A stretch of 64,000 nt of DNA from an uncultured delta proteobacterium (GCA_963842085.1 CAWJET010000001.1:1280001-1344000); one strand, 5' to 3'. Numbered from the stretch's first letter, positions 1 through 64,000 are shown. The notes: generated from the sequence alone by a model not told the origin. Numbers and translations: made by a program.

Positions 1-35
1 AACCGTTCATTTTGGAAACCGCCCACACACGGTAC

Positions 36-162
36 CTAGCAGGTTGCGGAAAAAGGGTTTTTGACTCCTGATGACATTGATCCAAGACGCATTCTCGTGA
101 TCGTAGTAATGCTTACTCTTCGCCGAAATCGTCTTTCATTGAGTTTTTCCGCAACCTGCTAG
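36..162. mobile_element. MITE copy 1 (127 bp including flanking CTAG)
   Basis: Terminal inverted repeats CTAGCAGGTTGCGGAAAAA...TTTTTCCGCAACCTGCTAG, no transposase; identical copy at 8484-8610. Confidence 0.9.
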
Positions 163-180
163 CACCTGCTGAACGAGGCG

Positions 181-1515
181 TCATTCAATATGGTATCGCT
201 TTCTCTTGCGCCAGAGCGTTGGGATGCTTATGCCGAGGGTGGCGGCGGCATCTTCGAGCGTCGGAGCAACCGCCAGCACTCGCTTGATGTGTTCTTCCTC
301 CAGCTCCTCGAGGCTTGAATCGGCTGATAGCTGGATCGGGCGCTGAGTGCTCGGCACAAAGAGCACGTCCGAGAGATCTTCCTTGCGTATGACCGTGCCC
401 CGGCTCAGAACGACCGCACGTTCCACCACGTTGCGAAGCTCTCTGATGTTCCCCGGCCACGGATATGGAATCAGGGCCTTCCTGGCCTCATCTGAGAACC
501 GGAGATCAGGGCGGCGATTTCGCGCAGCCGCCTCGGACAACAGCTTCTCGGCCAGTGGCAGAATATCCTCAGGGTGCTCGCGTAGTGCGGGTACTCGGAG
601 GCTGATCACGTTGAGCCGGTAATACAAGTCTGCTCGGAACCGGCTGGCTGCGATCTCCTGTTGCAGGTCGCGATTAGTGGCAGCGATGACGCGCGCGTCG
701 ACCGAAATGGTCTCTTGCCCACCAATCCTTTCGAAGCATCCGTCCTGCAGGAAACGAAGAAATTTCGTCTGAAGAGATAGCGACAGCTCCGCGATCTCGT
801 CAAGAAACAGCGTGCCCTGATTCGCCGCTTCGAGCCGGCCCGGTTTGTCCTTAATCGCGCCCGTAAAGGACCCCTTCATATGGCCGAACAGTTCGCTTTC
901 CAGCAGATGCTCTGAAAGGGTGGTGCAATTCACCGTTACGAAAGGATGCTCGTGTCGCGGGCTCCACTCATGTATCTGGCGCGCGAGCACATTCTTGCCG
1001 GTACCGCTCTCGCCGGTGAGCAGAATACTCGCCTCGCTGCCGGCCGCCGTGAACGCGACTTCGATCAGCTCGCGAAACCGAGTGTCGGCGGAGGCCAGCA
1101 ACGGAACGCCGTCGATCGAGTCGCGCAGTGCACGATTTTGAGAGCGCAAATTCTGGACCTCGAGAGCGCGCTCAACCGCGTGCTGAACCTGATCAAGGGA
1201 AAACGGCTTGATGAAATAATCATATGCACCCGCCTTCATGGCCGCGACTGCGTTGTCGATCGTGCCGTAAGCGGTCATGAGAATCACAATTGTTCCGGGA
1301 AACTTCGCCTTGATGCTTTTGAGCAGCTCCAAACCATTCATCTCGGCCATCCGCCAATCGCTCAAGACCAGGTCGAAGTCCCCGCACTTCGACATAACAT
1401 CCAGCGCCTGGCGCCCGCTGTCCGCGGTGGCAACCTGGTAATTGCAAGACTCGAGGAACTTGGCGAGTGTCTGCCGAATGTTCCTTTCGTCATCTACGAT
1501 CAGCAGTTTAGGCAT
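181..1515 (-). CDS. Sigma54-dependent response regulator (REC-AAA+-Fis HTH, NtrC family)
   Basis: IVDDE/LSDWRM receiver, GESGTGK Walker A, GSFTGA loop, LFLDEI, WPGNIRELRN, C-terminal HTH. Confidence 0.95.
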   Translation of the reverse strand: MPKLLIVDDERNIRQTLAKFLESCNYQVATADSGRQALDVMSKCGDFDLVLSDWRMAEMNGLELLKSIKAKFPGTIVILMTAYGTIDNAVAAMKAGAYDYFIKPFSLDQVQHAVERALEVQNLRSQNRALRDSIDGVPLLASADTRFRELIEVAFTAAGSEASILLTGESGTGKNVLARQIHEWSPRHEHPFVTVNCTTLSEHLLESELFGHMKGSFTGAIKDKPGRLEAANQGTLFLDEIAELSLSLQTKFLRFLQDGCFERIGGQETISVDARVIAATNRDLQQEIAASRFRADLYYRLNVISLRVPALREHPEDILPLAEKLLSEAAARNRRPDLRFSDEARKALIPYPWPGNIRELRNVVERAVVLSRGTVIRKEDLSDVLFVPSTQRPIQLSADSSLEELEEEHIKRVLAVAPTLEDAAATLGISIPTLWRKRKRYHIE

Positions 1516-2585
1516 CAGGACTCCAGGGAAAGCGGCAGCGTCAACGCTACTCTGCCGCCGTCTTGAAACGTTTCCGCGAACAATCTGCCGCCGTGCGCCT
1601 CGACGATCTCCCTCGCGATCGCGAGGCTGACTCCGCCTTCGGGGTTGTCCAAGACTGCGCCGGCCTGAGGCGTATTCTCGAAGATCAGTTCTCGAACACG
1701 AGGCGGAATTCCCGGGCCGCTGTCCCAGACAGATACTCTGACCTGTCTGTCTTCCTGCTCCGCAGTCAAATCGATCCTTCCCATCTCAGGAGTATAGCGC
1801 AGCGCATTGCCGACAAGAGTAGCTATCACCCACGACAGCTTCAGCGGATCGCCTGTGACTGCCGGAATCTTTTCGGCGCGCACCGCGAATTGGATTTTCC
1901 GACGCTCAAACCGGCCTTCAAATTTTCTGCAAACGAAGTCGAACAGAGTCCTGAGTTCGAAATCCATATTCTCAAGCGCGATCGATCCTGGTCGCCCGCG
2001 CACAAAATTAAGAAAGTCAGCAGATGCATGGTTGAGCCGATCAACATCTTCGATGATCTCACGGATCAGTTCGTTCTGCTCCTCTCTGCCGCGTTGCAGT
2101 AGTCCCGCTGCCAGAGACAGGGATGTCAGCGGAGTATTGAGCCGCTGGGCAACGGCCGCGACAGCGGTATCGTGAGCCCTGCTTCTTTCGCGACGTAGGG
2201 AAATATCATGAAGGACGACCAACGTACCAAGAGAATTGCCGCTCCCGTGGCGCAGCGGGGCAGCCTTCAGAAGATATTCATGATCGCGGCCTTGCACTGT
2301 CAGACTAACTTCCGCCTGCTGCTCGCCGGGTGGAAAGCTCCTGGCGCTTTCGAGCGCCGCTCGAACGAGCGGGAAACTGGCGCAGTGATGTTCGATGTCG
2401 TGATTGAATTGATGACCGATGACTCGATCGCGATCGATGGCCAGGATCTCAGCAGCCGCCCGATTCATGTGGACGACGGTCCCGGCCTGATCGAGGACGA
2501 ACGCAGGTTCGTCAAGACTATCGACTATCGCCGCGGCCCGATCGTCTTCAGTGGAAGATCCTCGCCGTACCGTCTGCGCGGCCAT
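1515..2585 (-). CDS. Soluble PAS-HisKA-HATPase protein with degenerate H-box (probable pseudokinase)
   Basis: PAS-like N-terminus; AQRLNTPLTSL at the H-box position; GNALRYT, DSGPGI; G2 box eroded (EGGVSLAI). Confidence 0.85.
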   Translation of the reverse strand: MAAQTVRRGSSTEDDRAAAIVDSLDEPAFVLDQAGTVVHMNRAAAEILAIDRDRVIGHQFNHDIEHHCASFPLVRAALESARSFPPGEQQAEVSLTVQGRDHEYLLKAAPLRHGSGNSLGTLVVLHDISLRRERSRAHDTAVAAVAQRLNTPLTSLSLAAGLLQRGREEQNELIREIIEDVDRLNHASADFLNFVRGRPGSIALENMDFELRTLFDFVCRKFEGRFERRKIQFAVRAEKIPAVTGDPLKLSWVIATLVGNALRYTPEMGRIDLTAEQEDRQVRVSVWDSGPGIPPRVRELIFENTPQAGAVLDNPEGGVSLAIAREIVEAHGGRLFAETFQDGGRVALTLPLSLES

Positions 2586-2594
2586 CCAAGTGAT

Positions 2595-3191
2595 CTACTT
2601 CGTCATGGCGGTCGGTTGATTGCCGGTGGTTGCGTCGAGCGCGAGATTGAGTTCCAGGACGTTCACGCCGGGCTCGCCCAGAAACCCAGCCCATCGCGGC
2701 TGCGTGTTGGCGTTGACGAGGGCACGCACAGTATCCGCGCTGATGCCACGAACCTTGGCCACCCGTTCAATTTGAATCTCGGCGGCAGCGGGGCTGATCT
2801 GCGGGTCAAGGCCGCTGCCGGAGGCTGTTACCATATCCACCGGGACCTGCGACGCCGAAACACTATCTTCCTCCACAACGGCCTTGGTCCGCTGCTTGAC
2901 GGAATCGATAAAGCTCTTGTTGGTCGGGCCAAGGTTAGAACCGCCTGAGCTGGTCGGATCATAGCCGTTGTTTCCCGCGGCAGAAGGGCGGGGATGAAAG
3001 TAGCGAGCGGCTTTGAAGTTCTGGGCTATCAGCGCGGATCCTACGGGCGATCCGTTCCGATAGATCAGGCTGCCGCCAGCCTGGTCGGGAAATAATACGT
3101 GACCGACCTCAAGCATCGCGATTGGATACACTATCCCAGTCAAAAGGGTCAGGACGACCGTCATCTTGATAGCAACCATCAGAGAACGCAT
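2595..3191 (-). CDS. kdpC: K+-transporting ATPase subunit C (operon 2)
   Basis: YFHPRPSA, SGGSNLGP, TASGSGLDPQIS, VNVLELNLALD. Confidence 0.97.
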   Translation of the reverse strand: MRSLMVAIKMTVVLTLLTGIVYPIAMLEVGHVLFPDQAGGSLIYRNGSPVGSALIAQNFKAARYFHPRPSAAGNNGYDPTSSGGSNLGPTNKSFIDSVKQRTKAVVEEDSVSASQVPVDMVTASGSGLDPQISPAAAEIQIERVAKVRGISADTVRALVNANTQPRWAGFLGEPGVNVLELNLALDATTGNQPTAMTK

Positions 3192-3203
3192 TCGAATTCT
3201 CCT

Positions 3204-5252
3204 CTAAGCCAAATGAATCGTGGTGATCAGCAGGTCAATCGCCTTGATGCCAATGAAAGGCGCGATGATGCCGCCAAGCCCATAGATGAGCAGATTGCGA
3301 GCGAGTATTCCGGCCGCTCCGACTGGACGATACTGCACGCCGCGTAGAGCGAGCGGGATCAAGGCGATGATGATCAAGGCGTTGAAGATGACCGCTGACA
3401 GAATCGCGCTCTCGGGCGTCGCGAGATGCATGATGTTGAGCGCCTGCAGCTCAGGATAAGCCAGCAGGAACATCGCGGGAATAATCGCGAAGTACTTCGC
3501 GACGTCATTTGCCACTGAAAAGGTAGTCAGCGCGCCGCGCGTAATCAGCAACTGCTTTCCAATCTCGACCACTTCCATGATCTTGGTCGGGTTGGAATCA
3601 AGATCGACCATGTTTCCGGCTTCGCGCGCTGCCTGAGTGCCAGCGTTCATTGCGATTCCCACGTCCGCCTGCGCCAAGGCCGGCGCGTCGTTGGTGCCAT
3701 CGCCGATCATCGCCACCAGCTTGCCTTGGGCCTGCTCGTCGCGAATCAGGCGCAGTTTAGTCTCAGGAGTGGCCTCAGCTCGAAAATCATCGACGCCAGC
3801 TTCAAAAGCAATGGCGGATGCGGTCAGGGGATTGTCGCCGGTTATCATCACGGTGCGTAGTCCCATGGCCCGCAGTCTCGCGAAGCGTTCCTTGATACCT
3901 TCCTTTATGACGTCCTTGAGGTGGATAACTCCGAGAATGTGATTGTTCTCCGCGACCACGAGCGGGGTGCCACCGCTCTTTGAGATTCGTTCCACTATCC
4001 CGTCGAGTTCCTGTGGAATGCTGCCACCCGCATCGCGAGCAAACTTAATCACGCGATCCGAAGCACCTTTACGGATTTTGCGTCCTGGCATGTCGACGCC
4101 GCTCATCCGCGTCTGCGCCGAAAATGCAATGAACTCGGTATCCTTTTCCTCCAGTTCGCGTCCGCGGATGTTGAATTCCCGCTTGGCGAGAACCACGATC
4201 GATCGTCCTTCGGGGGTTTCATCCGCGAGCGACGCAAGCTGGGCAGCATCGGCCAACTGTTCGACCCGCACGTCGAGTACGGGGATGAACTCAACCGCCA
4301 TTCGGTTGCCGAGCGTGATGGTCCCGGTCTTGTCGAGTAGAAGCGTATCGACGTCCCCTGCTGCTTCCACCGCGCGTCCGGACATTGCCAGCACGTTGTG
4401 CTGCACCAAGCGGTCCATTCCGGCGATACCTATCGCGGATAATAGTCCCCCGATTGTCGTCGGGATAAGGCAGACCAGCAGGGCAACCAGCACGGGTAAC
4501 GTTAACGATGCGTTGCCGTAAAGACCGAATGGGTAGAGGCTCACGCAGACCAGCATGAACACGAGGGTCAGACCCGACAGTAATATGCTCAGGGCGATCT
4601 CATTCGGCGTTTTCTGGCGTGCCGCGCCTTCAACCAGGGCAATCATTCGATCAAGGAAGGTCTCGCCTGGATTGGCGGTGATCCGCACCTTGATCCAGTC
4701 GGAAATAACAGTAGTGCCGCCAGTTACGGCGCTGCGATCGCCGCCGCTCTCGCGAATCACTGGCGCCGACTCGCCGGTAATAGCAGCCTCGTTGACCGCC
4801 GCCATCCCTTCGATCACCTCGCCATCACCAGGGATCGATTCACCAGCGCGTACTATGACTACATCGCCACGGCGTAGTGAAGTCGCCTGTACAGTTTCCT
4901 CCTTGCCATCGCGCAGCACCGCAGCGTGCATTTCGATCCGAGTCTTACGCAGGTTGTCGGCTTGCGCCTTCCCGCGTCCTTCAGCCATTGCCTCGGCGAA
5001 GTTGGCAAAGAGGACCGTGAACCACAGCCATATCGCAATCTGTAGCTCGAATCCGATAAGTCCGGCCTTACCTGTAAACAAATCGCGGAAGATGATTATC
5101 GTCACCGCCACTGCGGTAACTTCCACCACAAACATCACCGGGTTACGGGCCTGGATGCGCGGATCGAGCTTGCCGAGCGATTCGAACGCAGCGCGTTTCA
5201 CAATCTCCGGCTGCCACAGGGGCGTTACCTTACGTTCAGTCGTATTAGCCAC
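3204..5252 (-). CDS. kdpB: K+-transporting ATPase subunit B (operon 2)
   Basis: [36 protein letters not shown]. Confidence 0.98.
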
Positions 5253-5267
5253 TTTCGTTCAGCCTCG

Positions 5268-6995
5268 TTAGTAAAGTTTTCCGCTCATCATCGCCAGATG
5301 TTCAACAATCGGACCCAGCGACCAACTGGCGAAAAAGGTTAGAGCGCCGACGATGAGCACTACCGCGGCGAGGAGGATTACAAACAGACCACCGTTAGTC
5401 GGGAAGGTGCCTGCGCTCACCGGTACGGCCTTCTTCTCGACCACAGAACCAGCGATCGCCAGCACCGGGATCATGGTGCCGAAGCGCCCAAACAACATCA
5501 CCGTTCCTAGGATGACGTTGTAAAACATGGTGTTAGCGTTCAACCCAGCAAACGCCGAACCGTTGTTAGCAGCGGCTGACGAGAACGCGTAAAGAATCTC
5601 GCTAAAGCCGTGCGGTCCCGCATTAGCTATTGAAGAAAGCGCACCCTTATTAACTACAGCAGCTGCCGTTGGAAGCAGTATCACTGCCGCGAAGATCAGG
5701 ATGTACAGCATCGCCAATTTCATCTCGCGTGCCTGTATCTTCTTGCCCAGGTACTCCGGCGTGCGCCCTACCATCAGCCCCGCGATGAACACCGTCAGGA
5801 TCGCCATTACGATCATTCCCGCGAGTCCGGTACCTACACCGCCGAACACCACTTCGCCGAGGTGCAGATTGAAGATCGGAACCAGGCCGCCTATTGGAGT
5901 GAAGCTGTCGTGCATCGAATTGACGGACCCATTGGACGCGTCGGTAGTAGCAGTGGCCCACATCGCGGAGTTGACGATCCCGAAGCGCACCTCCTTGCCT
6001 TCCATGTTGCCGCCGCTCTGCTGAGCAGATGCGGTTTGGTTGATTCCGATGGAAGCGAACTGCGGGTTGCCGCGCTGTTCAGCCCGCGTGCATACAACTA
6101 CGGCGCCCAGAAAGAGCAGACCCATCGTTGCGTAGAGTGCCCATCCTTGGCGTTTGTCCCCGACCATCTTGCCAAACGTATGGGGCAACGCGGCGCCAAG
6201 GATAAAGATCGCAAACAGCTCAAGAAAATTAGTAAGCGGTGTTGGATTCTCGAACGGATGAGCTGAGTTGGCGTTGAAGAAGCCGCCGCCATTGGTGCCC
6301 AGCTGCTTGATCGCAATCTGCGATGCTACCGGACCTTGGGCGATACTCTGTGCGGCTCCTTCGACTGTCTTTACGCTAGTGTAGGCGCTGAAGTTATCGG
6401 GCACGCCCTGCCATATCAGAACCAGAGTGAAAACTATGCAGATCGGAATCAGGATCCACAGCGTCGCGCGGACCAGGTCGTACCAGAAGTTTCCAATGGT
6501 ACGGATGCCGTGTCGAGCAAAACCCCGGATGACGGCGATCGCGATCGCCAAACCCGCTGCCGCCGATACGAAGTTGTGGAACGCGAGGCCCGCCATCTGA
6601 GTCAGATAACTCATGGTGGATTCGCCTGAGTAAGCCTGCCAGTTGGTATTGGTCGTGAAGCTTGCCGCGGTATTGAATGCGAGCCCGGGTTCGACCCCGG
6701 CAAATCCCTGCGGATTCAGCGGCAGGAAATACTGCAAGCGTTCCAGCGCGTATAAGACTATCATCCCGACGAAACTGAACAGCAGCACCGAGATCGTATA
6801 TTCGACCCAGGTCTGCTCCGTTGCCGGCTTGACCCCGCACAGCCGATAAATCAGACGCTCGACTGGCGTAAGGACCGGATCCAGAAACGTGCGCTCGCCT
6901 GCAAAAACGCGCGCCATGTAAAGCCCGAGCGGCACGCTAATGATGGTGAGAACCACCGAGTAGAAACCGATTTGAATTAAAGCGTTACTAAACAC
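5268..6995 (-). CDS. kdpA: K+-transporting ATPase subunit A (operon 2)
   Basis: Filter motifs TNTNWQ, GTNGGG, ASNGS, NNGSAF; GRTPEYLGKK. Confidence 0.98.
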   Translation of the reverse strand: MFSNALIQIGFYSVVLTIISVPLGLYMARVFAGERTFLDPVLTPVERLIYRLCGVKPATEQTWVEYTISVLLFSFVGMIVLYALERLQYFLPLNPQGFAGVEPGLAFNTAASFTTNTNWQAYSGESTMSYLTQMAGLAFHNFVSAAAGLAIAIAVIRGFARHGIRTIGNFWYDLVRATLWILIPICIVFTLVLIWQGVPDNFSAYTSVKTVEGAAQSIAQGPVASQIAIKQLGTNGGGFFNANSAHPFENPTPLTNFLELFAIFILGAALPHTFGKMVGDKRQGWALYATMGLLFLGAVVVCTRAEQRGNPQFASIGINQTASAQQSGGNMEGKEVRFGIVNSAMWATATTDASNGSVNSMHDSFTPIGGLVPIFNLHLGEVVFGGVGTGLAGMIVMAILTVFIAGLMVGRTPEYLGKKIQAREMKLAMLYILIFAAVILLPTAAAVVNKGALSSIANAGPHGFSEILYAFSSAAANNGSAFAGLNANTMFYNVILGTVMLFGRFGTMIPVLAIAGSVVEKKAVPVSAGTFPTNGGLFVILLAAVVLIVGALTFFASWSLGPIVEHLAMMSGKLY

Positions 6996-7011
6996 TTTTG
7001 TCTTCTCGCCT

Positions 7012-7104
7012 TTAGAATTTTTCCGGCCGCAACAACGCGTAGACCAAGTACACAGTCAGGCCGACAGCCATTATCGAACCCATTGCTATTTCCCAAGGCG
7101 TCAT
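7012..7104 (-). CDS. kdpF: KdpF small subunit (30 aa)
   Basis: Hand translation MTPWEIAMGSIMAVGLTVYLVYALLRPEKF; typical YL..AL..PEKF ending, directly upstream of kdpA. Confidence 0.93.
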   Translation of the reverse strand: MTPWEIAMGSIMAVGLTVYLVYALLRPEKF

Positions 7105-7184
7105 AGTTTTTCGCACCCCCATACGTATGCGACCGCAACTAGAAAGAACGCCACCGTTCCGATGAGGAAAATTGTATCGAGCAT
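7101..7184 (-). CDS. Small membrane peptide upstream of kdpF (KdpZ-like, 27 aa)
   Basis: MLDTIFLIGTVAFFLVAVAYVWGCEKL; ATGA overlap with kdpF; paralogue at 12788-12883. Confidence 0.8.
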   Translation of the reverse strand: MLDTIFLIGTVAFFLVAVAYVWGCEKL

Positions 7185-7208
7185 AGTTAGTCTCGAGAGG
7201 AAGGCAGC

Positions 7209-7224
7209 AGCATAAAGCGTGCCT
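7209..7224 (-). promoter_or_regulatory. Sigma54 -24/-12 promoter of kdp operon 2
   Basis: Minus strand AGGCACGCTTTATGCT (GG-N10-GC). Confidence 0.7.
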
Positions 7225-7277
7225 CCGGATCTTCCATGCGAATGTGGATTTTTTCGTCAGTCGCCAACGGGCAGGGA

Positions 7278-7290
7278 TTTCAAAATGATA
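7278..7290. promoter_or_regulatory. Putative activator binding site (TTTCA-N3-TGAAA family)
   Basis: TTTCAAAATGATA upstream of the sigma54 box. Confidence 0.55.
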
Positions 7291-7439
7291 TGTGACACTG
7301 CGAATCGAAACAGGGAGCCAGCGTCGAAGAGCCGCATTAGCAGTTTCCGGGATGGAGCGATCGGATACAAAAAGCTTGCGGGATCCGCATAGTCGCGACC
7401 CCGCAAACTTTTACTTAAAGAGAGAGAAAACCGGACTGC

Positions 7440-8453
7440 CTATTGTGGCGTCTCGTAGCGGCTTGCCAATTGCAAATTGACCAGAAGAACATTGACGAAC
7501 TTTTCCCCAAACAGACCGCCAAGGGGAGCCGAAGCGTTTGCCTCCAGGATTTGCTCGATTTGATCGTGCACCTGCTTCGGGTCCAGTTTCTTATCAGCCG
7601 CCCACTTCTGAGCGACGCGATCCAACTGATATTCCGCGTTATCCAGCGTGATATCCGGATCAAGGCCCGACGCCGATGCCATAACCATGTCAGCGGGGAC
7701 ATCCTGGAGCGGCGCATCTGGATGGTCCTGTCTCCACATATCGAAGAAGATCGATTGGACGTCCGATCCGCTGGCGACCAGTTCGATGTCGGTTTGCGAT
7801 TTGCCATTAGGCAGCTGCTTGGTCACTGACGATGGGAACTTGCCCGGATTGTCCTTGGAGAAATTCTCGAAGAACAGGACGGCAAGGTCCGACGCCTGCG
7901 GCTGAGGCGTGCCCGGATTCTGCTTGATCCAGTCGTCCACCGCGCTCTTGTGACTCTTGGACCAGTCAGTTACGTACTGAGCGTGAGCAGGATCAGCGCT
8001 TACCCATCCTTGCGCGAGCCCATTGTGGTTGTCGGCCCATTGTGCAACGAGGTGGGGCTGCCCCTGGTATTGATCTTTCTGAAACCACGCCTCGATGTCG
8101 GGAGCAACCAACTGGCCAGCTTCGGGGCCGCTCTTGTATTTGACGATGGGCCCCAGCATCCGCGCGACCCTATCTCGCAGCGCATAGTTGGACGCCGCGA
8201 GTGCCGACGAGGTACTGGCGGAGGCATCATAAGACGCGGCTGAAGGCCGTGGCCAGAAGTACTCGTCCTTGGTGAACGGCTGTGCGATCTGCAGCGAGCC
8301 GACTGGCTTGCCGTCCGGTCCCGTGACCATGCTGCTGTTGGCGGTGAATGGAAAGAAGGTCTGGCCGATAGCCCACACTGCGAGCGGATAGGCTATAGCG
8401 CAAATTACGACCGTCGCAGCTAGAAGCATCAGGCTTTTGATTATGTTTCGCAT
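7440..8453 (-). CDS. kdpC: KdpC, long variant (337 aa, operon 1)
   Basis: YFWPRPSA and ASASGLDPDIT motifs separated by a large insertion relative to the 198-aa copy. Confidence 0.92.
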   Translation of the reverse strand: MRNIIKSLMLLAATVVICAIAYPLAVWAIGQTFFPFTANSSMVTGPDGKPVGSLQIAQPFTKDEYFWPRPSAASYDASASTSSALAASNYALRDRVARMLGPIVKYKSGPEAGQLVAPDIEAWFQKDQYQGQPHLVAQWADNHNGLAQGWVSADPAHAQYVTDWSKSHKSAVDDWIKQNPGTPQPQASDLAVLFFENFSKDNPGKFPSSVTKQLPNGKSQTDIELVASGSDVQSIFFDMWRQDHPDAPLQDVPADMVMASASGLDPDITLDNAEYQLDRVAQKWAADKKLDPKQVHDQIEQILEANASAPLGGLFGEKFVNVLLVNLQLASRYETPQ

Positions 8454-8483
8454 CGTTTTTCCTGTCTTCGAAGAAGACGGTCT

Positions 8484-8610
8484 CTAGCAGGTTGCGGAAA
8501 AAGGGTTTTTGACTCCTGATGACATTGATCCAAGACGCATTCTCGTGATCGTAGTAATGCTTACTCTTCGCCGAAATCGTCTTTCATTGAGTTTTTCCGC
8601 AACCTGCTAG
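8484..8610. mobile_element. MITE copy 2, overlapping the kdpB stop codon
   Basis: Identical to 36-162; right-hand CTAG (8607-8610) contains the kdpB TAG on the minus strand. Confidence 0.9.
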
Positions 8611-10772
8611 GCCACCACGTGCAAGGTGGTGAGCATTACGTCGATGAGCTTTATGCCGATGAACGGTAGAATGACGCCGCCGACTCCCCAGACCATCAGA
8701 TTTTTGCGCAACAAAGCATCGGCGCCGAGTGGCTGATACTTGACACCTTTCAGCGCCACTGGGATCAGGATTGGAATGATGACGGCGTTGAAGATGACCG
8801 CCGACAAGATCGCGGACGTGGTCGAATGAAGATTCATGATATCCATGGCCTTCAGCCACGGCAGTGTTCCGGCAAATAGCGCCGGAATGATCGCGAAGTA
8901 CTTGGCGACGTCGTTGGCGACCGAAAATGTCGTGAGCGCGCCGCGGGTCATCAGGAGCTGCTTGCCGATCTCGACGACCTCGATCAGCTTGGTGGGATCG
9001 GAATCGAGGTCCACCATGTTGCCGGCTTCCTTAGCAGCCTGCGTTCCGGAGTTCATCGCCAGCCCAACGTCGGCCTGGGCCAGCGCCGGAGCGTCGTTGG
9101 TGCCATCACCGACCATCGCCACGAGTTTGCCTTCGCCCTGCTCCTTGCGGATGTAAGCCAGCTTCGATTCGGGAGTGCATTGCGCGACGAAATCATCGAC
9201 GCCGGCGTGCTTCGCAATCGTCGCAGCAGTGAGCGGATTATCGCCGGTGATCATCACGCTGCGTACGCCCATCGCGCGCAGACGTTGCAGACGCTCGCTG
9301 ATGCCGGTCTTGAGAACGTCGGACAGCACAATGACCCCAACAATGTTTGCGCCCTCGGCAACCACGAGCGGCGTCGCTCCCTGCGAGCCTATAGCATCGA
9401 CGACGGAATCAAGATCCGACGGAATCGAACCTGACTGGTGCTCGACAAATTTGGCCACCGCGTCCGGCGCTCCTTTGCGGATCGGTTTGCCGTCGGGAAG
9501 ATCGACACCACTCATGCGTGTCTGCGCGGAAAAAGCGACAAAGCTCGTGCCATTGGGCGCCGTGACATCGGCCGGAGTTCCGCCGCGGTCGAAATGGAGC
9601 TTGACGATGGTTTTTCCTTCGGGCGTCTCATCCGCAATCGAAGCCAGGGCCGCCAGCCGTCCAACTTGCTGCGCCGTATATTTGCCGACCGGCAGGAAAT
9701 CCGTCGCGTGACGATTACCCATCGTGATCGTGCCGGTCTTGTCGAGCAGGACGGTATCGATGTCGCCCGCGGTTTCGACCGCTTTGCCGCTCTTGGCCAT
9801 GATGTTCGCTTGCAGGGCGCGATCCATTCCGGCAATGCCGATGGCTGCCAGCAGCGCACCAATCGTCGTCGGGATCAGGCACACGAGCAACGCAACCAGC
9901 GTCGGCACATCGGTACCAAGGCTCTTCAGCGGTTCAGTGAGACCGAGATACCCTGACATATAGATCTCGGCATTCAGCGCCATCGGCCAAAGCGGAATCA
10001 CCACAATCAAAAACGCCAGGCTCAATCCGGCCAGAGCCAAGGTCAGCGCGATCTCATTGGGCGTCTTCTGGCGTACAGCTCCCTCGACCAGAGCGATCAT
10101 GCGATCTAGGAACGATTCGCCGGTGGCCGCTGTAATCTTCGCGACGATGCGGTCCGAAACGACACGAGTTCCGCCTGTCACGCCCGAACGATCTCCTCCC
10201 GCCTCGCGAATAACGGGAGCCGATTCGCCGGTGATGGCGGATTCATCGACCGACGCGATTCCTTCGATAACTTCACCGTCGCCCGGAATGATTTGCCCAG
10301 CTTCGACTGCGACACGGTCTCCGGGTCTCAGGTCGGCAGACGATACCTCCTCGATCATGTCCTTGCCCTTGAGCCGATAGGCGGGCGTGTCCCTGCGCGC
10401 TTTTCGCAAGGATTCCGCCTGGGCGCGCCCGCGTGCCTCGGCCAGAGCAGTCGCGAAGTTAGCAAATAGAACAGTCAACCACAGCCAGAAGTCGAGAGCT
10501 ATGAAGTAGCTGATAGGAACCTGACTCGCAGATTGGCTGACTGCCGCTTGTATTATGAACAGCAGCGTGAGCACCGAACCGATTTCCACGACGAACATGA
10601 CCGGGTTGCGCCACTGTACGTCCGGCCGCAGCATGAGGAATGCTTCTTTGATCGCTGGCCATACCAGCTCGGGGGCGAACAGCGCCTGTGCGCGGGATCG
10701 CCTTGGCGGCACAGGCATCTCTGGCGTGATGTGAATCTCAGGTTGCGCGGGATATTTCTTTAAAGCTTCCAT
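8607..10772 (-). CDS. kdpB: K+-transporting ATPase subunit B (operon 1)
   Basis: [30 protein letters not shown]. Confidence 0.98.
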
Positions 10773-10836
10773 TGTCTAATCCTTAGTGAGTCAATCGCGC
10801 GTAAAAGTGTCACGCTCTAAGAGTTGAGCCCTTCGG

Positions 10837-12654
10837 CTAACCGCCAAATGGTAATGGTCCAAGATGTTCCGCGACTGGACCGAGTGCGGCTACAGGCAAG
10901 AACAACAAGGCGCCGACTATTGCGATCGTTCCAACCAGCAAGCATCCGAAAGTGAAAGTATCGTCGCGCAGGGTCCCTAAGCCGAAGGGCGTGGTCTTTT
11001 TCATTCCAAGGAAACCAGCCATCGCGATCGGCGCCAAAATCGGCAAGAAGCGGCCGAGCATGATGACTATTCCCGCCGCTATGTCCCAAGGAACAGCTTC
11101 GGGCGCGGCGTTTGGATTGTTATTCAGCCCGTAGGTGACGCCCAGGCCATCGAATGCGGAGCCGTTGTTAGCTGAGTCCGATGAGAATTGGTAAACGATC
11201 TGCGAAAATCCGTGCGATCCCGGATTGCTCTCAGCTTTTATTCCCCAGTTTGTTGCGGAAAATAATCCCGCGGGGAAGAGAATGACCAGCGGATGCACCA
11301 GCAGCGCAATCAACGCCAGTTTTACTTCGCGCGCACCGATCTTCTTTCCCAGGTACTCAGGCGTTCGACCAACCATCTGCCCAACTACGAAGATGCCGAT
11401 GATGAGAAAGAGCAGCATGTTGATCATGCCGACGCCTTTGCCACCGTAGATGCAGTTCACCCACATCCCAAAGAAGGGCGACAACGCCGCCATCGGATTA
11501 AGACTGTCGTGCTCACAGATAATTGCGCCGCAGGTGAAATCCACCGTGGCGGCCGCAAACGTCGAGCCCGCTGAAGTCCCGAAGCGCAACTCTTTGCCCT
11601 CCAGGTTGCCCAGATGCTGATCGACAGGCAGGCCCGCCACAGCTGGCAGAGTAATGTCGCGCTTACCGCCGGGCGCAGTAGCGCTTGCGATCGAGAACGT
11701 TCTACTTTGCGGGTGGGCTGTAAGCCCTGGGTTAGGCTTTAGAGTGTCGAAGTAGATTGACCAGAGAATCGTGCCCGCAAGCAGGGCAAACATCACCGAG
11801 AATATGACGAGCGAATGGCGCCGTCGACGGAGCATGATGCCGTACATCCACACCAACGCCATCGGAAACCACATCATCGACGATGTCGTAATGAAATTCG
11901 ACGCGGCGTCCGGATTTTCAAACGGATGCGCTGAATTCATTCCGAAGAATCCACCTCCGTTCGTTCCCAGCATCTTCATTGGAACAAAGGCAGCCAGGGG
12001 ACCAGTCACAATGGTTTGCTGTTTGGGCTGATTGTTGTTGTCCGTACCCATCGCGGCAGGTTCGAGCGTGTTCACCTGGTAGTCGCTCTGGTAGGTCATC
12101 GGCATGCCTTGAACCAAAAAGACCATGCTGAGGATGAAGACCGCAGGCAGGAATGTGTAGAACACAACACGCCACATATCCTGGAAAAAGTTGCCGACAT
12201 GCTCATCGCTGCGAAAAGCTCGAATGATTGCGGTCAGGGCGCAAAACCCAATCGCGGCCGAAAGAAAGAACATCGGAAGACAGAAGAATATCTGACTGAA
12301 ATTCGAGAACGACTGATCGCCCGAATAGTGTTGAATGTCGGTGTTGGTACTGAACGATATGACCGTGTTGAAAATGGTGGTCGGCGAAAGTGCTCCGAGG
12401 CCTCGTGGGTTCAGGGGAGCCCACGGCTGAACCACCAGGACGAGATATCCGAAAGCGTAAAGAACGGTATTGAATACGAGCAGAGAGACTGCATACTGCT
12501 TCCAGTTCTGCGGTCCGCTGCTAACCCGGTCCTCACACCACTTAAATAGCAGTGGAGGACGGTAACGTCCGTCCATGATCCACGCGAGATACTTGCCCAG
12601 CGGATAGGAAACAGCAACGCTGAAAATGAGAACCGTGATAGGCAAAGACCACAT
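10837..12654 (-). CDS. kdpA: K+-transporting ATPase subunit A, divergent (operon 1)
   Basis: TNTDIQ, GTNGGG, FTCGA, NNGSAF, GRTPEYLGKK. Confidence 0.96.
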   Translation of the reverse strand: MWSLPITVLIFSVAVSYPLGKYLAWIMDGRYRPPLLFKWCEDRVSSGPQNWKQYAVSLLVFNTVLYAFGYLVLVVQPWAPLNPRGLGALSPTTIFNTVISFSTNTDIQHYSGDQSFSNFSQIFFCLPMFFLSAAIGFCALTAIIRAFRSDEHVGNFFQDMWRVVFYTFLPAVFILSMVFLVQGMPMTYQSDYQVNTLEPAAMGTDNNNQPKQQTIVTGPLAAFVPMKMLGTNGGGFFGMNSAHPFENPDAASNFITTSSMMWFPMALVWMYGIMLRRRRHSLVIFSVMFALLAGTILWSIYFDTLKPNPGLTAHPQSRTFSIASATAPGGKRDITLPAVAGLPVDQHLGNLEGKELRFGTSAGSTFAAATVDFTCGAIICEHDSLNPMAALSPFFGMWVNCIYGGKGVGMINMLLFLIIGIFVVGQMVGRTPEYLGKKIGAREVKLALIALLVHPLVILFPAGLFSATNWGIKAESNPGSHGFSQIVYQFSSDSANNGSAFDGLGVTYGLNNNPNAAPEAVPWDIAAGIVIMLGRFLPILAPIAMAGFLGMKKTTPFGLGTLRDDTFTFGCLLVGTIAIVGALLFLPVAALGPVAEHLGPLPFGG

Positions 12655-12696
12655 TCGCTTTCCGTCCTATTTGAGTGACTTCAGAAGTGAAAGTTG

Positions 12697-12777
12697 CTAA
12701 AACCATTCGGGCCGAACCATCGCAGCGACCAGATACCCGAACACGAAGACTGCAACGACAGCTGTGACGTAAATCAT
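12697..12777 (-). CDS. kdpF: KdpF small subunit (26 aa)
   Basis: Hand translation MIYVTAVVAVFVFGYLVAAMVRPEWF. Confidence 0.9.
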   Translation of the reverse strand: MIYVTAVVAVFVFGYLVAAMVRPEWF

Positions 12778-12787
12778 GACACCCAAC

Positions 12788-12883
12788 CTAAATATTTTCG
12801 CAACCGATCAAGAACAGATAGCAGAGACCCAGACCTGCAAGCCCGAGCACAAACGTCGCTGGCAGCCAAATCCAAAGATTCAT
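12788..12883 (-). CDS. Small membrane peptide upstream of kdpF (KdpZ-like, 31 aa)
   Basis: MNLWIWLPATFVLGLAGLGLCYLFLIGCENI with GGAGG RBS; ends GCExx like 7101-7184. Confidence 0.8.
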   Translation of the reverse strand: MNLWIWLPATFVLGLAGLGLCYLFLIGCENI

Positions 12884-12974
12884 GACACCCTCCAATCGAG
12901 AAACGGGCCACCTCGCGGTGTGCTGCCTGAATGACAACCGACCAAGCGATGCAGCCTGAACACAACGACGAGGT

Positions 12975-12990
12975 AGCAACTTCGGTGCTT
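12975..12990 (-). promoter_or_regulatory. Imperfect sigma54-like box upstream of kdp operon 1
   Basis: AAGCACCGAAGTTGCT; AG replaces the conserved -24 GG. Confidence 0.35.
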
Positions 12991-13098
12991 ACTGAAAAAG
13001 TGAGTAACGACGCCGACTTTTAAAATGTGAAAAGTACAGGATGCTCAGGGCAAGTCGAGCAAGTGCTGAAGTATGGATCACTCTTCAGGGTCGCTGGG

Positions 13099-13111
13099 TT
13101 TCATAATGAAA
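13099..13111. promoter_or_regulatory. Putative activator binding palindrome
   Basis: TTTCATAATGAAA. Confidence 0.6.
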
Positions 13112-13252
13112 ATCGGATTGGGGCAGATCTTGACGAAGGTCTAGTTGTTCGCGAAGGGCGATTGGTCTGCGTAATTCCGCATGCTGTTCTGAGGAGTCCC
13201 CGGCTCTAGGAAGGCCGCGCCCCGATACTGAAGGGCGAATTGAACGCTGATA

Positions 13253-13265
13253 TTTCAATATGAAA
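13253..13265. promoter_or_regulatory. Putative activator binding palindrome
   Basis: TTTCAATATGAAA. Confidence 0.6.
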
Positions 13266-13352
13266 AGACTCCTGCCCGGCGGTGCGGATGCGCCTGTGGC
13301 AAAAGGCAATTGAATCCATATGAACAGCCGGGTTTTCCCCCGAGTGCCTCTG

Positions 13353-13368
13353 TGGCGCGGTAATTGCT
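13353..13368 (+). promoter_or_regulatory. Sigma54 -24/-12 promoter of USP-antiporter unit
   Basis: TGGCGCGGTAATTGCT (GG-N10-GC). Confidence 0.7.
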
Positions 13369-13405
13369 GATCCTTATTTCCAGCGGAGGACACGGCATAC
13401 ACCAT

Positions 13406-13912
13406 ATGGATGAAGACACACCGCAGATTCTGGTTCCAATCGACTTTTCCTCCGATTCGCAGCCGGCGCTGGAATATGCCGTTGGCTTGGCCCGGAGACA
13501 ATTCTCTGAAATCGTCTTGATCCATGTGGTCGAATCTTTACCGCACGGGGTCTATCAGTGGTGCGATCCTTCAGACCTGCATGACCAACTTGCGAAAAAC
13601 GCAAGGCGTCACCTTGAATGTTTCGAGAAACGAGCGCTCGATCTATATCCGCACTGCAGGAGCGAGGTTCATTTCGGAGCGCCCGCACAAGCGATTGCGA
13701 CGCGCGCAAGCACCCTCAAGGCAAAAATGATCGTCGTATCTGTTCGCCGCCGAACCGGCATTTTCGACAGATTGCTCGAAGGATTGCCTGAGAAACTATT
13801 GCGCCTCGCGCCCTGTCCCGTGCTCGCAGTCCAATCCGCTGCGAGCGACCGCCGAACCACCTTAGCTTCCAGCCATCCTCAAGATACCCTGAACTGTCTC
13901 AGTCTTTTTTAG
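13406..13912 (+). CDS. Universal stress protein
   Basis: ILVPIDFSSDS..ALEYA, LIHVV, LLRLAPCPVLAV. Confidence 0.9.
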   Translation: MDEDTPQILVPIDFSSDSQPALEYAVGLARRQFSEIVLIHVVESLPHGVYQWCDPSDLHDQLAKNARRHLECFEKRALDLYPHCRSEVHFGAPAQAIATRASTLKAKMIVVSVRRRTGIFDRLLEGLPEKLLRLAPCPVLAVQSAASDRRTTLASSHPQDTLNCLSLF

Positions 13913-14014
13913 TCCACCGGTCCGCAAGGTTGGTTGCGTTCGACAGTGACGGCTTATAGCTACTGTGGCAACTGTATCGGACTGCGTCTTTAAAAGATCC
14001 GATTTTTAAATCGA

Positions 14015-16573
14015 ATGGATCTTCAAGTCATCCTGTTGTTGCTGGCCGGGCTATTGATCGCAGTTGCATTCAGTCAGCCACTGGCCGATCGACTCGGGCT
14101 GTCACCGTCCGTCCTGTTGGCCTTGGTCGGGATAGTGATTGGACTGACTTCGATCCTTCTGACACACACTGGGCTAATCGCGTTTACCTCGATGGCAAAC
14201 GTGATCGTCAATCTGCCGTTTCACTCAGAAGCGTTCCTGTACATTTTCCTGCCTATGCTGGTGTTCGAGGCGGGCTTGAACATCGAAGTGCGGCGCATAG
14301 TAGAAGATGCGGCGCCAATTCTCCTGCTCGCAGTGGTCGCGGTTCTGGTCGCGACCGTCTTCATCGGCGTGGCGCTGACGCCGCTGGCAAAAGTTCCGAC
14401 CGTCGCCTGTTTCATGCTCGGCTCGATTGTGGCGACCACTGATCCAGTCGCCGTAATCGCAATCTTCCGCGATGTGGGAGCGCCCTCGCGGCTGAGTCGG
14501 CTGGTCGAAGGCGAGAGCCTTCTCAACGACGCTGCGGCTATTACGCTGTTCGTGATGCTGCTGCAGAGCCTGATCGGCGGGCAACCGCTCGGTCTCGGCG
14601 CCGCACTTGTCTCGTTCACGCGCAGCTTCGTGGGCGGCATGATCGTCGGATACATCGGCGCGCGGGCGCTCATCGGTATGCTGCGATGGCTGCTCGATCT
14701 GCGCCTCGCACAAGTGACTGTCACGCTTGCGCTGCCATATATTGTTTATATTGTTGCTGAGCGCGAACTGGGAGTTTCTGGAGTAGTGGCGACTCTTACC
14801 TCGGGGCTGGTCATGAGTGCCACCGGGCAGCGGCGCATGGCGCCTGACGATTGGCATTTTCTGCGCGAGATTTGGGAGCAACTCGCATTCTGGGCGAGCT
14901 CGCTGATTTTTTTGCTGGCTTCTTTGCTCGTCCCGCGAATGCTGCTCAATGCCGATTGGCACGACATAACGCTGCTCGGCGTGTTGATTGGAGCGGCGTT
15001 CGTCGCGCGGGCGCTGGTCGTGTTCGGCTTGCTCCCGCTGATGAGCTGGCTCGGTCTGAGCCCGGCAATCGACAATCGCTTCAAGGCCGTGATTGTGTGG
15101 GGCGGGTTGCGCGGCGGATTGACGCTGGTGCTGGCGCTTTCCGTGACGGAGAATCACGGTATTGCGCCGGAGGTACAGCGGTTCGTCGCGACACTCGCGA
15201 CAGGCTTTGTCGTATTCACCCTTCTCGTCAACGGCACGACCCTGCGCTTTCTGCTTCGTCTGGTGGGGCTTGACCGACTCTCCAGCGTCGACCGGGCGCT
15301 GCGCGATCAAGTGCTCAGACTGTCGCGAGCTCGAGTTGCTGACGCCGTTCATAAGATCGGCAACGGATATGAATTTTCCGAAGGTCTGATTTCCGAAGTC
15401 ACTCGCGAGTTGGCCGCTGGGGCAACCGCAGCGAGCAGCACTGCATCGAGCGTAAGCGACGACGACGCCCATCAGCTCCTGCTCGGGCTGGTCGCGCTGG
15501 CGAACCACGAACGCGAGCTCGTCCTGGGGCACTTTGCTGAACGCACCATCTCCGGACACATCGTCGAAGAGATGCTGGTTGGCGCAGGACGCCTGATCGA
15601 TCACAGTCGCACCGGCGACCCGGCCGAATATCTCCGCGTCGCGCAGGAGATGGTCGATTTCTCGCGATGGTTTCGATTCACCCACTGGCTGCATCGTAGT
15701 CTCAGGATCGAAGCGCTCCTGGTCGATCGCCTGGCGGAACGGTTCGAGTCGCTGTTGGTCCAGCAGATCATACTCAGAGAGCTGGAGAAGTACCTGGAAG
15801 AAAAGTTGGTTCCACTGGTCGGTGCGAAGCTGGGCTTGAGGTTGCGCGAGGTGATGCGTGGGCGTCGCGAGATGACCAGCACGGCGTTGGAGGCATTGCG
15901 TCAGCAATACCCGTCCTATGCCGAGAACCTCGAGCGCCGCATCTTAAACCGCACATGGCTTCGGCGTGAAGACATGGAGTACCGTTCCTTGTTCGAAGAG
16001 GGAGTCATTGGCCCCGAGCTTTACAGCGACCTGCGCCGAAAAGTGCAGCTGAGTCGATCCGAAGTCGAGGTCCGACCGCGCCTCGATCTTGGGCTCGAGA
16101 CCAGGGAGCTCGTGGCCAAGGTACCGATGTTTGCAAAACTGAGCGAGACCCAACTTGATATTATCGCGCGCAAGCTGAAACCCCAGTTTGCCATCCCGGG
16201 GGAGCGGCTCATTCGCGACGGCGACCGCGCCGACGCTATGTACTTCATCTCGTCTGGAAAGGTAGATGTCGAGGTTGTGGGGCAGACGATTCATCTGAAG
16301 CCGGGCGACTTCTTCGGTGAGATGGGACTTGTGACCGGCCAGCGCCGGCGCGGTGACGTTTACGCGCGCAGCTATTGCCACCTCCTCGTCCTGAGAGACA
16401 CGGACTTCAACAATGTGCGGCGAAGCGACAAGTCGCTCGAAGCACAAATCGAAGCCGTAGCGAGTGCTCGTATTGCGATGAACCAGCAAGCGACCGACAA
16501 GTTAGCGGATAGGCCGGAATCTCCGGATGAGACAACACCTTCAGGAGAATTTCGTCGGAACTCAGATTCCTGA
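14015..16573 (+). CDS. CPA1 (NhaP-type) cation/H+ antiporter with C-terminal cNMP-binding domain
   Basis: ATTDPVAV, EGESLLNDA, WGGLRG; C-terminal GDFFGEMGL...RRGDV. Confidence 0.92.
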   Translation: MDLQVILLLLAGLLIAVAFSQPLADRLGLSPSVLLALVGIVIGLTSILLTHTGLIAFTSMANVIVNLPFHSEAFLYIFLPMLVFEAGLNIEVRRIVEDAAPILLLAVVAVLVATVFIGVALTPLAKVPTVACFMLGSIVATTDPVAVIAIFRDVGAPSRLSRLVEGESLLNDAAAITLFVMLLQSLIGGQPLGLGAALVSFTRSFVGGMIVGYIGARALIGMLRWLLDLRLAQVTVTLALPYIVYIVAERELGVSGVVATLTSGLVMSATGQRRMAPDDWHFLREIWEQLAFWASSLIFLLASLLVPRMLLNADWHDITLLGVLIGAAFVARALVVFGLLPLMSWLGLSPAIDNRFKAVIVWGGLRGGLTLVLALSVTENHGIAPEVQRFVATLATGFVVFTLLVNGTTLRFLLRLVGLDRLSSVDRALRDQVLRLSRARVADAVHKIGNGYEFSEGLISEVTRELAAGATAASSTASSVSDDDAHQLLLGLVALANHERELVLGHFAERTISGHIVEEMLVGAGRLIDHSRTGDPAEYLRVAQEMVDFSRWFRFTHWLHRSLRIEALLVDRLAERFESLLVQQIILRELEKYLEEKLVPLVGAKLGLRLREVMRGRREMTSTALEALRQQYPSYAENLERRILNRTWLRREDMEYRSLFEEGVIGPELYSDLRRKVQLSRSEVEVRPRLDLGLETRELVAKVPMFAKLSETQLDIIARKLKPQFAIPGERLIRDGDRADAMYFISSGKVDVEVVGQTIHLKPGDFFGEMGLVTGQRRRGDVYARSYCHLLVLRDTDFNNVRRSDKSLEAQIEAVASARIAMNQQATDKLADRPESPDETTPSGEFRRNSDS

Positions 16574-16731
16574 TCGCGCGTGATTGAGCCGCTGTGTGCA
16601 GCGACGCGAATTGATGGTCTTCACTACAAGCTGCTCAGACTCCCGCCGGCTCCCAATCCCCTCTTTTGTGTCCGCCAAGCTAAGAGCTTCGAATGCGAAG
16701 CCTTGAGGTATGGCTCTGCGATCCGCCACTC

Positions 16732-16768
16732 ATTTCAAAATGAAATACTGCCGCTATTCAAAAGGAAA
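16732..16768. promoter_or_regulatory. Tandem putative activator sites
   Basis: ATTTCAAAATGAAAT plus weaker ATTCAAAAGGAAA 23 bp later. Confidence 0.65.
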
Positions 16769-16821
16769 TCTTCTGAACGCATAGCCAGGCGGTAACCCAA
16801 TCAAATCGCGGTGTTTTTCGA

Positions 16822-16837
16822 CGGCACACCCTATGCA
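16822..16837 (+). promoter_or_regulatory. Sigma54 -24/-12 promoter of PII-like gene
   Basis: CGGCACACCCTATGCA (GG-N10-GC). Confidence 0.7.
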
Positions 16838-16898
16838 ATTGAATCCAGGAAATACTGCTGCCGCTTTTCGGATGCGGCGGCCGTCGCTGGGAGAAATC

Positions 16899-17255
16899 GT
16901 GAAGCGAATTGAATTAGTAATAGAACCTTCTGCGCTTGGCCGTTTCATAGAGACCGCGCGAGCGATGAATTTGTCCGATTTCGATGTCACCGAAGTTCGC
17001 CGCTCTCCTTCGCGCGATCGGCGAGAGCGCCAGCGACTATATCGAGGTCAGACGTTTATGGTCGATCTGGAAGAGAAGATCAAAATCGACATCAACGCAG
17101 CCGACGAAGCAGCGAGCAGAACGGCGCACGCGTTGGTTGCGAGAGTCAATCCGGAGAGCGTCGCGATTCTTAGGCTCGACCAGGCAAATCTGTTCGACGA
17201 TTCCGAGCGGGTCAGAGTTAGCGCGCTATCGCGCGAAAACGTCGCTGCAGCGTAA
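16899..17255 (+). CDS. Divergent PII-like (GlnB fold) protein
   Basis: GTG start after GGAGA; MKRIELVIEP...VTEV...LYRG...KIKIDI parallels GlnB. Confidence 0.75.
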   Translation: MKRIELVIEPSALGRFIETARAMNLSDFDVTEVRRSPSRDRRERQRLYRGQTFMVDLEEKIKIDINAADEAASRTAHALVARVNPESVAILRLDQANLFDDSERVRVSALSRENVAAA

Positions 17256-17358
17256 TAACCTCAGAAGGACGCCTGTCGATCCGCGGCATCACCATGATTT
17301 TTAACCTTCGGAGGCTCGCTGCTCGGCCAGGATCTGGTTGGTCGCGAGGGCCAGTTAG

Positions 17359-17493
17359 ATGCCAGTTGTTCTCATAATATTGACGGTTTTGATCGCAGTC
17401 GCTCTCTACTTCGATCGTGGAGAGACGCATGGCGATACAAAAGATGACCGGAAACGGACGCACCATGCAAACATGGTGCATCCTCCGCGCTGA
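17359..17493 (+). CDS. Small single-pass membrane peptide (44 aa)
   Basis: MPVVLIILTVLIAVALYFDRGETHGDTKDDRKRTHHANMVHPPR; GAGG upstream. Confidence 0.45.
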   Translation: MPVVLIILTVLIAVALYFDRGETHGDTKDDRKRTHHANMVHPPR

Positions 17494-17516
17494 TCTGTCC
17501 GCAATTTCTCCACACT

Positions 17517-18074
17517 ATGAAGCCAAACCCGATAGTTCAGTCTCTTTTCACAGGAGGCGTTCCCGGCTCCAAGGTGGATGGGATCTCACTCATCCAATTG
17601 CATCCGCTTGACCCATATACGCTTATCAATACTGAGGCGTCGGATCCTCCTGTAGTACCACCGAAAACCGAAAGGATTCCTTCGCCGGCAACTCGGCGAT
17701 ATTCGAGCCGAATCCGGAAAAGACCGGCCTTCACCGCCGAAGAAACCCGGCACCATTTCGCGATTGAAGCACTTGATAAATCAGGACCGTTCCGACCGCA
17801 GCCATACTTGTACACCTGCGTACGCTGCAGGTGGATCTTTCGCGTCAATGATTCAAGCGGATCCGTCATCGCTCTGGACGGGTTGGGCCGGCGTTTGCCC
17901 GAGCCCGAAAATGCAAAGCGAGCGGTGACCTTTCATCGAGGACCATGTCCTGCGTTTCCAATACTCGAGTACTCGGTCGCGGAGCCTCAGCGCGAGAATA
18001 GCTTTGGCTACCTGTCCAAATTGGTTGATGCGCTCCGCAGCCTCACGCAATTGGGCAGGTATCGCAGGGCATGA
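17517..18074 (+). CDS. Hypothetical protein with CxxC...HxxxC possible metal site
   Basis: YTCVRCRW and FHRGPCP; start uncertain. Confidence 0.55.
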   Translation: MKPNPIVQSLFTGGVPGSKVDGISLIQLHPLDPYTLINTEASDPPVVPPKTERIPSPATRRYSSRIRKRPAFTAEETRHHFAIEALDKSGPFRPQPYLYTCVRCRWIFRVNDSSGSVIALDGLGRRLPEPENAKRAVTFHRGPCPAFPILEYSVAEPQRENSFGYLSKLVDALRSLTQLGRYRRA

Positions 18075-18184
18075 ATGATATCTGAGACCTGGCAGCTTTC
18101 TCAGCTGTCGACGAATACTCCGTAGCTCTGCGCCCTTGGCGCTCTTGATCTGCGGTTGCTTGGCTCCAACTGTTCGTTAGCGGA

Positions 18185-18222
18185 CATTTCATTTTGAAAT
18201 GCCTCGACGCTTCGATTTGAAA
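18185..18222. promoter_or_regulatory. Tandem putative activator sites
   Basis: CATTTCATTTTGAAATG plus weaker CTTCGATTTGAAA 23 bp later. Confidence 0.65.
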
Positions 18223-18258
18223 CCTTCCTAAACGACCGGACAGAAAAACCGTTGCTAG

Positions 18259-19183
18259 GTGGGGCGCGCGGCGGCGGCACGCTTGATGCTTTTTCAGGGC
18301 GTGGCCTCCTCTATCTCACCCGGCTCAAGGCGGCGCGCCAACTCAATTGGTCAGCCAGATCTGAGACTGGTCTCGAGTGGTGGCGTAAACGACCTCGCAG
18401 TCGCGGCAAAGACAGCGGTGATCGCCTGTCTCACTGGCGGCAGTTGCGACAACGGCAAGGTGCTTCATAAAGCCTCGGCCGCCGCTCGCGAACGTGACGG
18501 CGCGTTCTACGCAGTCCTGATCGATTCGCCACGCAACCGATTTGGAAAGGCACAGGTTCGCACCCTGATCGAGGACGCGATCCTTGCCAGATCCTTTGGC
18601 GCGAAAATCGTCTGGTTCGATACGTCCGACCTGGTGGGCGAATTGCTCCAATTCGCGCAAAAAGCACGCATTGGCACGATCTTCGTTAGTCGAGGACGGA
18701 CAACTCGTTTCTCTGGACTATTTCGACGAACGGTGAGCCGCGACCTATTGCGCCGCGCCAAGGGCATTCGCATCGACGTTGTCGGATTTGAACGCGGAAA
18801 ATGGCCATACGCGAGACTGACGTTGGACGAAGAACGCGAAGATCTGAAGGATGCGTCATCGGCGCTGCTCCGTTATCGATGGCCAGGGAATATCCGCGAG
18901 TTGCGCAACGTCATCGAGCGCGCAGTCGGCTTGTGCACAGGTGACGTAGTCAGCCCTGAGCATCTGCCGGATGTCCTCAGCAATGATCGTTCTCAAGCCG
19001 TCGGAGCGACCCAAGCCACCTTCGAGCCTCGACGATATCAAGAGCGAACACATCATCCGCGTGATGGCTGAGTGTCCGACCTTAGAAAGCGCCGCGCACA
19101 AACTGGGCATCAATGTCACGACTCTGTGGCGCCGCCGAAAACGCTATGGACTTGATTCAGCTCACAACCTCCCTGGAGGTTAG
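18259..19183 (+). pseudogene. KdpD-type USP domain joined to an activator AAA+ lid fragment and frameshifted Fis HTH
   Basis: VIACLT...ARSFGAKIV...LLQFAQ...LLRRAKGIRIDVV, then WPGNIRELRNVIERAV; HTH continues in another frame (18971-19183). True start probably downstream of 18300. Confidence 0.7.
18275..18290 (+). promoter_or_regulatory. Sigma54 -24/-12 promoter
   Basis: CGGCACGCTTGATGCT (GG-N10-GC). Confidence 0.7.
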
Positions 19184-19469
19184 CGGCCTCGAGCAACCGT
19201 CTCGGTGCTGAAAACTACGGACGGGGAGACCGTTCGGGAGCACCGTCGCCCCCGCGAACCAGTGCAGAGTCAGGGATTTCGACGCGCTAGCAGTCGCGCA
19301 CAGCCGGGCGCTCGCGAAGCGGAGCGCCGACATTGGGCGCGATCCGCAGAAAGCCGAGGAGCAGGTCTGCCGGGATCGTATATGAAAAAAATGCAGGCTA
19401 GAGGGTTTTCGCCTCGTCGTGGTGCGGACAGGGGTTCCAATGGCAATGCGTTTCACGGCCGCCGTGGCA

Positions 19470-19590
19470 TTCAAACCGCTGTGAATAGTGTATCGGCCAA
19501 CGCCTAGAATCTCGGCGGCCCGGACCTTGTTGCCGCCCGCGTATTCGACCATGCGCCAAATGAGTTCGCGACTGACCTCTCGCCGCGAGA
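19470..19590 (-). pseudogene. Remnant of a Fis-type HTH of another activator
   Basis: EVSRELIWRMVEYAGGNKVRAAEILGVGRYTI; boundaries approximate. Confidence 0.6.
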
Positions 19591-19614
19591 GGCTTACCTA
19601 TCCTTCGCTCCTAT

Positions 19615-19624
19615 GCTACATAGC
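19615..19624. promoter_or_regulatory. Putative XRE operator
   Basis: GCTACATAGC 5 bp before the XRE ATG; recurs at 20682 and 27680. Confidence 0.55.
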
Positions 19625-19629
19625 TTATC

Positions 19630-19953
19630 ATGAAGACATGGGGTCAGTTCATCGTAGAGCGGCGCAAGGAGCTTAAGCTGGCGGGACGCGAGGTGGTGGC
19701 GGAGGTGCGCAACTCCGATGGCAAGCCGATCTCGATTCCATTCCTGGTTGACCTCGAACATGACCGCCGCAAGCCTTCCGACGAAGTCCTTGAACAACTC
19801 GCCAAGGTTCTCAAGGTCGATTCGGATGTGCTCTACTTTTTGGCGGGGCGGTTCCCAGCCGACCTTAGCGCGACGACCGTCAACAGCGCGCAGGAGCTCG
19901 CGGCCGGCTGGAAGGCGTTCCGGCGGGAAGTGAAGCGCAAGAAGAAGCCGTGA
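19630..19953 (+). CDS. XRE-family transcriptional regulator
   Basis: GQFIVERRKELKL...FLVDLEHDRRKPSDEVLEQLAKVL. Confidence 0.9.
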   Translation: MKTWGQFIVERRKELKLAGREVVAEVRNSDGKPISIPFLVDLEHDRRKPSDEVLEQLAKVLKVDSDVLYFLAGRFPADLSATTVNSAQELAAGWKAFRREVKRKKKP

Positions 19954-20615
19954 AGATGATACCGGACAGGACCGGGCGCTTTCCGGAGCGTCCGCACTGG
20001 GAGATCCGCGAGCTTGAGCAGATGTGCGAGGAGACGGTGACCTCGTTTCTGCGCCAGCATTTCGGGTTTGAGCGCATCCCCGTGCCGACCGAGGCTGTCA
20101 CGATGCTGATCGAGCGTGACGCCGGCGACCTCGACCTGGCGACCAGTCTTTCCGACGACATGCACGAGGTCTTTGGTTTCACCCAATTCGAGCGCGGCCA
20201 AAAGCCGCTGGTCACAATCGCGCGCGAACTGTGGGAGCAACGGCACCGCAACAACCGGTTGCGCACGACCCTGACCCACGAATATGGCCACGTCATGCTT
20301 CACACCTGGCTGTACGACAAGTACGGCGCTGCCCGCGGTCCGTACCGCTGTTACTGGCAGAGCCTGCTTCCGACCGAGCGGGTGGTGGACTGGTTTGAGT
20401 GGCAAGCGGGATACGCCTCGGGTGCCTTGCTCATGCCTGAGAGCTTCGCGCGGCGGACTGTCGAGGCGTACTTCCAGAATCGCTCCGAGCGTCCGCCGGT
20501 TGCCACGGGCACACCAGAAGCGTCAGCGCTCCGCCGGCGTGTTTCGCTCGCGTTCGATGTATCCGTCGAGGCCGCCACCGTGCGGCTCAAGCAACTTGGC
20601 TATCTGAGCACGTAG
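19950..20615 (+). CDS. ImmA/IrrE-family metallopeptidase
   Basis: RTTLTHEYGH, EWQAGYASGALLMP, FDVS..AA.VRL; GTGA overlap with XRE. Confidence 0.9.
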   Translation: MKMIPDRTGRFPERPHWEIRELEQMCEETVTSFLRQHFGFERIPVPTEAVTMLIERDAGDLDLATSLSDDMHEVFGFTQFERGQKPLVTIARELWEQRHRNNRLRTTLTHEYGHVMLHTWLYDKYGAARGPYRCYWQSLLPTERVVDWFEWQAGYASGALLMPESFARRTVEAYFQNRSERPPVATGTPEASALRRRVSLAFDVSVEAATVRLKQLGYLST

Positions 20616-20660
20616 CCGGCAACCAGACCCCGACCGTTTCGCGCAGACCGATCTTCACGC

Positions 20661-20694
20661 TTGACACTCGCAGCGAATCTCGCTACATAGCGAG
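20661..20694 (+). promoter_or_regulatory. Sigma70-type -35 with palindromic operator over the -10 region
   Basis: TTGACA then CTCGCTACATAGCGAG. Confidence 0.65.
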
Positions 20695-20727
20695 TTAGTC
20701 ATATAGCCACCCGACCGGCAGAGGTCC

Positions 20728-21057
20728 ATGACCCAATCAGCAGCAAAGCAAATGCCGAAATCGAGCATCAGATGGCTCATCGCCGCCTGCGCCGCCGCCC
20801 TCTTCGCGCTTCGAGCCGAGCCGTCGTGGGCCGCGCAATACGCCGGTGCCCTGCCGTGGGATCAGACGCTTGGCGCGATTCAGGACATCCTCGTCGGCCC
20901 GCTGGCTCACGCTGTAATAACGCTGAACTTTGCCTTCTCGGCGATCCTGTACGCGGTCGGCAGCCATCAGCGAGCAGGCCGCTTGTTGGCTGGCGGACTG
21001 GCAGCTGGCGCCGCTTTGATTGCTGTCCATTTACTGACTTTCCTCTCGCCTTTTTGA
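20728..21057 (+). CDS. TrbC/VirB2-like pilin
   Basis: Signal peptide then GALPWDQTL..I.D.L.GPLA and two hydrophobic helices. Confidence 0.8.
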   Translation: MTQSAAKQMPKSSIRWLIAACAAALFALRAEPSWAAQYAGALPWDQTLGAIQDILVGPLAHAVITLNFAFSAILYAVGSHQRAGRLLAGGLAAGAALIAVHLLTFLSPF

Positions 21058-21094
21058 GTGGTCCCTACCAAGCGACCATTGGTGGAGGTCAAAT

Positions 21095-21367
21095 ATGAAA
21101 CTCGCACGTATCGCAGAGCCGCTTCGTTCCCTGCAGGTCCGTGTCACGCTAGCGGGCGACCTGAATGCCGCGCTCGAGAGCTACGCCCGATACTACGAAC
21201 ACGTTCATGGCGACCCTGTGGATTCGAAGGCGCTGATTCCGGAGATTCTCAGTGCCTTTCTACAAGCTGACCGTGAGTTCCAGAGCTGGGCACGTTCCAG
21301 CGGTAGCAGTCATCATCGCCGCCCCGGTTCGTCTTCGACCAACGGCGACGCCAAGCCACAAGGCTGA
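21095..21367 (+). CDS. DUF2274-like protein
   Basis: L.A.LE.YARYY...HG...LIP.IL..FL..DREF pattern. Confidence 0.75.
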   Translation: MKLARIAEPLRSLQVRVTLAGDLNAALESYARYYEHVHGDPVDSKALIPEILSAFLQADREFQSWARSSGSSHHRRPGSSSTNGDAKPQG

Positions 21368-21616
21368 CTCGCAGCAGTGCCAGGTCTGCAGACGCGCTTC
21401 GCGCGTGTCCATGTATGACACGTCACTCATTCGCGAATGAAGCCTGCTTGCAGCAAGGAGTTCGGCAATGGAGTTAAGCCCGCAATCTTTCACCGTAAAC
21501 GCGTGCTTCGTGACGTATACACAGAAACGAAGGCGAGTCAGCGGACGGCCGGAAACCCTTGATTTTCAGCTGCAATCAACGCGCCGCGCATGCTTGCAGC
21601 GCAGAGGTCCAGTCAG

Positions 21617-22021
21617 ATGAGCCAGGGGAGCAAGAGAACCTACACAATAAGGCTTCCGGAGACGGTCGCCGCACGAGTCGAAAAACAGGCGGCCAGTTCA
21701 GGCATCGCGCCGACCACGCTGATCCAGTCACTGGTCGTCGATATATTCATGCGCCTCACCGAAACAGCGATTGGCGGTTCCGCTTCCAACCTGATCGGCA
21801 GAATCGACGCTCTCAGCAAAGCCTTCGAGCGGTTCGAACAGAATGCGGCGGAAAGATACACGCGGCTGCTATTCGAGGTGGTGAAGACCCGCTCGGCGTT
21901 CCTTCATGCGCTCGATCAAAGCCTGAGCGAGCCGGTGGTGGACGAGATCATCGAGGCGTCGGAGAAGACCGCGCGCGACTACGTCGATCGTCTCGGAGAC
22001 GCGGGAGGTGCCAAGCAATGA
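21617..22021 (+). CDS. Putative ribbon-helix-helix relaxosome accessory protein
   Basis: RTYTIRLPETVAARVEKQA N-terminus; ATGA overlap with coupling protein. Confidence 0.6.
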   Translation: MSQGSKRTYTIRLPETVAARVEKQAASSGIAPTTLIQSLVVDIFMRLTETAIGGSASNLIGRIDALSKAFERFEQNAAERYTRLLFEVVKTRSAFLHALDQSLSEPVVDEIIEASEKTARDYVDRLGDAGGAKQ

Positions 22022-23280
22022 ACGCATACGTCGATCGGGCGGTCAGACGACGTGCCGACCTCGCATCGCTGCAAGTCTGGGCGCAAATGGCGCTTCGCAC
22101 CGTGCTTCTCATCGTCCTTCTCTGGGCGCTTTTGACCGTTGCGCTGGTCTGGTACTGGACCGGCTATTACGGCGGGCACCCGGCGCACCAGTACTTCGGA
22201 AGTTGGTTCCTGGCGTGGTTTTTAACACAGGAGATCCCACTGACCTTCACGTCACTGCCTTACCGTGGCCGGCGCTACACCATCGCCAGCATGTACGACT
22301 TCCTCAACCGCAGGTACTACCTCGGCGGCTCGTTCGCGGGCTGGTTCTGGCATTATGCGCCCTGGGGCGCGGTCATCACCGCTCTGATTGTCGGAGCCTA
22401 CCTCCTGCTCATCTTTCCGCCCCGTGGCGGAGATGGCGACGAGTACGTGCGCGGGACCGACGTCATCCCGAGCCGGCGGTTGCGCCGGGACCTGAGAGGC
22501 GATGGCGTCGACCTCGGCGGCATCCTGGTTCCCCGCAAGCTGGAGTCGCAACACTTTCTGCTGGTCGGCGCGCCCGGCTCGGGCAAGTCCACCGCCATCC
22601 GGCGGATGCTCCGACAGATCGAAGCACGCGGCGAGTGCGCGGTCGTCCTCGATCCCGAGTGCGAGTATGTGCCCGAGTTCTTTCGCCCCGAGCGCGGCGA
22701 TCTGATCCTCAACCCGCTCGATACCCGCTGCCCGGCGTGGACGCCATGGTCGGAGCTCCGACCCGGAAGCGAGGCGATGGAAGCGGAGGCGCTCGCGGCG
22801 GCGCTGGTTCCCGATCCGGCGAACACTTTCAGCCAGGGCGGCGCTGACTTCTTCTTTCGGCAGTCGGCCCGCACTCTAATCGTCGGCCTGCTCGACGCGG
22901 TCAAGTCGCAAGAGCGCGGCGAAATTCCGAAGCTCCTCGCCCTGCCGCGCGCCAAGCTGAAGCAAGCGCTTCGAGGGACTCCCGCCGAGGTCCTTATCGA
23001 TCCGGGCGCGCACGAGCAGGGCGCCGGCATCGTCGCGACCGCCTTCAACGCGACCAGCTCGTTTCGTCATCTTCCGCAACCAGCCGAGCAGGCCTGGAGC
23101 GCTCTCGAATGGGCGCGCACACGTGAGGGCTGGCTGTTCCTCAGCTCAACCGAGGACTCGCGCGAGGCGGCGCTCCCGCTCCAGAGCGTCTGGCTCGATT
23201 GCATCGTGCGCCGCCTGATGGCGGACGACGGATCGCGCGGCAAAGTCTGGATCATCGCCGACGAGCTGCCCGTGCTCCGC
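22018..23280 (+). pseudogene. TrwB/TraD-type coupling protein, C-terminally truncated by IS3
   Basis: TM segments, HFLLVGAPGSGKS, WIIADELP then IS end; remainder absent. Confidence 0.88.
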
Positions 23281-23337
23281 TGGAGTTGACCCGGTTTCGT
23301 GGAGTGTGTTGGGGAAGAGAGTGAGGGAGGAAAGACG

Positions 23338-23652
23338 ATGGCCAAGACACATCCACCATACCCGGCTGAGTATCGGCGGCGGATAGTCGAACTGGCGCGC
23401 GCAGGCCGGCCGCTGACGGAATTGGCGCGAGAGTTTGAGCCGACGTTAGAGTCGATTCGGCAGTGGGTGAGACAGGCAGAGCTGGATGAAGGAGTGAGAA
23501 ACGATGGCCTGACCACAAGTGAGCGCGAGGAATTGAGCCGACTGCGGCGCGAGAACCGGATTTTGCGCGAAGAGCGTGAGATCCTATCAAAAGCCGCGGC
23601 CTGGTTCGCCACGGAGACCGGCTCAGTGCCGTCACGGCGTTCCAATTCGTGA
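23338..23652 (+). CDS. IS3 transposase OrfA
   Basis: YPAEYRRRIV...LRRENRILREEREILSKAAAWF. Confidence 0.92.
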   Translation: MAKTHPPYPAEYRRRIVELARAGRPLTELAREFEPTLESIRQWVRQAELDEGVRNDGLTTSEREELSRLRRENRILREEREILSKAAAWFATETGSVPSRRSNS

Positions 23653-24629
23653 GCGCGAATCAGGCCATGTACGCAATCGCCACGATGTGCCGGGTGCTGG
23701 AGGTCTCCACCAGCGGCTACTGGGCGTGGCTAAGACGACCGCGGTCGGCGTGGGCTCGGGCCGACGCGCAATTGACGGCGCGCATTCGCGCGATTCATGA
23801 ACGGTCGCGCACCAGCTATGGCGCTCCGCGCATTCATGCCGAGCTGTTAGCCGACGGCATCGCGGTCGGACGTAAGCGGGTGGCGCGGCTGATGCGCGCG
23901 GCGGGACTTCACGGAGTCAGCCGGCGCAAGTGGATCACCACCACGGTTCGCGATCGCGCCGCGCGACCGGCGCCGGATCTGGTCGAGCGTAACTTCACCG
24001 CGGCGGCGCCCAATCAGCTGTGGGTCGCCGATATCACCTATGTTCCAACCTGGGCCGGCTTTCTGTACCTGGCGGTTGTCCTCGACGCGTTTAGCCGCCG
24101 CGTGATTGGGTGGGCGATGGAGAATCCTCTGCGCACCGAGCTGGTGTTGGCAGCGCTCAATATGGCGCTCGGGCAGCGCCGGCCGACCACGGTAATCCAT
24201 CATTCCGACCAGGGCACCCAATACACCTCGATCGCGTTCGGCATGCGTTGCCGTGAGGCAGGAGTGCGTGCCTCGATGGGTTCGGTAGGCGACTGTTTCG
24301 ACAACGCGATGTGCGAAAGCTTTTTCGCCACCCTGGAATGCGAGCTGCTCGACCGCCACCGTTTCAAAACCCAGGTCGAGGCGAGGATGGCGATCTTCGA
24401 CTTCATCGAGGGCTGGTACAATCCGCACCGCCGCCACTCCGCCCTCGGCTATCGTTCGCCGCTCGAGTACGAACAAATCTATCGGGCCGAACCGAATCAA
24501 AGCATGCGGAGCTCGACCGCTCTGCGCACCGCTTGGCCGCCGAACAACGCGGCGGCCGGCGCGCTGCACGGCGCCGCGCTCTCGGATCAAGATTCCATAA
24601 CGCTTTCCGGCCCCAGCCCCAATCGGTGA
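23649..24629 (+). CDS. IS3 transposase OrfB (DDE)
   Basis: WVADITY, HHSDQGTQY, DNAMCESFF. Confidence 0.95.
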   Translation: MSANQAMYAIATMCRVLEVSTSGYWAWLRRPRSAWARADAQLTARIRAIHERSRTSYGAPRIHAELLADGIAVGRKRVARLMRAAGLHGVSRRKWITTTVRDRAARPAPDLVERNFTAAAPNQLWVADITYVPTWAGFLYLAVVLDAFSRRVIGWAMENPLRTELVLAALNMALGQRRPTTVIHHSDQGTQYTSIAFGMRCREAGVRASMGSVGDCFDNAMCESFFATLECELLDRHRFKTQVEARMAIFDFIEGWYNPHRRHSALGYRSPLEYEQIYRAEPNQSMRSSTALRTAWPPNNAAAGALHGAALSDQDSITLSGPSPNR

Positions 24630-24760
24630 GGGCTGGGGCCGAAAAGCTGGTACCAGATGAACATCAAAACGGAACTCTCGACGAGACAAAACCAATGAAC
24701 TAAAACCAAGCCCTAAACCGTCCACCGAAACGGGGCAGCTCCAGATTGAGGGCATGAGAC

Positions 24761-27285
24761 ATGCTGGTCATGTCGAGAGGCGCGCTCAGCGCCGGCCAGG
24801 CCGAGACCTACTACGAAGAGAAATACTCCCAGGACGATTACTACACCGAAGAGCATCGAGTCGCCGGTCAGTGGTTCGGACAGGGCGCCGACGCGCATCG
24901 CCGCGCGGTCAGCACCGCGCTGACGGAACTGGAGCATTACGCGCTGTCGCGTCAGAAGGGCGGCAGCGAATGGGTGCTCACCCGGAACATCGTCGCCGCG
25001 TGTTTCGACCACATCGCGGCACGTCCAGCCAAAGGCGCCGATGACGGCTACGGTGTCCCGATCCGCACCTCCACACCCACGTCGTGATCGCCAACATGAC
25101 TCGTCGGCCGGATAGCGCATTGCGCGGACTCGATCCGGTCGAGATCTATCGCTCACAGAGCTTCGCCAGTGCGGTATATCGCTCCGAGCTGGCGCGCGAG
25201 GTACGTTCGCTCGGCTACGGCATCACCGTCACCGGCGCTGACGGACGCTGGGAGCTCGAAGGCTACAGCCGCGAACAGGTGATGGCGTTCTCGCGCCGCC
25301 GCCAGGATATCGAGCAGGCGCTCGCGCAAAACGGCCTCAGCGGAGCCGCCGCGGCGCAGAATATCGCGCATCAGAGCCGACTCTCAAAGCAGCAGCGCGA
25401 CGAGGGTGAGCTTCGCGAGGAGTGGCGCCTGCGCGCGCGAAACTACGGCATCCGGTTTGCGCACGATGCCCACAACCAAGCCGCCGTTCGGGTCCCCACG
25501 CAGGCGAGGATCGAGGAGGCGCTTCGTTTCGCCGTGGCTCACAGCACCGAGCGCGAGGCGGTGATCGACCGTTGCGCACTCGAAGCAACCGCCCTCCAGC
25601 ACGCGATGGGAATAATTGATCTGGACCAGCTGCGCCGCGAGAGCACTGCCTGGGAAGAACGCCGCGCTCTGATCGCCCTGGACGCTTCCATCGCTTCACC
25701 GGGCGGCGCCTTCACGACGCCTGAGATGGTCGCCCTTGAGCGCGATAACCTAAATCTGATGCGCGCAGGACGAGGCCAAAACCCGCCGATCGCGGCTGCC
25801 GCAGAGATTCGCCAATGGGCAAGTGGCCGAGGATTGCTTGCCGATCAAATCGAAGTCGCGCAACTTATCCTTACTACGCCCGACTGGCTCACCTCCGTCG
25901 AAGGCCGCGCCGGCAGCGCGAAGACCACCACGGTCGGAGCGATCCGCGAGTTCGCCGAGGAACACGGCTACGCGGTGCGCGGCTTTGCGCCGACCACGCG
26001 CGCGGTCAAGGCTCTATCTGAAGCCGGGATCGAGTCCCGAACCGTGGCAAGTCTCATTGAAAATAAAATCTCCGAGACTGGCCGTCAGGAATTATGGATC
26101 GTCGATGAGTCGAGTCTGCTCGCGACGCGCCAGGTCAACCGCCTCCTTCATCAGGCCCGAGAAGCCAGGGTCGAACGGATCGTCTTCGTCGGCGATCAGC
26201 ATCAGCACCATGCGATCGAGGCGGGACGACCCATCCACCAGATGCAGCAGGCCGGTATGCCGATAGCGCTGCTGGACACGATTCGCCGCCAGCGGGACCC
26301 GATGCTTCGCGAAGCAGTGGAGCTTTCGGCCAAAGGAGAGATCGATCGCGCGCTCGCGCTCCTCGAGAAGCATCACCGCATCCGCGAGATCGAAAATCCT
26401 GATGCGCGATATAAATCCATCGCCCAGGAATACGTCGCCGCGCACGAGGCCGGAGAGCGCGCATTGGTCGTCAGTCCGGCCAACAACGAGCGCCGGGAAC
26501 TCAACTCCGCCATTCGCGAGTTCCTCAAGCAGCGTTCCCATGTCGCCGCCGAAGCCAAGGAGCAGGTCATCCTGGTCAATCGCGACCTCACCGCCGCGCA
26601 GCGCCAACGTGCCCAAAGCTACGAAGTCGGCGAGGTTGTCCGCTACCGGCGCGGCAGCCGCCGTCTCGGGCTCGGCAAAGGCACTTACGCACGGGTCGAG
26701 AGTATAGACTCCGATCTCAACCGCATCACCGTGCGCACCGAGGACGGTCGAGCGGTCGAATACAACCCAGCGCGGCTCACCGGCGTCGATCTGTTCCGCG
26801 AGGAGTGGAGATTCATCGCCCCGGGCGACCGCATCCAGTTCCGAGTGGCCGACCGCGCACTCGGCGTCGCCAACGGAGAATTTGCGCCGGTCGTTGCAAT
26901 CGACGACCGAAAGGCCGCGCTCCGGATGGACGACGGGCGCGAAGTCAAAGCTGCAGTCAGTCGTCTCCGCCACATCGACTACGGTTACGCCTCGACTTCG
27001 CATTCCAGCCGGGGCGCGACTGTCGACCGCGTCATCGTCAACATCGACGCAGCTCGCTCGCCTGACCTCGTGAACCGCAAACAGTTTTACGTCTCGATCA
27101 GCCGCGCGCGGCATGGGGTCACCGTCTACACCGACGACAGCTCCGCCCTCCGGCACGCGGTCGGCCGCACCCGCGAAAAGTCGGTTGCCCTGGAACGGCT
27201 CAACCTGAACGCGGGGCAAGACCTCAAAATGGTTCCAGAACCGCCGCGCCAGAACATCAAACCTGCCTACGGCATCAGAAGGTGA
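24761..27285 (+). pseudogene. MobF (TrwC-type) relaxase-helicase with internal deletion and frameshift
   Basis: YY..DDYY, DPHLHTHVVIAN in the next frame (shift near 25058), GRAGSAKTT, IVDESS, VGDQHQH, YVSISRAR. Confidence 0.88.
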
Positions 27286-27658
27286 GTGGTCTTGCAGAGC
27301 AATGCTGTCCAGTCATTTTGTTCACCGGCGCTTCGTTATGAGCGCGGGCGCTCGGGCTCCGCAAGCTTCGCAGCTCGGCCACGCGGCGCAAGGCGCCGCT
27401 CGCGCTCCGCTTCGCGCCGATGTGAAGGTAGCGCTCGCTCCGCGGGCAACCGCGCCGCCGGCGCGCCGGTGCCGGACGCCGCGCTCGGCACGGTTGCGAC
27501 GCTCCGCAGCGCGCCTCTCGGAATCCAGCGCCGCCCTCCAGACTCGGTTGAGAGGGCGGCGCTTTCAACTGCGCGTTCAAGCGGGCAGCGGCAGGCCCTG
27601 GCCCTTCGGGCACGCGGGAGGAGTCGCATGTCCCTGGTCTTTGCCATGAATTCAATGC

Positions 27659-27694
27659 TTGACACTACTTCGGTAATTAGCTAAGTAGCGAGTT
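27659..27694 (+). promoter_or_regulatory. Promoter/operator of xis-int
   Basis: TTGACA then GCTAAGTAGCGAGTT at the same 21-bp offset as at 20661. Confidence 0.6.
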
Positions 27695-27740
27695 ACGGAG
27701 TTCCTGAGTCTGGCCAGATTAGCGCCGGCCATTTTGTCCC

Positions 27741-28028
27741 GTGGCTGCGACCCTCAAATACGACCGCAACAAGCAGAACGTCGAATCTCGCGACGCCGCG
27801 CTGACCGCCGTACTACGCGCGACCGGCGGGGAAGCCAGGGTGCTGGAGCTTTACAAGCTCCTAACCGCAGAACAAGCAGCGCAGTTTCTGGGCCTCGCCG
27901 AACCCACCGTTCGGGACATGACTTATCGACACGAACTGCCGTGCGTGAAGATCGGGAAACGCGGAGTTCGTTATCGCGTCATTGATCTGATCAGTTGGAC
28001 CGATCGACGGATGGTCAACGAACTTTGA
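27741..28028 (+). CDS. Excisionase-like HTH protein
   Basis: LLTAEQAAQFLGLAEPTVR...LPCVKIGKRGVRY; upstream of integrase. Confidence 0.85.
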   Translation: MAATLKYDRNKQNVESRDAALTAVLRATGGEARVLELYKLLTAEQAAQFLGLAEPTVRDMTYRHELPCVKIGKRGVRYRVIDLISWTDRRMVNEL

Positions 28029-28107
28029 TAATCCTGCACAACTCGATCGTCAGCGCTGAGATCAAGTATTTGGACGCAATCACCGTTCTCATAGGGAGTT
28101 TCCTCAA

Positions 28108-29222
28108 ATGGCACGCAAGAATTCAAAGGATCGTGGCTTGTTCGAACAGCCTTCAGGATCGGGCGTTTGGTGGATCTGTCATTTCGATGCCCTCGGCCGG
28201 AGACACCGCGAGAAAGCTGTTCTAAGGGCTTTGCGCGACGACTCTACGAGAAACGTAAGACGGAGATTCGAGAGGCCCGATATTTTCCGCCAGAGCGCCG
28301 AAAGCCCCTGATGTTCGAAGAAGTCCTTGAAAATTACCGCCGAGCGCTGGAGAGGCAGCAAGGCGGTGATGGATGGGGCCCCGAGCGGTTCCGAAGGCTG
28401 AGAGAAACATTCGGGGGGCAACCAGCAGCGGCGATTACTCCAGAGGAGGTGGAGGCATTCCGCGACGAACTTTCAGAAGACCATGCACCGGCAACCGTCA
28501 ATCGGCACCTGCTGCTGCTCCGAGCCGTTTTCTTGCGGGCCATACGCGATCGTAAGGTGGATTCAACTCCCACCAGCAAGGTCCGATTCCATCGCGAAAA
28601 CAACAAACGCGAGCGTTACCTCTCCAACGACGAGGAACGTCGCTTGTTCGAGACGCTTCCAAGTTGGCTTCATCCGCTCGTCACTGTCGCGCTTCACACA
28701 GGGATGCGCAAAGGCGAGCTGCTGAAGCTAATGTGGTCAGATGTCGATTTCGCAACAGGGACGATCCACGTGCGCGATCCGAAATCAGGTGAAAATGAAC
28801 ACGTCCTCATGAACGAAACGACCAAGCGCGCCCTCAAAACCCTCTCGGATTCCCGGACGAGGGTGGTCGATCTCAAAGATGCTGTCGCGCGACCTCTAAA
28901 TCGTTACGTGTTCACCGCTCCGGTAGGCGGATACATTCACGTCCTGAATCGCTATTGGTACCCGGCCCTGCGGCGAGCTGGAATCGAGGGCCTCCGATTC
29001 CATGACCTGCGTCACACCTTCGCGTCACGTGTCGCGATGAGCGGTGTCGACTTGTACACTCTGCAAGCGTTAATGCGACATCGCAGTCCCCAGATGACCC
29101 AGCGCTATGCACATCTCAGCGCGGCGCATCAGCGTGAGGCGATCGGACTGCTCGACCGTTGGCGACAGCGGTCCGAGAGGCCCGATGACGATTCCGGCAG
29201 TGGCAGTTTTGGTGGCAGTTGA
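28108..29222 (+). pseudogene. Tyrosine integrase with a single frameshift near 28218
   Basis: N-terminus in 28108 frame; TGMRKGEL, FHDLRHTFAS, RH...TQRYAH in 28167 frame. Confidence 0.88.
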
Positions 29223-29314
29223 TCTCTTGAAAACAACGGTCTCCAACGAGCTCAGGCGATGAAAAGTGTTGATAATCCACGGATTGTTCGGAAAAGAGGG
29301 CGGTTGTTATCGCT

Positions 29315-29356
29315 CTCATAACCCGGAGGTCGAAGGTTCAAATCCTTCCCCCGCAA
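29315..29356 (+). mobile_element. att site: 3' half of an initiator-type tRNA-Met
   Basis: CTCATAACCCGGAGGTCGAAGGTTCAAATCCTTCCCCCGCAA (CAT loop, T arm); 5' half absent; next to integrase. Confidence 0.88.
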
Positions 29357-29620
29357 ATACGCTTACACCTTGGGAAGTTCCCCGGTTCGCGTGTCCATTG
29401 GATGCGCCGCGGTATGCGTGCGGGCATTCTGATAAATGTCCATCCCGGGTCTCCTGCGACGGTGTTGAGTTCGCAGCTCTCACCGGCTCACTCCGGGTGC
29501 CGGAGCCGGCCATGATCGTCAATCGGGTCGCGACTTGACGGTGGGTTGGCTAGCCGCTACGGATCGAGTGTTTGTAGAATCAATTGGGAAGTTCCGGTTA
29601 AAGACGAGGAGAAGACTCCG

Positions 29621-30223
29621 ATGGCCCCGAAGTGGAATGCAAAAGGCGATTATTTCGAGACGTGTAACTGCCAGACTCTGTGCCCATGCATCTTTCTGAG
29701 TCCGCCGACCGAGGGGAATTGCACCGTTCTTGTAGGGTGGCACATCGAATCCGGCAAATTCGGTGACGCCTCGCTGGATGGATTCAATGTTGCCGCGCTA
29801 TTCCATTCGCCCGGACCGATGCATCACGGAAACTGGAGCGCCGCGTTGTACCTGGATTCGCGCGCCTCGGCTCAGCAGAGCGACGCTCTCACCAAAATCT
29901 TTTCAGGACAGGCAGGCGGGGCGCCCGCGGCGCTCCATCCGCTCATCAGCAAGGTGCTGGGGGTAAAGAGCGCCGAAATCGCGTACCAGGCAACAGGGCG
30001 ATCCCGCCGCATGACAATCCGGGACGTCGGCGAATCCGAGATCGAAGCGCTCGAGGGCGCAGGCGGCGCGGACGTTACGATCAGCAACCATCCCCTCGGA
30101 ATCGCACCCGGCCATCCAAGCATCGTCTCGCGCTCGAAGTTGCTCAAGTTTCGCGACTACGGCTTCACGCTCGATCTCTCGGGCAGAACCGGGCAGTTTT
30201 CTCCCTTCACGTATGAAGGCTGA
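29621..30223 (+). CDS. DUF1326 protein
   Basis: W...GDYFETCNC...CPC...PTEG.C. Confidence 0.88.
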   Translation: MAPKWNAKGDYFETCNCQTLCPCIFLSPPTEGNCTVLVGWHIESGKFGDASLDGFNVAALFHSPGPMHHGNWSAALYLDSRASAQQSDALTKIFSGQAGGAPAALHPLISKVLGVKSAEIAYQATGRSRRMTIRDVGESEIEALEGAGGADVTISNHPLGIAPGHPSIVSRSKLLKFRDYGFTLDLSGRTGQFSPFTYEG

Positions 30224-30226
30224 GCT

Positions 30227-31036
30227 GTGAGTCTTTACTCACCTCAGACTTCTGCAGCTCGTGTTGACCCGCCGGCGCAGCTTCCTTCGCGTGAGCGCTT
30301 GATCGTATGGGGCGGAATATTGGCGGTTACAGCTATCTCGTGGCTTATGCTGGCCCGGATGCCGATGCCGGCGTCCGGCATGAACGGCGGCCCGATGGCC
30401 GGGATGACCATGGATGCTGGAGCCGCGGTGTGGTCGCTTCGGGATGCGTGGCTCATCTTCGCGATGTGGACGGTTATGATGGCGGCGATGATGTTGCCGA
30501 GCGCGAGCCCAATGATCGAGATGTATGCGCGAATCGCGCGCGGCCAGAACGCTGAACGCGGCGGGCGCGCGTGGCTTTTTGCGTGCGGATATCTGAGCGC
30601 ATGGACGGGATTCAGCGCTGCGATAACCGTGGTGCAGTACGTTCTGGAACGTACCCGGATCGTCGCCGACTCGATGCGTATGGCGCCTTTTGCTGGCGGC
30701 TTGCTCCTGATTGCCACGGGCGTCTACCAGTTCACTCCTCTCAAGCAAGCGTGTCTGACGCAGTGCCGTTCACCGCTCGGCTTTTTCATGACTGCGTGGC
30801 GCTCCGGCACGCGCGGCGCGTTCGTAATGGGACTGAACCACGGCGCGTTCTGCATTGGATGTTGCTGGATGCTGATGGCGCTCTTGTTCGTGGCGGGTGC
30901 TATGAACCTTGCGTGGGCGGTAGCACTGACGATCTTTGTCCTGCTCGAGAAGGCAACGCCTTGGGGCCGCGTTGTTGCCCGGGCTTCCGGCGCAGTGATG
31001 GTCGCGTCGGGGATTGCACTGGCTGCCCTTGGCTGA
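30227..31036 (+). CDS. DUF2182 metal-binding membrane protein
   Basis: MWTVMMAAMMLPS, YQFTPLKQACL..C, CIGCCWMLM, LEK. Confidence 0.9.
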   Translation: MSLYSPQTSAARVDPPAQLPSRERLIVWGGILAVTAISWLMLARMPMPASGMNGGPMAGMTMDAGAAVWSLRDAWLIFAMWTVMMAAMMLPSASPMIEMYARIARGQNAERGGRAWLFACGYLSAWTGFSAAITVVQYVLERTRIVADSMRMAPFAGGLLLIATGVYQFTPLKQACLTQCRSPLGFFMTAWRSGTRGAFVMGLNHGAFCIGCCWMLMALLFVAGAMNLAWAVALTIFVLLEKATPWGRVVARASGAVMVASGIALAALG

Positions 31037-31258
31037 TTCGACTGATGCGGCCCGGGAAGGCGGCCGATGTTCTCCGCCCCGCCGGCCGAGGGAAGGTTCC
31101 GCATATCGCTGGACAAGCGGGCACCAACGAGAGTAGGCGATCATTCCGAGACCCGTGGCGCGAATGCAGGGTGAAACGCCTTCCGTCGCGAGCGGCAAAT
31201 CACTGATAGCCACCGCGAGTTGCAAAGCGCGGGCGGCGGTAAGGAACGAGAGGGGCGC

Positions 31259-31399
31259 ATGGCAGTCGAAACATCGCGCGACGAATTCTCAGAAGAAAGC
31301 CTTCCTCCTCCTACCGGTACTATCTTCATACTGGGAACCTACATGCTGGTGCTCGCCGTGGGGTGGGCCGTGATGTTCTGGATGCTGCTGGGCAGATAG
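31259..31399 (+). CDS. ba3-type oxidase small subunit IIa (46 aa)
   Basis: Hand translation ...PPPTGTIFILGTYMLVLAVGWAVMFWMLLGR; abuts subunit II. Confidence 0.75.
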   Translation: MAVETSRDEFSEESLPPPTGTIFILGTYMLVLAVGWAVMFWMLLGR

Positions 31400-31882
31400 A
31401 TGGAACGCTACGAGAAGGCCTTCCTCGCGGCATGCGCGGTAGTGCTGGTGATTTTCCTGTGCGCGCTTGGTTACAGCAGCGTCGAGCTGGGCGTGCATCT
31501 TCCTTCCCATAACGCCATGATTCATTACGAGGCCGGCCAGAAGCTTCGCAGGGTGCTGCGCAAAACGCCGCCGTTCGATCACATAGGAGTGCAGGAAATC
31601 GCGCCGGGCAAATATCAGGCGGTGGTAGTCGCGCAGACCTGGTCCTTCACTCCCGACGAGATCGACGTTCCGGCCGGCGCCGACGTGAGCTTCATCGCAA
31701 CCTCGGCTGACGTGATCCACGGATTTTTCATCCCCGGCACGCGAATCAACATGATGCTGATTCCCGGGCAGATTTCCGAATTCGACTATCGCTTCACCAA
31801 ACCCGGCGAATACCTGCTGATTTGCCACGAATACTGTGGCCGGCTGCATCACACGATGTCCGGAAAGGTGGTGGTCAAATGA
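31400..31882 (+). CDS. cbaB: ba3-type cytochrome c oxidase subunit II
   Basis: One TM helix; DVIHGF and CHEYCGRLHHTM CuA motif. Confidence 0.92.
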   Translation: MERYEKAFLAACAVVLVIFLCALGYSSVELGVHLPSHNAMIHYEAGQKLRRVLRKTPPFDHIGVQEIAPGKYQAVVVAQTWSFTPDEIDVPAGADVSFIATSADVIHGFFIPGTRINMMLIPGQISEFDYRFTKPGEYLLICHEYCGRLHHTMSGKVVVK

Positions 31883-33540
31883 GTACGGCTGTCGTCTCGG
31901 AGCCGTCCGGCTTCGCGCTACCGCAAAGCCAGTTGAACGTCATCAAATGGAATATCTATTTCGGATTCGCGGTGCTCGCGATCGGCGTCATCCTGGGGCT
32001 CGGCCAGGCGCTCGGCTATGCGCGAGTGAACGTCGTCCATTACTATCCGGTCGTAAAGTCCTATTACCAGGGGCTGACGATTCATGGCGTGCTTAACGCG
32101 CTGGTGCTCACGACGGCATTCGCCAACGGCTTTCTCGCGCTGACCACCGCGCGAGGACTCGGGCGCCAGCTCAATAGTGCGCTCCTTCATGCGGCGTTCT
32201 GGACACTTCTTGTCGGCTCGCTGATGGCGCTGTATGCGATGCTCGCCGGCAAGGCCTCGGTCCTGTACACCTTCTACCCGCCGCTGGAAGCCGACTGGAC
32301 GTTCTACCTCGGCCTCGCGTTGGTGGTGGTGAGCACGTGGCTCACCTCGGCGACTCAGCTGCTCGCACTACGCGGTTGGCGCAAGGATCATCCCGGCGAG
32401 CGAGTCCCCCTCCTCGCCTTCATGTCGATCGCGACCTACGTGATGTGGGATATCGCATCGGCCGGCCTGGCCATCGAGGTCGTGGTATTCCTGCTGCCAT
32501 GGTCGCTGGGTTTGTTTCCGGGCACCGATCCAATGCTGGATCGCACGCTGTTCTGGTTCACCGGCCATCCGATCGTGTACTTCTGGCTGCTGCCGATCTA
32601 CGTTTCGTGGTACGGACTGATTCCCAAGCAGACCGGCGGCGTGCTGTTCAGCGACACCTTGACGCGTGTGGCCTTCTTACTTTTTATCATGCTGATCCCG
32701 GTCGGCTTTCATCATCAGTTCGTCGACCCGGGAATATCGCAGGGACTGAAGTTCACCGTCGCGATCCTGACCTTCGCGATTTTCTTCCCGAGCCTGATGA
32801 CCGCGTTTTCGGTGATGTATGCGCTCGAGATCGCAGGCCGCCGTCACGGCGGTACCGGGCTCATCGGATGGTTTTTCAGGCTTCCATGGAGCGATCCCTC
32901 GGTCGCGGCGCAGGTGCTGGCGATGATCGCATTCCTGCTCGGCGGCATCTCCGGCCTGATGAACGCGAGCTACACCATGAACATGGAGATTCACAACACC
33001 ACGTTTATCCCGGGGCATTTTCATCTCACCATCGGCTGCGCGGTAGCCCTCTCCTACATGGGAATCGCCTACTGGCTGATACCGTATTTCGAGCGGCGCG
33101 AGCTATGGTCGCGGGGCCTCGCACTGTTCCAGGCGTTTTTGTACTTCTTCGGCGTGATGATCTTCTCGCGCGGCCTGATGGCGGGAGGCCTCGAGGGAAT
33201 GCCGCGGCGTACCGACATGGCGCATGCCACCTACGGCCTCGCAGCGTGGAAGATTCCGGGGATCATGGCGGGCGTCGGCGGTTCGCTTATGTTCACGAGC
33301 GCAATGCTATTTTTTTTCATCCTTGTGATGACGATAGTTGCCGGCAAAAGGACCGCGCCGGGCGACCTTCCGTTTACCGCGACGGTCCATGCGCCATCGA
33401 CCTTCGGATGGCAGCCGCGGCTTGATCACCTTAGCTACTTTGTTCTCGCTTCGGTCATCCTGGTAGCTGCGGTCTATGGTCCCTTCGTCCTCGGACACTT
33501 GCCACCCCGCCTCACAGCCGCGGGCCTGCTCTATCCCTAG
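31879..33540 (+). CDS. cbaA: ba3-type (B family) heme-copper oxidase subunit I
   Basis: YYQGLTIHG, FWFTGHPIVYFWLLP, GFHHQF, GHFHLT, GMPRR. Confidence 0.93.
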   Translation: MSTAVVSEPSGFALPQSQLNVIKWNIYFGFAVLAIGVILGLGQALGYARVNVVHYYPVVKSYYQGLTIHGVLNALVLTTAFANGFLALTTARGLGRQLNSALLHAAFWTLLVGSLMALYAMLAGKASVLYTFYPPLEADWTFYLGLALVVVSTWLTSATQLLALRGWRKDHPGERVPLLAFMSIATYVMWDIASAGLAIEVVVFLLPWSLGLFPGTDPMLDRTLFWFTGHPIVYFWLLPIYVSWYGLIPKQTGGVLFSDTLTRVAFLLFIMLIPVGFHHQFVDPGISQGLKFTVAILTFAIFFPSLMTAFSVMYALEIAGRRHGGTGLIGWFFRLPWSDPSVAAQVLAMIAFLLGGISGLMNASYTMNMEIHNTTFIPGHFHLTIGCAVALSYMGIAYWLIPYFERRELWSRGLALFQAFLYFFGVMIFSRGLMAGGLEGMPRRTDMAHATYGLAAWKIPGIMAGVGGSLMFTSAMLFFFILVMTIVAGKRTAPGDLPFTATVHAPSTFGWQPRLDHLSYFVLASVILVAAVYGPFVLGHLPPRLTAAGLLYP

Positions 33541-33758
33541 ATAGCGCTGCCCTCCGACAGCGATGAAAAATCCAGAGTCTTGAGACACACCTCCGCAGCG
33601 TCGGCGGCCCACTCGCGCTGTTAACCAACTGTCTCCTTCGGCATCGCCGAAATTAGGAGATGTATCGAAAAGCGCCAACTATGGCGACGAATTTTATTCC
33701 ATGAGTGGCTCCTTCTGGAATTCTGCGCTTCTCCAATCTTTTGCGACCTGATCTGAGC

Positions 33759-33774
33759 TGGCACGGGTGATGCG
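33759..33774 (+). promoter_or_regulatory. Sigma54 -24/-12 promoter
   Basis: TGGCACGGGTGATGCG. Confidence 0.65.
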
Positions 33775-33827
33775 TGATTACGGCTGGCGTAATTGGGCTG
33801 CAACAAGGCCGCAACGAGGAGGAGACA

Positions 33828-34769
33828 ATGCGCAGATCAACTAAGCTGACAGTACTGGCGATGGGACTTGCGATCTCATTGGCCGCCGCGCGACCGATAA
33901 TAGCGGCCGGCGACGATCCTGCGGGCGGGGCGAAGGTCAGACGGGTGTCGCAGCAGGAGCTACAACTGAGGATCGACCAGCTCGGCGAACAGAATCGAAC
34001 GCTGGAAATCCAGAATCACGCAATCCAGGAACAGCTAAATGTCCAGAAGCAGCAAATCGACAGCTTGATGCATCAGATGCAAGCGACAGCACAACCCGTC
34101 GCAACTCTTCAGCAGCAAGTGCCACAGATCCAGCAAGAGTTGAGCGATGTTGCCACGAAACAGAAATCGGTGCCGCTCGAGGTCGGCTTCCGCACGGGTT
34201 GGTCCGAATCGCCATATGGAATGCCGGGAGGTTTCTACTACGCTGCGTTCCTCAACCATCGCTTGTTGTCGCATGAGGACGGAATCCCCGGCGGATTCCT
34301 GGCGGGCGAGATGCTGGTGGGATGGACGCAGGGTAACCATGCGAACACGACTGCAAATCTCCTCAGCAGGGTCGCGCCGTCGACCGGCGCGGTGAGCACT
34401 TGGATGTACACGCTCTCGCTGCAACCGACCGTCCAATACCATCTCGAGCCGGCGCTTTTGGGAATGGAGTCGTTGGCCGCGTTCAAGCCATACGCGCTGG
34501 CCGGACCAGCGATGTACATCAATATCCTGAGCACTCCGGTTTTGGGGGCAAAGGGCAATCCGGGAGCGGGTTATCGCCACTATGACGCCGACCCTCAGGG
34601 CGGTGGCGTGTGGGGGTTGGGCTTCGAGCTGGGCTTGTCCGCGCTCAAGGTCGCGCCGATCCAGGGGCTGCTCGACAAATCATTCGTTGGAGGGGAGTGG
34701 CGCTTTAACGAATACGGAAACGGCCAGGGTTACAACCAGTACACTGGTTCGGTTTCCTTCGGATGGTAA
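33828..34769 (+). CDS. Exported protein: coiled coil plus probable outer-membrane beta-barrel
   Basis: GGAGG RBS, signal peptide, Gln-rich heptads, C-terminal YTGSVSFGW. Confidence 0.7.
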   Translation: MRRSTKLTVLAMGLAISLAAARPIIAAGDDPAGGAKVRRVSQQELQLRIDQLGEQNRTLEIQNHAIQEQLNVQKQQIDSLMHQMQATAQPVATLQQQVPQIQQELSDVATKQKSVPLEVGFRTGWSESPYGMPGGFYYAAFLNHRLLSHEDGIPGGFLAGEMLVGWTQGNHANTTANLLSRVAPSTGAVSTWMYTLSLQPTVQYHLEPALLGMESLAAFKPYALAGPAMYINILSTPVLGAKGNPGAGYRHYDADPQGGGVWGLGFELGLSALKVAPIQGLLDKSFVGGEWRFNEYGNGQGYNQYTGSVSFGW

Positions 34770-34871
34770 CTCGAATTGCGCCCGGCGGGACCGCCGTGTG
34801 GCCGTCGGGCGCAATGACTTCGTCGGCGGCACGATCGCGCCTTTGGGGCCTTTTCGCAAGTAGTGCCGTGC

Positions 34872-36404
34872 TTATGCCGCGCGGTGCGCCGCGTCATCTC
34901 CAATTGCAGAAAGCTCGGCCATTCTGGACTCCCGTCGCGCTTCGAGGTGATACAGCCTCGGATTCGCGTGTAGCGTCTGCCACCAGTAGCGGATCGTGCT
35001 GCCCGACCAGTTGTTGGTAATGCGCCCGGCTTCGTTCTTGTACCAACTCTTGCCGGTGAAAGCCCAAACTCTCTGCTGCAGCTCTTTTTGCTGGCTGGCG
35101 TCGAACTCATCCATCGCCTCGCGCCGCAGATCGATGGCGGAAGAGCCGCTCTCGTCCAGCCGTTTCAGACAGTCGAGGATGTAATTCGTCTGGCATTCGA
35201 TCATGAAGATGATTGAGTTGTGCCCGAGATTTGTGTTCGGCCCGTACATCAGGAACAGATTCGGGAATCCCGCGACGCTGATGCCGAGGTAGGCCCGCGC
35301 GCCGCCCGCCCATTCATCTTGCAGGAGGCGTCCGCCGCGCCCATGAATCGCCATCGGCGCCAGAAATGCCGTCGATTCAAACCCGGTCGCATAAATCAAA
35401 ACGTCTACCGGGATGGTACGTCCATCTTTGGTGGCAACGGCGTTTTCATCGAGATGGTCGATGCCGCTGGTTACGACCTCGACGTTTTCGCGATTGAGCG
35501 CCGGGTAATAGTCGTCGGAAATGAGGATGCGTTTGCCGCCGATTGGATAGTCGGGAATCAACGCCGCTTGGAGTTTCGGGTCTTTGACCGTCGTCCGCAT
35601 ATAACTCTCGGCAAGCTTTTCCATCCGCCGCGAGAGAAACGAACTTCTGCGGAACAGAGGCCAGTTAATCTCGTGCTGGAAATAGATCAGCCAGCGGTAG
35701 AGCCGCGTCAGCACGGGATTTCGCGCAAACCGGCGCTTCTGCTCGTCGGTGTACGCGAAGTCGGTCCTCGGCACCATCCAGTTCGCACTGCGCTGGAAGA
35801 CATAAACTCTGGCGGCCTTGGACGCGATCTGCGGGATGAACTGGATCGCACTGGCGGCATTGCCGACTACGCCGACAGTCTTGCCGGTCAGATCGATCTC
35901 GTGGCGCCATCGCGCCGAATGGAACGACACCTCTTGGAAATTCTCGGCGCCGCGAAACTTCGGGATGCTGGGCCGGTTCAACTGGCCGACGCCGGTCACC
36001 AACACCTCGGCCAGCACTTCTTCGCCCTTGGTGGTACGGATTCGCCACACGCACGCATCTTCGTCCCAACTGGCGCCGGCTATCTCAGTGCCGAAGCGGA
36101 TGTGCCTAACGAGGTCGTACTTTTTGGCGCACTGCTCCATGTACTCCAGGATCTCCGATTGCGGCGCCCACTTCCGCGACCAGTCCGTCTTCTGCTCGAA
36201 CGACAAGCAGTAGGAAAACGACGGTACGTCGCAGGCTGCCCCCGGGTAGCTGTTGTCGCGCCACGTGCCGCCAAGCCGATCGGATTTTTCGAAGATGGTG
36301 AAGGAGTCGACTCCCAGTCTTTTGAGTTGGATGCCAAGGCAAAGCCCCGAGAAGCCCGCTCCGATGATCGCAATCCGGCGTGTTCCGCGAGAATTCAGAG
36401 GCAT
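34872..36404 (-). CDS. Flavin monooxygenase (BVMO-like)
   Basis: IIGAGFSG, GGTW..N.YPG..CD, FHSARW, ATGF. Confidence 0.93.
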   Translation of the reverse strand: MPLNSRGTRRIAIIGAGFSGLCLGIQLKRLGVDSFTIFEKSDRLGGTWRDNSYPGAACDVPSFSYCLSFEQKTDWSRKWAPQSEILEYMEQCAKKYDLVRHIRFGTEIAGASWDEDACVWRIRTTKGEEVLAEVLVTGVGQLNRPSIPKFRGAENFQEVSFHSARWRHEIDLTGKTVGVVGNAASAIQFIPQIASKAARVYVFQRSANWMVPRTDFAYTDEQKRRFARNPVLTRLYRWLIYFQHEINWPLFRRSSFLSRRMEKLAESYMRTTVKDPKLQAALIPDYPIGGKRILISDDYYPALNRENVEVVTSGIDHLDENAVATKDGRTIPVDVLIYATGFESTAFLAPMAIHGRGGRLLQDEWAGGARAYLGISVAGFPNLFLMYGPNTNLGHNSIIFMIECQTNYILDCLKRLDESGSSAIDLRREAMDEFDASQQKELQQRVWAFTGKSWYKNEAGRITNNWSGSTIRYWWQTLHANPRLYHLEARRESRMAELSAIGDDAAHRAA

Positions 36405-36602
36405 TGTGCAACCCTCCTGGCGTGGCTCTCGATCGCTTCTAGAATCGATGCGACGGGATTTGATCATCGATCCATTCTTCGGCGTCTGCTGCCCGCGCGA
36501 AATCGACGTTTTGCTTGCGCTCGCGCCAGAAGACTTCCCATCGCCCGGTCTCAGAATTTCGTTTGATCGAATATCCCTGGTACTCGCGAACGCTATCTCC
36601 AT

Positions 36603-36642
36603 TTGTGTCACTGGGCATCGTCTTGTGTCACTGGTCATAGTC
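36603..36642. repeat. Imperfect 20-bp tandem repeat
   Basis: TTGTGTCACTGGGCATCGTC / TTGTGTCACTGGTCATAGTC. Confidence 0.7.
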
Positions 36643-36928
36643 TACGTCTACTCCTGTTGTCTTGAGAAGGTGCACCGCCGCAGTATGGCGCAGTCTAAAT
36701 CGGCATGATCCTTGAACCTTGAAGCTCGAGGTTCCGCGGAAATGCGGACTTGCGGGGGGAAAGTGTTTCTATTCGCAACACGTGTATCCATAGGCACCAA
36801 TTTTGGCATGCGAATCTGCCCTCCGCACGAAGAGAAACGACCGGACCGGCTTCACTTTCACCAATCTCGACAGGGCACATTCCCTGCATGATAGCGCGGC
36901 AGACCGGGCATGCGAGTCGAGTCATAGA

Positions 36929-37504
36929 TTGAAATCGGATCTCACGCCCGGCACCAGGGATTTCGACCGGCTTATCACAGTGATGAGTTTCTATCGTGAA
37001 GCCGAGTTGCACGGTGCCCGACTGCTTTTGGTGATGCACAATCATCTGCGCGACTCGGACTCGCAGATAAAGCTCACGCGCCATCTTGCCGACGAGACCC
37101 GCCACGCATTTCTGTGGACGAAAAGAATCTCCGAAATGGGCGGGGCACCGATCGCGATCACCAACGGCTACCAGCATCGGCTTGGTCTGCGAGTCGGGGT
37201 GCCCAAGGACACGATCGATCTTCTGGCGCTCACCTCAGTGGCCGAGACCCGGGCGCTCGAGCGTTATCGAAGTCACGCGCAGCAAGAGGGCGTCGATGAC
37301 AAGACCCTGGAAGTTTTGAGGGCTGTTAGCGCGGATGAGAAATGGCATCTGGCGTGGGTGGACGCGAAGATGCACGAGATCGCGGAGCGTCGCGGCGACG
37401 CAGGACGGGCGACTCGCGCAGTGGAGAGAGTGCGCGCTATCGAGCGCGAGGTTTATGCGACTTTCATTGCCGAAGAGGCCGAGCTGATGCGCGCGGCGGA
37501 TTAA
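36929..37504 (+). CDS. Ferritin-like diiron protein
   Basis: EAE...DETRH...AETRA...DEKWH; start uncertain. Confidence 0.8.
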   Translation: MKSDLTPGTRDFDRLITVMSFYREAELHGARLLLVMHNHLRDSDSQIKLTRHLADETRHAFLWTKRISEMGGAPIAITNGYQHRLGLRVGVPKDTIDLLALTSVAETRALERYRSHAQQEGVDDKTLEVLRAVSADEKWHLAWVDAKMHEIAERRGDAGRATRAVERVRAIEREVYATFIAEEAELMRAAD

Positions 37505-37881
37505 TGACTCACGCAGGAGTGACAGAAGGATGTTGCTCGCGTGACCAGCGGGCGCGCCGCAAACGCGCCGCCGAATGCGGCAGCCGGTACAGCAAAATGA
37601 AAAAGCAGGTTGTGCGTCCGAGGTTCCCGGCGTATCGAGCCTAATGTGCCTCGGTTGTTCGGCGCAGCCTGCTTCCTGGATCTCCGTTTAACACGCCAGC
37701 CTCCAAAAAGATACCTGTGGCTCGCATCCGCGGCCATTCGTTTAGCGCCAACTGTGTGAGCACGGGCAGAGATTGCCGGACGCATCTGAATTAACAAATC
37801 TGTAACGTTGCCAGGATTTCCCCCAGGGTCGCGCAGGTGCTCTGCTGGTTATGAGCAGATGCAATCGAAGCGGCACGTCGA

Positions 37882-39783
37882 TTGCACGTTCTCTTGGCCG
37901 TCGTGAAAAATGAAGTATCATTGTCCGCAGCGGGGGCCGATTCGTTCGAAGCGCTGATCTCGCGCCTTCGTGAAATCCATCGCTCGCTGATCAAGCACGA
38001 GGGTGATCTTCGCGAGCGCGCATCGGCCGTCCATCCCGCGTACCGAAAGAGCGCGATCAATTTGATCCATTATCTGGCGCTTAGACGCGAGGATGTTCGG
38101 ACACTCCAGGACGAACTGGCGGCTCTTGGCCTCTCCTCGCTCGGCAGGACCGAAGCGCACGTGATGAGCACGCTCAACGCCGTGCTAGTCGCTCTCCATC
38201 ACATGGCAGGTCGGAAGATTGAAGTTCAGGCGCCGTCGGAATCTCCAGGCTTTCGCGAGGGCAGATCGTTGCTCGCGGCACACACCGAGGCGCTCCTCGG
38301 TCCCGCACCGAAGCATCGCGGCGTCCGCATCATGGTGACGATGTCGACCGAGGCAGCAGACGATTATTCGTTGGTCCGCGAACTGGTTTCCCACGGAATG
38401 AACTGCATGAGGATAAACTGCGCGCATGATACTCCGGAGGTCTGGGGCCGGATGATCGATCATCTGGAACGCGCGCGGCAGGAATTGGGTTTGCCCTGCC
38501 GTCTGCTGATGGACATCGCTGGGCCGAAGCTCCGAACCGGAGCGATAGAACCGGGGCCTCGGGTGGTCGTATGGCATCCCCGGCGCGACAGTTTTGGACG
38601 CGTGACTGCGCCCGCGCGAATTTGGCTTGAGCCAGCGGAAAGAAGACACTCTGTTCCGGCGGGCGCTGACGCAGCATTGCCCGTCTCAGCGCAATGGCTT
38701 GCGGAGGTGAGACCCGGAGAACGCGTTCACTTCAAAGATGCGCGCGGGAAGCGGCGGCTTCTCGAAGTGGCCGGCGGCGACGAGACCGGGCGTTGGGCGC
38801 ACTCCAGCCAGACCGCGTACTTGACTCCGGGAATAGTTTTGCTGCGCGACGACGCAGGCAGCGGCGCAAGGCGCGAAACGCAGGTAGCAGATTTGCCGCC
38901 GCGCGAGCAAGGAATCCTGCTTCACAAAGGCGACTTCCTGCTGCTCACCGCCGAACCCGTCGTCGGCAAAGGCCCTTCCATCGATTCGAACGGACGCACG
39001 CTAAGTCCCGCGATTATTTCGTGCACGCTGCCCGAGGTTTTCCCGGCGGTTCGCGTGGATCAGAAGATTTGGTTCGACGACGGCAAGATTGGCGGAATCG
39101 TGCGGGAAGCCGCGGCTGACGCGCTTCGCATCGAGATTACCCAGGCCAAGCCCAACGGCGACCGCCTCGGCGCCGACAAGGGAATTAATCTGCCCGATAC
39201 GAGCATTGGCCTGCCCGCGCTTACGCCGAAAGATCTCGAAGACCTCGAGTTTATCGTTCGACACGCGGATTTGGTCGGGATGTCATTCGTGCGGCACGAG
39301 CGCGACATCCTTCAACTTCAATCGCGACTGCGCGAGTTTGATGGCGGTGGTGTCGGAATTGTGCTGAAAATCGAGACGCGCCAGGCCTTCGAGCATTTGC
39401 CCAGCCTGATGCTCGCCGCGATGCGGCAGCATCCGGTGGGAATAATGATCGCGCGGGGAGATCTGGCGGTAGAGTGCGGCTACGAACGGCTGGCGGAAGT
39501 TCAGGAGGAAATTCTATGGATCTGCGAGGCGGCGCATCTGCCCGTCATCTGGGCCACCCAGGTCCTCGAGTCACTCGCCAAAAAAGGCCAAGCTTCTCGC
39601 GCCGAGATCACTGACGCGGCGATGGGGGAACGTGCGGAGTGCGTGATGCTGAATAAGGGACCTCACATCGTCGCCGCGGTCAGCGCACTCGACGACATCC
39701 TGCGCCGGATGCAGGACCACCAGTCCAAGAAGTCGTCGCGCCTGCGCCCGCTACATTTGAGTGCGACGCGCGAATCGGAGTAA
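37882..39783 (+). CDS. pyk: Pyruvate kinase, long form
   Basis: RINCAH, DIAGPKLRTG, LKIET, ARGDLAVE, WATQVLE. Confidence 0.93.
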   Translation: MHVLLAVVKNEVSLSAAGADSFEALISRLREIHRSLIKHEGDLRERASAVHPAYRKSAINLIHYLALRREDVRTLQDELAALGLSSLGRTEAHVMSTLNAVLVALHHMAGRKIEVQAPSESPGFREGRSLLAAHTEALLGPAPKHRGVRIMVTMSTEAADDYSLVRELVSHGMNCMRINCAHDTPEVWGRMIDHLERARQELGLPCRLLMDIAGPKLRTGAIEPGPRVVVWHPRRDSFGRVTAPARIWLEPAERRHSVPAGADAALPVSAQWLAEVRPGERVHFKDARGKRRLLEVAGGDETGRWAHSSQTAYLTPGIVLLRDDAGSGARRETQVADLPPREQGILLHKGDFLLLTAEPVVGKGPSIDSNGRTLSPAIISCTLPEVFPAVRVDQKIWFDDGKIGGIVREAAADALRIEITQAKPNGDRLGADKGINLPDTSIGLPALTPKDLEDLEFIVRHADLVGMSFVRHERDILQLQSRLREFDGGGVGIVLKIETRQAFEHLPSLMLAAMRQHPVGIMIARGDLAVECGYERLAEVQEEILWICEAAHLPVIWATQVLESLAKKGQASRAEITDAAMGERAECVMLNKGPHIVAAVSALDDILRRMQDHQSKKSSRLRPLHLSATRESE

Positions 39784-39814
39784 TTGTAGATTTCGCCCGG
39801 CTCATCAGGTTGCA

Positions 39815-40219
39815 ATGAACGCGCTCTTCAAATCAATTCTATGCCCGATAGATTTGGATGAGTTGTACCTCGATGCTCTCGAACTCAGCAAAAACCTGGC
39901 GCAGCAAAACAATGCGCAACTCTATGTGCTCAACGTCATGTCCGAGTTCGATTCGGAACATGGCTGGTCGGCCGGTAGTAGAATCAGCCTGAAAGAGCAG
40001 GCGCGCACGGCGCTGCTAGGCAAGGTTCGCTATGAGTTCGTGATCCGCACCGGCGAAGTCGTCCACGAAATACTGGCGGCTACTCGAGTATTAGAGGCCG
40101 ACCTGGTCGTCATTCCAACCCATGGGCGACGCGGTCTGAGAAGCCTGGTGCTGGGAAGCGTGGCTGAGCGGATTGTTCGCGAATCGCCCGTACCCGTGCT
40201 GACGCTCAGAGCGCCGTAA
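39815..40219 (+). CDS. Universal stress protein
   Basis: ILCPID, THGRRG...LGSVAERIVRESPVPVL. Confidence 0.92.
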   Translation: MNALFKSILCPIDLDELYLDALELSKNLAQQNNAQLYVLNVMSEFDSEHGWSAGSRISLKEQARTALLGKVRYEFVIRTGEVVHEILAATRVLEADLVVIPTHGRRGLRSLVLGSVAERIVRESPVPVLTLRAP

Positions 40220-40246
40220 AAGGGTGCAAGTGATCCGGCGGCGCAA

Positions 40247-42769
40247 ATGGGTCAAGTAGCTCGCGCCCTTGAGACGACGGATACATTCTCAAGCGGCGAC
40301 GACTCCGAAACCGGCCTCTCCGGCGCGGAAGCGGAACAGCGTTTCGCCGAATTCGGCCCCAACGAGCCCGTACCCGCGAAGATCGCGGGACCGCTTTTTC
40401 AATTCCTCCGTTTCTGCGCCAATCCCCTTGTCCTGATATTGCTGATCGCGAGCGCAACCTCTGCGTTTCTGGGACAGGTGATCGACGCGATCATCATTGC
40501 CGCAATGGTCGTGCTGAGCGTGGTGCTCAACTTTGTCCAGGCTTATCGCTCGGAAAGAGCAGTGCGGCGCCTCAGGGATCAGGTCGCGCCGACCGCGACC
40601 GTCAAGCGCGATGGAAACTGGATCGAACTTTCTCGCCGACAAATTGTGCCGGGCGATGTCGTGCGGCTCTCGGCCGGCGACTTGGTTCCGGCCGACGCCC
40701 GTTTACTACGAAGCCAGGATCTTCATGTTCAGCAGGCGGCTTTGACCGGTGAGTCGATGCCGGTGGAGAAGTACGTTGGCCAGGGAGAATCCGACACAAC
40801 CGGCGCGACCCGCCCTGACCTTGTCTTTCTGGGTACTTCGGTGGTGAGCGGCACCGCGACCGCGCTGGTGGTGGCGACCGGCCCGCGCACGAGCTTCGGC
40901 GATATCGCGGCTCGACTCTCCGAGCGTCCTCCTGAAACCGAATTCGACCGCGGCACGCGGCAGTTCGGGATGCTGATCATGAAGACCGTTTTTTTCCTCG
41001 TGCTGTTCATCCTGGTGGTCAGCATCGGGATGCATCGGAACGCGCTCGAGTCGCTGCTGTTTGCGGTCGCGCTCGCGGTAGGGCTGACCCCGGAGTTCCT
41101 GCCGATGATCACAACAGTCACGCTTTCGATGGGTGCGCTCAGAATGGCGCGCAGCAAAGTGATCGTGAAACACCTCGACGCGATCGAAAACCTCGGCAGC
41201 ATCGACCTGCTCTGCAGTGACAAGACCGGAACCTTGACCTCGGGCGCGATGGAGCTGGAGTCTTCGCTCGACCCGTTCGGAGAAGTTTGCGAACGCGCCT
41301 TGCTGCTCGGCTATCTGAACAGCCGCTTCGAATCTGGAATCAAAAGTCCGCTCGACGCCAGCATCCTGAAGCATCCAGCGCCGCCGAGCGTCGACAAGTG
41401 GGAGAAGACCGACGAGATTCCTTTCGATTTCGAGCGGCGCCGGCTCTCGATCGTCATCAGGAGGGACGGCGTCTGCACGCTCATAACGAAGGGCGCGCCG
41501 GAGGCAGTGCTGGCCGTGAGCACTTCGATCGAAGTCGGCGGCGAGTGCCGCGCGCTGGGAGAAGCGGACCGCAAGCGGTGCACAGAAACGTTCCGCCGGC
41601 TTAGCGCCGGCGGTTTGCGGGTGCTTGCCGTCGCTTATCGGCAGGTTGAGCGCGCCGAAGGCTGGAAGCGCGAGGACGAGCGTGACCTGGTGTTCGCGGG
41701 ATTCCTCACCTTTCTCGATCCTGCGGTTGAAGGAGTCGCGGATACCGTCGCCGCGCTGCGGGCGGACGGGGTCGGGATCAAGATTCTCACCGGCGACAAC
41801 GAACTGGTGACCCGGCATGTGTGCGAGCGGGTCGGAATCGACTGCACCCGGATCGTCTTGGGCGCCGAGCTGGAGCGCGTGACAGATCTGGCGCTGTTCC
41901 ACATCGCCGAGGAAGCCGATGTCTTCGCGCGGGTCTCACCCGGCCAGAAGAACCGGATCATACGCGCACTCAAAAAGCGCGGGCACGTCGTCGGTTTTCT
42001 TGGTGACGGAATCAACGACGCACCCTCCCTGCACGCCGCCGACGTCGGCATCTCCGTCGCAGGCGCCGTCGATGTGGCGCGCGACGCGGCGGATATCATT
42101 CTGCTGGAGCACGCACTGGATGTTCTGCACGGCGGGATCATCGAGGGTCGCAAGGCGTTCGGCAACGTCCTCAAATACATCCTGATGGGCACCAGTTCGA
42201 ATTTCGGCAATATGTTCAGCATGGCCGCGGCGACGCTGTTTCTTCCGTTCCTGCCGATGCTGCCGACGCAAATCCTGTTGAACAACTTCCTCTACGATCT
42301 CGCGCAGGTGACGATTCCAACCGACAATGTCGATCCGGTGTACATTCGGTCTCCGCAGAAATGGAACGTCAGGATCATTCGCAACTTCATGATAGCGATC
42401 GGGCCGCTCAGCTCGATCTTCGACTTCCTGACCTTCTATATCCTGCTGGCAATCTTTCGCTCGTCAGAAGCGTTCTTTCATACCGGATGGTTCGTCGAAT
42501 CGCTCGCGACCCAGACCTTGGTGCTGTTTGTGATTCGCACCGCGGGCAGACCATGGAGCAACCGCCCGAGCCTGCCACTGGCGACGACCACCATTGCGAT
42601 CGTGATCGCCGGCTTGACTCTGCCGTTCTCTCCACTGGCGGGAAGCCTCGGATTTGTACCATTGCCGGTTGCGTTCTTTCTTTTCCTCGCGGGCGCGGTC
42701 ATCACATACTTGATCCTTGTCGAGATAGTGAAAGCCAGGCTGGTGCGATCGTCTCTGCTGCGCGCGTAG
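40247..42769 (+). CDS. mgtA: Mg2+-transporting P-type ATPase
   Basis: AVGLTPEFLP, DKTGT, GDGIND, SSNFGN, GWFVES. Confidence 0.93.
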   Translation: MGQVARALETTDTFSSGDDSETGLSGAEAEQRFAEFGPNEPVPAKIAGPLFQFLRFCANPLVLILLIASATSAFLGQVIDAIIIAAMVVLSVVLNFVQAYRSERAVRRLRDQVAPTATVKRDGNWIELSRRQIVPGDVVRLSAGDLVPADARLLRSQDLHVQQAALTGESMPVEKYVGQGESDTTGATRPDLVFLGTSVVSGTATALVVATGPRTSFGDIAARLSERPPETEFDRGTRQFGMLIMKTVFFLVLFILVVSIGMHRNALESLLFAVALAVGLTPEFLPMITTVTLSMGALRMARSKVIVKHLDAIENLGSIDLLCSDKTGTLTSGAMELESSLDPFGEVCERALLLGYLNSRFESGIKSPLDASILKHPAPPSVDKWEKTDEIPFDFERRRLSIVIRRDGVCTLITKGAPEAVLAVSTSIEVGGECRALGEADRKRCTETFRRLSAGGLRVLAVAYRQVERAEGWKREDERDLVFAGFLTFLDPAVEGVADTVAALRADGVGIKILTGDNELVTRHVCERVGIDCTRIVLGAELERVTDLALFHIAEEADVFARVSPGQKNRIIRALKKRGHVVGFLGDGINDAPSLHAADVGISVAGAVDVARDAADIILLEHALDVLHGGIIEGRKAFGNVLKYILMGTSSNFGNMFSMAAATLFLPFLPMLPTQILLNNFLYDLAQVTIPTDNVDPVYIRSPQKWNVRIIRNFMIAIGPLSSIFDFLTFYILLAIFRSSEAFFHTGWFVESLATQTLVLFVIRTAGRPWSNRPSLPLATTTIAIVIAGLTLPFSPLAGSLGFVPLPVAFFLFLAGAVITYLILVEIVKARLVRSSLLRA

Positions 42770-42959
42770 CGATCTGAACCGCAAAAGCGCCCTTATCGAG
42801 AGAACCTTCGAGACAGAAATCCTCAGACGACGGCCGCACAGTGGAACGTGAGGTTCTATACGTGCTAGGTCCTTCGACAAGCCTGCAACGCGCGGCACCG
42901 ACGTTGGCGGAGCACGGCTTTACGCTCCTCGCCGACCATTACTGGCCGGGGCGATAACC

Positions 42960-43616
42960 ATGGACAAGGAACGATCGGCGTTATTGGTAGTCGATGTCCA
43001 GCCGGACTTCATGCCGGGCGGTGCGCTACCGGTTGGTGGCGGCGACGAGATCGTCTCGCCCGTTGCGGAGTTGATGGAAGCCGAACTCTTCGGCCTGATT
43101 GTCGCCATTCAGGATTGGCATCCTCCTGAGCATGTCTCATTTGCGAGCAACCACCCCGGCCGCAAAGCCTTCGAGAAAATCGACCTGTACGGCCATGAGC
43201 AAATCCTATGGCCTGATCACTGTGTGCAGGGGACTCCGGGCGCTGACCTGCACCCTGGGATTCCATGGGCAAGGGCGGCTGCGATCGTTAGAAAAGCGAC
43301 GAGCGCGGCGGTCGATTCCTATAGCGCGCTTCGCAACAATTGGGATCCAAAAGGCAATCGACCGTCAACCGGCCTGGCCGGGTATTTGAAGGATCGCGCC
43401 ACCGAGGAAGTTTTCATCTGCGGCCTGGCTCGCGACTTTTGCGTCAGGTGGACAGCCGAAGACGCTCTCCAGGAAGGCTTCCGGGTCAATGTGATCTGGG
43501 ATCTCTGCCGCTCGATCGAGCCGCAGCACGACGAGCTGCTGCGCCGCGAGTTGGCCGGGCATGGCGTCCGGATCATTACCGCGCAGGAACTCCGCCATCG
43601 CGGCAAGACAGCGTGA
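42960..43616 (+). CDS. pncA: Nicotinamidase
   Basis: VDVQPDF, QDWHP..H, WPDHC, GLARDFCV. Confidence 0.92.
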   Translation: MDKERSALLVVDVQPDFMPGGALPVGGGDEIVSPVAELMEAELFGLIVAIQDWHPPEHVSFASNHPGRKAFEKIDLYGHEQILWPDHCVQGTPGADLHPGIPWARAAAIVRKATSAAVDSYSALRNNWDPKGNRPSTGLAGYLKDRATEEVFICGLARDFCVRWTAEDALQEGFRVNVIWDLCRSIEPQHDELLRRELAGHGVRIITAQELRHRGKTA

Positions 43617-43617
43617 C

Positions 43618-45321
43618 ATGGATAACGACGAAGTCGCGAAGGTGCTCGACGAGACCGCCGATATGCTGGAGGTGGCGGGCGAGAATTTCTTTCGCGTGCG
43701 GGCCTACCGCAATGCGGCTCGGGCGATTCGCGATCAAACGGCGCAGGTCGCCGATCTAAGCCAGGAACAAATCGATGAGATTCCCGGCATTGGAGCCGAT
43801 CTGGCGGAAAAAATAGCGACCATCGCCGAGACCGGCGACCTGCCTTTGCACCACGATCTGTCCGCAAAGTTCCCGCCTCAGCTCCTCGAACTGAGAGATG
43901 TTCCAGGCCTGGGTCCGAAGCGACTAAAGCTCCTGATCGACCTGCTGCAGATTCGCGACCGGGATGATCTTGAAAAAGCCATCAAGTCCGAGGCACTGCG
44001 GAAAATCCGCGGCTTTGGATCGAAGATAGAGGATCGAATCCGGGAATCACTGGAACGGCGCGAGACCGGACAAGCCAAGCGAATGCTGTACGCGGAGGCG
44101 ACCCGGGTCGCCGCGCAAATCGAAGCCCATTTGAGAAAATGCGCGGCAATCCGGGAGTTTGAGCTGGCAGGCAGTTTTCGGCGGCGGCAGGAGACCATCG
44201 GCGATCTCGACGTGGTTGCTGCCGCCGCCGATTCCGCCCCGGTCATGGCGCATTTCACCGCCTTTCCCGGTATCGCCCGGGTAATCGGCTCGGGCGAGAC
44301 CAAGACCAGCGTTGTACTCAAAGGCGGTCTGCAAGTGGACTTGCGCGTGGTGCCGCCCAGGAGTTTCAGCGCGGCGCTCCTCTATTTCACCGGGTCCAAG
44401 TCCCACAACGTGCACCTGCGGCGCATCGCCCAAGGGCACGGACTCTTGCTCAACGAGTACGGCCTCTTCCGCGACGATGCTGTCATCGCCGGCAAGACCG
44501 AAGACGAGATCTACCGCGCCCTTGGGCTTCCGTGGGTACCGCCAGAGTTGCGCGAGGACCGCGGCGAAATAGAAGCGGCCGCGTCCGGCCAGCTGCCAAA
44601 ATTGGTTGAGCGGCGGGACCTTCGCGGCGACCTTCACACCCATTCGCTGTACACCGACGGACACGCATCGATTGAGCAAATGGCGCGTCAGGCTCGTGAG
44701 AACGGCCTCGAATATGTTGCAATTACCGATCACTCACGGCGGATAACGATGGCCCATGGCCTGGATCCTGCGCGCTTGCACGAGCAGCGGCGGGAGATCG
44801 AGCGAGTCAGGAAAAAGGTTTCCGGCATCTCACTGCTTCAAGGCATCGAGGTCGACATCCTGGACGATGGGGAGTTGGATTTGCCCGCCGACGCGCTGGC
44901 GGAACTCGACTGGGTGGTCGCGTCGGTCCATTACAAGCTCGAACAAAATCCCGCCGACATGACGCGCAGGGTGATCAAGGCGATTCGCAATCCCAACGTT
45001 GACGTAATTGGCCATCCGAGTGGCCGCTTGCTCGGGCATCGCGAACCCAGCAAGTTCGACTTCAGTGAAATCCTCCGCGTCGCCCGCGAGGAGGGCTGTG
45101 CGCTGGAAATCGATTCCCAGCCTGACAGACTGGACCTGACCGATACCGCGTGCCTTGCCGCAAAACGAGCCGGCGTCAAGGTTGTCATATCCAGCGACGC
45201 TCATTCGACTCGGGATTTCGCGCTGATCGAATACGGGATCAACCAGGCACGGCGCGGCTGGATCGAGAAGGACGACGTTCTCAACACACGACCGCTGAAG
45301 AACCTGCGACCGCGGCGCTGA
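43618..45321 (+). CDS. polX: DNA polymerase X with PHP domain
   Basis: GSFRR, GDLD, YFTGSK, DLHTHS, TDHS, SSDAH. Confidence 0.95.
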   Translation: MDNDEVAKVLDETADMLEVAGENFFRVRAYRNAARAIRDQTAQVADLSQEQIDEIPGIGADLAEKIATIAETGDLPLHHDLSAKFPPQLLELRDVPGLGPKRLKLLIDLLQIRDRDDLEKAIKSEALRKIRGFGSKIEDRIRESLERRETGQAKRMLYAEATRVAAQIEAHLRKCAAIREFELAGSFRRRQETIGDLDVVAAAADSAPVMAHFTAFPGIARVIGSGETKTSVVLKGGLQVDLRVVPPRSFSAALLYFTGSKSHNVHLRRIAQGHGLLLNEYGLFRDDAVIAGKTEDEIYRALGLPWVPPELREDRGEIEAAASGQLPKLVERRDLRGDLHTHSLYTDGHASIEQMARQARENGLEYVAITDHSRRITMAHGLDPARLHEQRREIERVRKKVSGISLLQGIEVDILDDGELDLPADALAELDWVVASVHYKLEQNPADMTRRVIKAIRNPNVDVIGHPSGRLLGHREPSKFDFSEILRVAREEGCALEIDSQPDRLDLTDTACLAAKRAGVKVVISSDAHSTRDFALIEYGINQARRGWIEKDDVLNTRPLKNLRPRR

Positions 45322-45401
45322 ATCGCGCTATATCGTTATACCGACGCCGCAACAACTGCCGGCCTGGTCTTAATAGATGGCGAGGTGGCCGGCCACGAAT
45401 T

Positions 45402-45623
45402 TCAGGTAGCTTCTTTCGACGCGCTAACGTTGGCGCTGCGCAAAACGGCCACCGCCCGATCCGCCGCTTCGTCGTCCGCAATGATCACCGCATATTTTGA
45501 AAGAAGCTTGGTCCCTGGGCGAAGCACGATCCGGGCATCCTGAAGCAGTCCTAGTGCTCGCACGAACATTTCCGCCAAATCTCCGACGCCGGTCCGAGAA
45601 TCGATGATAATTCTTGCCATCAC
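45402..45623 (-). CDS. Small hypothetical protein
   Basis: 73-aa ORF with GGAG RBS and protein-like composition. Confidence 0.55.
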   Translation of the reverse strand: MMARIIIDSRTGVGDLAEMFVRALGLLQDARIVLRPGTKLLSKYAVIIADDEAADRAVAVLRSANVSASKEAT

Positions 45624-45898
45624 GTTGCTCCGATTCGTTCTGCTAGCGATTTCCTGGCAAGAAGGTGAAGGATACCCGAAAGAAATTGATTCTTGCTACG
45701 CGTGGCTGCCCAAACAACTCGTTCATCGTGACATCTTGATTAATTCCTGATGATCCAAAGATTGCCCGGACGGTGCTGACACCGGTCAACGCGGCTAGCT
45801 CAGCGCTGCAAGCAATTCGCGCCAAAGGCGCCTGTTCATTTGACAAAGCTGATGTCCGAAGTGTAAGCAGCCAACCCTCAGCAACTTGAGGCATCAGC

Positions 45899-47068
45899 AT
45901 GGTCGGAAGCTACTCGGTCCCAATCACAGCGGTAGCGATTCTTGCGTCCGCAATTCTGAGCGTCTGCTGGTATTCGGTGGATGCCCTGGGCCAACAGTCT
46001 AACGCTCCGATTGGTCAGCCCGGCAACCGGCCGCAACACGTATTCATTATTGTCCTGGAAAACGAAGGTTTCGAAAAGACCTTCGGCAGGAATTCTCCTG
46101 CGCCGTACCTTTCTCGCGAGCTAGCCGCAAAAGGGCTGCTCCTGACACAGTACTATGCGATCGGTCACTTCAGCCTCGATAACTACGTCGCGATGATTAG
46201 CGGACAAGGGCCCAACCCGTACACTCAGAATGACTGTTTCACTTACTATGAATTTCGTCCATTGACGGGAGACCTCGACCCCGATGGTCAGGCATTAGGC
46301 GCGGGATGCGTCTATCCGGACTCCGTCCTGACAATCGCGAATCAACTCGAGGCGAAGCACTTGACCTGGAAGGGGTACATGGAAGACATGCCTGAGAACT
46401 GCGCGCATCCGGTCCTCGGACAGCCCGATAATCATAGAAGAGCGAGCAAAGAGTCTCAGTACGCCACTCGGCACAATCCATTCGTCTACTTCCATTCGAT
46501 CATCGATCATCCGACGTGTGCGGAGCACGTGGTGCCGCTCGTACAACTCGACAATGACTTGAGCAGCGTCGCGAGCACGCCCAATCTCTCCTTCATCACG
46601 CCGAACCTGTGCCACGACGGTCATGATCGGGCATCCGCCCTGCGCGAAGGGGGCAAGCTGGTATCGGCAGATCGGTTTTTGCGTTCCCTGGTAACCAGGA
46701 TTCTGGATTCGCAGGCGTATCGGCAAGACGGCATGTTGATAATTACCTTCGACGAATCCGATATCGAAATCAAAGGCAACAAGGTTGTGCCGGATGAAAC
46801 AGATTCAACTTCCTGCTGCAATGAACCCACGGGTCCCAACACCGTCGCACCGGGTCGAACAGGACCGGGCGGCGGCAGAACCGGAGCGCTGATAATTTCG
46901 CCGTTCGTGAAGCCAGGCTGCGACGATCATCCTTACAATCACTACGCGCTGTTGCGCAGCCTGGAGGACCTCTTCGGTCTCAACCATCTTGGATTCGCTG
47001 CGCGGCCGGGACTAGCCGCCTTTGGCGACGATGTGTATCGCGGGACCGGGACGCCATGCGAGCGCTGA
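45899..47068 (+). CDS. Secreted phosphoesterase (acid phosphatase/phospholipase C family)
   Basis: HVFIIVLEN, RHNPF, ITPNLCHDGHD, ITFDE, YNHYALL. Confidence 0.88.
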   Translation: MVGSYSVPITAVAILASAILSVCWYSVDALGQQSNAPIGQPGNRPQHVFIIVLENEGFEKTFGRNSPAPYLSRELAAKGLLLTQYYAIGHFSLDNYVAMISGQGPNPYTQNDCFTYYEFRPLTGDLDPDGQALGAGCVYPDSVLTIANQLEAKHLTWKGYMEDMPENCAHPVLGQPDNHRRASKESQYATRHNPFVYFHSIIDHPTCAEHVVPLVQLDNDLSSVASTPNLSFITPNLCHDGHDRASALREGGKLVSADRFLRSLVTRILDSQAYRQDGMLIITFDESDIEIKGNKVVPDETDSTSCCNEPTGPNTVAPGRTGPGGGRTGALIISPFVKPGCDDHPYNHYALLRSLEDLFGLNHLGFAARPGLAAFGDDVYRGTGTPCER

Positions 47069-47095
47069 CGCATCGGCCCGGAACTGGAGGGCGAG

Positions 47096-47491
47096 TTATG
47101 CTCTGCGTCGTCCTTCCTGCGCGGCGATCAACACCGCGCCCGCCAGGACCACGAGCACGGCGGCATTGAAAGGCGCTCCCGGCACGGCCACCGGCAACGT
47201 CCGGTAGAAATACAGATTGACGACGCCGAGGAGAGTTTCCGCCATCTGCAGAACCAGTGCGAGCAAAACCAGATCGCGCCGCAACGCGAGCACGTAGAGC
47301 TGAAATCCGCCCGCCACGACCTGGTGAAATCCCATCAGCGCGAACAGGCTCAGGATGGTCTGCCGCGCAGTCGAAAGATCGAGCCCCGCGATCGAGTGAG
47401 CGCCGCCGTCGGGCGCGAAGGCATGGATACAGCCGCGTCCGAAATTCGTCAGCATCATCAGCGCCAGCACGACGCGCGGAACGTATCGCAT
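47096..47491 (-). CDS. Membrane protein of unknown function
   Basis: Four hydrophobic segments, IHAFAPDGGAHSIAG. Confidence 0.7.
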   Translation of the reverse strand: MRYVPRVVLALMMLTNFGRGCIHAFAPDGGAHSIAGLDLSTARQTILSLFALMGFHQVVAGGFQLYVLALRRDLVLLALVLQMAETLLGVVNLYFYRTLPVAVPGAPFNAAVLVVLAGAVLIAAQEGRRRA

Positions 47492-47499
47492 CGCCGCCG

Positions 47500-47901
47500 T
47501 CACCGCTGCGAGACGCAGATCAGTAGCTGACCCTCGAGGCCGGCCGCGCGATGCACACCGACCTCGGCCACCTCGGGCGAGGTCGCGATCTTCACGAAGG
47601 CCGCCGCCGAGGGGTACTGAACGAGCGCCGCGATGTCCCAAAGCGATTCGCCGAGCGTAAGGTACTTCACGTCGCCGGCAAAGAGAAATTTTCCGCCGCC
47701 GCGCTCGACGATTTTCTGCATCCCCTCGGCGTAGATTCCGTAGGCCTGCGCTCCCGTGAGTTCGCTTTTGCGCCCGTCCGCGTACTTCGCCTTGGCGCGG
47801 AATTTGAGCAGGTTGAGCATCACGATCGGTTTGGGCGAGGGATCGTTGCGGAGTGCCTCGATCTGTTCGGCAGCCGGGTACACAGCATTTTCAACTTTCA
47901 T
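47500..47901 (-). CDS. DUF1330-like protein
   Basis: PIVMLNLLKFR, WD.AALVQYPS, HR.AGL. Confidence 0.85.
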   Translation of the reverse strand: MKVENAVYPAAEQIEALRNDPSPKPIVMLNLLKFRAKAKYADGRKSELTGAQAYGIYAEGMQKIVERGGGKFLFAGDVKYLTLGESLWDIAALVQYPSAAAFVKIATSPEVAEVGVHRAAGLEGQLLICVSQR

Positions 47902-47915
47902 GTTGAGTCTTTCTC

Positions 47916-48821
47916 CTAAAGGGTTCCGCGGATGAATTCGTCCAGCACGCGCGTCACTTCCTCAGGCTGGTCCTCCTGCAGGAAATGGCCCGCGCCGGTG
48001 ATTGTCACGTGGCGCCGTCCTTTTGCACCGGGCACGCGCTCCTGAAAAATCTTTTCACCGCCTTTGGTGACCGGATCGGAATCTGAAAAAGCCGTCAGGA
48101 AAGGCTTCTCGAACTTCTCGAGCGCCTCCCATGCTTTCTTGTTCTGCGCGACCGAGCCGTGCTGCGGCGTGATCGGCACGAGCGCGGGAAATATCCGCGC
48201 GCCCGCCTTGTACGACTCCTCGGGAAAGGGCGCGTTGTAGGTGGCGATCTCGGCGGACGAGAGCTTGCGCGTCGTGCCCATGTTCACGATGTCTCCGACC
48301 GGCAGCGTCGGAACCGTCTGGCTGAAGTTGAGCCACTGCTCGAAAGCCGGCGAAAAGCCGGCGCCGACCGGCAGGCCCGTATTTGCCGCCACCACGCGCG
48401 CGAACCGTTGCGGGAATGCCGCCACCAGCCGCAGGCCGATAAGCCCGCCCCAGTCCTGGCAGAAGAGCGTGACGTTGCTCAAGTCGAGCGCGGTCAGCCA
48501 ATCGCTCATCCAGCGGACGTGGCGTTCATAAGTGTAGTCGGAGCGCTCGGCCGGCTTGTCGGAGCGGCCGAAGCCGACCAGGTCGGGAGCGACCGCGCGA
48601 TGCCCTTTCGCCACGAGTCCCGCAGTCACCTTGCGATACAGGAAGCTCCACGACGGTTCGCCATGCATCAGCAGCACCGGCGCGGCGCTTGCCGGACCTT
48701 CGTCCAGATAGTGAATGCGCAGCGCAGTGCCGTCGGAATCCTTCACCTCGCGGTAGTGGGGCGCAAATGGAAAATCCGGCAGGTTGGCAAATCGATCATC
48801 GGGGGTTCTTAGAACTTTCAC
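47916..48821 (-). CDS. Haloalkane dehalogenase family hydrolase
   Basis: [19 protein letters not shown]. Confidence 0.92.
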
Positions 48822-48861
48822 CGGTCGGCCTCCGTGTTCGAGCGTAGATTCAGCCGAACAA

Positions 48862-48890
48862 ATATATTGACACAACTAATGTCATTTCTT
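48862..48890. promoter_or_regulatory. Putative TetR operator
   Basis: ATATTGACA-CAACTAA-TGTCA. Confidence 0.65.
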
Positions 48891-48915
48891 CATGCCTTGA
48901 TCAAGGCGGACCGCG

Positions 48916-50580
48916 TCAGTTCGACCAGAAGACGTAGTCGTCGCCGGCGCTTTCCGGATAGGACAGCGGATGGTCGATATCGATCGGGCCTTCGAGCAGC
49001 GACGGCCACAGCGGCCTGGCCTGCTGACTGTCGATCTGATCGAGGACTTCCATCAGCTCCCGGACCTTCTGCGGATTGCTTTCAGCCAGGTCGTGATGCT
49101 CGGTGGGATCGTCCTTCAGATTGAAGAGCCAGGTCTTGTTCGGCTTGTCGTCGATCTGCAGCTTCCATTCGCCGTCGAGAATCGTCTTGTACGGACCCGA
49201 GCGCCAGAACAGCGTGCGATGAGGCGTGCCGGCTGCTGCGCCCTCGACAAAGGGCAGCACGTTCACGCTATCCATCACGCGATCCGACGGCACTGCCGCG
49301 CCGGCCGCTCCCGCCGCGGTCGAAAAGATGTCCACGTGAGCGACCGGGAGCGCGTAGGTCGTGCCGGCGCGGATTTTCGCCGGCCATTTGACGAAGAACG
49401 GCACGTGTATTCCGCCTTCGAAGAAGGTCGCCTTCCAGCCGCGATAGGGCCGATTGATGTCCGGCAGGCCGATATAGTTCGCGCCGCCGTTGTCGCTGGT
49501 GAAAAACACCAGCGTGTTTTGCTCCAGCTCGGTTTGTCGAAGCGCGTCGAGCACGTGGCCGACGTTGCGGTCGAGCGCGCGGACCATCGCGCCGTACACG
49601 CGCAGCCCGTGATCCTTGATCTGGGGCAGTGCGTCGTAGTCGGATTTGAGCGCCTGCAGCGGCGTGTGCGGCGCGTTGAATGCCAGGTAGATGAAGAAGG
49701 GGCGGTTGCGGTTCGCGTCGATCGCCTTCACCGCCTCGTCGCCCAGGTAGTCGGTCATGTATTCGGAGGGATAGAATCGCCGGCTGCCGTTATTGACGAC
49801 CGCGAATGACAGGTTCGCCCACAGAAATTTGTCGATCGGGTCAAAGTCCTGGTACGAGTTCTCGGCCGCTGGATCGTTCTCGCGCAGGTACATCGACGCG
49901 CCCGCCAGAAAGCCCAGCGATTCATCGAAGCCGCGCGCATTCGGAGCCGTCTCCGGCGTTTCGCCCAGATGCCACTTGCCGAGAAAGATCGTGCGATAGC
50001 CGCGCGTCTTCAAAAGCTGCGGCATCATGATCTCGCTGGTCGGCACCGCCTGCCGGGCAAGCGGCGGCACCTGGCTCACGCGCTCGGAATGAAAGATGGC
50101 CTTGCGAGGACCGTGCTGATAGTAAGTCGAGACCAGCTTCATGAATGCCACCGGCGCCGGCGTGAACTCGAAGCCAAAGCGCGTCGCGTAACGGCCGGTC
50201 ATGATCGCCGCGCGCGACGGCGCGCAGGTAGCGTCGCCGGCATAGCCGTTGCTGAACACCACGCCGTCGTGCGCAATCGAATCGATATTCGGCGTGGGGA
50301 CCGCGCCGCCGGCAACGCCACCGCCGTTGAGCGTGATGTCGTTGTAGCCGAGGTCGTCAGCCAGAATCAGAATTATATTAGGCGGGCGCTGGCCGGGAGC
50401 AGCCGCTGCGGTCGCCGGGCCCTGCTGCCATTCAACCGCGCGATTGGGCTGGATCGGATCGCGGATGCTCTGCAGCAGGCCGGGCAGGTAGTACCAGTAT
50501 TGCGAGAACAGATAGCCGCCGATCGCGAGCGCCGCGACCGCCGAGCCGAATGCGATTTTGCCGGTTCTGCCGATCTTCAT
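48916..50580 (-). CDS. Sulfatase (formylglycine type), N-terminal anchor
   Basis: ADDLG, CAPSRAAIMTGRY, GKWHLG, SDNG. Confidence 0.93.
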   Translation of the reverse strand: MKIGRTGKIAFGSAVAALAIGGYLFSQYWYYLPGLLQSIRDPIQPNRAVEWQQGPATAAAAPGQRPPNIILILADDLGYNDITLNGGGVAGGAVPTPNIDSIAHDGVVFSNGYAGDATCAPSRAAIMTGRYATRFGFEFTPAPVAFMKLVSTYYQHGPRKAIFHSERVSQVPPLARQAVPTSEIMMPQLLKTRGYRTIFLGKWHLGETPETAPNARGFDESLGFLAGASMYLRENDPAAENSYQDFDPIDKFLWANLSFAVVNNGSRRFYPSEYMTDYLGDEAVKAIDANRNRPFFIYLAFNAPHTPLQALKSDYDALPQIKDHGLRVYGAMVRALDRNVGHVLDALRQTELEQNTLVFFTSDNGGANYIGLPDINRPYRGWKATFFEGGIHVPFFVKWPAKIRAGTTYALPVAHVDIFSTAAGAAGAAVPSDRVMDSVNVLPFVEGAAAGTPHRTLFWRSGPYKTILDGEWKLQIDDKPNKTWLFNLKDDPTEHHDLAESNPQKVRELMEVLDQIDSQQARPLWPSLLEGPIDIDHPLSYPESAGDDYVFWSN

Positions 50581-50633
50581 TGAACCCCCTCCGGGATTCC
50601 TCACGGGATTGCGGCCTTTCCAAGCGGCCGAGA

Positions 50634-50655
50634 ATATGGCAACTATAGTGTCAAT
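50634..50655. promoter_or_regulatory. Putative TetR operator in divergent promoter
   Basis: TGGCA-ACTATAG-TGTCA. Confidence 0.55.
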
Positions 50656-50701
50656 TGATTGCACGAGCAACCGTTATGACACTCATCCCCACTGACTTCT
50701 G

Positions 50702-51812
50702 ATGCCGCGATTCCCACGAAGACTGATGCTCGGTGGCGCCGCCCTCGCGCTGCTGGCTGCCATCGCCTGGTGGCTCATTCACGTGCCCGCGGTGCAGGAC
50801 GCGATGTTCCGGCGCGCAATCGACTACAACCTGGCGGCGACCCGCAACGACCTGGTCGCGCCGGACGCCCTTCGTGTCGTGTTGTGCGGCACGGGAAACC
50901 CCCTGGCCGCTCGCGAGCGCGCGGACGCGTGCACGGCGGTCTTCGCGGGCGGCAACTTCTACCTGGTCGACGTCGGACCCGGAGCGTGGAAGAACCTCGC
51001 GCTGTGGCATATCCCGGCAGCGCGGCTCGCGGCCGTGATGCTCACCCATTTTCATTCGGATCACATCGGCGATCTCGGCGAAGCCAATCTGGAGACCTGG
51101 GCGCAGGGCCGGGACCATCCGCTGCGGGTGTACGGTCCGCCGGGCGTCGAGCAGGTGGTTGGCGGATTCGCGCAGGCATACGCGCTGGACGAGGGCTACC
51201 GCGTCGCGCATCACGGCGCCGCCCTGATGCCGCCCGCGAACTGGAAGATGGAGCCGCTCGCCGTGAAAATCGAGACGCCGCCCGGAGCGTCGTCATGCGC
51301 AGGCGGTTCGGCGACGGTCCTTGAAGAGAACGGGCTCAAGATCACCGCATTCACCGTCGACCACCGGCCGGTCGCCCCCGCCTACGGCTATCGCTTCGAC
51401 TACAAAGGACGCTCGGTGGTGGTTGAGCGGCGATACTGTGAAGTGCGCCAACCTTGTGGCGGCCGCCACCGGTGCCGACGTGCTGATACACGAAGCGCAG
51501 AACGCGCATCTGGTGAAGCTGATCGAGGAGGCAGCCCGCCGCGATGGTAACGCGCGCGTGGCCAAAATCATGAGCGACATCCTCCGCTACCACACGACAC
51601 CCGTCGAGGCCGCATCCGAAGCGAACCAGGCCGGTGTTGCGCTGCTCGTGCTGAGCCACATCGGTCCACCGACGCCCAACGCGCTCGTACGAACCGCGTT
51701 CATGCGCGGCGTTGCGGCGGTGAGGCCGCGCGGCGTCGTGCTCGGCTACGACGGGATGCCGCTGACGCTGCCTGCGGGTACCAAGGAGATCGATACTTCC
51801 TCGATCCAGTGA
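50702..51812 (+). pseudogene. RNase Z/arylsulfatase-like MBL hydrolase with one frameshift near 51423
   Basis: LCGTG, VDVG, THFHSDH; SGDT, LIHEA, YHT in the second frame. Confidence 0.85.
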
Positions 51813-51873
51813 AGAGTTCCGAGCCGGCGCCGGCTGCACCATATATTGACATGTAAAATGTCAATATATCAGC
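51648..51873 (+). repeat. Left copy of degenerate direct repeat (MBL gene 3' end plus operator)
   Basis: Matches 56380-56547 with substitutions and deletions. Confidence 0.85.
51841..51869. promoter_or_regulatory. Palindromic operator with perfect 12-bp arms
   Basis: ATATATTGACAT-GTAAA-ATGTCAATATAT. Confidence 0.8.
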
Positions 51874-51957
51874 CTTCATCCAAAATCGAAATTCCATTAC
51901 ATTCTGACAGTTCTGACGAACTTTCAGTGAGTCTAATCGCATCTCCAGTAGCCTTTT

Positions 51958-54900
51958 ATGTCTACGGATGGTAAGGATACGCTTCGAGAGGTAACAAGGA
52001 TGGCATGGGTTTCAACCCGTTGGTTTAAAACGGGCTCGCGGGCAATCGCTCAATTCGTTTCAATCGCAATCGTTCTTTCGTTTGGATTCATCTGTACGGT
52101 TTCTGCCAGCGGAGCATCGAGTGACACGTCCCTTTCACCCAAGCGGCTGCTGACGTCCCCCGACGCCACAACCGACACATGCCCGGATCCCAATGGCGAT
52201 CCGCTCGGACCCGGCAATGCCGGCGTCGATTTGTTGGTGACCGGCGGCACCTGCATGGTGAACACCGGTTCGTATATGTACCGCAACATCAACATTATCA
52301 AAGGTGGAACGCTGCAGTTCAACGACGCGGCGATCGACCTTTACGCCGCCAATATCATCATCGAAAACGCGGGAACGATGCGCGCGGGCAGCGTCGACGC
52401 CACCACCGGCGTAATAACCCCGATCGCCGGACCGCTCAGGATTCACCTGTACGGCGCAAATCAAGGACCCGGCGGAGTGGGAGCAAGCTGCAAAACCGAC
52501 GCGACCTGCGGCGTTCCCAATAAAAATAAGGACGACATCTGGCAATCCAACGACACCATGAAGATGTACCCGGACAGTTGTAAGGAGACCAAAGGCCTGC
52601 CGGGTGGCGTCGACGACTGCTTTTACTCCTACGATGCGTTGCCTTTCGACAACGGCAAGCCCACCGACAGCAGCTTCAACCAGGCTGTCGGTTATTACGG
52701 CTACAAGGTGCTGGCAGTCGGTTATGGCGGGACACTTCAGCTTTACGGAAAGAAAGGCGCGACCTACGACACCAAGGTCGACCCGGCCAACACCGGCACC
52801 AGCTGGGCTCGGCTGAACAACTGCAATCCAAACGTGGACGATACAACCAAGCAGTGCAAGATGGGTGTGCTGCAACCGGGCGCGAACACGCTGATATTGT
52901 CGAAACCCGTCGACTGGCAGGTGAACGACAACATCGTCATCGCCTCGACCGACTATTTGCCAGGGCATGCCGAGCAGGTGCAGATAACCTGTGTCAACGA
53001 CAGCATGTTGTGCCCCGGCACGATGAAGTTCACTCCTGCCCTGAAGTTTCCCCACAACGCATCGGTTTACAGTCTGAGCAAGATCACCGGGGGACAGATA
53101 CCGACTGGTTGGACGTCGGTCGATACTCGCGCGGCGGTAGCGCTGCTGACCCGCAGCATTCGTATCGATTCGTATGGCGACACGGTGACCACCCCCTTTC
53201 CGGCGGCGCCTATGCCGCCGATAACCCCAGCCACCCAAGGCTATTACTTTGGCGGACACATGGTAATCCGTCAGGGGTTCGAGAAGGTTCAGATCCAGGG
53301 AGTTGAGTTCTACCAGATGGGGCAAGGTGGAAGGATCGGTCACTACCCGGTGCATTTCCACATGGCGCGCAAGGTTCCCACAACTACCTTTGTAAAGGAC
53401 GACTCGGTGTGGGATTCGATGACTCGATGGTACGTGCTGCATGCCACCCAGGGGGTTCTGATGGCACGCAACGTTGGCTATGAGTCGATCGGCCACGGTT
53501 ACTACCTGGAGGACGGCACCGAGACTAACAATAAGCTATATGCCAACGTCGGGATCTTTGCGCGCGCTGCCGTCACCAACATTCAGAATCCTCGTAACGT
53601 GCCGGGAATCTTAGCTGCACCGGATTATCCCTTGATTCCGCAGGCCCCGCCGATGCCTCCCCTGCAAGCCGGCCCGTCGGATGATGTGGTGCCCTACCAT
53701 TCGGACTGGGACCATCCGACTGTCTTCTGGATTATGAATGCCTGGAACGACTTCGAGAACAACATGGCTGCCGGCGCGGGGACCTGCGGAGTCTGCTACT
53801 GGGTCCTGCCGGGCATCAACAGCGGCATGTCGCGGAACATGAAATGGGAGTCCTATGCGTCCGAGCAGCAGCTGCCGGATGCCAAAACTTCCGGCGGCAC
53901 CACGCCGCTGCAAATCTTCACCGGCAACAGTTGTGTTTCCGCAATGTCTTCATTTTTGACGGTCGCCAACACGACGGCCTGTAATGGCGTTCAAATCGGA
54001 CCGAATTTGAACAATCCAGCCTTTCCGGTTCTGAATCAATCGGTGGTAACAGATACTACATCGCCCAACTACAACCTGGCTCCGTCTTCCAAAAGCGGAA
54101 CGACGATCGACCCAAGGACAGGGCTGTCCGCTGACAATTACTACCCGCATATCGGCGGTGGCGGGCGTTTCCCCACCACATGTCCTGACAAGGGCGACTG
54201 CAGCACTCAGAAAGTATGCAGCAGTGAGGATGAGGCGAATTGCGTAATCACCAACATCGACCACTACACCAGCTCTTTCAATTGGCAGGCGACAAACTTC
54301 GCCGCAATCTGGCTGCGGCCGTTGTGGTACTTGTTCATAAACAGTGCGCTTACGGACGTGCAGAACGGTGGAATTACTTTCGTAACCGGCGGCGGTTACA
54401 CTAAATCTGACGCCATCAACGGACATTGGGCGCTCGCCCGCAAAGACGTGTTTATCGGAAACACCCAAAACTCGGCAGCTAGCGGTGGGTTTGCATCGAA
54501 CGTGGGACCGTTCAACCCAGGGACCGGACTCAAGTGCGCGCAGATGCCCATGACCGCGGCGCCCGGCAATTATTGTCTGGACGCGGACGACGGCGTTTCA
54601 TTCGCACTGGCTACTTTCGCCAATAACCAGCGCCTTTTCAGTATCTACGACGGGCCCGCTTACGAGGATTCCAACGCCTATCTCGATATTACGCGCGCGA
54701 GTCTGCCCAACGACCCGGTCTTGGGATGCAACCCTCAACCCGATAGCGACTCCAGTCCCGACCACAATTGCGCCAATAGCGTCTATTCGCAAGCCGGCAA
54801 GATGTTGGGGATGCCCTATGATCCAATTAACAAGGTCTGCTATCTGCCCAATGCCGCCATTGCGTGGAAACAACCTAACGGATTCTACTACCCGCCTGCT

Positions 54901-56355
54901 TTCCACTCACGGAGCCTTTTTTTTAGTAATGTCGATATCCGCCACTTCGTCATCGAACCGTTGTTCAAGGATACTGGCCTCTTCGTGAGCAATCCGGTCA
55001 CGTCCAAACAGAGGTACTGCACCTATGACGCGTCGATGTTCACGGGCTTTACCGATATCGATCGGCAAACGGAGCTCAATGACGACGACGGTACGTTGAC
55101 CGGGCTCGTAGGACCGACCGCGCAGACCGGACTGGTAGGCTCGGTCTCGGTCAACCAGGACGCGTTTTTCAACGCACCCCTGCAAACTCCGGAATGCCTG
55201 TCCGACGTGGACGTGACTCCTACAAACTCGGTAACTGATCCCAAGACCTATGCAGGGACGGCGGTTACCAGTCCATACGACTATGTGACCACAGTGGTGT
55301 TTCCGGACTGTGCCGCTTCGGGAAAGAAGTGCGACAAAGAGAACAAGCCCGACTCGCTCTCGCCCTGGAACGCAGATTGTACCAATCAAAATTGTTATGG
55401 AGTCCCGCTTTACAGAGAAAACTTGATTCCCAAAGAGATCGAGACCTCGCCGATGGGAATCCCAATCCGGCTGATGGGTCAAGCCAATTTCCAGAGAAGC
55501 AGTTTGACCGTCAACAACGGCAGGTATTACGTCGACACAAGTCCGAGCAAGACGGCACAGTCACAGCAGTCCAACGTCAAGTTGTGGAACGTCTTTCAGA
55601 AGGGCGGCAAGTATTACGTTTTCCTGGTATTTGCCAAGGCTACGACCAAGCAGACTTATGACATATACGTTGGAAAGGGCTTCAAGAGGGATAACCCCGC
55701 GCAGTTGTGGCTGACGCGAGTCAAGCTGCCGAGTTCTTATGAATTCGATGACAAAGGGAAATTTCCCCAGGATCAGGTGACGTACGACGAGAACACCGGC
55801 ATCCTGTCTGTAACTTTGGACATGAGCAAGTTTCCAAACTTCGTCAAGGAATACGCCGACGAGAAGGAACACCAGTGCCAACCGAAGACCTTCTGCCAAT
55901 GGATCGCCAAACCCGCAACGGGCGAAGACAACTGTCAATGCGCGGACTCAATATTTTCCCCTCCCACTTCCACTTTTCAAACCGGCGAATGTAGCAAGAC
56001 TAAAGGCATCTGTAGCTGGGCCACCACAGATGTCGACTGCCCCAAAGGCGGCTGTTACGGATTCGGTGTTAAGCTCTCGGATAATTTCGACACTAGTGAT
56101 AACCCGCCGACCCCGGCGCCGCAGAACGTCGCGTGCTTGACCAGGCCTGTCCCGCCGCCAGACCCACCGCCGTTGTCGCCTTACGATGTCAAATGGACTC
56201 TAACGACTAACAGCTCAACCTGTAACTACGCTACGACAAATCCGGCAACTTTCTGCACCAGTCCGACCGGTGCCGGCCCCGAAGACTCAGGCAGCAGCCC
56301 GGACGCAACCGGCCCTGACGACTCAAACGGCAACGCTCCTGAGGACTCAAACTAA
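51958..56355 (+). CDS. Large secreted G8-domain/beta-helix protein, CEMIP/TMEM2/fibrocystin-like
   Basis: Signal-like segment, INIIKGGTLQF, AAVALLTRSIRI, FGGH, GHYPVHFH, GHGYYLEDG.E; alternative start 52000. Confidence 0.8.
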   Translation: MSTDGKDTLREVTRMAWVSTRWFKTGSRAIAQFVSIAIVLSFGFICTVSASGASSDTSLSPKRLLTSPDATTDTCPDPNGDPLGPGNAGVDLLVTGGTCMVNTGSYMYRNINIIKGGTLQFNDAAIDLYAANIIIENAGTMRAGSVDATTGVITPIAGPLRIHLYGANQGPGGVGASCKTDATCGVPNKNKDDIWQSNDTMKMYPDSCKETKGLPGGVDDCFYSYDALPFDNGKPTDSSFNQAVGYYGYKVLAVGYGGTLQLYGKKGATYDTKVDPANTGTSWARLNNCNPNVDDTTKQCKMGVLQPGANTLILSKPVDWQVNDNIVIASTDYLPGHAEQVQITCVNDSMLCPGTMKFTPALKFPHNASVYSLSKITGGQIPTGWTSVDTRAAVALLTRSIRIDSYGDTVTTPFPAAPMPPITPATQGYYFGGHMVIRQGFEKVQIQGVEFYQMGQGGRIGHYPVHFHMARKVPTTTFVKDDSVWDSMTRWYVLHATQGVLMARNVGYESIGHGYYLEDGTETNNKLYANVGIFARAAVTNIQNPRNVPGILAAPDYPLIPQAPPMPPLQAGPSDDVVPYHSDWDHPTVFWIMNAWNDFENNMAAGAGTCGVCYWVLPGINSGMSRNMKWESYASEQQLPDAKTSGGTTPLQIFTGNSCVSAMSSFLTVANTTACNGVQIGPNLNNPAFPVLNQSVVTDTTSPNYNLAPSSKSGTTIDPRTGLSADNYYPHIGGGGRFPTTCPDKGDCSTQKVCSSEDEANCVITNIDHYTSSFNWQATNFAAIWLRPLWYLFINSALTDVQNGGITFVTGGGYTKSDAINGHWALARKDVFIGNTQNSAASGGFASNVGPFNPGTGLKCAQMPMTAAPGNYCLDADDGVSFALATFANNQRLFSIYDGPAYEDSNAYLDITRASLPNDPVLGCNPQPDSDSSPDHNCANSVYSQAGKMLGMPYDPINKVCYLPNAAIAWKQPNGFYYPPAFHSRSLFFSNVDIRHFVIEPLFKDTGLFVSNPVTSKQRYCTYDASMFTGFTDIDRQTELNDDDGTLTGLVGPTAQTGLVGSVSVNQDAFFNAPLQTPECLSDVDVTPTNSVTDPKTYAGTAVTSPYDYVTTVVFPDCAASGKKCDKENKPDSLSPWNADCTNQNCYGVPLYRENLIPKEIETSPMGIPIRLMGQANFQRSSLTVNNGRYYVDTSPSKTAQSQQSNVKLWNVFQKGGKYYVFLVFAKATTKQTYDIYVGKGFKRDNPAQLWLTRVKLPSSYEFDDKGKFPQDQVTYDENTGILSVTLDMSKFPNFVKEYADEKEHQCQPKTFCQWIAKPATGEDNCQCADSIFSPPTSTFQTGECSKTKGICSWATTDVDCPKGGCYGFGVKLSDNFDTSDNPPTPAPQNVACLTRPVPPPDPPPLSPYDVKWTLTTNSSTCNYATTNPATFCTSPTGAGPEDSGSSPDATGPDDSNGNAPEDSN

Positions 56356-56379
56356 GGGCAGTCAGTGCAATAGGCGCTT

Positions 56380-56547
56380 GTGCTGAGCCCATCGGTCCGC
56401 CGACGCGCTCAGACGAATCGCGTTCATGCGCGGCGTTGCGACGGCAAGGCCGCGCGGCGTCGTCCCTGGCTTACGATGGGATGTTGCCGACGCTGCACGC
56501 GGGTTCCGGGGCGATCGTATTGACATATAAAATGCCAATATATTAGC
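56380..56547 (+). repeat. Right copy of degenerate repeat with operator TATTGACAT-ATAAA-ATGCCAATA (56518-56540)
   Basis: Decayed copy of 51648-51873. Confidence 0.85.
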
Positions 56548-56595
56548 GTTGGCGAGCCTGTCGGGGCAGGAAAGTCCCACGGAGGAATAAGCAAA

Positions 56596-57594
56596 ATGGC
56601 CGACCGCTATCGTATCTTTGGCGCCGAGCTATCACCGTACTCGGTGAAGGTTCGTTCCTATTTCCGCTACAAGGCAATCCCGCACCGGTGGATCGTTCGC
56701 AACGCCGATAGCCAGGCCGAATACCAGAAATACGCCCGGCTCCCGATCGTGCCGCTGGTCGTCACGCCGGATAACGAAGGCCTTCAGGACTCGACGCCGA
56801 TAATCGAGCGGATGGAATCTCTGCACCCGCAGCCGTCGATTCATCCGTCGGATCCGGTTGCCGCCTTCGTCTCGGTGCTGCTCGAAGAATTCGGCGACGA
56901 ATGGGGCAACAAGTGGATGTTCCACTACCGCTGGGCACGCGAGGTCGATCAGCTCAGTTCCGCGGGACGAATCGCACGGATGATGATGCCGGCGGCGGAC
57001 GAGAAGCAGCTTGCAAGCGCGATCGCGCAAGTGCGTGAGCGAATGGTCGCGCGGGTCTGGTTTGTCGGCTCGAACGCGCAAACCGCGCCGCAAATCGAAG
57101 ACTCTTTTTGCGAGACTCTCCGAATCCTCGACGCACACCTGGCGAATCGCGCGTATCTCTTCGGCGCGCGGCCGAGCTTCGGTGACTTCGCAATGTGGGG
57201 CCAGCTCTACAACGCATGGACCGATCCTACTCCCGGCGCGCTCATCGAAGCCCGGGCGACCAACGTCCTGGCGTGGATCCATCGAATGCTGTGGCCGCGG
57301 GCGGAAGGCAATTTCGAGGAGTGGGCCAGTCTCGAGCCGACGCTGATGCCCCTGCTGGAGCGGCAGGTCGGCGCGTTGTTCATGCCGTGGACGATAGCCA
57401 ACGCTGCCGCTATCGCGGGTGGACGCGAGGAATTCAGCGTCGAGCTGGCCGGCCGCACCTGGACCCAAAAGCCGCAGAAGTATCACGCCAAGTCTCTCGG
57501 CGAGCTGCGCAGGAAATACGCCGCTCTGCCCGACAAGCAACGTATCGACGCAGTCCTGGATCGCGCGGGATGTCTTGCCGGCATGCGCGGCTGA
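56596..57594 (+). CDS. Glutathione S-transferase family protein
   Basis: SPYSVKVRSYFRYK, IVP, DSTPII, YLFGARPSFGDF. Confidence 0.88.
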   Translation: MADRYRIFGAELSPYSVKVRSYFRYKAIPHRWIVRNADSQAEYQKYARLPIVPLVVTPDNEGLQDSTPIIERMESLHPQPSIHPSDPVAAFVSVLLEEFGDEWGNKWMFHYRWAREVDQLSSAGRIARMMMPAADEKQLASAIAQVRERMVARVWFVGSNAQTAPQIEDSFCETLRILDAHLANRAYLFGARPSFGDFAMWGQLYNAWTDPTPGALIEARATNVLAWIHRMLWPRAEGNFEEWASLEPTLMPLLERQVGALFMPWTIANAAAIAGGREEFSVELAGRTWTQKPQKYHAKSLGELRRKYAALPDKQRIDAVLDRAGCLAGMRG

Positions 57595-57644
57595 CTTCGC
57601 ACATGCTCGCCGCGCACGGTTCGCAAACCGATTGACGCAGGACG

Positions 57645-58238
57645 ATGAATATCGACTCTCCCACGCGCGAACAAACCGACGGGCGCCGCCGGCGCAGCGA
57701 ATCGAGCCGCAAACGAATCGTGCGCGCGATGCTCGAACTGATCGGCGCCGGCGATATCTCGCCGAGCGCCGAAAACGTCGCTGCGCGCGCGGGATTGGGC
57801 CTGCGCACGGTCTTCCGCCACTTTGAAAACATGGAGACGCTTTACCAGGAGATCAACGCGGCGATGGCCGCGGAGCTTCGGCCGGTAATCAAGGAGCCGT
57901 TCACGACTCCGGATTGGCGCGGGCATCTCGGCCAGATGGCGGAGCGCCGCGTCCGCATCTTCGAGCGAATCATGCCGTTCAAGATCGCTGCGGAGGTGCA
58001 TCGTCATCAGTCGCCGTTCCTCTCCCGCAAGGCGGAAGAGATGACGCGCGAGCAGCGGGCGGAGCTGGTGCGCGCCGTTCCGGCCGGCAAACGGGCGGAT
58101 GACGCCTTCTTCGAAGCGCTCGACCTGCTGCTGAGCTTCGAGACTTGGCGGCGGCTCAGAAAGGAGCAGAAATTGTCCGTGGCCCGCGCGCGACTCACGC
58201 TCGATTTGTTGCTCGACGCGCTGATGAAGGGCCGCTAG
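57645..58238 (+). CDS. TetR-family regulator
   Basis: ENVAARAGLGLRTVFRHF HTH. Confidence 0.92.
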   Translation: MNIDSPTREQTDGRRRRSESSRKRIVRAMLELIGAGDISPSAENVAARAGLGLRTVFRHFENMETLYQEINAAMAAELRPVIKEPFTTPDWRGHLGQMAERRVRIFERIMPFKIAAEVHRHQSPFLSRKAEEMTREQRAELVRAVPAGKRADDAFFEALDLLLSFETWRRLRKEQKLSVARARLTLDLLLDALMKGR

Positions 58239-58282
58239 AGACTGGCTCGCCTGTGCGAGTATCCGTCGTTCGTGCTCGACCT

Positions 58283-58849
58283 TCACGCCATCGGCTGGTA
58301 GCAGAGGAAGACCTTGCCATTGCCGAAGGTCCGCGACTTTGTCAGCTTCAGCGTCAGCATCTTTCTGATGCCGTCGAACATCGTCCGCCCCCGGCCCAGA
58401 ACGACGGGATTCACGACGACCTGGAATTCGTCGATCAAACCCTCCTGCGCCAATTGCGTGACGATGCTGCCGCTGCCCAGCATCGCCATGTCCTTGCCGG
58501 GCTCTTGCTTCATCTTGCGTATTTCCGCCGCCATGCCTTCCTTCACCAGCCTGGTATTGTTCCACGACGCATTGTCCAGCGTTCTGGAAAACACGACCTT
58601 CGGCATGCTGTTCATCCCTTCCGCCACGACGGGATCGTTCTTGAGCGCAATTGGCGTCGGCCAATAGCTGGCCATGAGCTCATAGGTAATCCTGCCGAAC
58701 AACAACTGGCCTCCGCCCCGCGCATTGTCTGCGATGAATGCGTTGAAGTCCGCATCGTCGTTGCCTCGATGAGCCCAACTGAAGTCGCCGTTGACGCCCG
58801 TGAAGTAGCCGTCCAGCGTCACGTTGTTGAAGGCGGTCAATTTCCGCAT
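58283..58849 (-). CDS. Dihydrofolate reductase-like (RibD C-terminal) protein
   Basis: VTLDGY, FGRITYE, GSGSIV, LIDEF...PVVLG.G. Confidence 0.9.
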   Translation of the reverse strand: MRKLTAFNNVTLDGYFTGVNGDFSWAHRGNDDADFNAFIADNARGGGQLLFGRITYELMASYWPTPIALKNDPVVAEGMNSMPKVVFSRTLDNASWNNTRLVKEGMAAEIRKMKQEPGKDMAMLGSGSIVTQLAQEGLIDEFQVVVNPVVLGRGRTMFDGIRKMLTLKLTKSRTFGNGKVFLCYQPMA

Positions 58850-58903
58850 GTCGCTTCTCCTCTTCGATCGGTTGACGACCTGGAGCATCAGAACGCAAGC
58901 ACG

Positions 58904-61432
58904 CTAGCGGAACCACAGGATGTGAGCGTCCTCGAGCGGAATCCTTGCTCCGGAATGCGACGGAACGATACGAGGCGTGTAGTCCGACGCCGGGCGCGAA
59001 GCAGGGACGTCGGCCCGGTAGATGCGACAGCCTGCAGAAGGCAGTGAACCGTGAGCTTGCGTCATCTCACTCACGAATGGCGGCTCGCCGTTGAGCGGAT
59101 CCGCATAGAGCTGCACGCACACCCAGTCGGGACGCAGGTCTCCCAGATACACCTCGACCCTCAGTGAGTGCGTGTGTGGAGTACTCTCGACATGAAGCTC
59201 ACCGAACCGCACCGACGGCCAGTAACCGGCCAACAGCTGTTCCCATTGGAGCAGCGATCTGCCGTAGGCGCCGTGATACTTTGCGCGCTCGCGATAAGCC
59301 TCAGCGGCCGGGAAGTAATATTGCTCGGTGTACTCGCGTACCGCCCGATTGGCCGAAAACTGCGGCGTCAAGCGTGACATACTTTCGCGCATTCGCTTGA
59401 CCCACCCGACGGCGATTCCACTACTGTCGCGGAGGTAGAACTCCGGAACCACTTCCTTCTCCAGGATGTCGTAGAGTTGCTCGGCATCGGCGGCGTCACA
59501 GGCCGGGTCATCGCCATGCTCTTTGCCATCACCCAACGCCCAGCCGACCTGCGGCGAATACGCCTCGGCCCACCAACCGTCCAGTTCCGACAGGTTGAGG
59601 CCGCCGTTAACCAGCACTTTCATTCCGCTCGTGCCGCACGCCTCCCAGGGCCGACGCGGCGTGTTGATCCACAGGTCGGCGCCCTGCACCATGCGCTCAG
59701 CGAGGGTCAAATCGTAGTCGGCGAGAAAGACCGCGTGGCGCCGCACCTCCGGCCGCTGGACGAACTCAACCCATTCTTTGACCATCGCCTGGCCGGCGTC
59801 GTCCTTAGGATGTGCCTTGCCGGCGATAACCAGCTGAACCGGACGTTGTGAATTGGTCAAAATGCGGACGAGACGTTGCGGGTCATGCAGGAGCAGGTTG
59901 GGACGCTTGTAGGTTGCAAAGCGGCGGGCGAAGCCCAGCGTCAGCGTGTCCGGGTCGAATACACTCTCGGCGGCTTGCGGTTCTTCGCCGCGAGCGGCAA
60001 GCGCGATGGCCAGGCGCTCTCGTACGAAGTGCACCAGCTCGAAACGGTTCTTCGCGCGAAGCTCCCACAGCGCGCTGTCGGTCGCGCCGCGGATGGCATC
60101 TTCGACGGTTTCCATGCCTCCGCGCCAACGGTCGCCGCCGCAGGTCTGCGTCCATAGAGTATCGGCGGCCTCGGAATCCCAGGTCGGCGTGTGTACGCCG
60201 TTGGTGACGTATCCCACCGGAATCTCTGCCTGCGGCCAGCGCGGGAAAAGGCTCTGAAAGATTCTGCGGCTGACCGCGCCATGCAGGCGGCTGACTCCGT
60301 TGATCGTCCCGCTGCCGCGGATCGCCAGGTAAGCCATGTTAAAGGGTTCGCTCGCGTCGTCAGGTCGCGCACGCCCCAGCGCCAGCAGCTGTGAGAGATC
60401 GATGCTGAGCCGCTCTCGCGCGTATCGTTCGAGGTACTGGCTCATCAGGCTTGGCGCAAAACGATCGAACCCCGCTTCCACCGGAGTATGAGTCGTAAAC
60501 AGATTGCCGGCTCGCGTGACCGCCAGCGACACCCCGAAAGGCTGTCCGCTGTCCTCCATGAAACTTCGCGCCCGCTCGAGCACGGCAAAGGCCGCATGTC
60601 CCTCGTTCAGATGGCAAACTTCCGGATTGATGCCTAGACTTCGCAAGAGCCGCCAGCCGCCGAGCCCGAGCACCAACTCCTGCACCAGCCGCAATTCGGG
60701 GCCACCGCCGTATAGCTCGGTAGTGATACCTCGATCGGCCGGCGCATTCGCCGGGTCGTTGCTGTCGAGCAGATAGAGTTTCAGCCGGCCGACGTGCGCG
60801 TACCAGGTCCGCAGCCACAGTTTCCGTCCGGGCGTGTTCACGCTCAATCTCAGCCACTCTCCGTCCGAATTGCGGATGGGAGTCACCGGCATCTGGCTCG
60901 TGTCGTTGTAGGGGTAGAGGGCGTGCTGGTTTCCGTCCGCGTCGATGACCTGTCGGAAATAGCCTTGATGGTAGAGCAGTCCGACAGCAACGAGCGGAAC
61001 GCCAAGATCGTCCGCGGCCTTCAGCTGATCGCCGGCGACATTACCCAGCCCGCCGGAGTAGATGGGTAGCGCTTCGCTAAGGCCGAATTCCATACTGAAG
61101 TATGCGACGGACTTGAGCCCCGAATTTGCGTGCGTCCGTTCAAACCATGGGAGTTCGCTTTCGCGTCTCTTACGATCCGCCAGCAATTCGTGCAGGTCCT
61201 TGCGGTAGGCGGGATCCGTGAGGAGCCGTTTGAGCTTGGTGCCCGATGCCGTTTGCAGAACGACCCACGGGTTGTGGGTCAAAGCCCACAGTTCGGGTTC
61301 GAGGCGGCTCCACAACCGATCGGTCCTGTGGTCCCAGCAATTGCGCAGGTCCAACGCCATTTCCGCGAGCTCTTCGGCACCCTCGGCGTCAGGCGGCAAA
61401 CCGCCGGAGTCAGCACTGAGCATGGTCTTCAT
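58904..61432 (-). CDS. glgP: Alpha-glucan phosphorylase
   Basis: YSGGLG, HLNEGH, ARRFATYKR, EACGTSGMK. Confidence 0.96.
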   Translation of the reverse strand: MKTMLSADSGGLPPDAEGAEELAEMALDLRNCWDHRTDRLWSRLEPELWALTHNPWVVLQTASGTKLKRLLTDPAYRKDLHELLADRKRRESELPWFERTHANSGLKSVAYFSMEFGLSEALPIYSGGLGNVAGDQLKAADDLGVPLVAVGLLYHQGYFRQVIDADGNQHALYPYNDTSQMPVTPIRNSDGEWLRLSVNTPGRKLWLRTWYAHVGRLKLYLLDSNDPANAPADRGITTELYGGGPELRLVQELVLGLGGWRLLRSLGINPEVCHLNEGHAAFAVLERARSFMEDSGQPFGVSLAVTRAGNLFTTHTPVEAGFDRFAPSLMSQYLERYARERLSIDLSQLLALGRARPDDASEPFNMAYLAIRGSGTINGVSRLHGAVSRRIFQSLFPRWPQAEIPVGYVTNGVHTPTWDSEAADTLWTQTCGGDRWRGGMETVEDAIRGATDSALWELRAKNRFELVHFVRERLAIALAARGEEPQAAESVFDPDTLTLGFARRFATYKRPNLLLHDPQRLVRILTNSQRPVQLVIAGKAHPKDDAGQAMVKEWVEFVQRPEVRRHAVFLADYDLTLAERMVQGADLWINTPRRPWEACGTSGMKVLVNGGLNLSELDGWWAEAYSPQVGWALGDGKEHGDDPACDAADAEQLYDILEKEVVPEFYLRDSSGIAVGWVKRMRESMSRLTPQFSANRAVREYTEQYYFPAAEAYRERAKYHGAYGRSLLQWEQLLAGYWPSVRFGELHVESTPHTHSLRVEVYLGDLRPDWVCVQLYADPLNGEPPFVSEMTQAHGSLPSAGCRIYRADVPASRPASDYTPRIVPSHSGARIPLEDAHILWFR

Positions 61433-61646
61433 ACCTCGTCGGGGTCCTCAAAGGGACAACAAGGGCAATGGCCGAGTATCGCGGGGCAGCCATCCGACCG
61501 CAAACCGCCGTCAGCTCGGTGGATCTCGGTATCTGACGAGATCTGGATGATCTGCGAGCTAACTTGCATCGCGAGCCTGCTACCGCTAGTCTTACCATCA
61601 GTAGGAACGACCAGTAGGGACGGGAACGACTGGGAACGACAATTCG

Positions 61647-61871
61647 ATGAGCGTTGCAAAACTTTCGGTATCGCTTCCCCGCTCGCTGGCTGGATTCGTC
61701 GAAAGCTACCGCCAAAGGCGCGGTCTAACGACCCGCTCTCAGGTCTTCGAGGAAGCGCTAAAGCTGCTAAGAAGCAGAGAGTTGGAGACCGCTTACCGCG
61801 ACGCGAACGCGGAATTCGACAAGGATTGGGAGACCGCGACTTCGGATGCGCTGTCCGATGAGACGTGGTGA
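61647..61871 (+). CDS. RHH antitoxin
   Basis: KLSVSLP...RSQVFEEAL; overlaps toxin gene. Confidence 0.85.
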   Translation: MSVAKLSVSLPRSLAGFVESYRQRRGLTTRSQVFEEALKLLRSRELETAYRDANAEFDKDWETATSDALSDETW

Positions 61872-62190
61872 AATCTACTACGCGGACCTGAGCCCGGCGA
61901 TCGGGACTGAGATAAACAAGCGCCGGCCGGTGCTCATTGTCAGCAACGAAGCGAATAACCGGGCCGCGAACACAGTGACAGTCCTGCCCATCACCAACAT
62001 CAGCAGGATATATCCATTTGAAATTGCGCTCTCGCCCAAAGATAGCGGCCTGCCAAGGCCGTCGAAGGCTCAAGCGCAGCAGATCCGAACGATCTCCAAA
62101 GAACGCATCCGAGGCGATGCGTTGGGTCGTCTCGATGCTGCCATTATGAGCAAGGCTGCGGACGCGATGCGCCTTCACCTCGATCTCTAG
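61858..62190 (+). CDS. PemK/MazF-family toxin
   Basis: RGEIYYADL.P..G.E..KRRPVLIVS, QIRTISK.R. Confidence 0.93.
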   Translation: MRRGEIYYADLSPAIGTEINKRRPVLIVSNEANNRAANTVTVLPITNISRIYPFEIALSPKDSGLPRPSKAQAQQIRTISKERIRGDALGRLDAAIMSKAADAMRLHLDL

Positions 62191-62212
62191 ATCACCTCAA
62201 CCATCTCGTCGA

Positions 62213-62872
62213 TCAAATTTGCCTCCCCCATGTATCCAGGTATGCGAGCTGCTCGACTGGGCGCCGTATCAGCGGCCCATGCCCGCGCCCGACCGGATAG
62301 CCGATCGGAATCGCCGCTGCCGTATACCATGGATCGGGAATCGCCAGCAGCTTGCGCACTTCCGGCTCGCATTCGCACAGCAGGGTCGTCAGCACGCAAC
62401 CCAATCCTTCGGCGCGGCACGCGAGCAACAGGTTCTCGACGGCGGTGTAGACCGAGCCGCCGCCGACCACCGAAACCCGCTCCTGCTTCGCATCCGTGAT
62501 CGCCATGTTTTTCGGATTGAAGCAGAACACTGCGACGACCGGCGTCTGGCCGAAATGTTTGCCCAGGTAGTCGCCCGCTGCCAGCGTGCGTTCCGCTCGT
62601 GCGCGCGCCTCGGGCGACGCACTGGCGGGAATCGCGCCGCGGTATTGCTTCGAGTACGCAATCCATCGCTCGTTGTAGAGCCTGCCGAGCGGCTCTTTCA
62701 GTGCGCGATCCTTCACGACGACTATCCGCCATGGCTGGACGTTGCCGCCGGTCGGCGCCCAGGTCGCCGCTTCGAGCACGCGATGCAGCACGTCGTCGGC
62801 GATCGGGTCGGGCCGCAGCCGCCTGACGGCGCGCAGCGTGCGCATCGTTTCGTAGATTCCCATTTCGGCCAT
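62213..62872 (-). CDS. Nitroreductase family protein
   Basis: RAVRR, APTGGNVQPW, NLLLA.RAEGLG, IGYP. Confidence 0.92.
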   Translation of the reverse strand: MAEMGIYETMRTLRAVRRLRPDPIADDVLHRVLEAATWAPTGGNVQPWRIVVVKDRALKEPLGRLYNERWIAYSKQYRGAIPASASPEARARAERTLAAGDYLGKHFGQTPVVAVFCFNPKNMAITDAKQERVSVVGGGSVYTAVENLLLACRAEGLGCVLTTLLCECEPEVRKLLAIPDPWYTAAAIPIGYPVGRGHGPLIRRPVEQLAYLDTWGRQI

Positions 62873-62902
62873 GCCTGATTCTCCTTCCGGCTGCGCGCGC
62901 GT

Positions 62903-63796
62903 TCATCTCGCGCCAAGATGAGAGCGCAACATTCCGAGCGCCGCCAGCGCGAACAGCGCAAAGTCCATCGACGCGTGCGCGATGATCGATGCTTCCAGGC
63001 CGCGCCGCAAATACAAGCGCCCGAACACGACTCCCTCCCACGTCTGCGGCATCACCAATCCGCCGAGCAGAAGCCGCGGCGCGCTGTTGAACAGGGTCCC
63101 GGCCAGCGGCGCCAGGTGAATTATTCCGAACAGGTAGCCTTGTGCCAGCGTTACGATCCAGAGCGCGCGGCGTCCCGGATGGCCCCGCGAGTCGCGCGAC
63201 ATCAGCCGTGCGACCCATCCGAATAGTGCATACAGCACCAGTCGAAACTGGATTTCCTCGCTGACGGCCGCCGCGATCGCGACCGACGCTCCGACCATCG
63301 CGATACGGCCCGGCGCCACGGTCAGCATCGGCGTGTTCGGCAACTTGAAGCCCGCGCCGCCATGATGGATCAGCAGCAGCGGCACGATCAGGATCGCCAG
63401 CACGCTCGCGCCCGCCACCGCCGCCAATATCGCGTAGCCAATCGAGACTCGCAGCAGGCTGCGAATCGAGAAATGTAGTCTCTCGCCCGCGAACTTTGCC
63501 GCGAGCAGTGGCGCACCGGGCAACCCGAGTTCGCCGTTGAGTCGAAGGGTCAGCGGAATCAATGATGCGAGCACCACCGTGACGCCCAGGAAAGGGAGCG
63601 CGCGCACGAGTTCCGAGCGTGCGAGCGATTTGAGTGCGAATGCGAGCGGATATTCGATTACCGCGCCGGCGATCGCCAGCGCCGCCAGCAGCGCCGACTC
63701 GCGCCGCCGCGCCGCGCGCTGCGCGACGCCGCCGCGGTCCGCCGCGGTGCGGCTCGCCGGCGCGTCACCGGGGGCGTCTGCGGCCGGCTCGCTCAC
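62903..63796 (-). CDS. CPBP (Abi) intramembrane protease family protein
   Basis: EEIQFR, FGIIH, IIAHASMD; GTG start overlapping upstream stop. Confidence 0.85.
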   Translation of the reverse strand: MSEPAADAPGDAPASRTAADRGGVAQRAARRRESALLAALAIAGAVIEYPLAFALKSLARSELVRALPFLGVTVVLASLIPLTLRLNGELGLPGAPLLAAKFAGERLHFSIRSLLRVSIGYAILAAVAGASVLAILIVPLLLIHHGGAGFKLPNTPMLTVAPGRIAMVGASVAIAAAVSEEIQFRLVLYALFGWVARLMSRDSRGHPGRRALWIVTLAQGYLFGIIHLAPLAGTLFNSAPRLLLGGLVMPQTWEGVVFGRLYLRRGLEASIIAHASMDFALFALAALGMLRSHLGAR

Positions 63797-64000
63797 TTGA
63801 TCGTCGGGAGAAATTCGGGGATGTCCTTCGACGGCTTCATCTTCCACTTGGGCTTGCGCTTCTCGACGAACGCGCTGACGCCCTCGTAGGAGTCGGGTTG
63901 CTTGCCCGCCCACACGAACGCCCGTGTGTCGGCCGCCTGCGCCTTCTCCGTTTCCGGCTCCGCGAGCAGTGCGTAGATCAGCCGCTTGGTTATCGCGACC
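63793..64000 (-). CDS. Enoyl-CoA hydratase/isomerase family, C-terminal part
   Basis: VAITKRLI...DSYEGVSAFVEKRKPKW; runs off the window. Confidence 0.8.
   Translation of the reverse strand, partial: VAITKRLIYALLAEPETEKAQAADTRAFVWAGKQPDSYEGVSAFVEKRKPKWKMKPSKDIPEFLPTIK

Follow-up and report, generated by a model that had tools for sequence, protein, structure and literature searches.

A candidate sigma-54-controlled potassium island with a dedicated upstream palindrome in an uncultured delta proteobacterium

Known kdp control systems and the layout of the island

In E. coli, KdpE acts at a sigma-70 promoter. The protein has been described as a winged-helix regulator of the OmpR type that binds direct repeats. 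For D. vulgaris Hildenborough, the genes DVU3334-DVU3339 are reported to comprise kdpFABC, a split KdpD sensor (DVU3336), a kinase (DVU3335) and the sigma-54 response regulator DVU3334, which has been reported to control the kdpFABC operon to which it belongs; this system as described has no OmpR-type KdpE. In the NtrB-NtrC-PII system, PII is described to switch NRII to a phosphatase, and the variant NRII-H139N to act solely as a phosphatase.

The window, i.e. the whole stretch of 64,000 nucleotides that was analysed, contains an accessory paralogous K+ island of a soil bacterium whose core kdp operon lies elsewhere in the genome (features at 181-19183 in Table 1). Like the E. coli KdpD/KdpE system, the island harbors a two-component style control unit directly after kdpC and a kdpF(A)BC pump as its target; in contrast to KdpE, its regulator EBP1 is a sigma-54 activator of the AAA+ type that would work from a palindromic enhancer, and a KdpD with DUF4118 is absent. 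With the DVU3334 system as described it shares an NtrC-type sigma-54 regulator at the end of a kdp operon, an upstream site and a sigma-54 promoter, a likeness of architecture. Both island kdp1 and the core operon show this layout, with regulator and kinase after kdpC and a sigma-54 promoter before kdpF/A. The preliminary description had proposed a non-canonical sigma-54 control of kdp, which agrees with this architecture, but the principle is not new as DVU3334 is a published precedent. Compared with that system as far as it is described, the island lacks the split KdpD sensor with its N-terminal sensor gene, carries a kinase-like protein without the phospho-accepting histidine, is predicted to control two pumps and three further units, and has a PII-like and a CxxC protein in addition, joined in relatives by a USP and an activator devoid of a receiver. 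New with respect to the precedent are the partner kinase without histidine, the decayed USP/EBP2 unit and the PII-like and CxxC proteins as predicted members. The island resembles the NtrB-NtrC-PII system in its components: next to an NtrC-type activator and a sigma-54 promoter, it has a cytoplasmic protein of ~350 aa with PAS, HisKA and HATPase domains and a PII-family protein predicted to belong to the regulon. The island, however, is directed at K+ pumps, its PII-like protein is a divergent one and the histidine is naturally absent.

The core operon (L105) and that of G040 show the DVU3334-type architecture, and in each of the three kdp operons the last two genes encode a kinase-like protein and an NtrC-type regulator. 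In L105 the gene order is that reported for the DVU3334 system, including a KdpD-like, non-kinase sensor composed of KdpD-N and USP (L105:6545-7705), of which there is none in the island. The core activator EBP3 is encoded at G000:C1:1705988-1707316. The genome also encodes a DAC-domain cyclase.

Table 1. Features of the island at positions 181-19183 of the window
Feature	Position	Strand	Basis
EBP1, NtrC-type response regulator (receiver, sigma-54 AAA+ with GSFTGA, HTH_8)	181-1515	-	Pfam, alignment
NtrB-like PAS-HisKA-HATPase protein, phospho-accepting His replaced by Q	1515-2585	-	Pfam, alignment
kdp1 operon, running on into kinase-like gene and EBP1	2595-7184	-	Pfam, sequence
kdp1, 27-aa peptide	7184-7101	-	
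kdp1, kdpF	7104-7012	-	
kdp1, kdpA	6995-5268	-	
kdp1, kdpB	5252-3204	-	
kdp1, kdpC	3191-2595	-	
kdp1 sigma-54 box AGGCACGCTTTATGCT	7209-7224	-	conserved in 6 loci
kdp1 enhancer, TATCA-TTT-TGAAA (7290-7278, minus) and second element TTTCGATTCGCAG (7310-7298)	7278-7310		
Terminator-like hairpin after kdpC2, parting kdp2 from kdp1	7377-7389	-	
kdp2 operon	7440-12883	-	Pfam, NCBIfam, sequence
kdp2, 31-aa peptide	12883-12788	-	
kdp2, kdpF	12777-12697	-	
kdp2, divergent kdpA	12654-10837	-	
kdp2, kdpB	10772-8607	-	
kdp2, long kdpC (337 aa)	8453-7440	-	
kdp2 imperfect sigma-54 box AAGCACCGAAGTTGCT, AG at -24	12975-12990	-	
Enhancer palindrome TTTCATAATGAAA facing kdp2	13099-13111		
USP/antiporter promoter, palindrome TTTCAATATGAAA	13253-13265	+	
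USP/antiporter promoter, sigma-54 box TGGCGCGGTAATTGCT	13353-13368	+	
USP gene	13406-13912	+	Pfam, NCBIfam
CPA1 Na+(K+)/H+ antiporter with C-terminal cNMP-binding domain	14015-16573	+	Pfam, NCBIfam
PII-unit promoter, palindrome TTTCAAAATGAAA	16733-16745	+	
PII-unit promoter, second site TATTCAAAAGGAAAT	16756-16770	+	
PII-unit promoter, sigma-54 box CGGCACACCCTATGCA	16822-16837	+	
Divergent PII-family signal protein, 118 aa, GTG start	16899-17255	+	
Small CxxC...GPCP protein, conserved	17517-18074	+	
Decayed-gene promoter, palindrome TTTCATTTTGAAA	18187-18199	+	
Decayed-gene promoter, second site CTTCGATTTGAAAC	18210-18223	+	
Decayed-gene promoter, sigma-54 box CGGCACGCTTGATGCT	18275-18290	+	
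Decayed USP/EBP2 gene	18259-19183	+	intact two-gene form in relatives

Palindromes and sigma-54 boxes in the window, the genome and related loci

As the preliminary description had stated, GG-N10-GC boxes are found at 7224-7209 (minus strand), 13353, 16822 and 18275, and an imperfect one at 12990-12975 (minus strand). The first four match GGCRC-N5-WTGCW, in line with the sigma-54 consensus TGGCAC-N5-TTGCW in which GG at -24 and GC at -12 are exactly 10 nt apart, while the kdp2 box carries AG for GG. This pattern occurs seven times in the window against 2.46 matches expected, and four of the seven are the boxes with GG. The genome encodes rpoN (one Sigma54_DBD match, E=8.2e-64), and no sigma-70-like matches directed into the island units were found.

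Each box is preceded by the palindrome TTTCA-N3-TGAAA or a near match to it, likewise as first described, at a distance from palindrome end to box of 53 nt for kdp1, 108 nt for kdp2, and 87, 76 and 75 nt for the boxes at 13353, 16822 and 18275. Exact matches in the window lie at 13099, 13253, 16733 and 18187, i.e. four against a mean of 0.00 in 100 shuffles, and allowing one mismatch raises the count to five by inclusion of 7278, with a shuffle mean of 1.14. In the entire genome of 4,930,847 bases the exact palindrome occurs five times, at a chance expectation of ~0.9 per genome as estimated from base composition. Four of the five matches lie inside this locus; the fifth (C2:861620) falls within an ORF of 529 aa and has no sigma-54 box in its vicinity. 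Using a matrix built from 20 sites of related genomes and none from the window, the sites at 18187, 7278, 16733 and 13253 are the top four matches of the genome. The two weaker second sites 23 nt further on also proved to be real, as the one at 16756 ranks 13th genome-wide with this matrix and both it and 18210-18223 are conserved in the alignments A2 and A3. A looser match claimed at 5-19 did not hold up: it ranks at ~35, which is noise level, and lies beyond the 3′ end of the activator gene, where there is no promoter.

The palindrome is conserved in related loci as well. The palindrome, the second site ~23 nt off and the -24/-12 boxes form the invariant blocks of the alignments A2, A3 and A5 of orthologous loci, and the spacing between palindrome and box amounts to 52-54 nt for kdp1 (six loci), 74-77 nt for the PII-like unit (eight loci) and 75-77 nt for the USP/EBP2 unit (six loci). 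The kdp2 box context AGCACCGAAGTTGCT, 107-108 nt from its palindrome, is the same in the window and two relatives, which proves little because the three loci are 84% identical overall there. Among 47 genomes of the genus, the composite pattern has 32 matches in 21 genomes and its reversed control none. In one set of genomes, it is present in all eight that carry EBP1 (that of the window and seven others) versus one of 17 without, a co-occurrence that is partly trivial because of the physical linkage of activator and sites and the kinship of the genomes. Neither G021 nor G000 has an intact EBP2, and the sites are still kept in both. The motif evidence supports the reading of these regions as promoters of the sigma-54 type that have a conserved palindrome of their own upstream.

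Candidate activators of the island promoters

EBP1 has the domains of the NtrC subfamily (Pfam, E=8.7e-67, 2.1e-29 and 6.1e-08), including a Walker A motif and HTH_8, and the alignment shows an intact receiver with acidic pocket, phospho-Asp, Thr and Lys. Its loop is GSFTGA, a variant of the GAFTGA type that is also on record for DVU3220, a regulator of D. vulgaris. Activators of this subfamily bind tandem upstream sites and work by ATP hydrolysis; the cis elements that would correspond to such sites are the palindrome and the second site ~23 nt off. In EBP1, EBP2, EBP3 and EBP4 the recognition helix TLWRKR(K/R)RY is near-identical by alignment; therefore, the binder of the palindrome is not uniquely assigned and cross-binding may occur. 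A DUF4118 search gave no match in the genome, which is rated 100% complete, and therefore a canonical full-length KdpD is not encoded; the genome does contain two KdpD-N proteins, both non-kinase. Judged on KdpD by this search, canonical KdpD/KdpE control is not found. The earlier proposal that the activator at 181-1515 replaces KdpE hence stands in so far as sequence makes EBP1 the best candidate for binding the palindrome in a genome with rpoN and without canonical full-length KdpD, but EBP1 is not the sole candidate, given the shared helix of EBP2-4 and a site in G016, a genome with no EBP1 orthologue.

We consider it probable that the island represents a paralogous copy of the sigma-54 kdp control of this lineage, in which a palindrome bound by EBP1 drives five units. 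From the GG-N10-GC promoters, sigma-54 RNA polymerase would read kdp1 through to the kinase-like protein and EBP1; kdp2; USP and antiporter; PII-like and CxxC genes; and the decayed USP/EBP2 gene. Each promoter would be activated through a palindrome of 13-17 bp, (CA)TTTCA-N3-TGAAA(TG), which in most cases has a weaker companion site some two helical turns off and to which a kdp-family NtrC-type activator would bind; EBP1 would be the resident intact one here, feeding back on its own operon. The inducing signal is presumably K+ limitation or osmotic stress. The sequencing runs that contain this sequence are all of DNA, and sigma-54 dependence and co-regulation of the units are predicted. Since the co-encoded NtrB-like protein is devoid of the phospho-accepting histidine, EBP1 is most likely phosphorylated in trans, e.g. 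by the core kdp kinase, and the His-less protein would act as EBP1 phosphatase or modulator.

Alternatively, the palindromes could be served mainly by the core activator EBP3, which would make the island a part of the core K+ regulon and leave EBP1 with other or redundant targets. While the recognition helices of EBP1 and EBP3 are near-identical, the residues just before the helix are ISIPT in EBP1 and INVTT in EBP3, and while the core site differs by only 1-2 bases, its left half is ATGCA, TTGCA or ATGCG instead of TTTCA in every one of 12 genomes, with a likewise non-TTTCA left half in the sites before an APC permease in island-free genomes. The symmetric sites are confined to the island genomes and G016, in which a perfect palindrome and promoter persist before an orphan USP gene without EBP1. 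The partner of EBP1 is predicted to be unable to autophosphorylate, while EBP3 is accompanied by a full set of sensor and kinase, which would speak for EBP3. EBP1 is conserved in six related genomes at 73-94% identity and has an intact receiver. We thus regard control mainly by EBP3 as unlikely and favor EBP1 as the activator of the island promoters.

The kinase-like protein without histidine and the further units

The protein at 1515-2585 shares 37% identity with the kinase of the core kdp operon over the C-terminal half of the latter. An ordinary histidine kinase is ruled out by the missing histidine of its H-box (H-E-x-x-T/N-P). This phospho-accepting residue is present in three of three core-type kinases and replaced in all eight island orthologues, by Q in three and by N in five, whereas T151 (the phosphatase residue at His+4), N260, D288, G290 and G292 are invariant in all 11 island and core-type proteins. 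DivL has a tyrosine at the position of the histidine and controls CckA. As an example of pseudo-histidine kinases, this Caulobacter protein is described to keep the kinase fold without phospho-accepting histidine and to be reused as a regulator; the island proteins differ from it in having Q or N together with an intact phosphatase Thr, which points to a phosphatase role. HisKA phosphatase activity is described to need Thr or Asn at position +4. We thus predict the protein to be kinase-dead and phosphatase-competent.

The PII-like protein scores below cut-off as a single sequence against Pfam and NCBIfam, but a profile comparison against the PDB retrieves PII with E=6.4e-13. Its AF2 model (pLDDT 68) has the secondary structure E-H-E-loop-E-H-E, in agreement with the double beta-alpha-beta fold and T-loop of PII, and the top Foldseek matches are all PII/GlnK (E=1.5e-06, TM 0.55-0.62), which by fold and profile places the product of 16899-17255 in the PII family. 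PII proteins are trimers whose B- and T-loops bind ATP/ADP and 2-oxoglutarate; the canonical Gly-rich B-loop is not evident by eye in the PII-like sequences. The gene adjoins kdp in all eight loci with aligned promoters. For the CxxC protein there is no match in Pfam or NCBIfam and no known family; orthologues occur in six related loci, and in 10 genomes the core kdp operon starts with a paralogue. We predict both proteins to be regulon members. The PII-like gene follows the promoter at 16822, whereas the one at 18275 leads into the decayed gene at 18259-19183 and not into the PII-like gene. Here, a KdpD-type USP domain is fused to an AAA+ lid, the AAA+ core is deleted and a frameshift precedes the HTH; by comparison with the intact two-gene form of USP and EBP2 in four relatives, this is the remnant of a USP and a second activator. 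The USP-antiporter unit did not turn up in the 10 related loci compared and is, among the genomes included, specific to this one.

These parts could be assembled, speculatively, into an NtrB/NtrC/PII-style K+ circuit, in which the core KdpD-sensor/kinase would phosphorylate EBP1 and the His-less phosphatase would be set by the PII-like protein. The latter and the KdpD-type USP may read a nucleotide, e.g. c-di-AMP, and the receiver-less EBP2 of relatives, with its ruined GAFTGA loop, might be an anti-activator occupying the palindrome. We put this forward tentatively, as less likely than not; if true, a layered activator, phosphatase and decoy on one enhancer would be undescribed for kdp.

The missing histidine could also be taken, together with the deletion and frameshift in EBP2, the AG at -24 of the kdp2 box where GG is near-invariant, and the ICE and IS remnants at 19.6-29.2 kb with a transposase upstream, as a sign that regulation of the island is in decay in this genome, with the motifs as relics. 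This is quite improbable, as the kdp genes, EBP1 and the PII-like gene are all open and conserved, four palindromes are perfect, and the histidine is lost in all eight orthologues, which are only 40-78% identical and yet retain the N, G1 and phosphatase motifs, arguing for a selected state rather than decay. That the palindrome, in view of the cNMP-binding domain of the antiporter and an HTH_3 gene nearby, is instead the site of an unrelated factor (e.g. CRP/XRE-type), or a chance or repeat element close to the boxes by coincidence, is hardly credible given a spacing to the sigma-54 boxes that is fixed in up to eight loci, no reversed-control match in 47 genomes, related half-sites at the core kdp promoter, and relatives that keep the sites without the cNMP antiporter.

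Palindrome-linked predicted sigma-54 promoters of the island

The island at 181-19183 combines two kdp operons, kdp1 and kdp2, with further units behind putative sigma-54 promoters (see table). The window occupies C1:1280001-1344000 of its genome, G000 (4.93 Mb in two contigs, C1 and C2). Exact copies of the palindrome TTTCA-N3-TGAAA, which the preliminary description had placed upstream of these promoters, are found at 13099, 13253, 16733 and 18187, whereas 100 shuffles gave none, and the near match at 7278 is a copy with one mismatch. The genome-wide motif scan for which that description had called yielded five exact palindromes in G000, four being those of the island; the fifth lies within a 529-aa ORF and has no sigma-54 box. 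The GG-N10-GC boxes are located as proposed, downstream of the palindromes at distances of 53, 87, 76 and 75 nt, and the imperfect box is an AG variant 108 nt from the 13099 palindrome. The pattern GGCRC-N5-WTGCW has seven matches in the window against 2.46 expected, and four of the seven are the island boxes. A sigma-70 scan had no match directed into the palindrome-linked units, and the stretch separating kdp2 from kdp1 holds a hairpin that resembles a terminator. One further site, C2:1307676, with one mismatch and a good box, was dropped as noise because it lies inside an ORF.

Features of the island and related loci (window coordinates unless a contig or locus is given)
Feature	Position	Strand	Basis
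EBP1, NtrC-type response regulator	181-1515	minus	Pfam
PAS-HisKA-HATPase protein (kinase-like protein)	1515-2585	minus	Pfam
kdpCBA with kdpF and small peptide (kdp1)	2595-7184	minus	Pfam
Second, divergent kdpCBA set with own kdpF and peptide (kdp2)	7440-12883	minus	Pfam
USP gene and CPA1 antiporter with cNMP-binding domain	13406-16573	plus	Pfam
Small PII-like gene	16899-17255	plus	
185-aa ORF, no family	17517-18074	plus	
Odd ORF, AAA+ lid as sole domain	18259-19071	plus	Pfam
Third, core kdp operon	G000:C1:1696500-1708500 (L105)		
APC-family permease, 553 aa	G000:C1:261567-263228 (L108:3068-4729); upstream to 263500		
kdpABC, KdpD-N sensor, kinase and sigma-54 regulator; other family, same class	G040:C4:48500-61500 (L134)		
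Intact USP and EBP2 pairs in relatives	L015:15947-17572; L016:16802-18322; L019:9843-11468; L014:16222-17843		

Orthologues of EBP1 with 73-94% identity were present in six of the 24 other genus genomes sampled, and a split copy is also found in G014. In these loci, the distance between palindrome and box is 52-54 nt for kdp1, 74-77 nt for the PII-like gene and 75-77 nt for the USP/EBP2 unit (EBP2 being a receiver-less paralogue of EBP1), and three genomes carry an identical AGCACCGAAGTTGCT upstream of kdp2, with the palindrome 107-108 nt ahead of it. In alignments of the orthologous promoters, the palindrome, a second site, a T-run and the -24/-12 elements stay invariant amid diverged spacers, which bears out the weaker second site described about 23 nt from the palindrome; the kdp2 region was uninformative in this respect because it is too similar (84%). 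A weight matrix built from 20 sites, all in relatives, and scored over the whole of G000 ranks 18187, 7278, 16733 and 13253 first to fourth genome-wide, 13099 11th and the second site at 16756 13th. The looser match proposed at 5-19 ranks about 35th and was rejected. The composite pattern of palindrome, 50-80 nt and sigma-54 box matched 32 times, spread over 21 of the 47 genus genomes, whereas a reversed control matched nowhere. Both genus tallies include the unpublished genomes G018 and G023, in which the composite pattern is absent and no EBP1 orthologue is among the matches listed. The cis-regulatory pattern is real and strongly non-random, and the in silico evidence gives good support to a sigma-54 potassium regulon at this locus. 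A search of sequencing runs recovered the locus sequence in eight soil-metagenome DNA runs and in no RNA run.

The USP-antiporter unit did not turn up in any of the ten related loci compared, and its predicted TGGCGC-type promoter drives, in relatives, the gene corresponding to ORF 17517-18074. The latter encodes a small, conserved CxxC...GPCP protein (motif YxCxRCxWxFxVND...GPCP) for which Pfam and NCBIfam gave no match. In ten genus genomes the core kdp operon has a paralogue (L105:1566-1913) as its first gene; members of this family sit behind kdp-type sigma-54 promoters in island and core operon alike. KdpC2 (7440-8453) comprises 337 aa, with an insert of about 140 residues splitting its two KdpC-matching ends, and this long form is kept in relatives at 68-92% identity. 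Another P-type cation ATPase (E1-E2, Cation_ATPase_N/C) is encoded at 40247-42769 and has no link to the palindrome.

The core kdp operon and predicted sigma-54 control in the lineage

Textbook regulation of kdp is by KdpD and KdpE. The core operon of G000 starts with a related site, TTGCA-N3-TGAAA, and a strong sigma-54 box, followed by the CxxC gene, a peptide and kdpFABC. Next come a non-kinase sensor resembling KdpD (KdpD-N plus USP), a HAMP-PAS kinase and the activator EBP3, which is 62% identical to EBP1. Core promoter and two-site enhancer are kept in 12 of the 15 regions examined. Genome G040, from another family, has the same gene order and a sigma-54 box TGGCACGGCCGCTGCT, while its upstream inverted repeat, GCTGCAC...GTGCAGC, differs from that of G000. 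G000 carries a single rpoN copy; it has no DUF4118 domain and therefore no canonical KdpD, and its second KdpD-N protein is an orphan (C1:2352815-2354059). Taken together, the core operon, the other-family operon, rpoN and the missing canonical KdpD indicate that sigma-54 control of kdp is the norm in this lineage, of which the window holds an accessory paralogous copy.

The architecture of the core operon is the same as that reported for D. vulgaris DVU3334-3339. This one Desulfovibrio system, mapped in vitro (PMC3333781), is the documented sigma-54 alternative, and the literature searched yielded no further sigma-54 kdp system. A 2025 comparison of sigma-54 regulons (PMC12316311) contains no occurrence of kdp or potassium, and PMC3162934 ties sigma-54 to kdp solely via PTS-Ntr. 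Sigma-54 control of kdp is here a variant of a published kind and no new principle. What the present comparison adds is that this route is the rule across a soil lineage, the core operon being present in most genomes of the genus and also in another family, and that it was duplicated into a mobile island having its own enhancer variant.

Upstream of the APC-family permease gene lie a sigma-54 box TGGCATGCTTCCTGCT and two near-palindromes, TTACAAAATGAAA and TTTCATTTTGCAA. The pair at C1:263406/263481 was reassigned to the core type, since G012 and G016, both without EBP1, retain it. The proximal site is kept in genomes without the island, and the permease may accordingly belong to the core K+ regulon. 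The left half-site of the core kdp promoter is ATGCA in ten genomes, TTGCA in one and ATGCG in one, and TTTCA in none of the 12. Since the core half-sites are never TTTCA and the permease promoter carries TTTCA-N3-TGYAA in genomes without the island, the symmetric palindrome is an island variant.

Activator paralogues as candidate binders of the palindrome

A tree built from the AAA+-HTH parts of the activators, rooted at the midpoint only, resolves three well-supported groups in which EBP2 is sister to EBP3 (97/92) and EBP1 stands apart; none of the three includes the kdp-linked activators of two other families. The recognition helix is nearly identical in all kdp-family activators compared, TLWRKR(K/R)RY, and just before it EBP1 has ISIPT versus INVTT. 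Among 80 related activator loci, three close ones (74-91% identity) adjoin kdp and 77 (38-47%) do not.

The predicted 18275 promoter drives a decayed gene in which a KdpD-type USP domain is fused to an AAA+ lid. In this USP/EBP2 pair (18259-19183) the AAA+ core is deleted, a frameshift precedes the HTH, and the fusion arose at a stop codon changed to TGG. At the same place in G004, G005, G013 and G014, a USP gene is tightly followed by EBP2. Read-through at the in-frame stop between the two, first suspected in three relatives, was discarded: with a TTG or ATG start after the TGA or TAA stop, two coupled genes are the simpler reading. All five EBP2 orthologues read (the four above and G009, which has no USP gene) have a degenerate GAFTGA loop (GAFNGA, GRPGGA, GAFDGA twice and GASSGA), and EBP2 forms long branches in the tree. 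The degenerate loop suggests that EBP2 may be a non-activating DNA binder or an anti-activator.

Both G021 and the window's genome lack an intact EBP2 and yet keep the sites, which favours EBP1 as the binder. Against EBP1 as the exclusive binder counts G016, where an EBP1 orthologue is missing and yet a perfect palindrome with its promoter precedes an orphan KdpD-type USP gene; in this genome a kdp2-type operon is also directly followed by a receiver-less activator (GSFTGA, INVTT helix). EBP1 is thus the favoured, not the exclusive, candidate on the present comparisons. The G016 locus itself (L150, G016:C4:108500-116500), with its kdp2-type operon, the receiver-less activator with intact GSFTGA and no kinase gene, shows a fourth arrangement by which kdp is wired to sigma-54 within the genus. 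Five promoters, one palindrome and three or four activator paralogues make the island a compact, sequence-defined system in which to ask how enhancer-binding paralogues stay insulated or cross-talk.

The His-less kinase-like protein and the flanking DNA

The kinase-like protein has an NtrB layout and shares 37% identity with the C-terminal half of the core kinase. The H-box histidine is replaced in all eight island orthologues (alignment A8), by Q in three genomes and by N in five, while neither the Thr at +4 nor the N and G1 boxes vary. In the literature, HisKA phosphatase activity needs the +4 Thr/Asn; NRII has a phosphatase activity that PII activates, and its H139N form "only functions as a phosphatase". 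By analogy, the kinase-like protein would be a phosphatase or modulator, so EBP1 would need another phosphate donor. The PII-like gene encodes a true but divergent PII-family member and adjoins kdp in all eight loci whose promoters were aligned. A complex prediction for the kinase-like and PII-like proteins returned a score of 0.00 and was weighed neither way. For His-less kinases or PII-like proteins at kdp loci, a non-exhaustive literature search found no published case. With a natural His-less kinase paralogue beside a PII-like protein, the idea of a "phosphatase-only sensor" becomes directly testable. G000 also encodes a DAC-domain diadenylate cyclase (C2:750249-750599), which together with the orphan KdpD-N protein makes it conceivable that the USP and PII-like proteins receive c-di-AMP as an input.

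Just upstream of the window (L110, G000:C1:1268000-1280200) lie genes for an ammonium transporter, a DUF1646 transporter, a further, 488-aa sigma-54 activator, a 684-aa APC-family protein and an rve_3 transposase; the palindrome, exact or with one mismatch, is found at none of them. On the other side of the island, from 19.6 kb on, the window carries what is left of a conjugative element and of insertion sequences. The decayed element (19600-29250) comprises HTH_3 and SprT-like genes, a TrbC pilin, a coupling-protein fragment, an rve transposase, a truncated TrwC relaxase and a tyrosine integrase; the window contains no tRNA genes. At the edge of the mobile element, a minus-strand ORF (19157-19552) opens with an HTH_8-like stretch (E=0.00045) and is possibly the tail of another broken activator.
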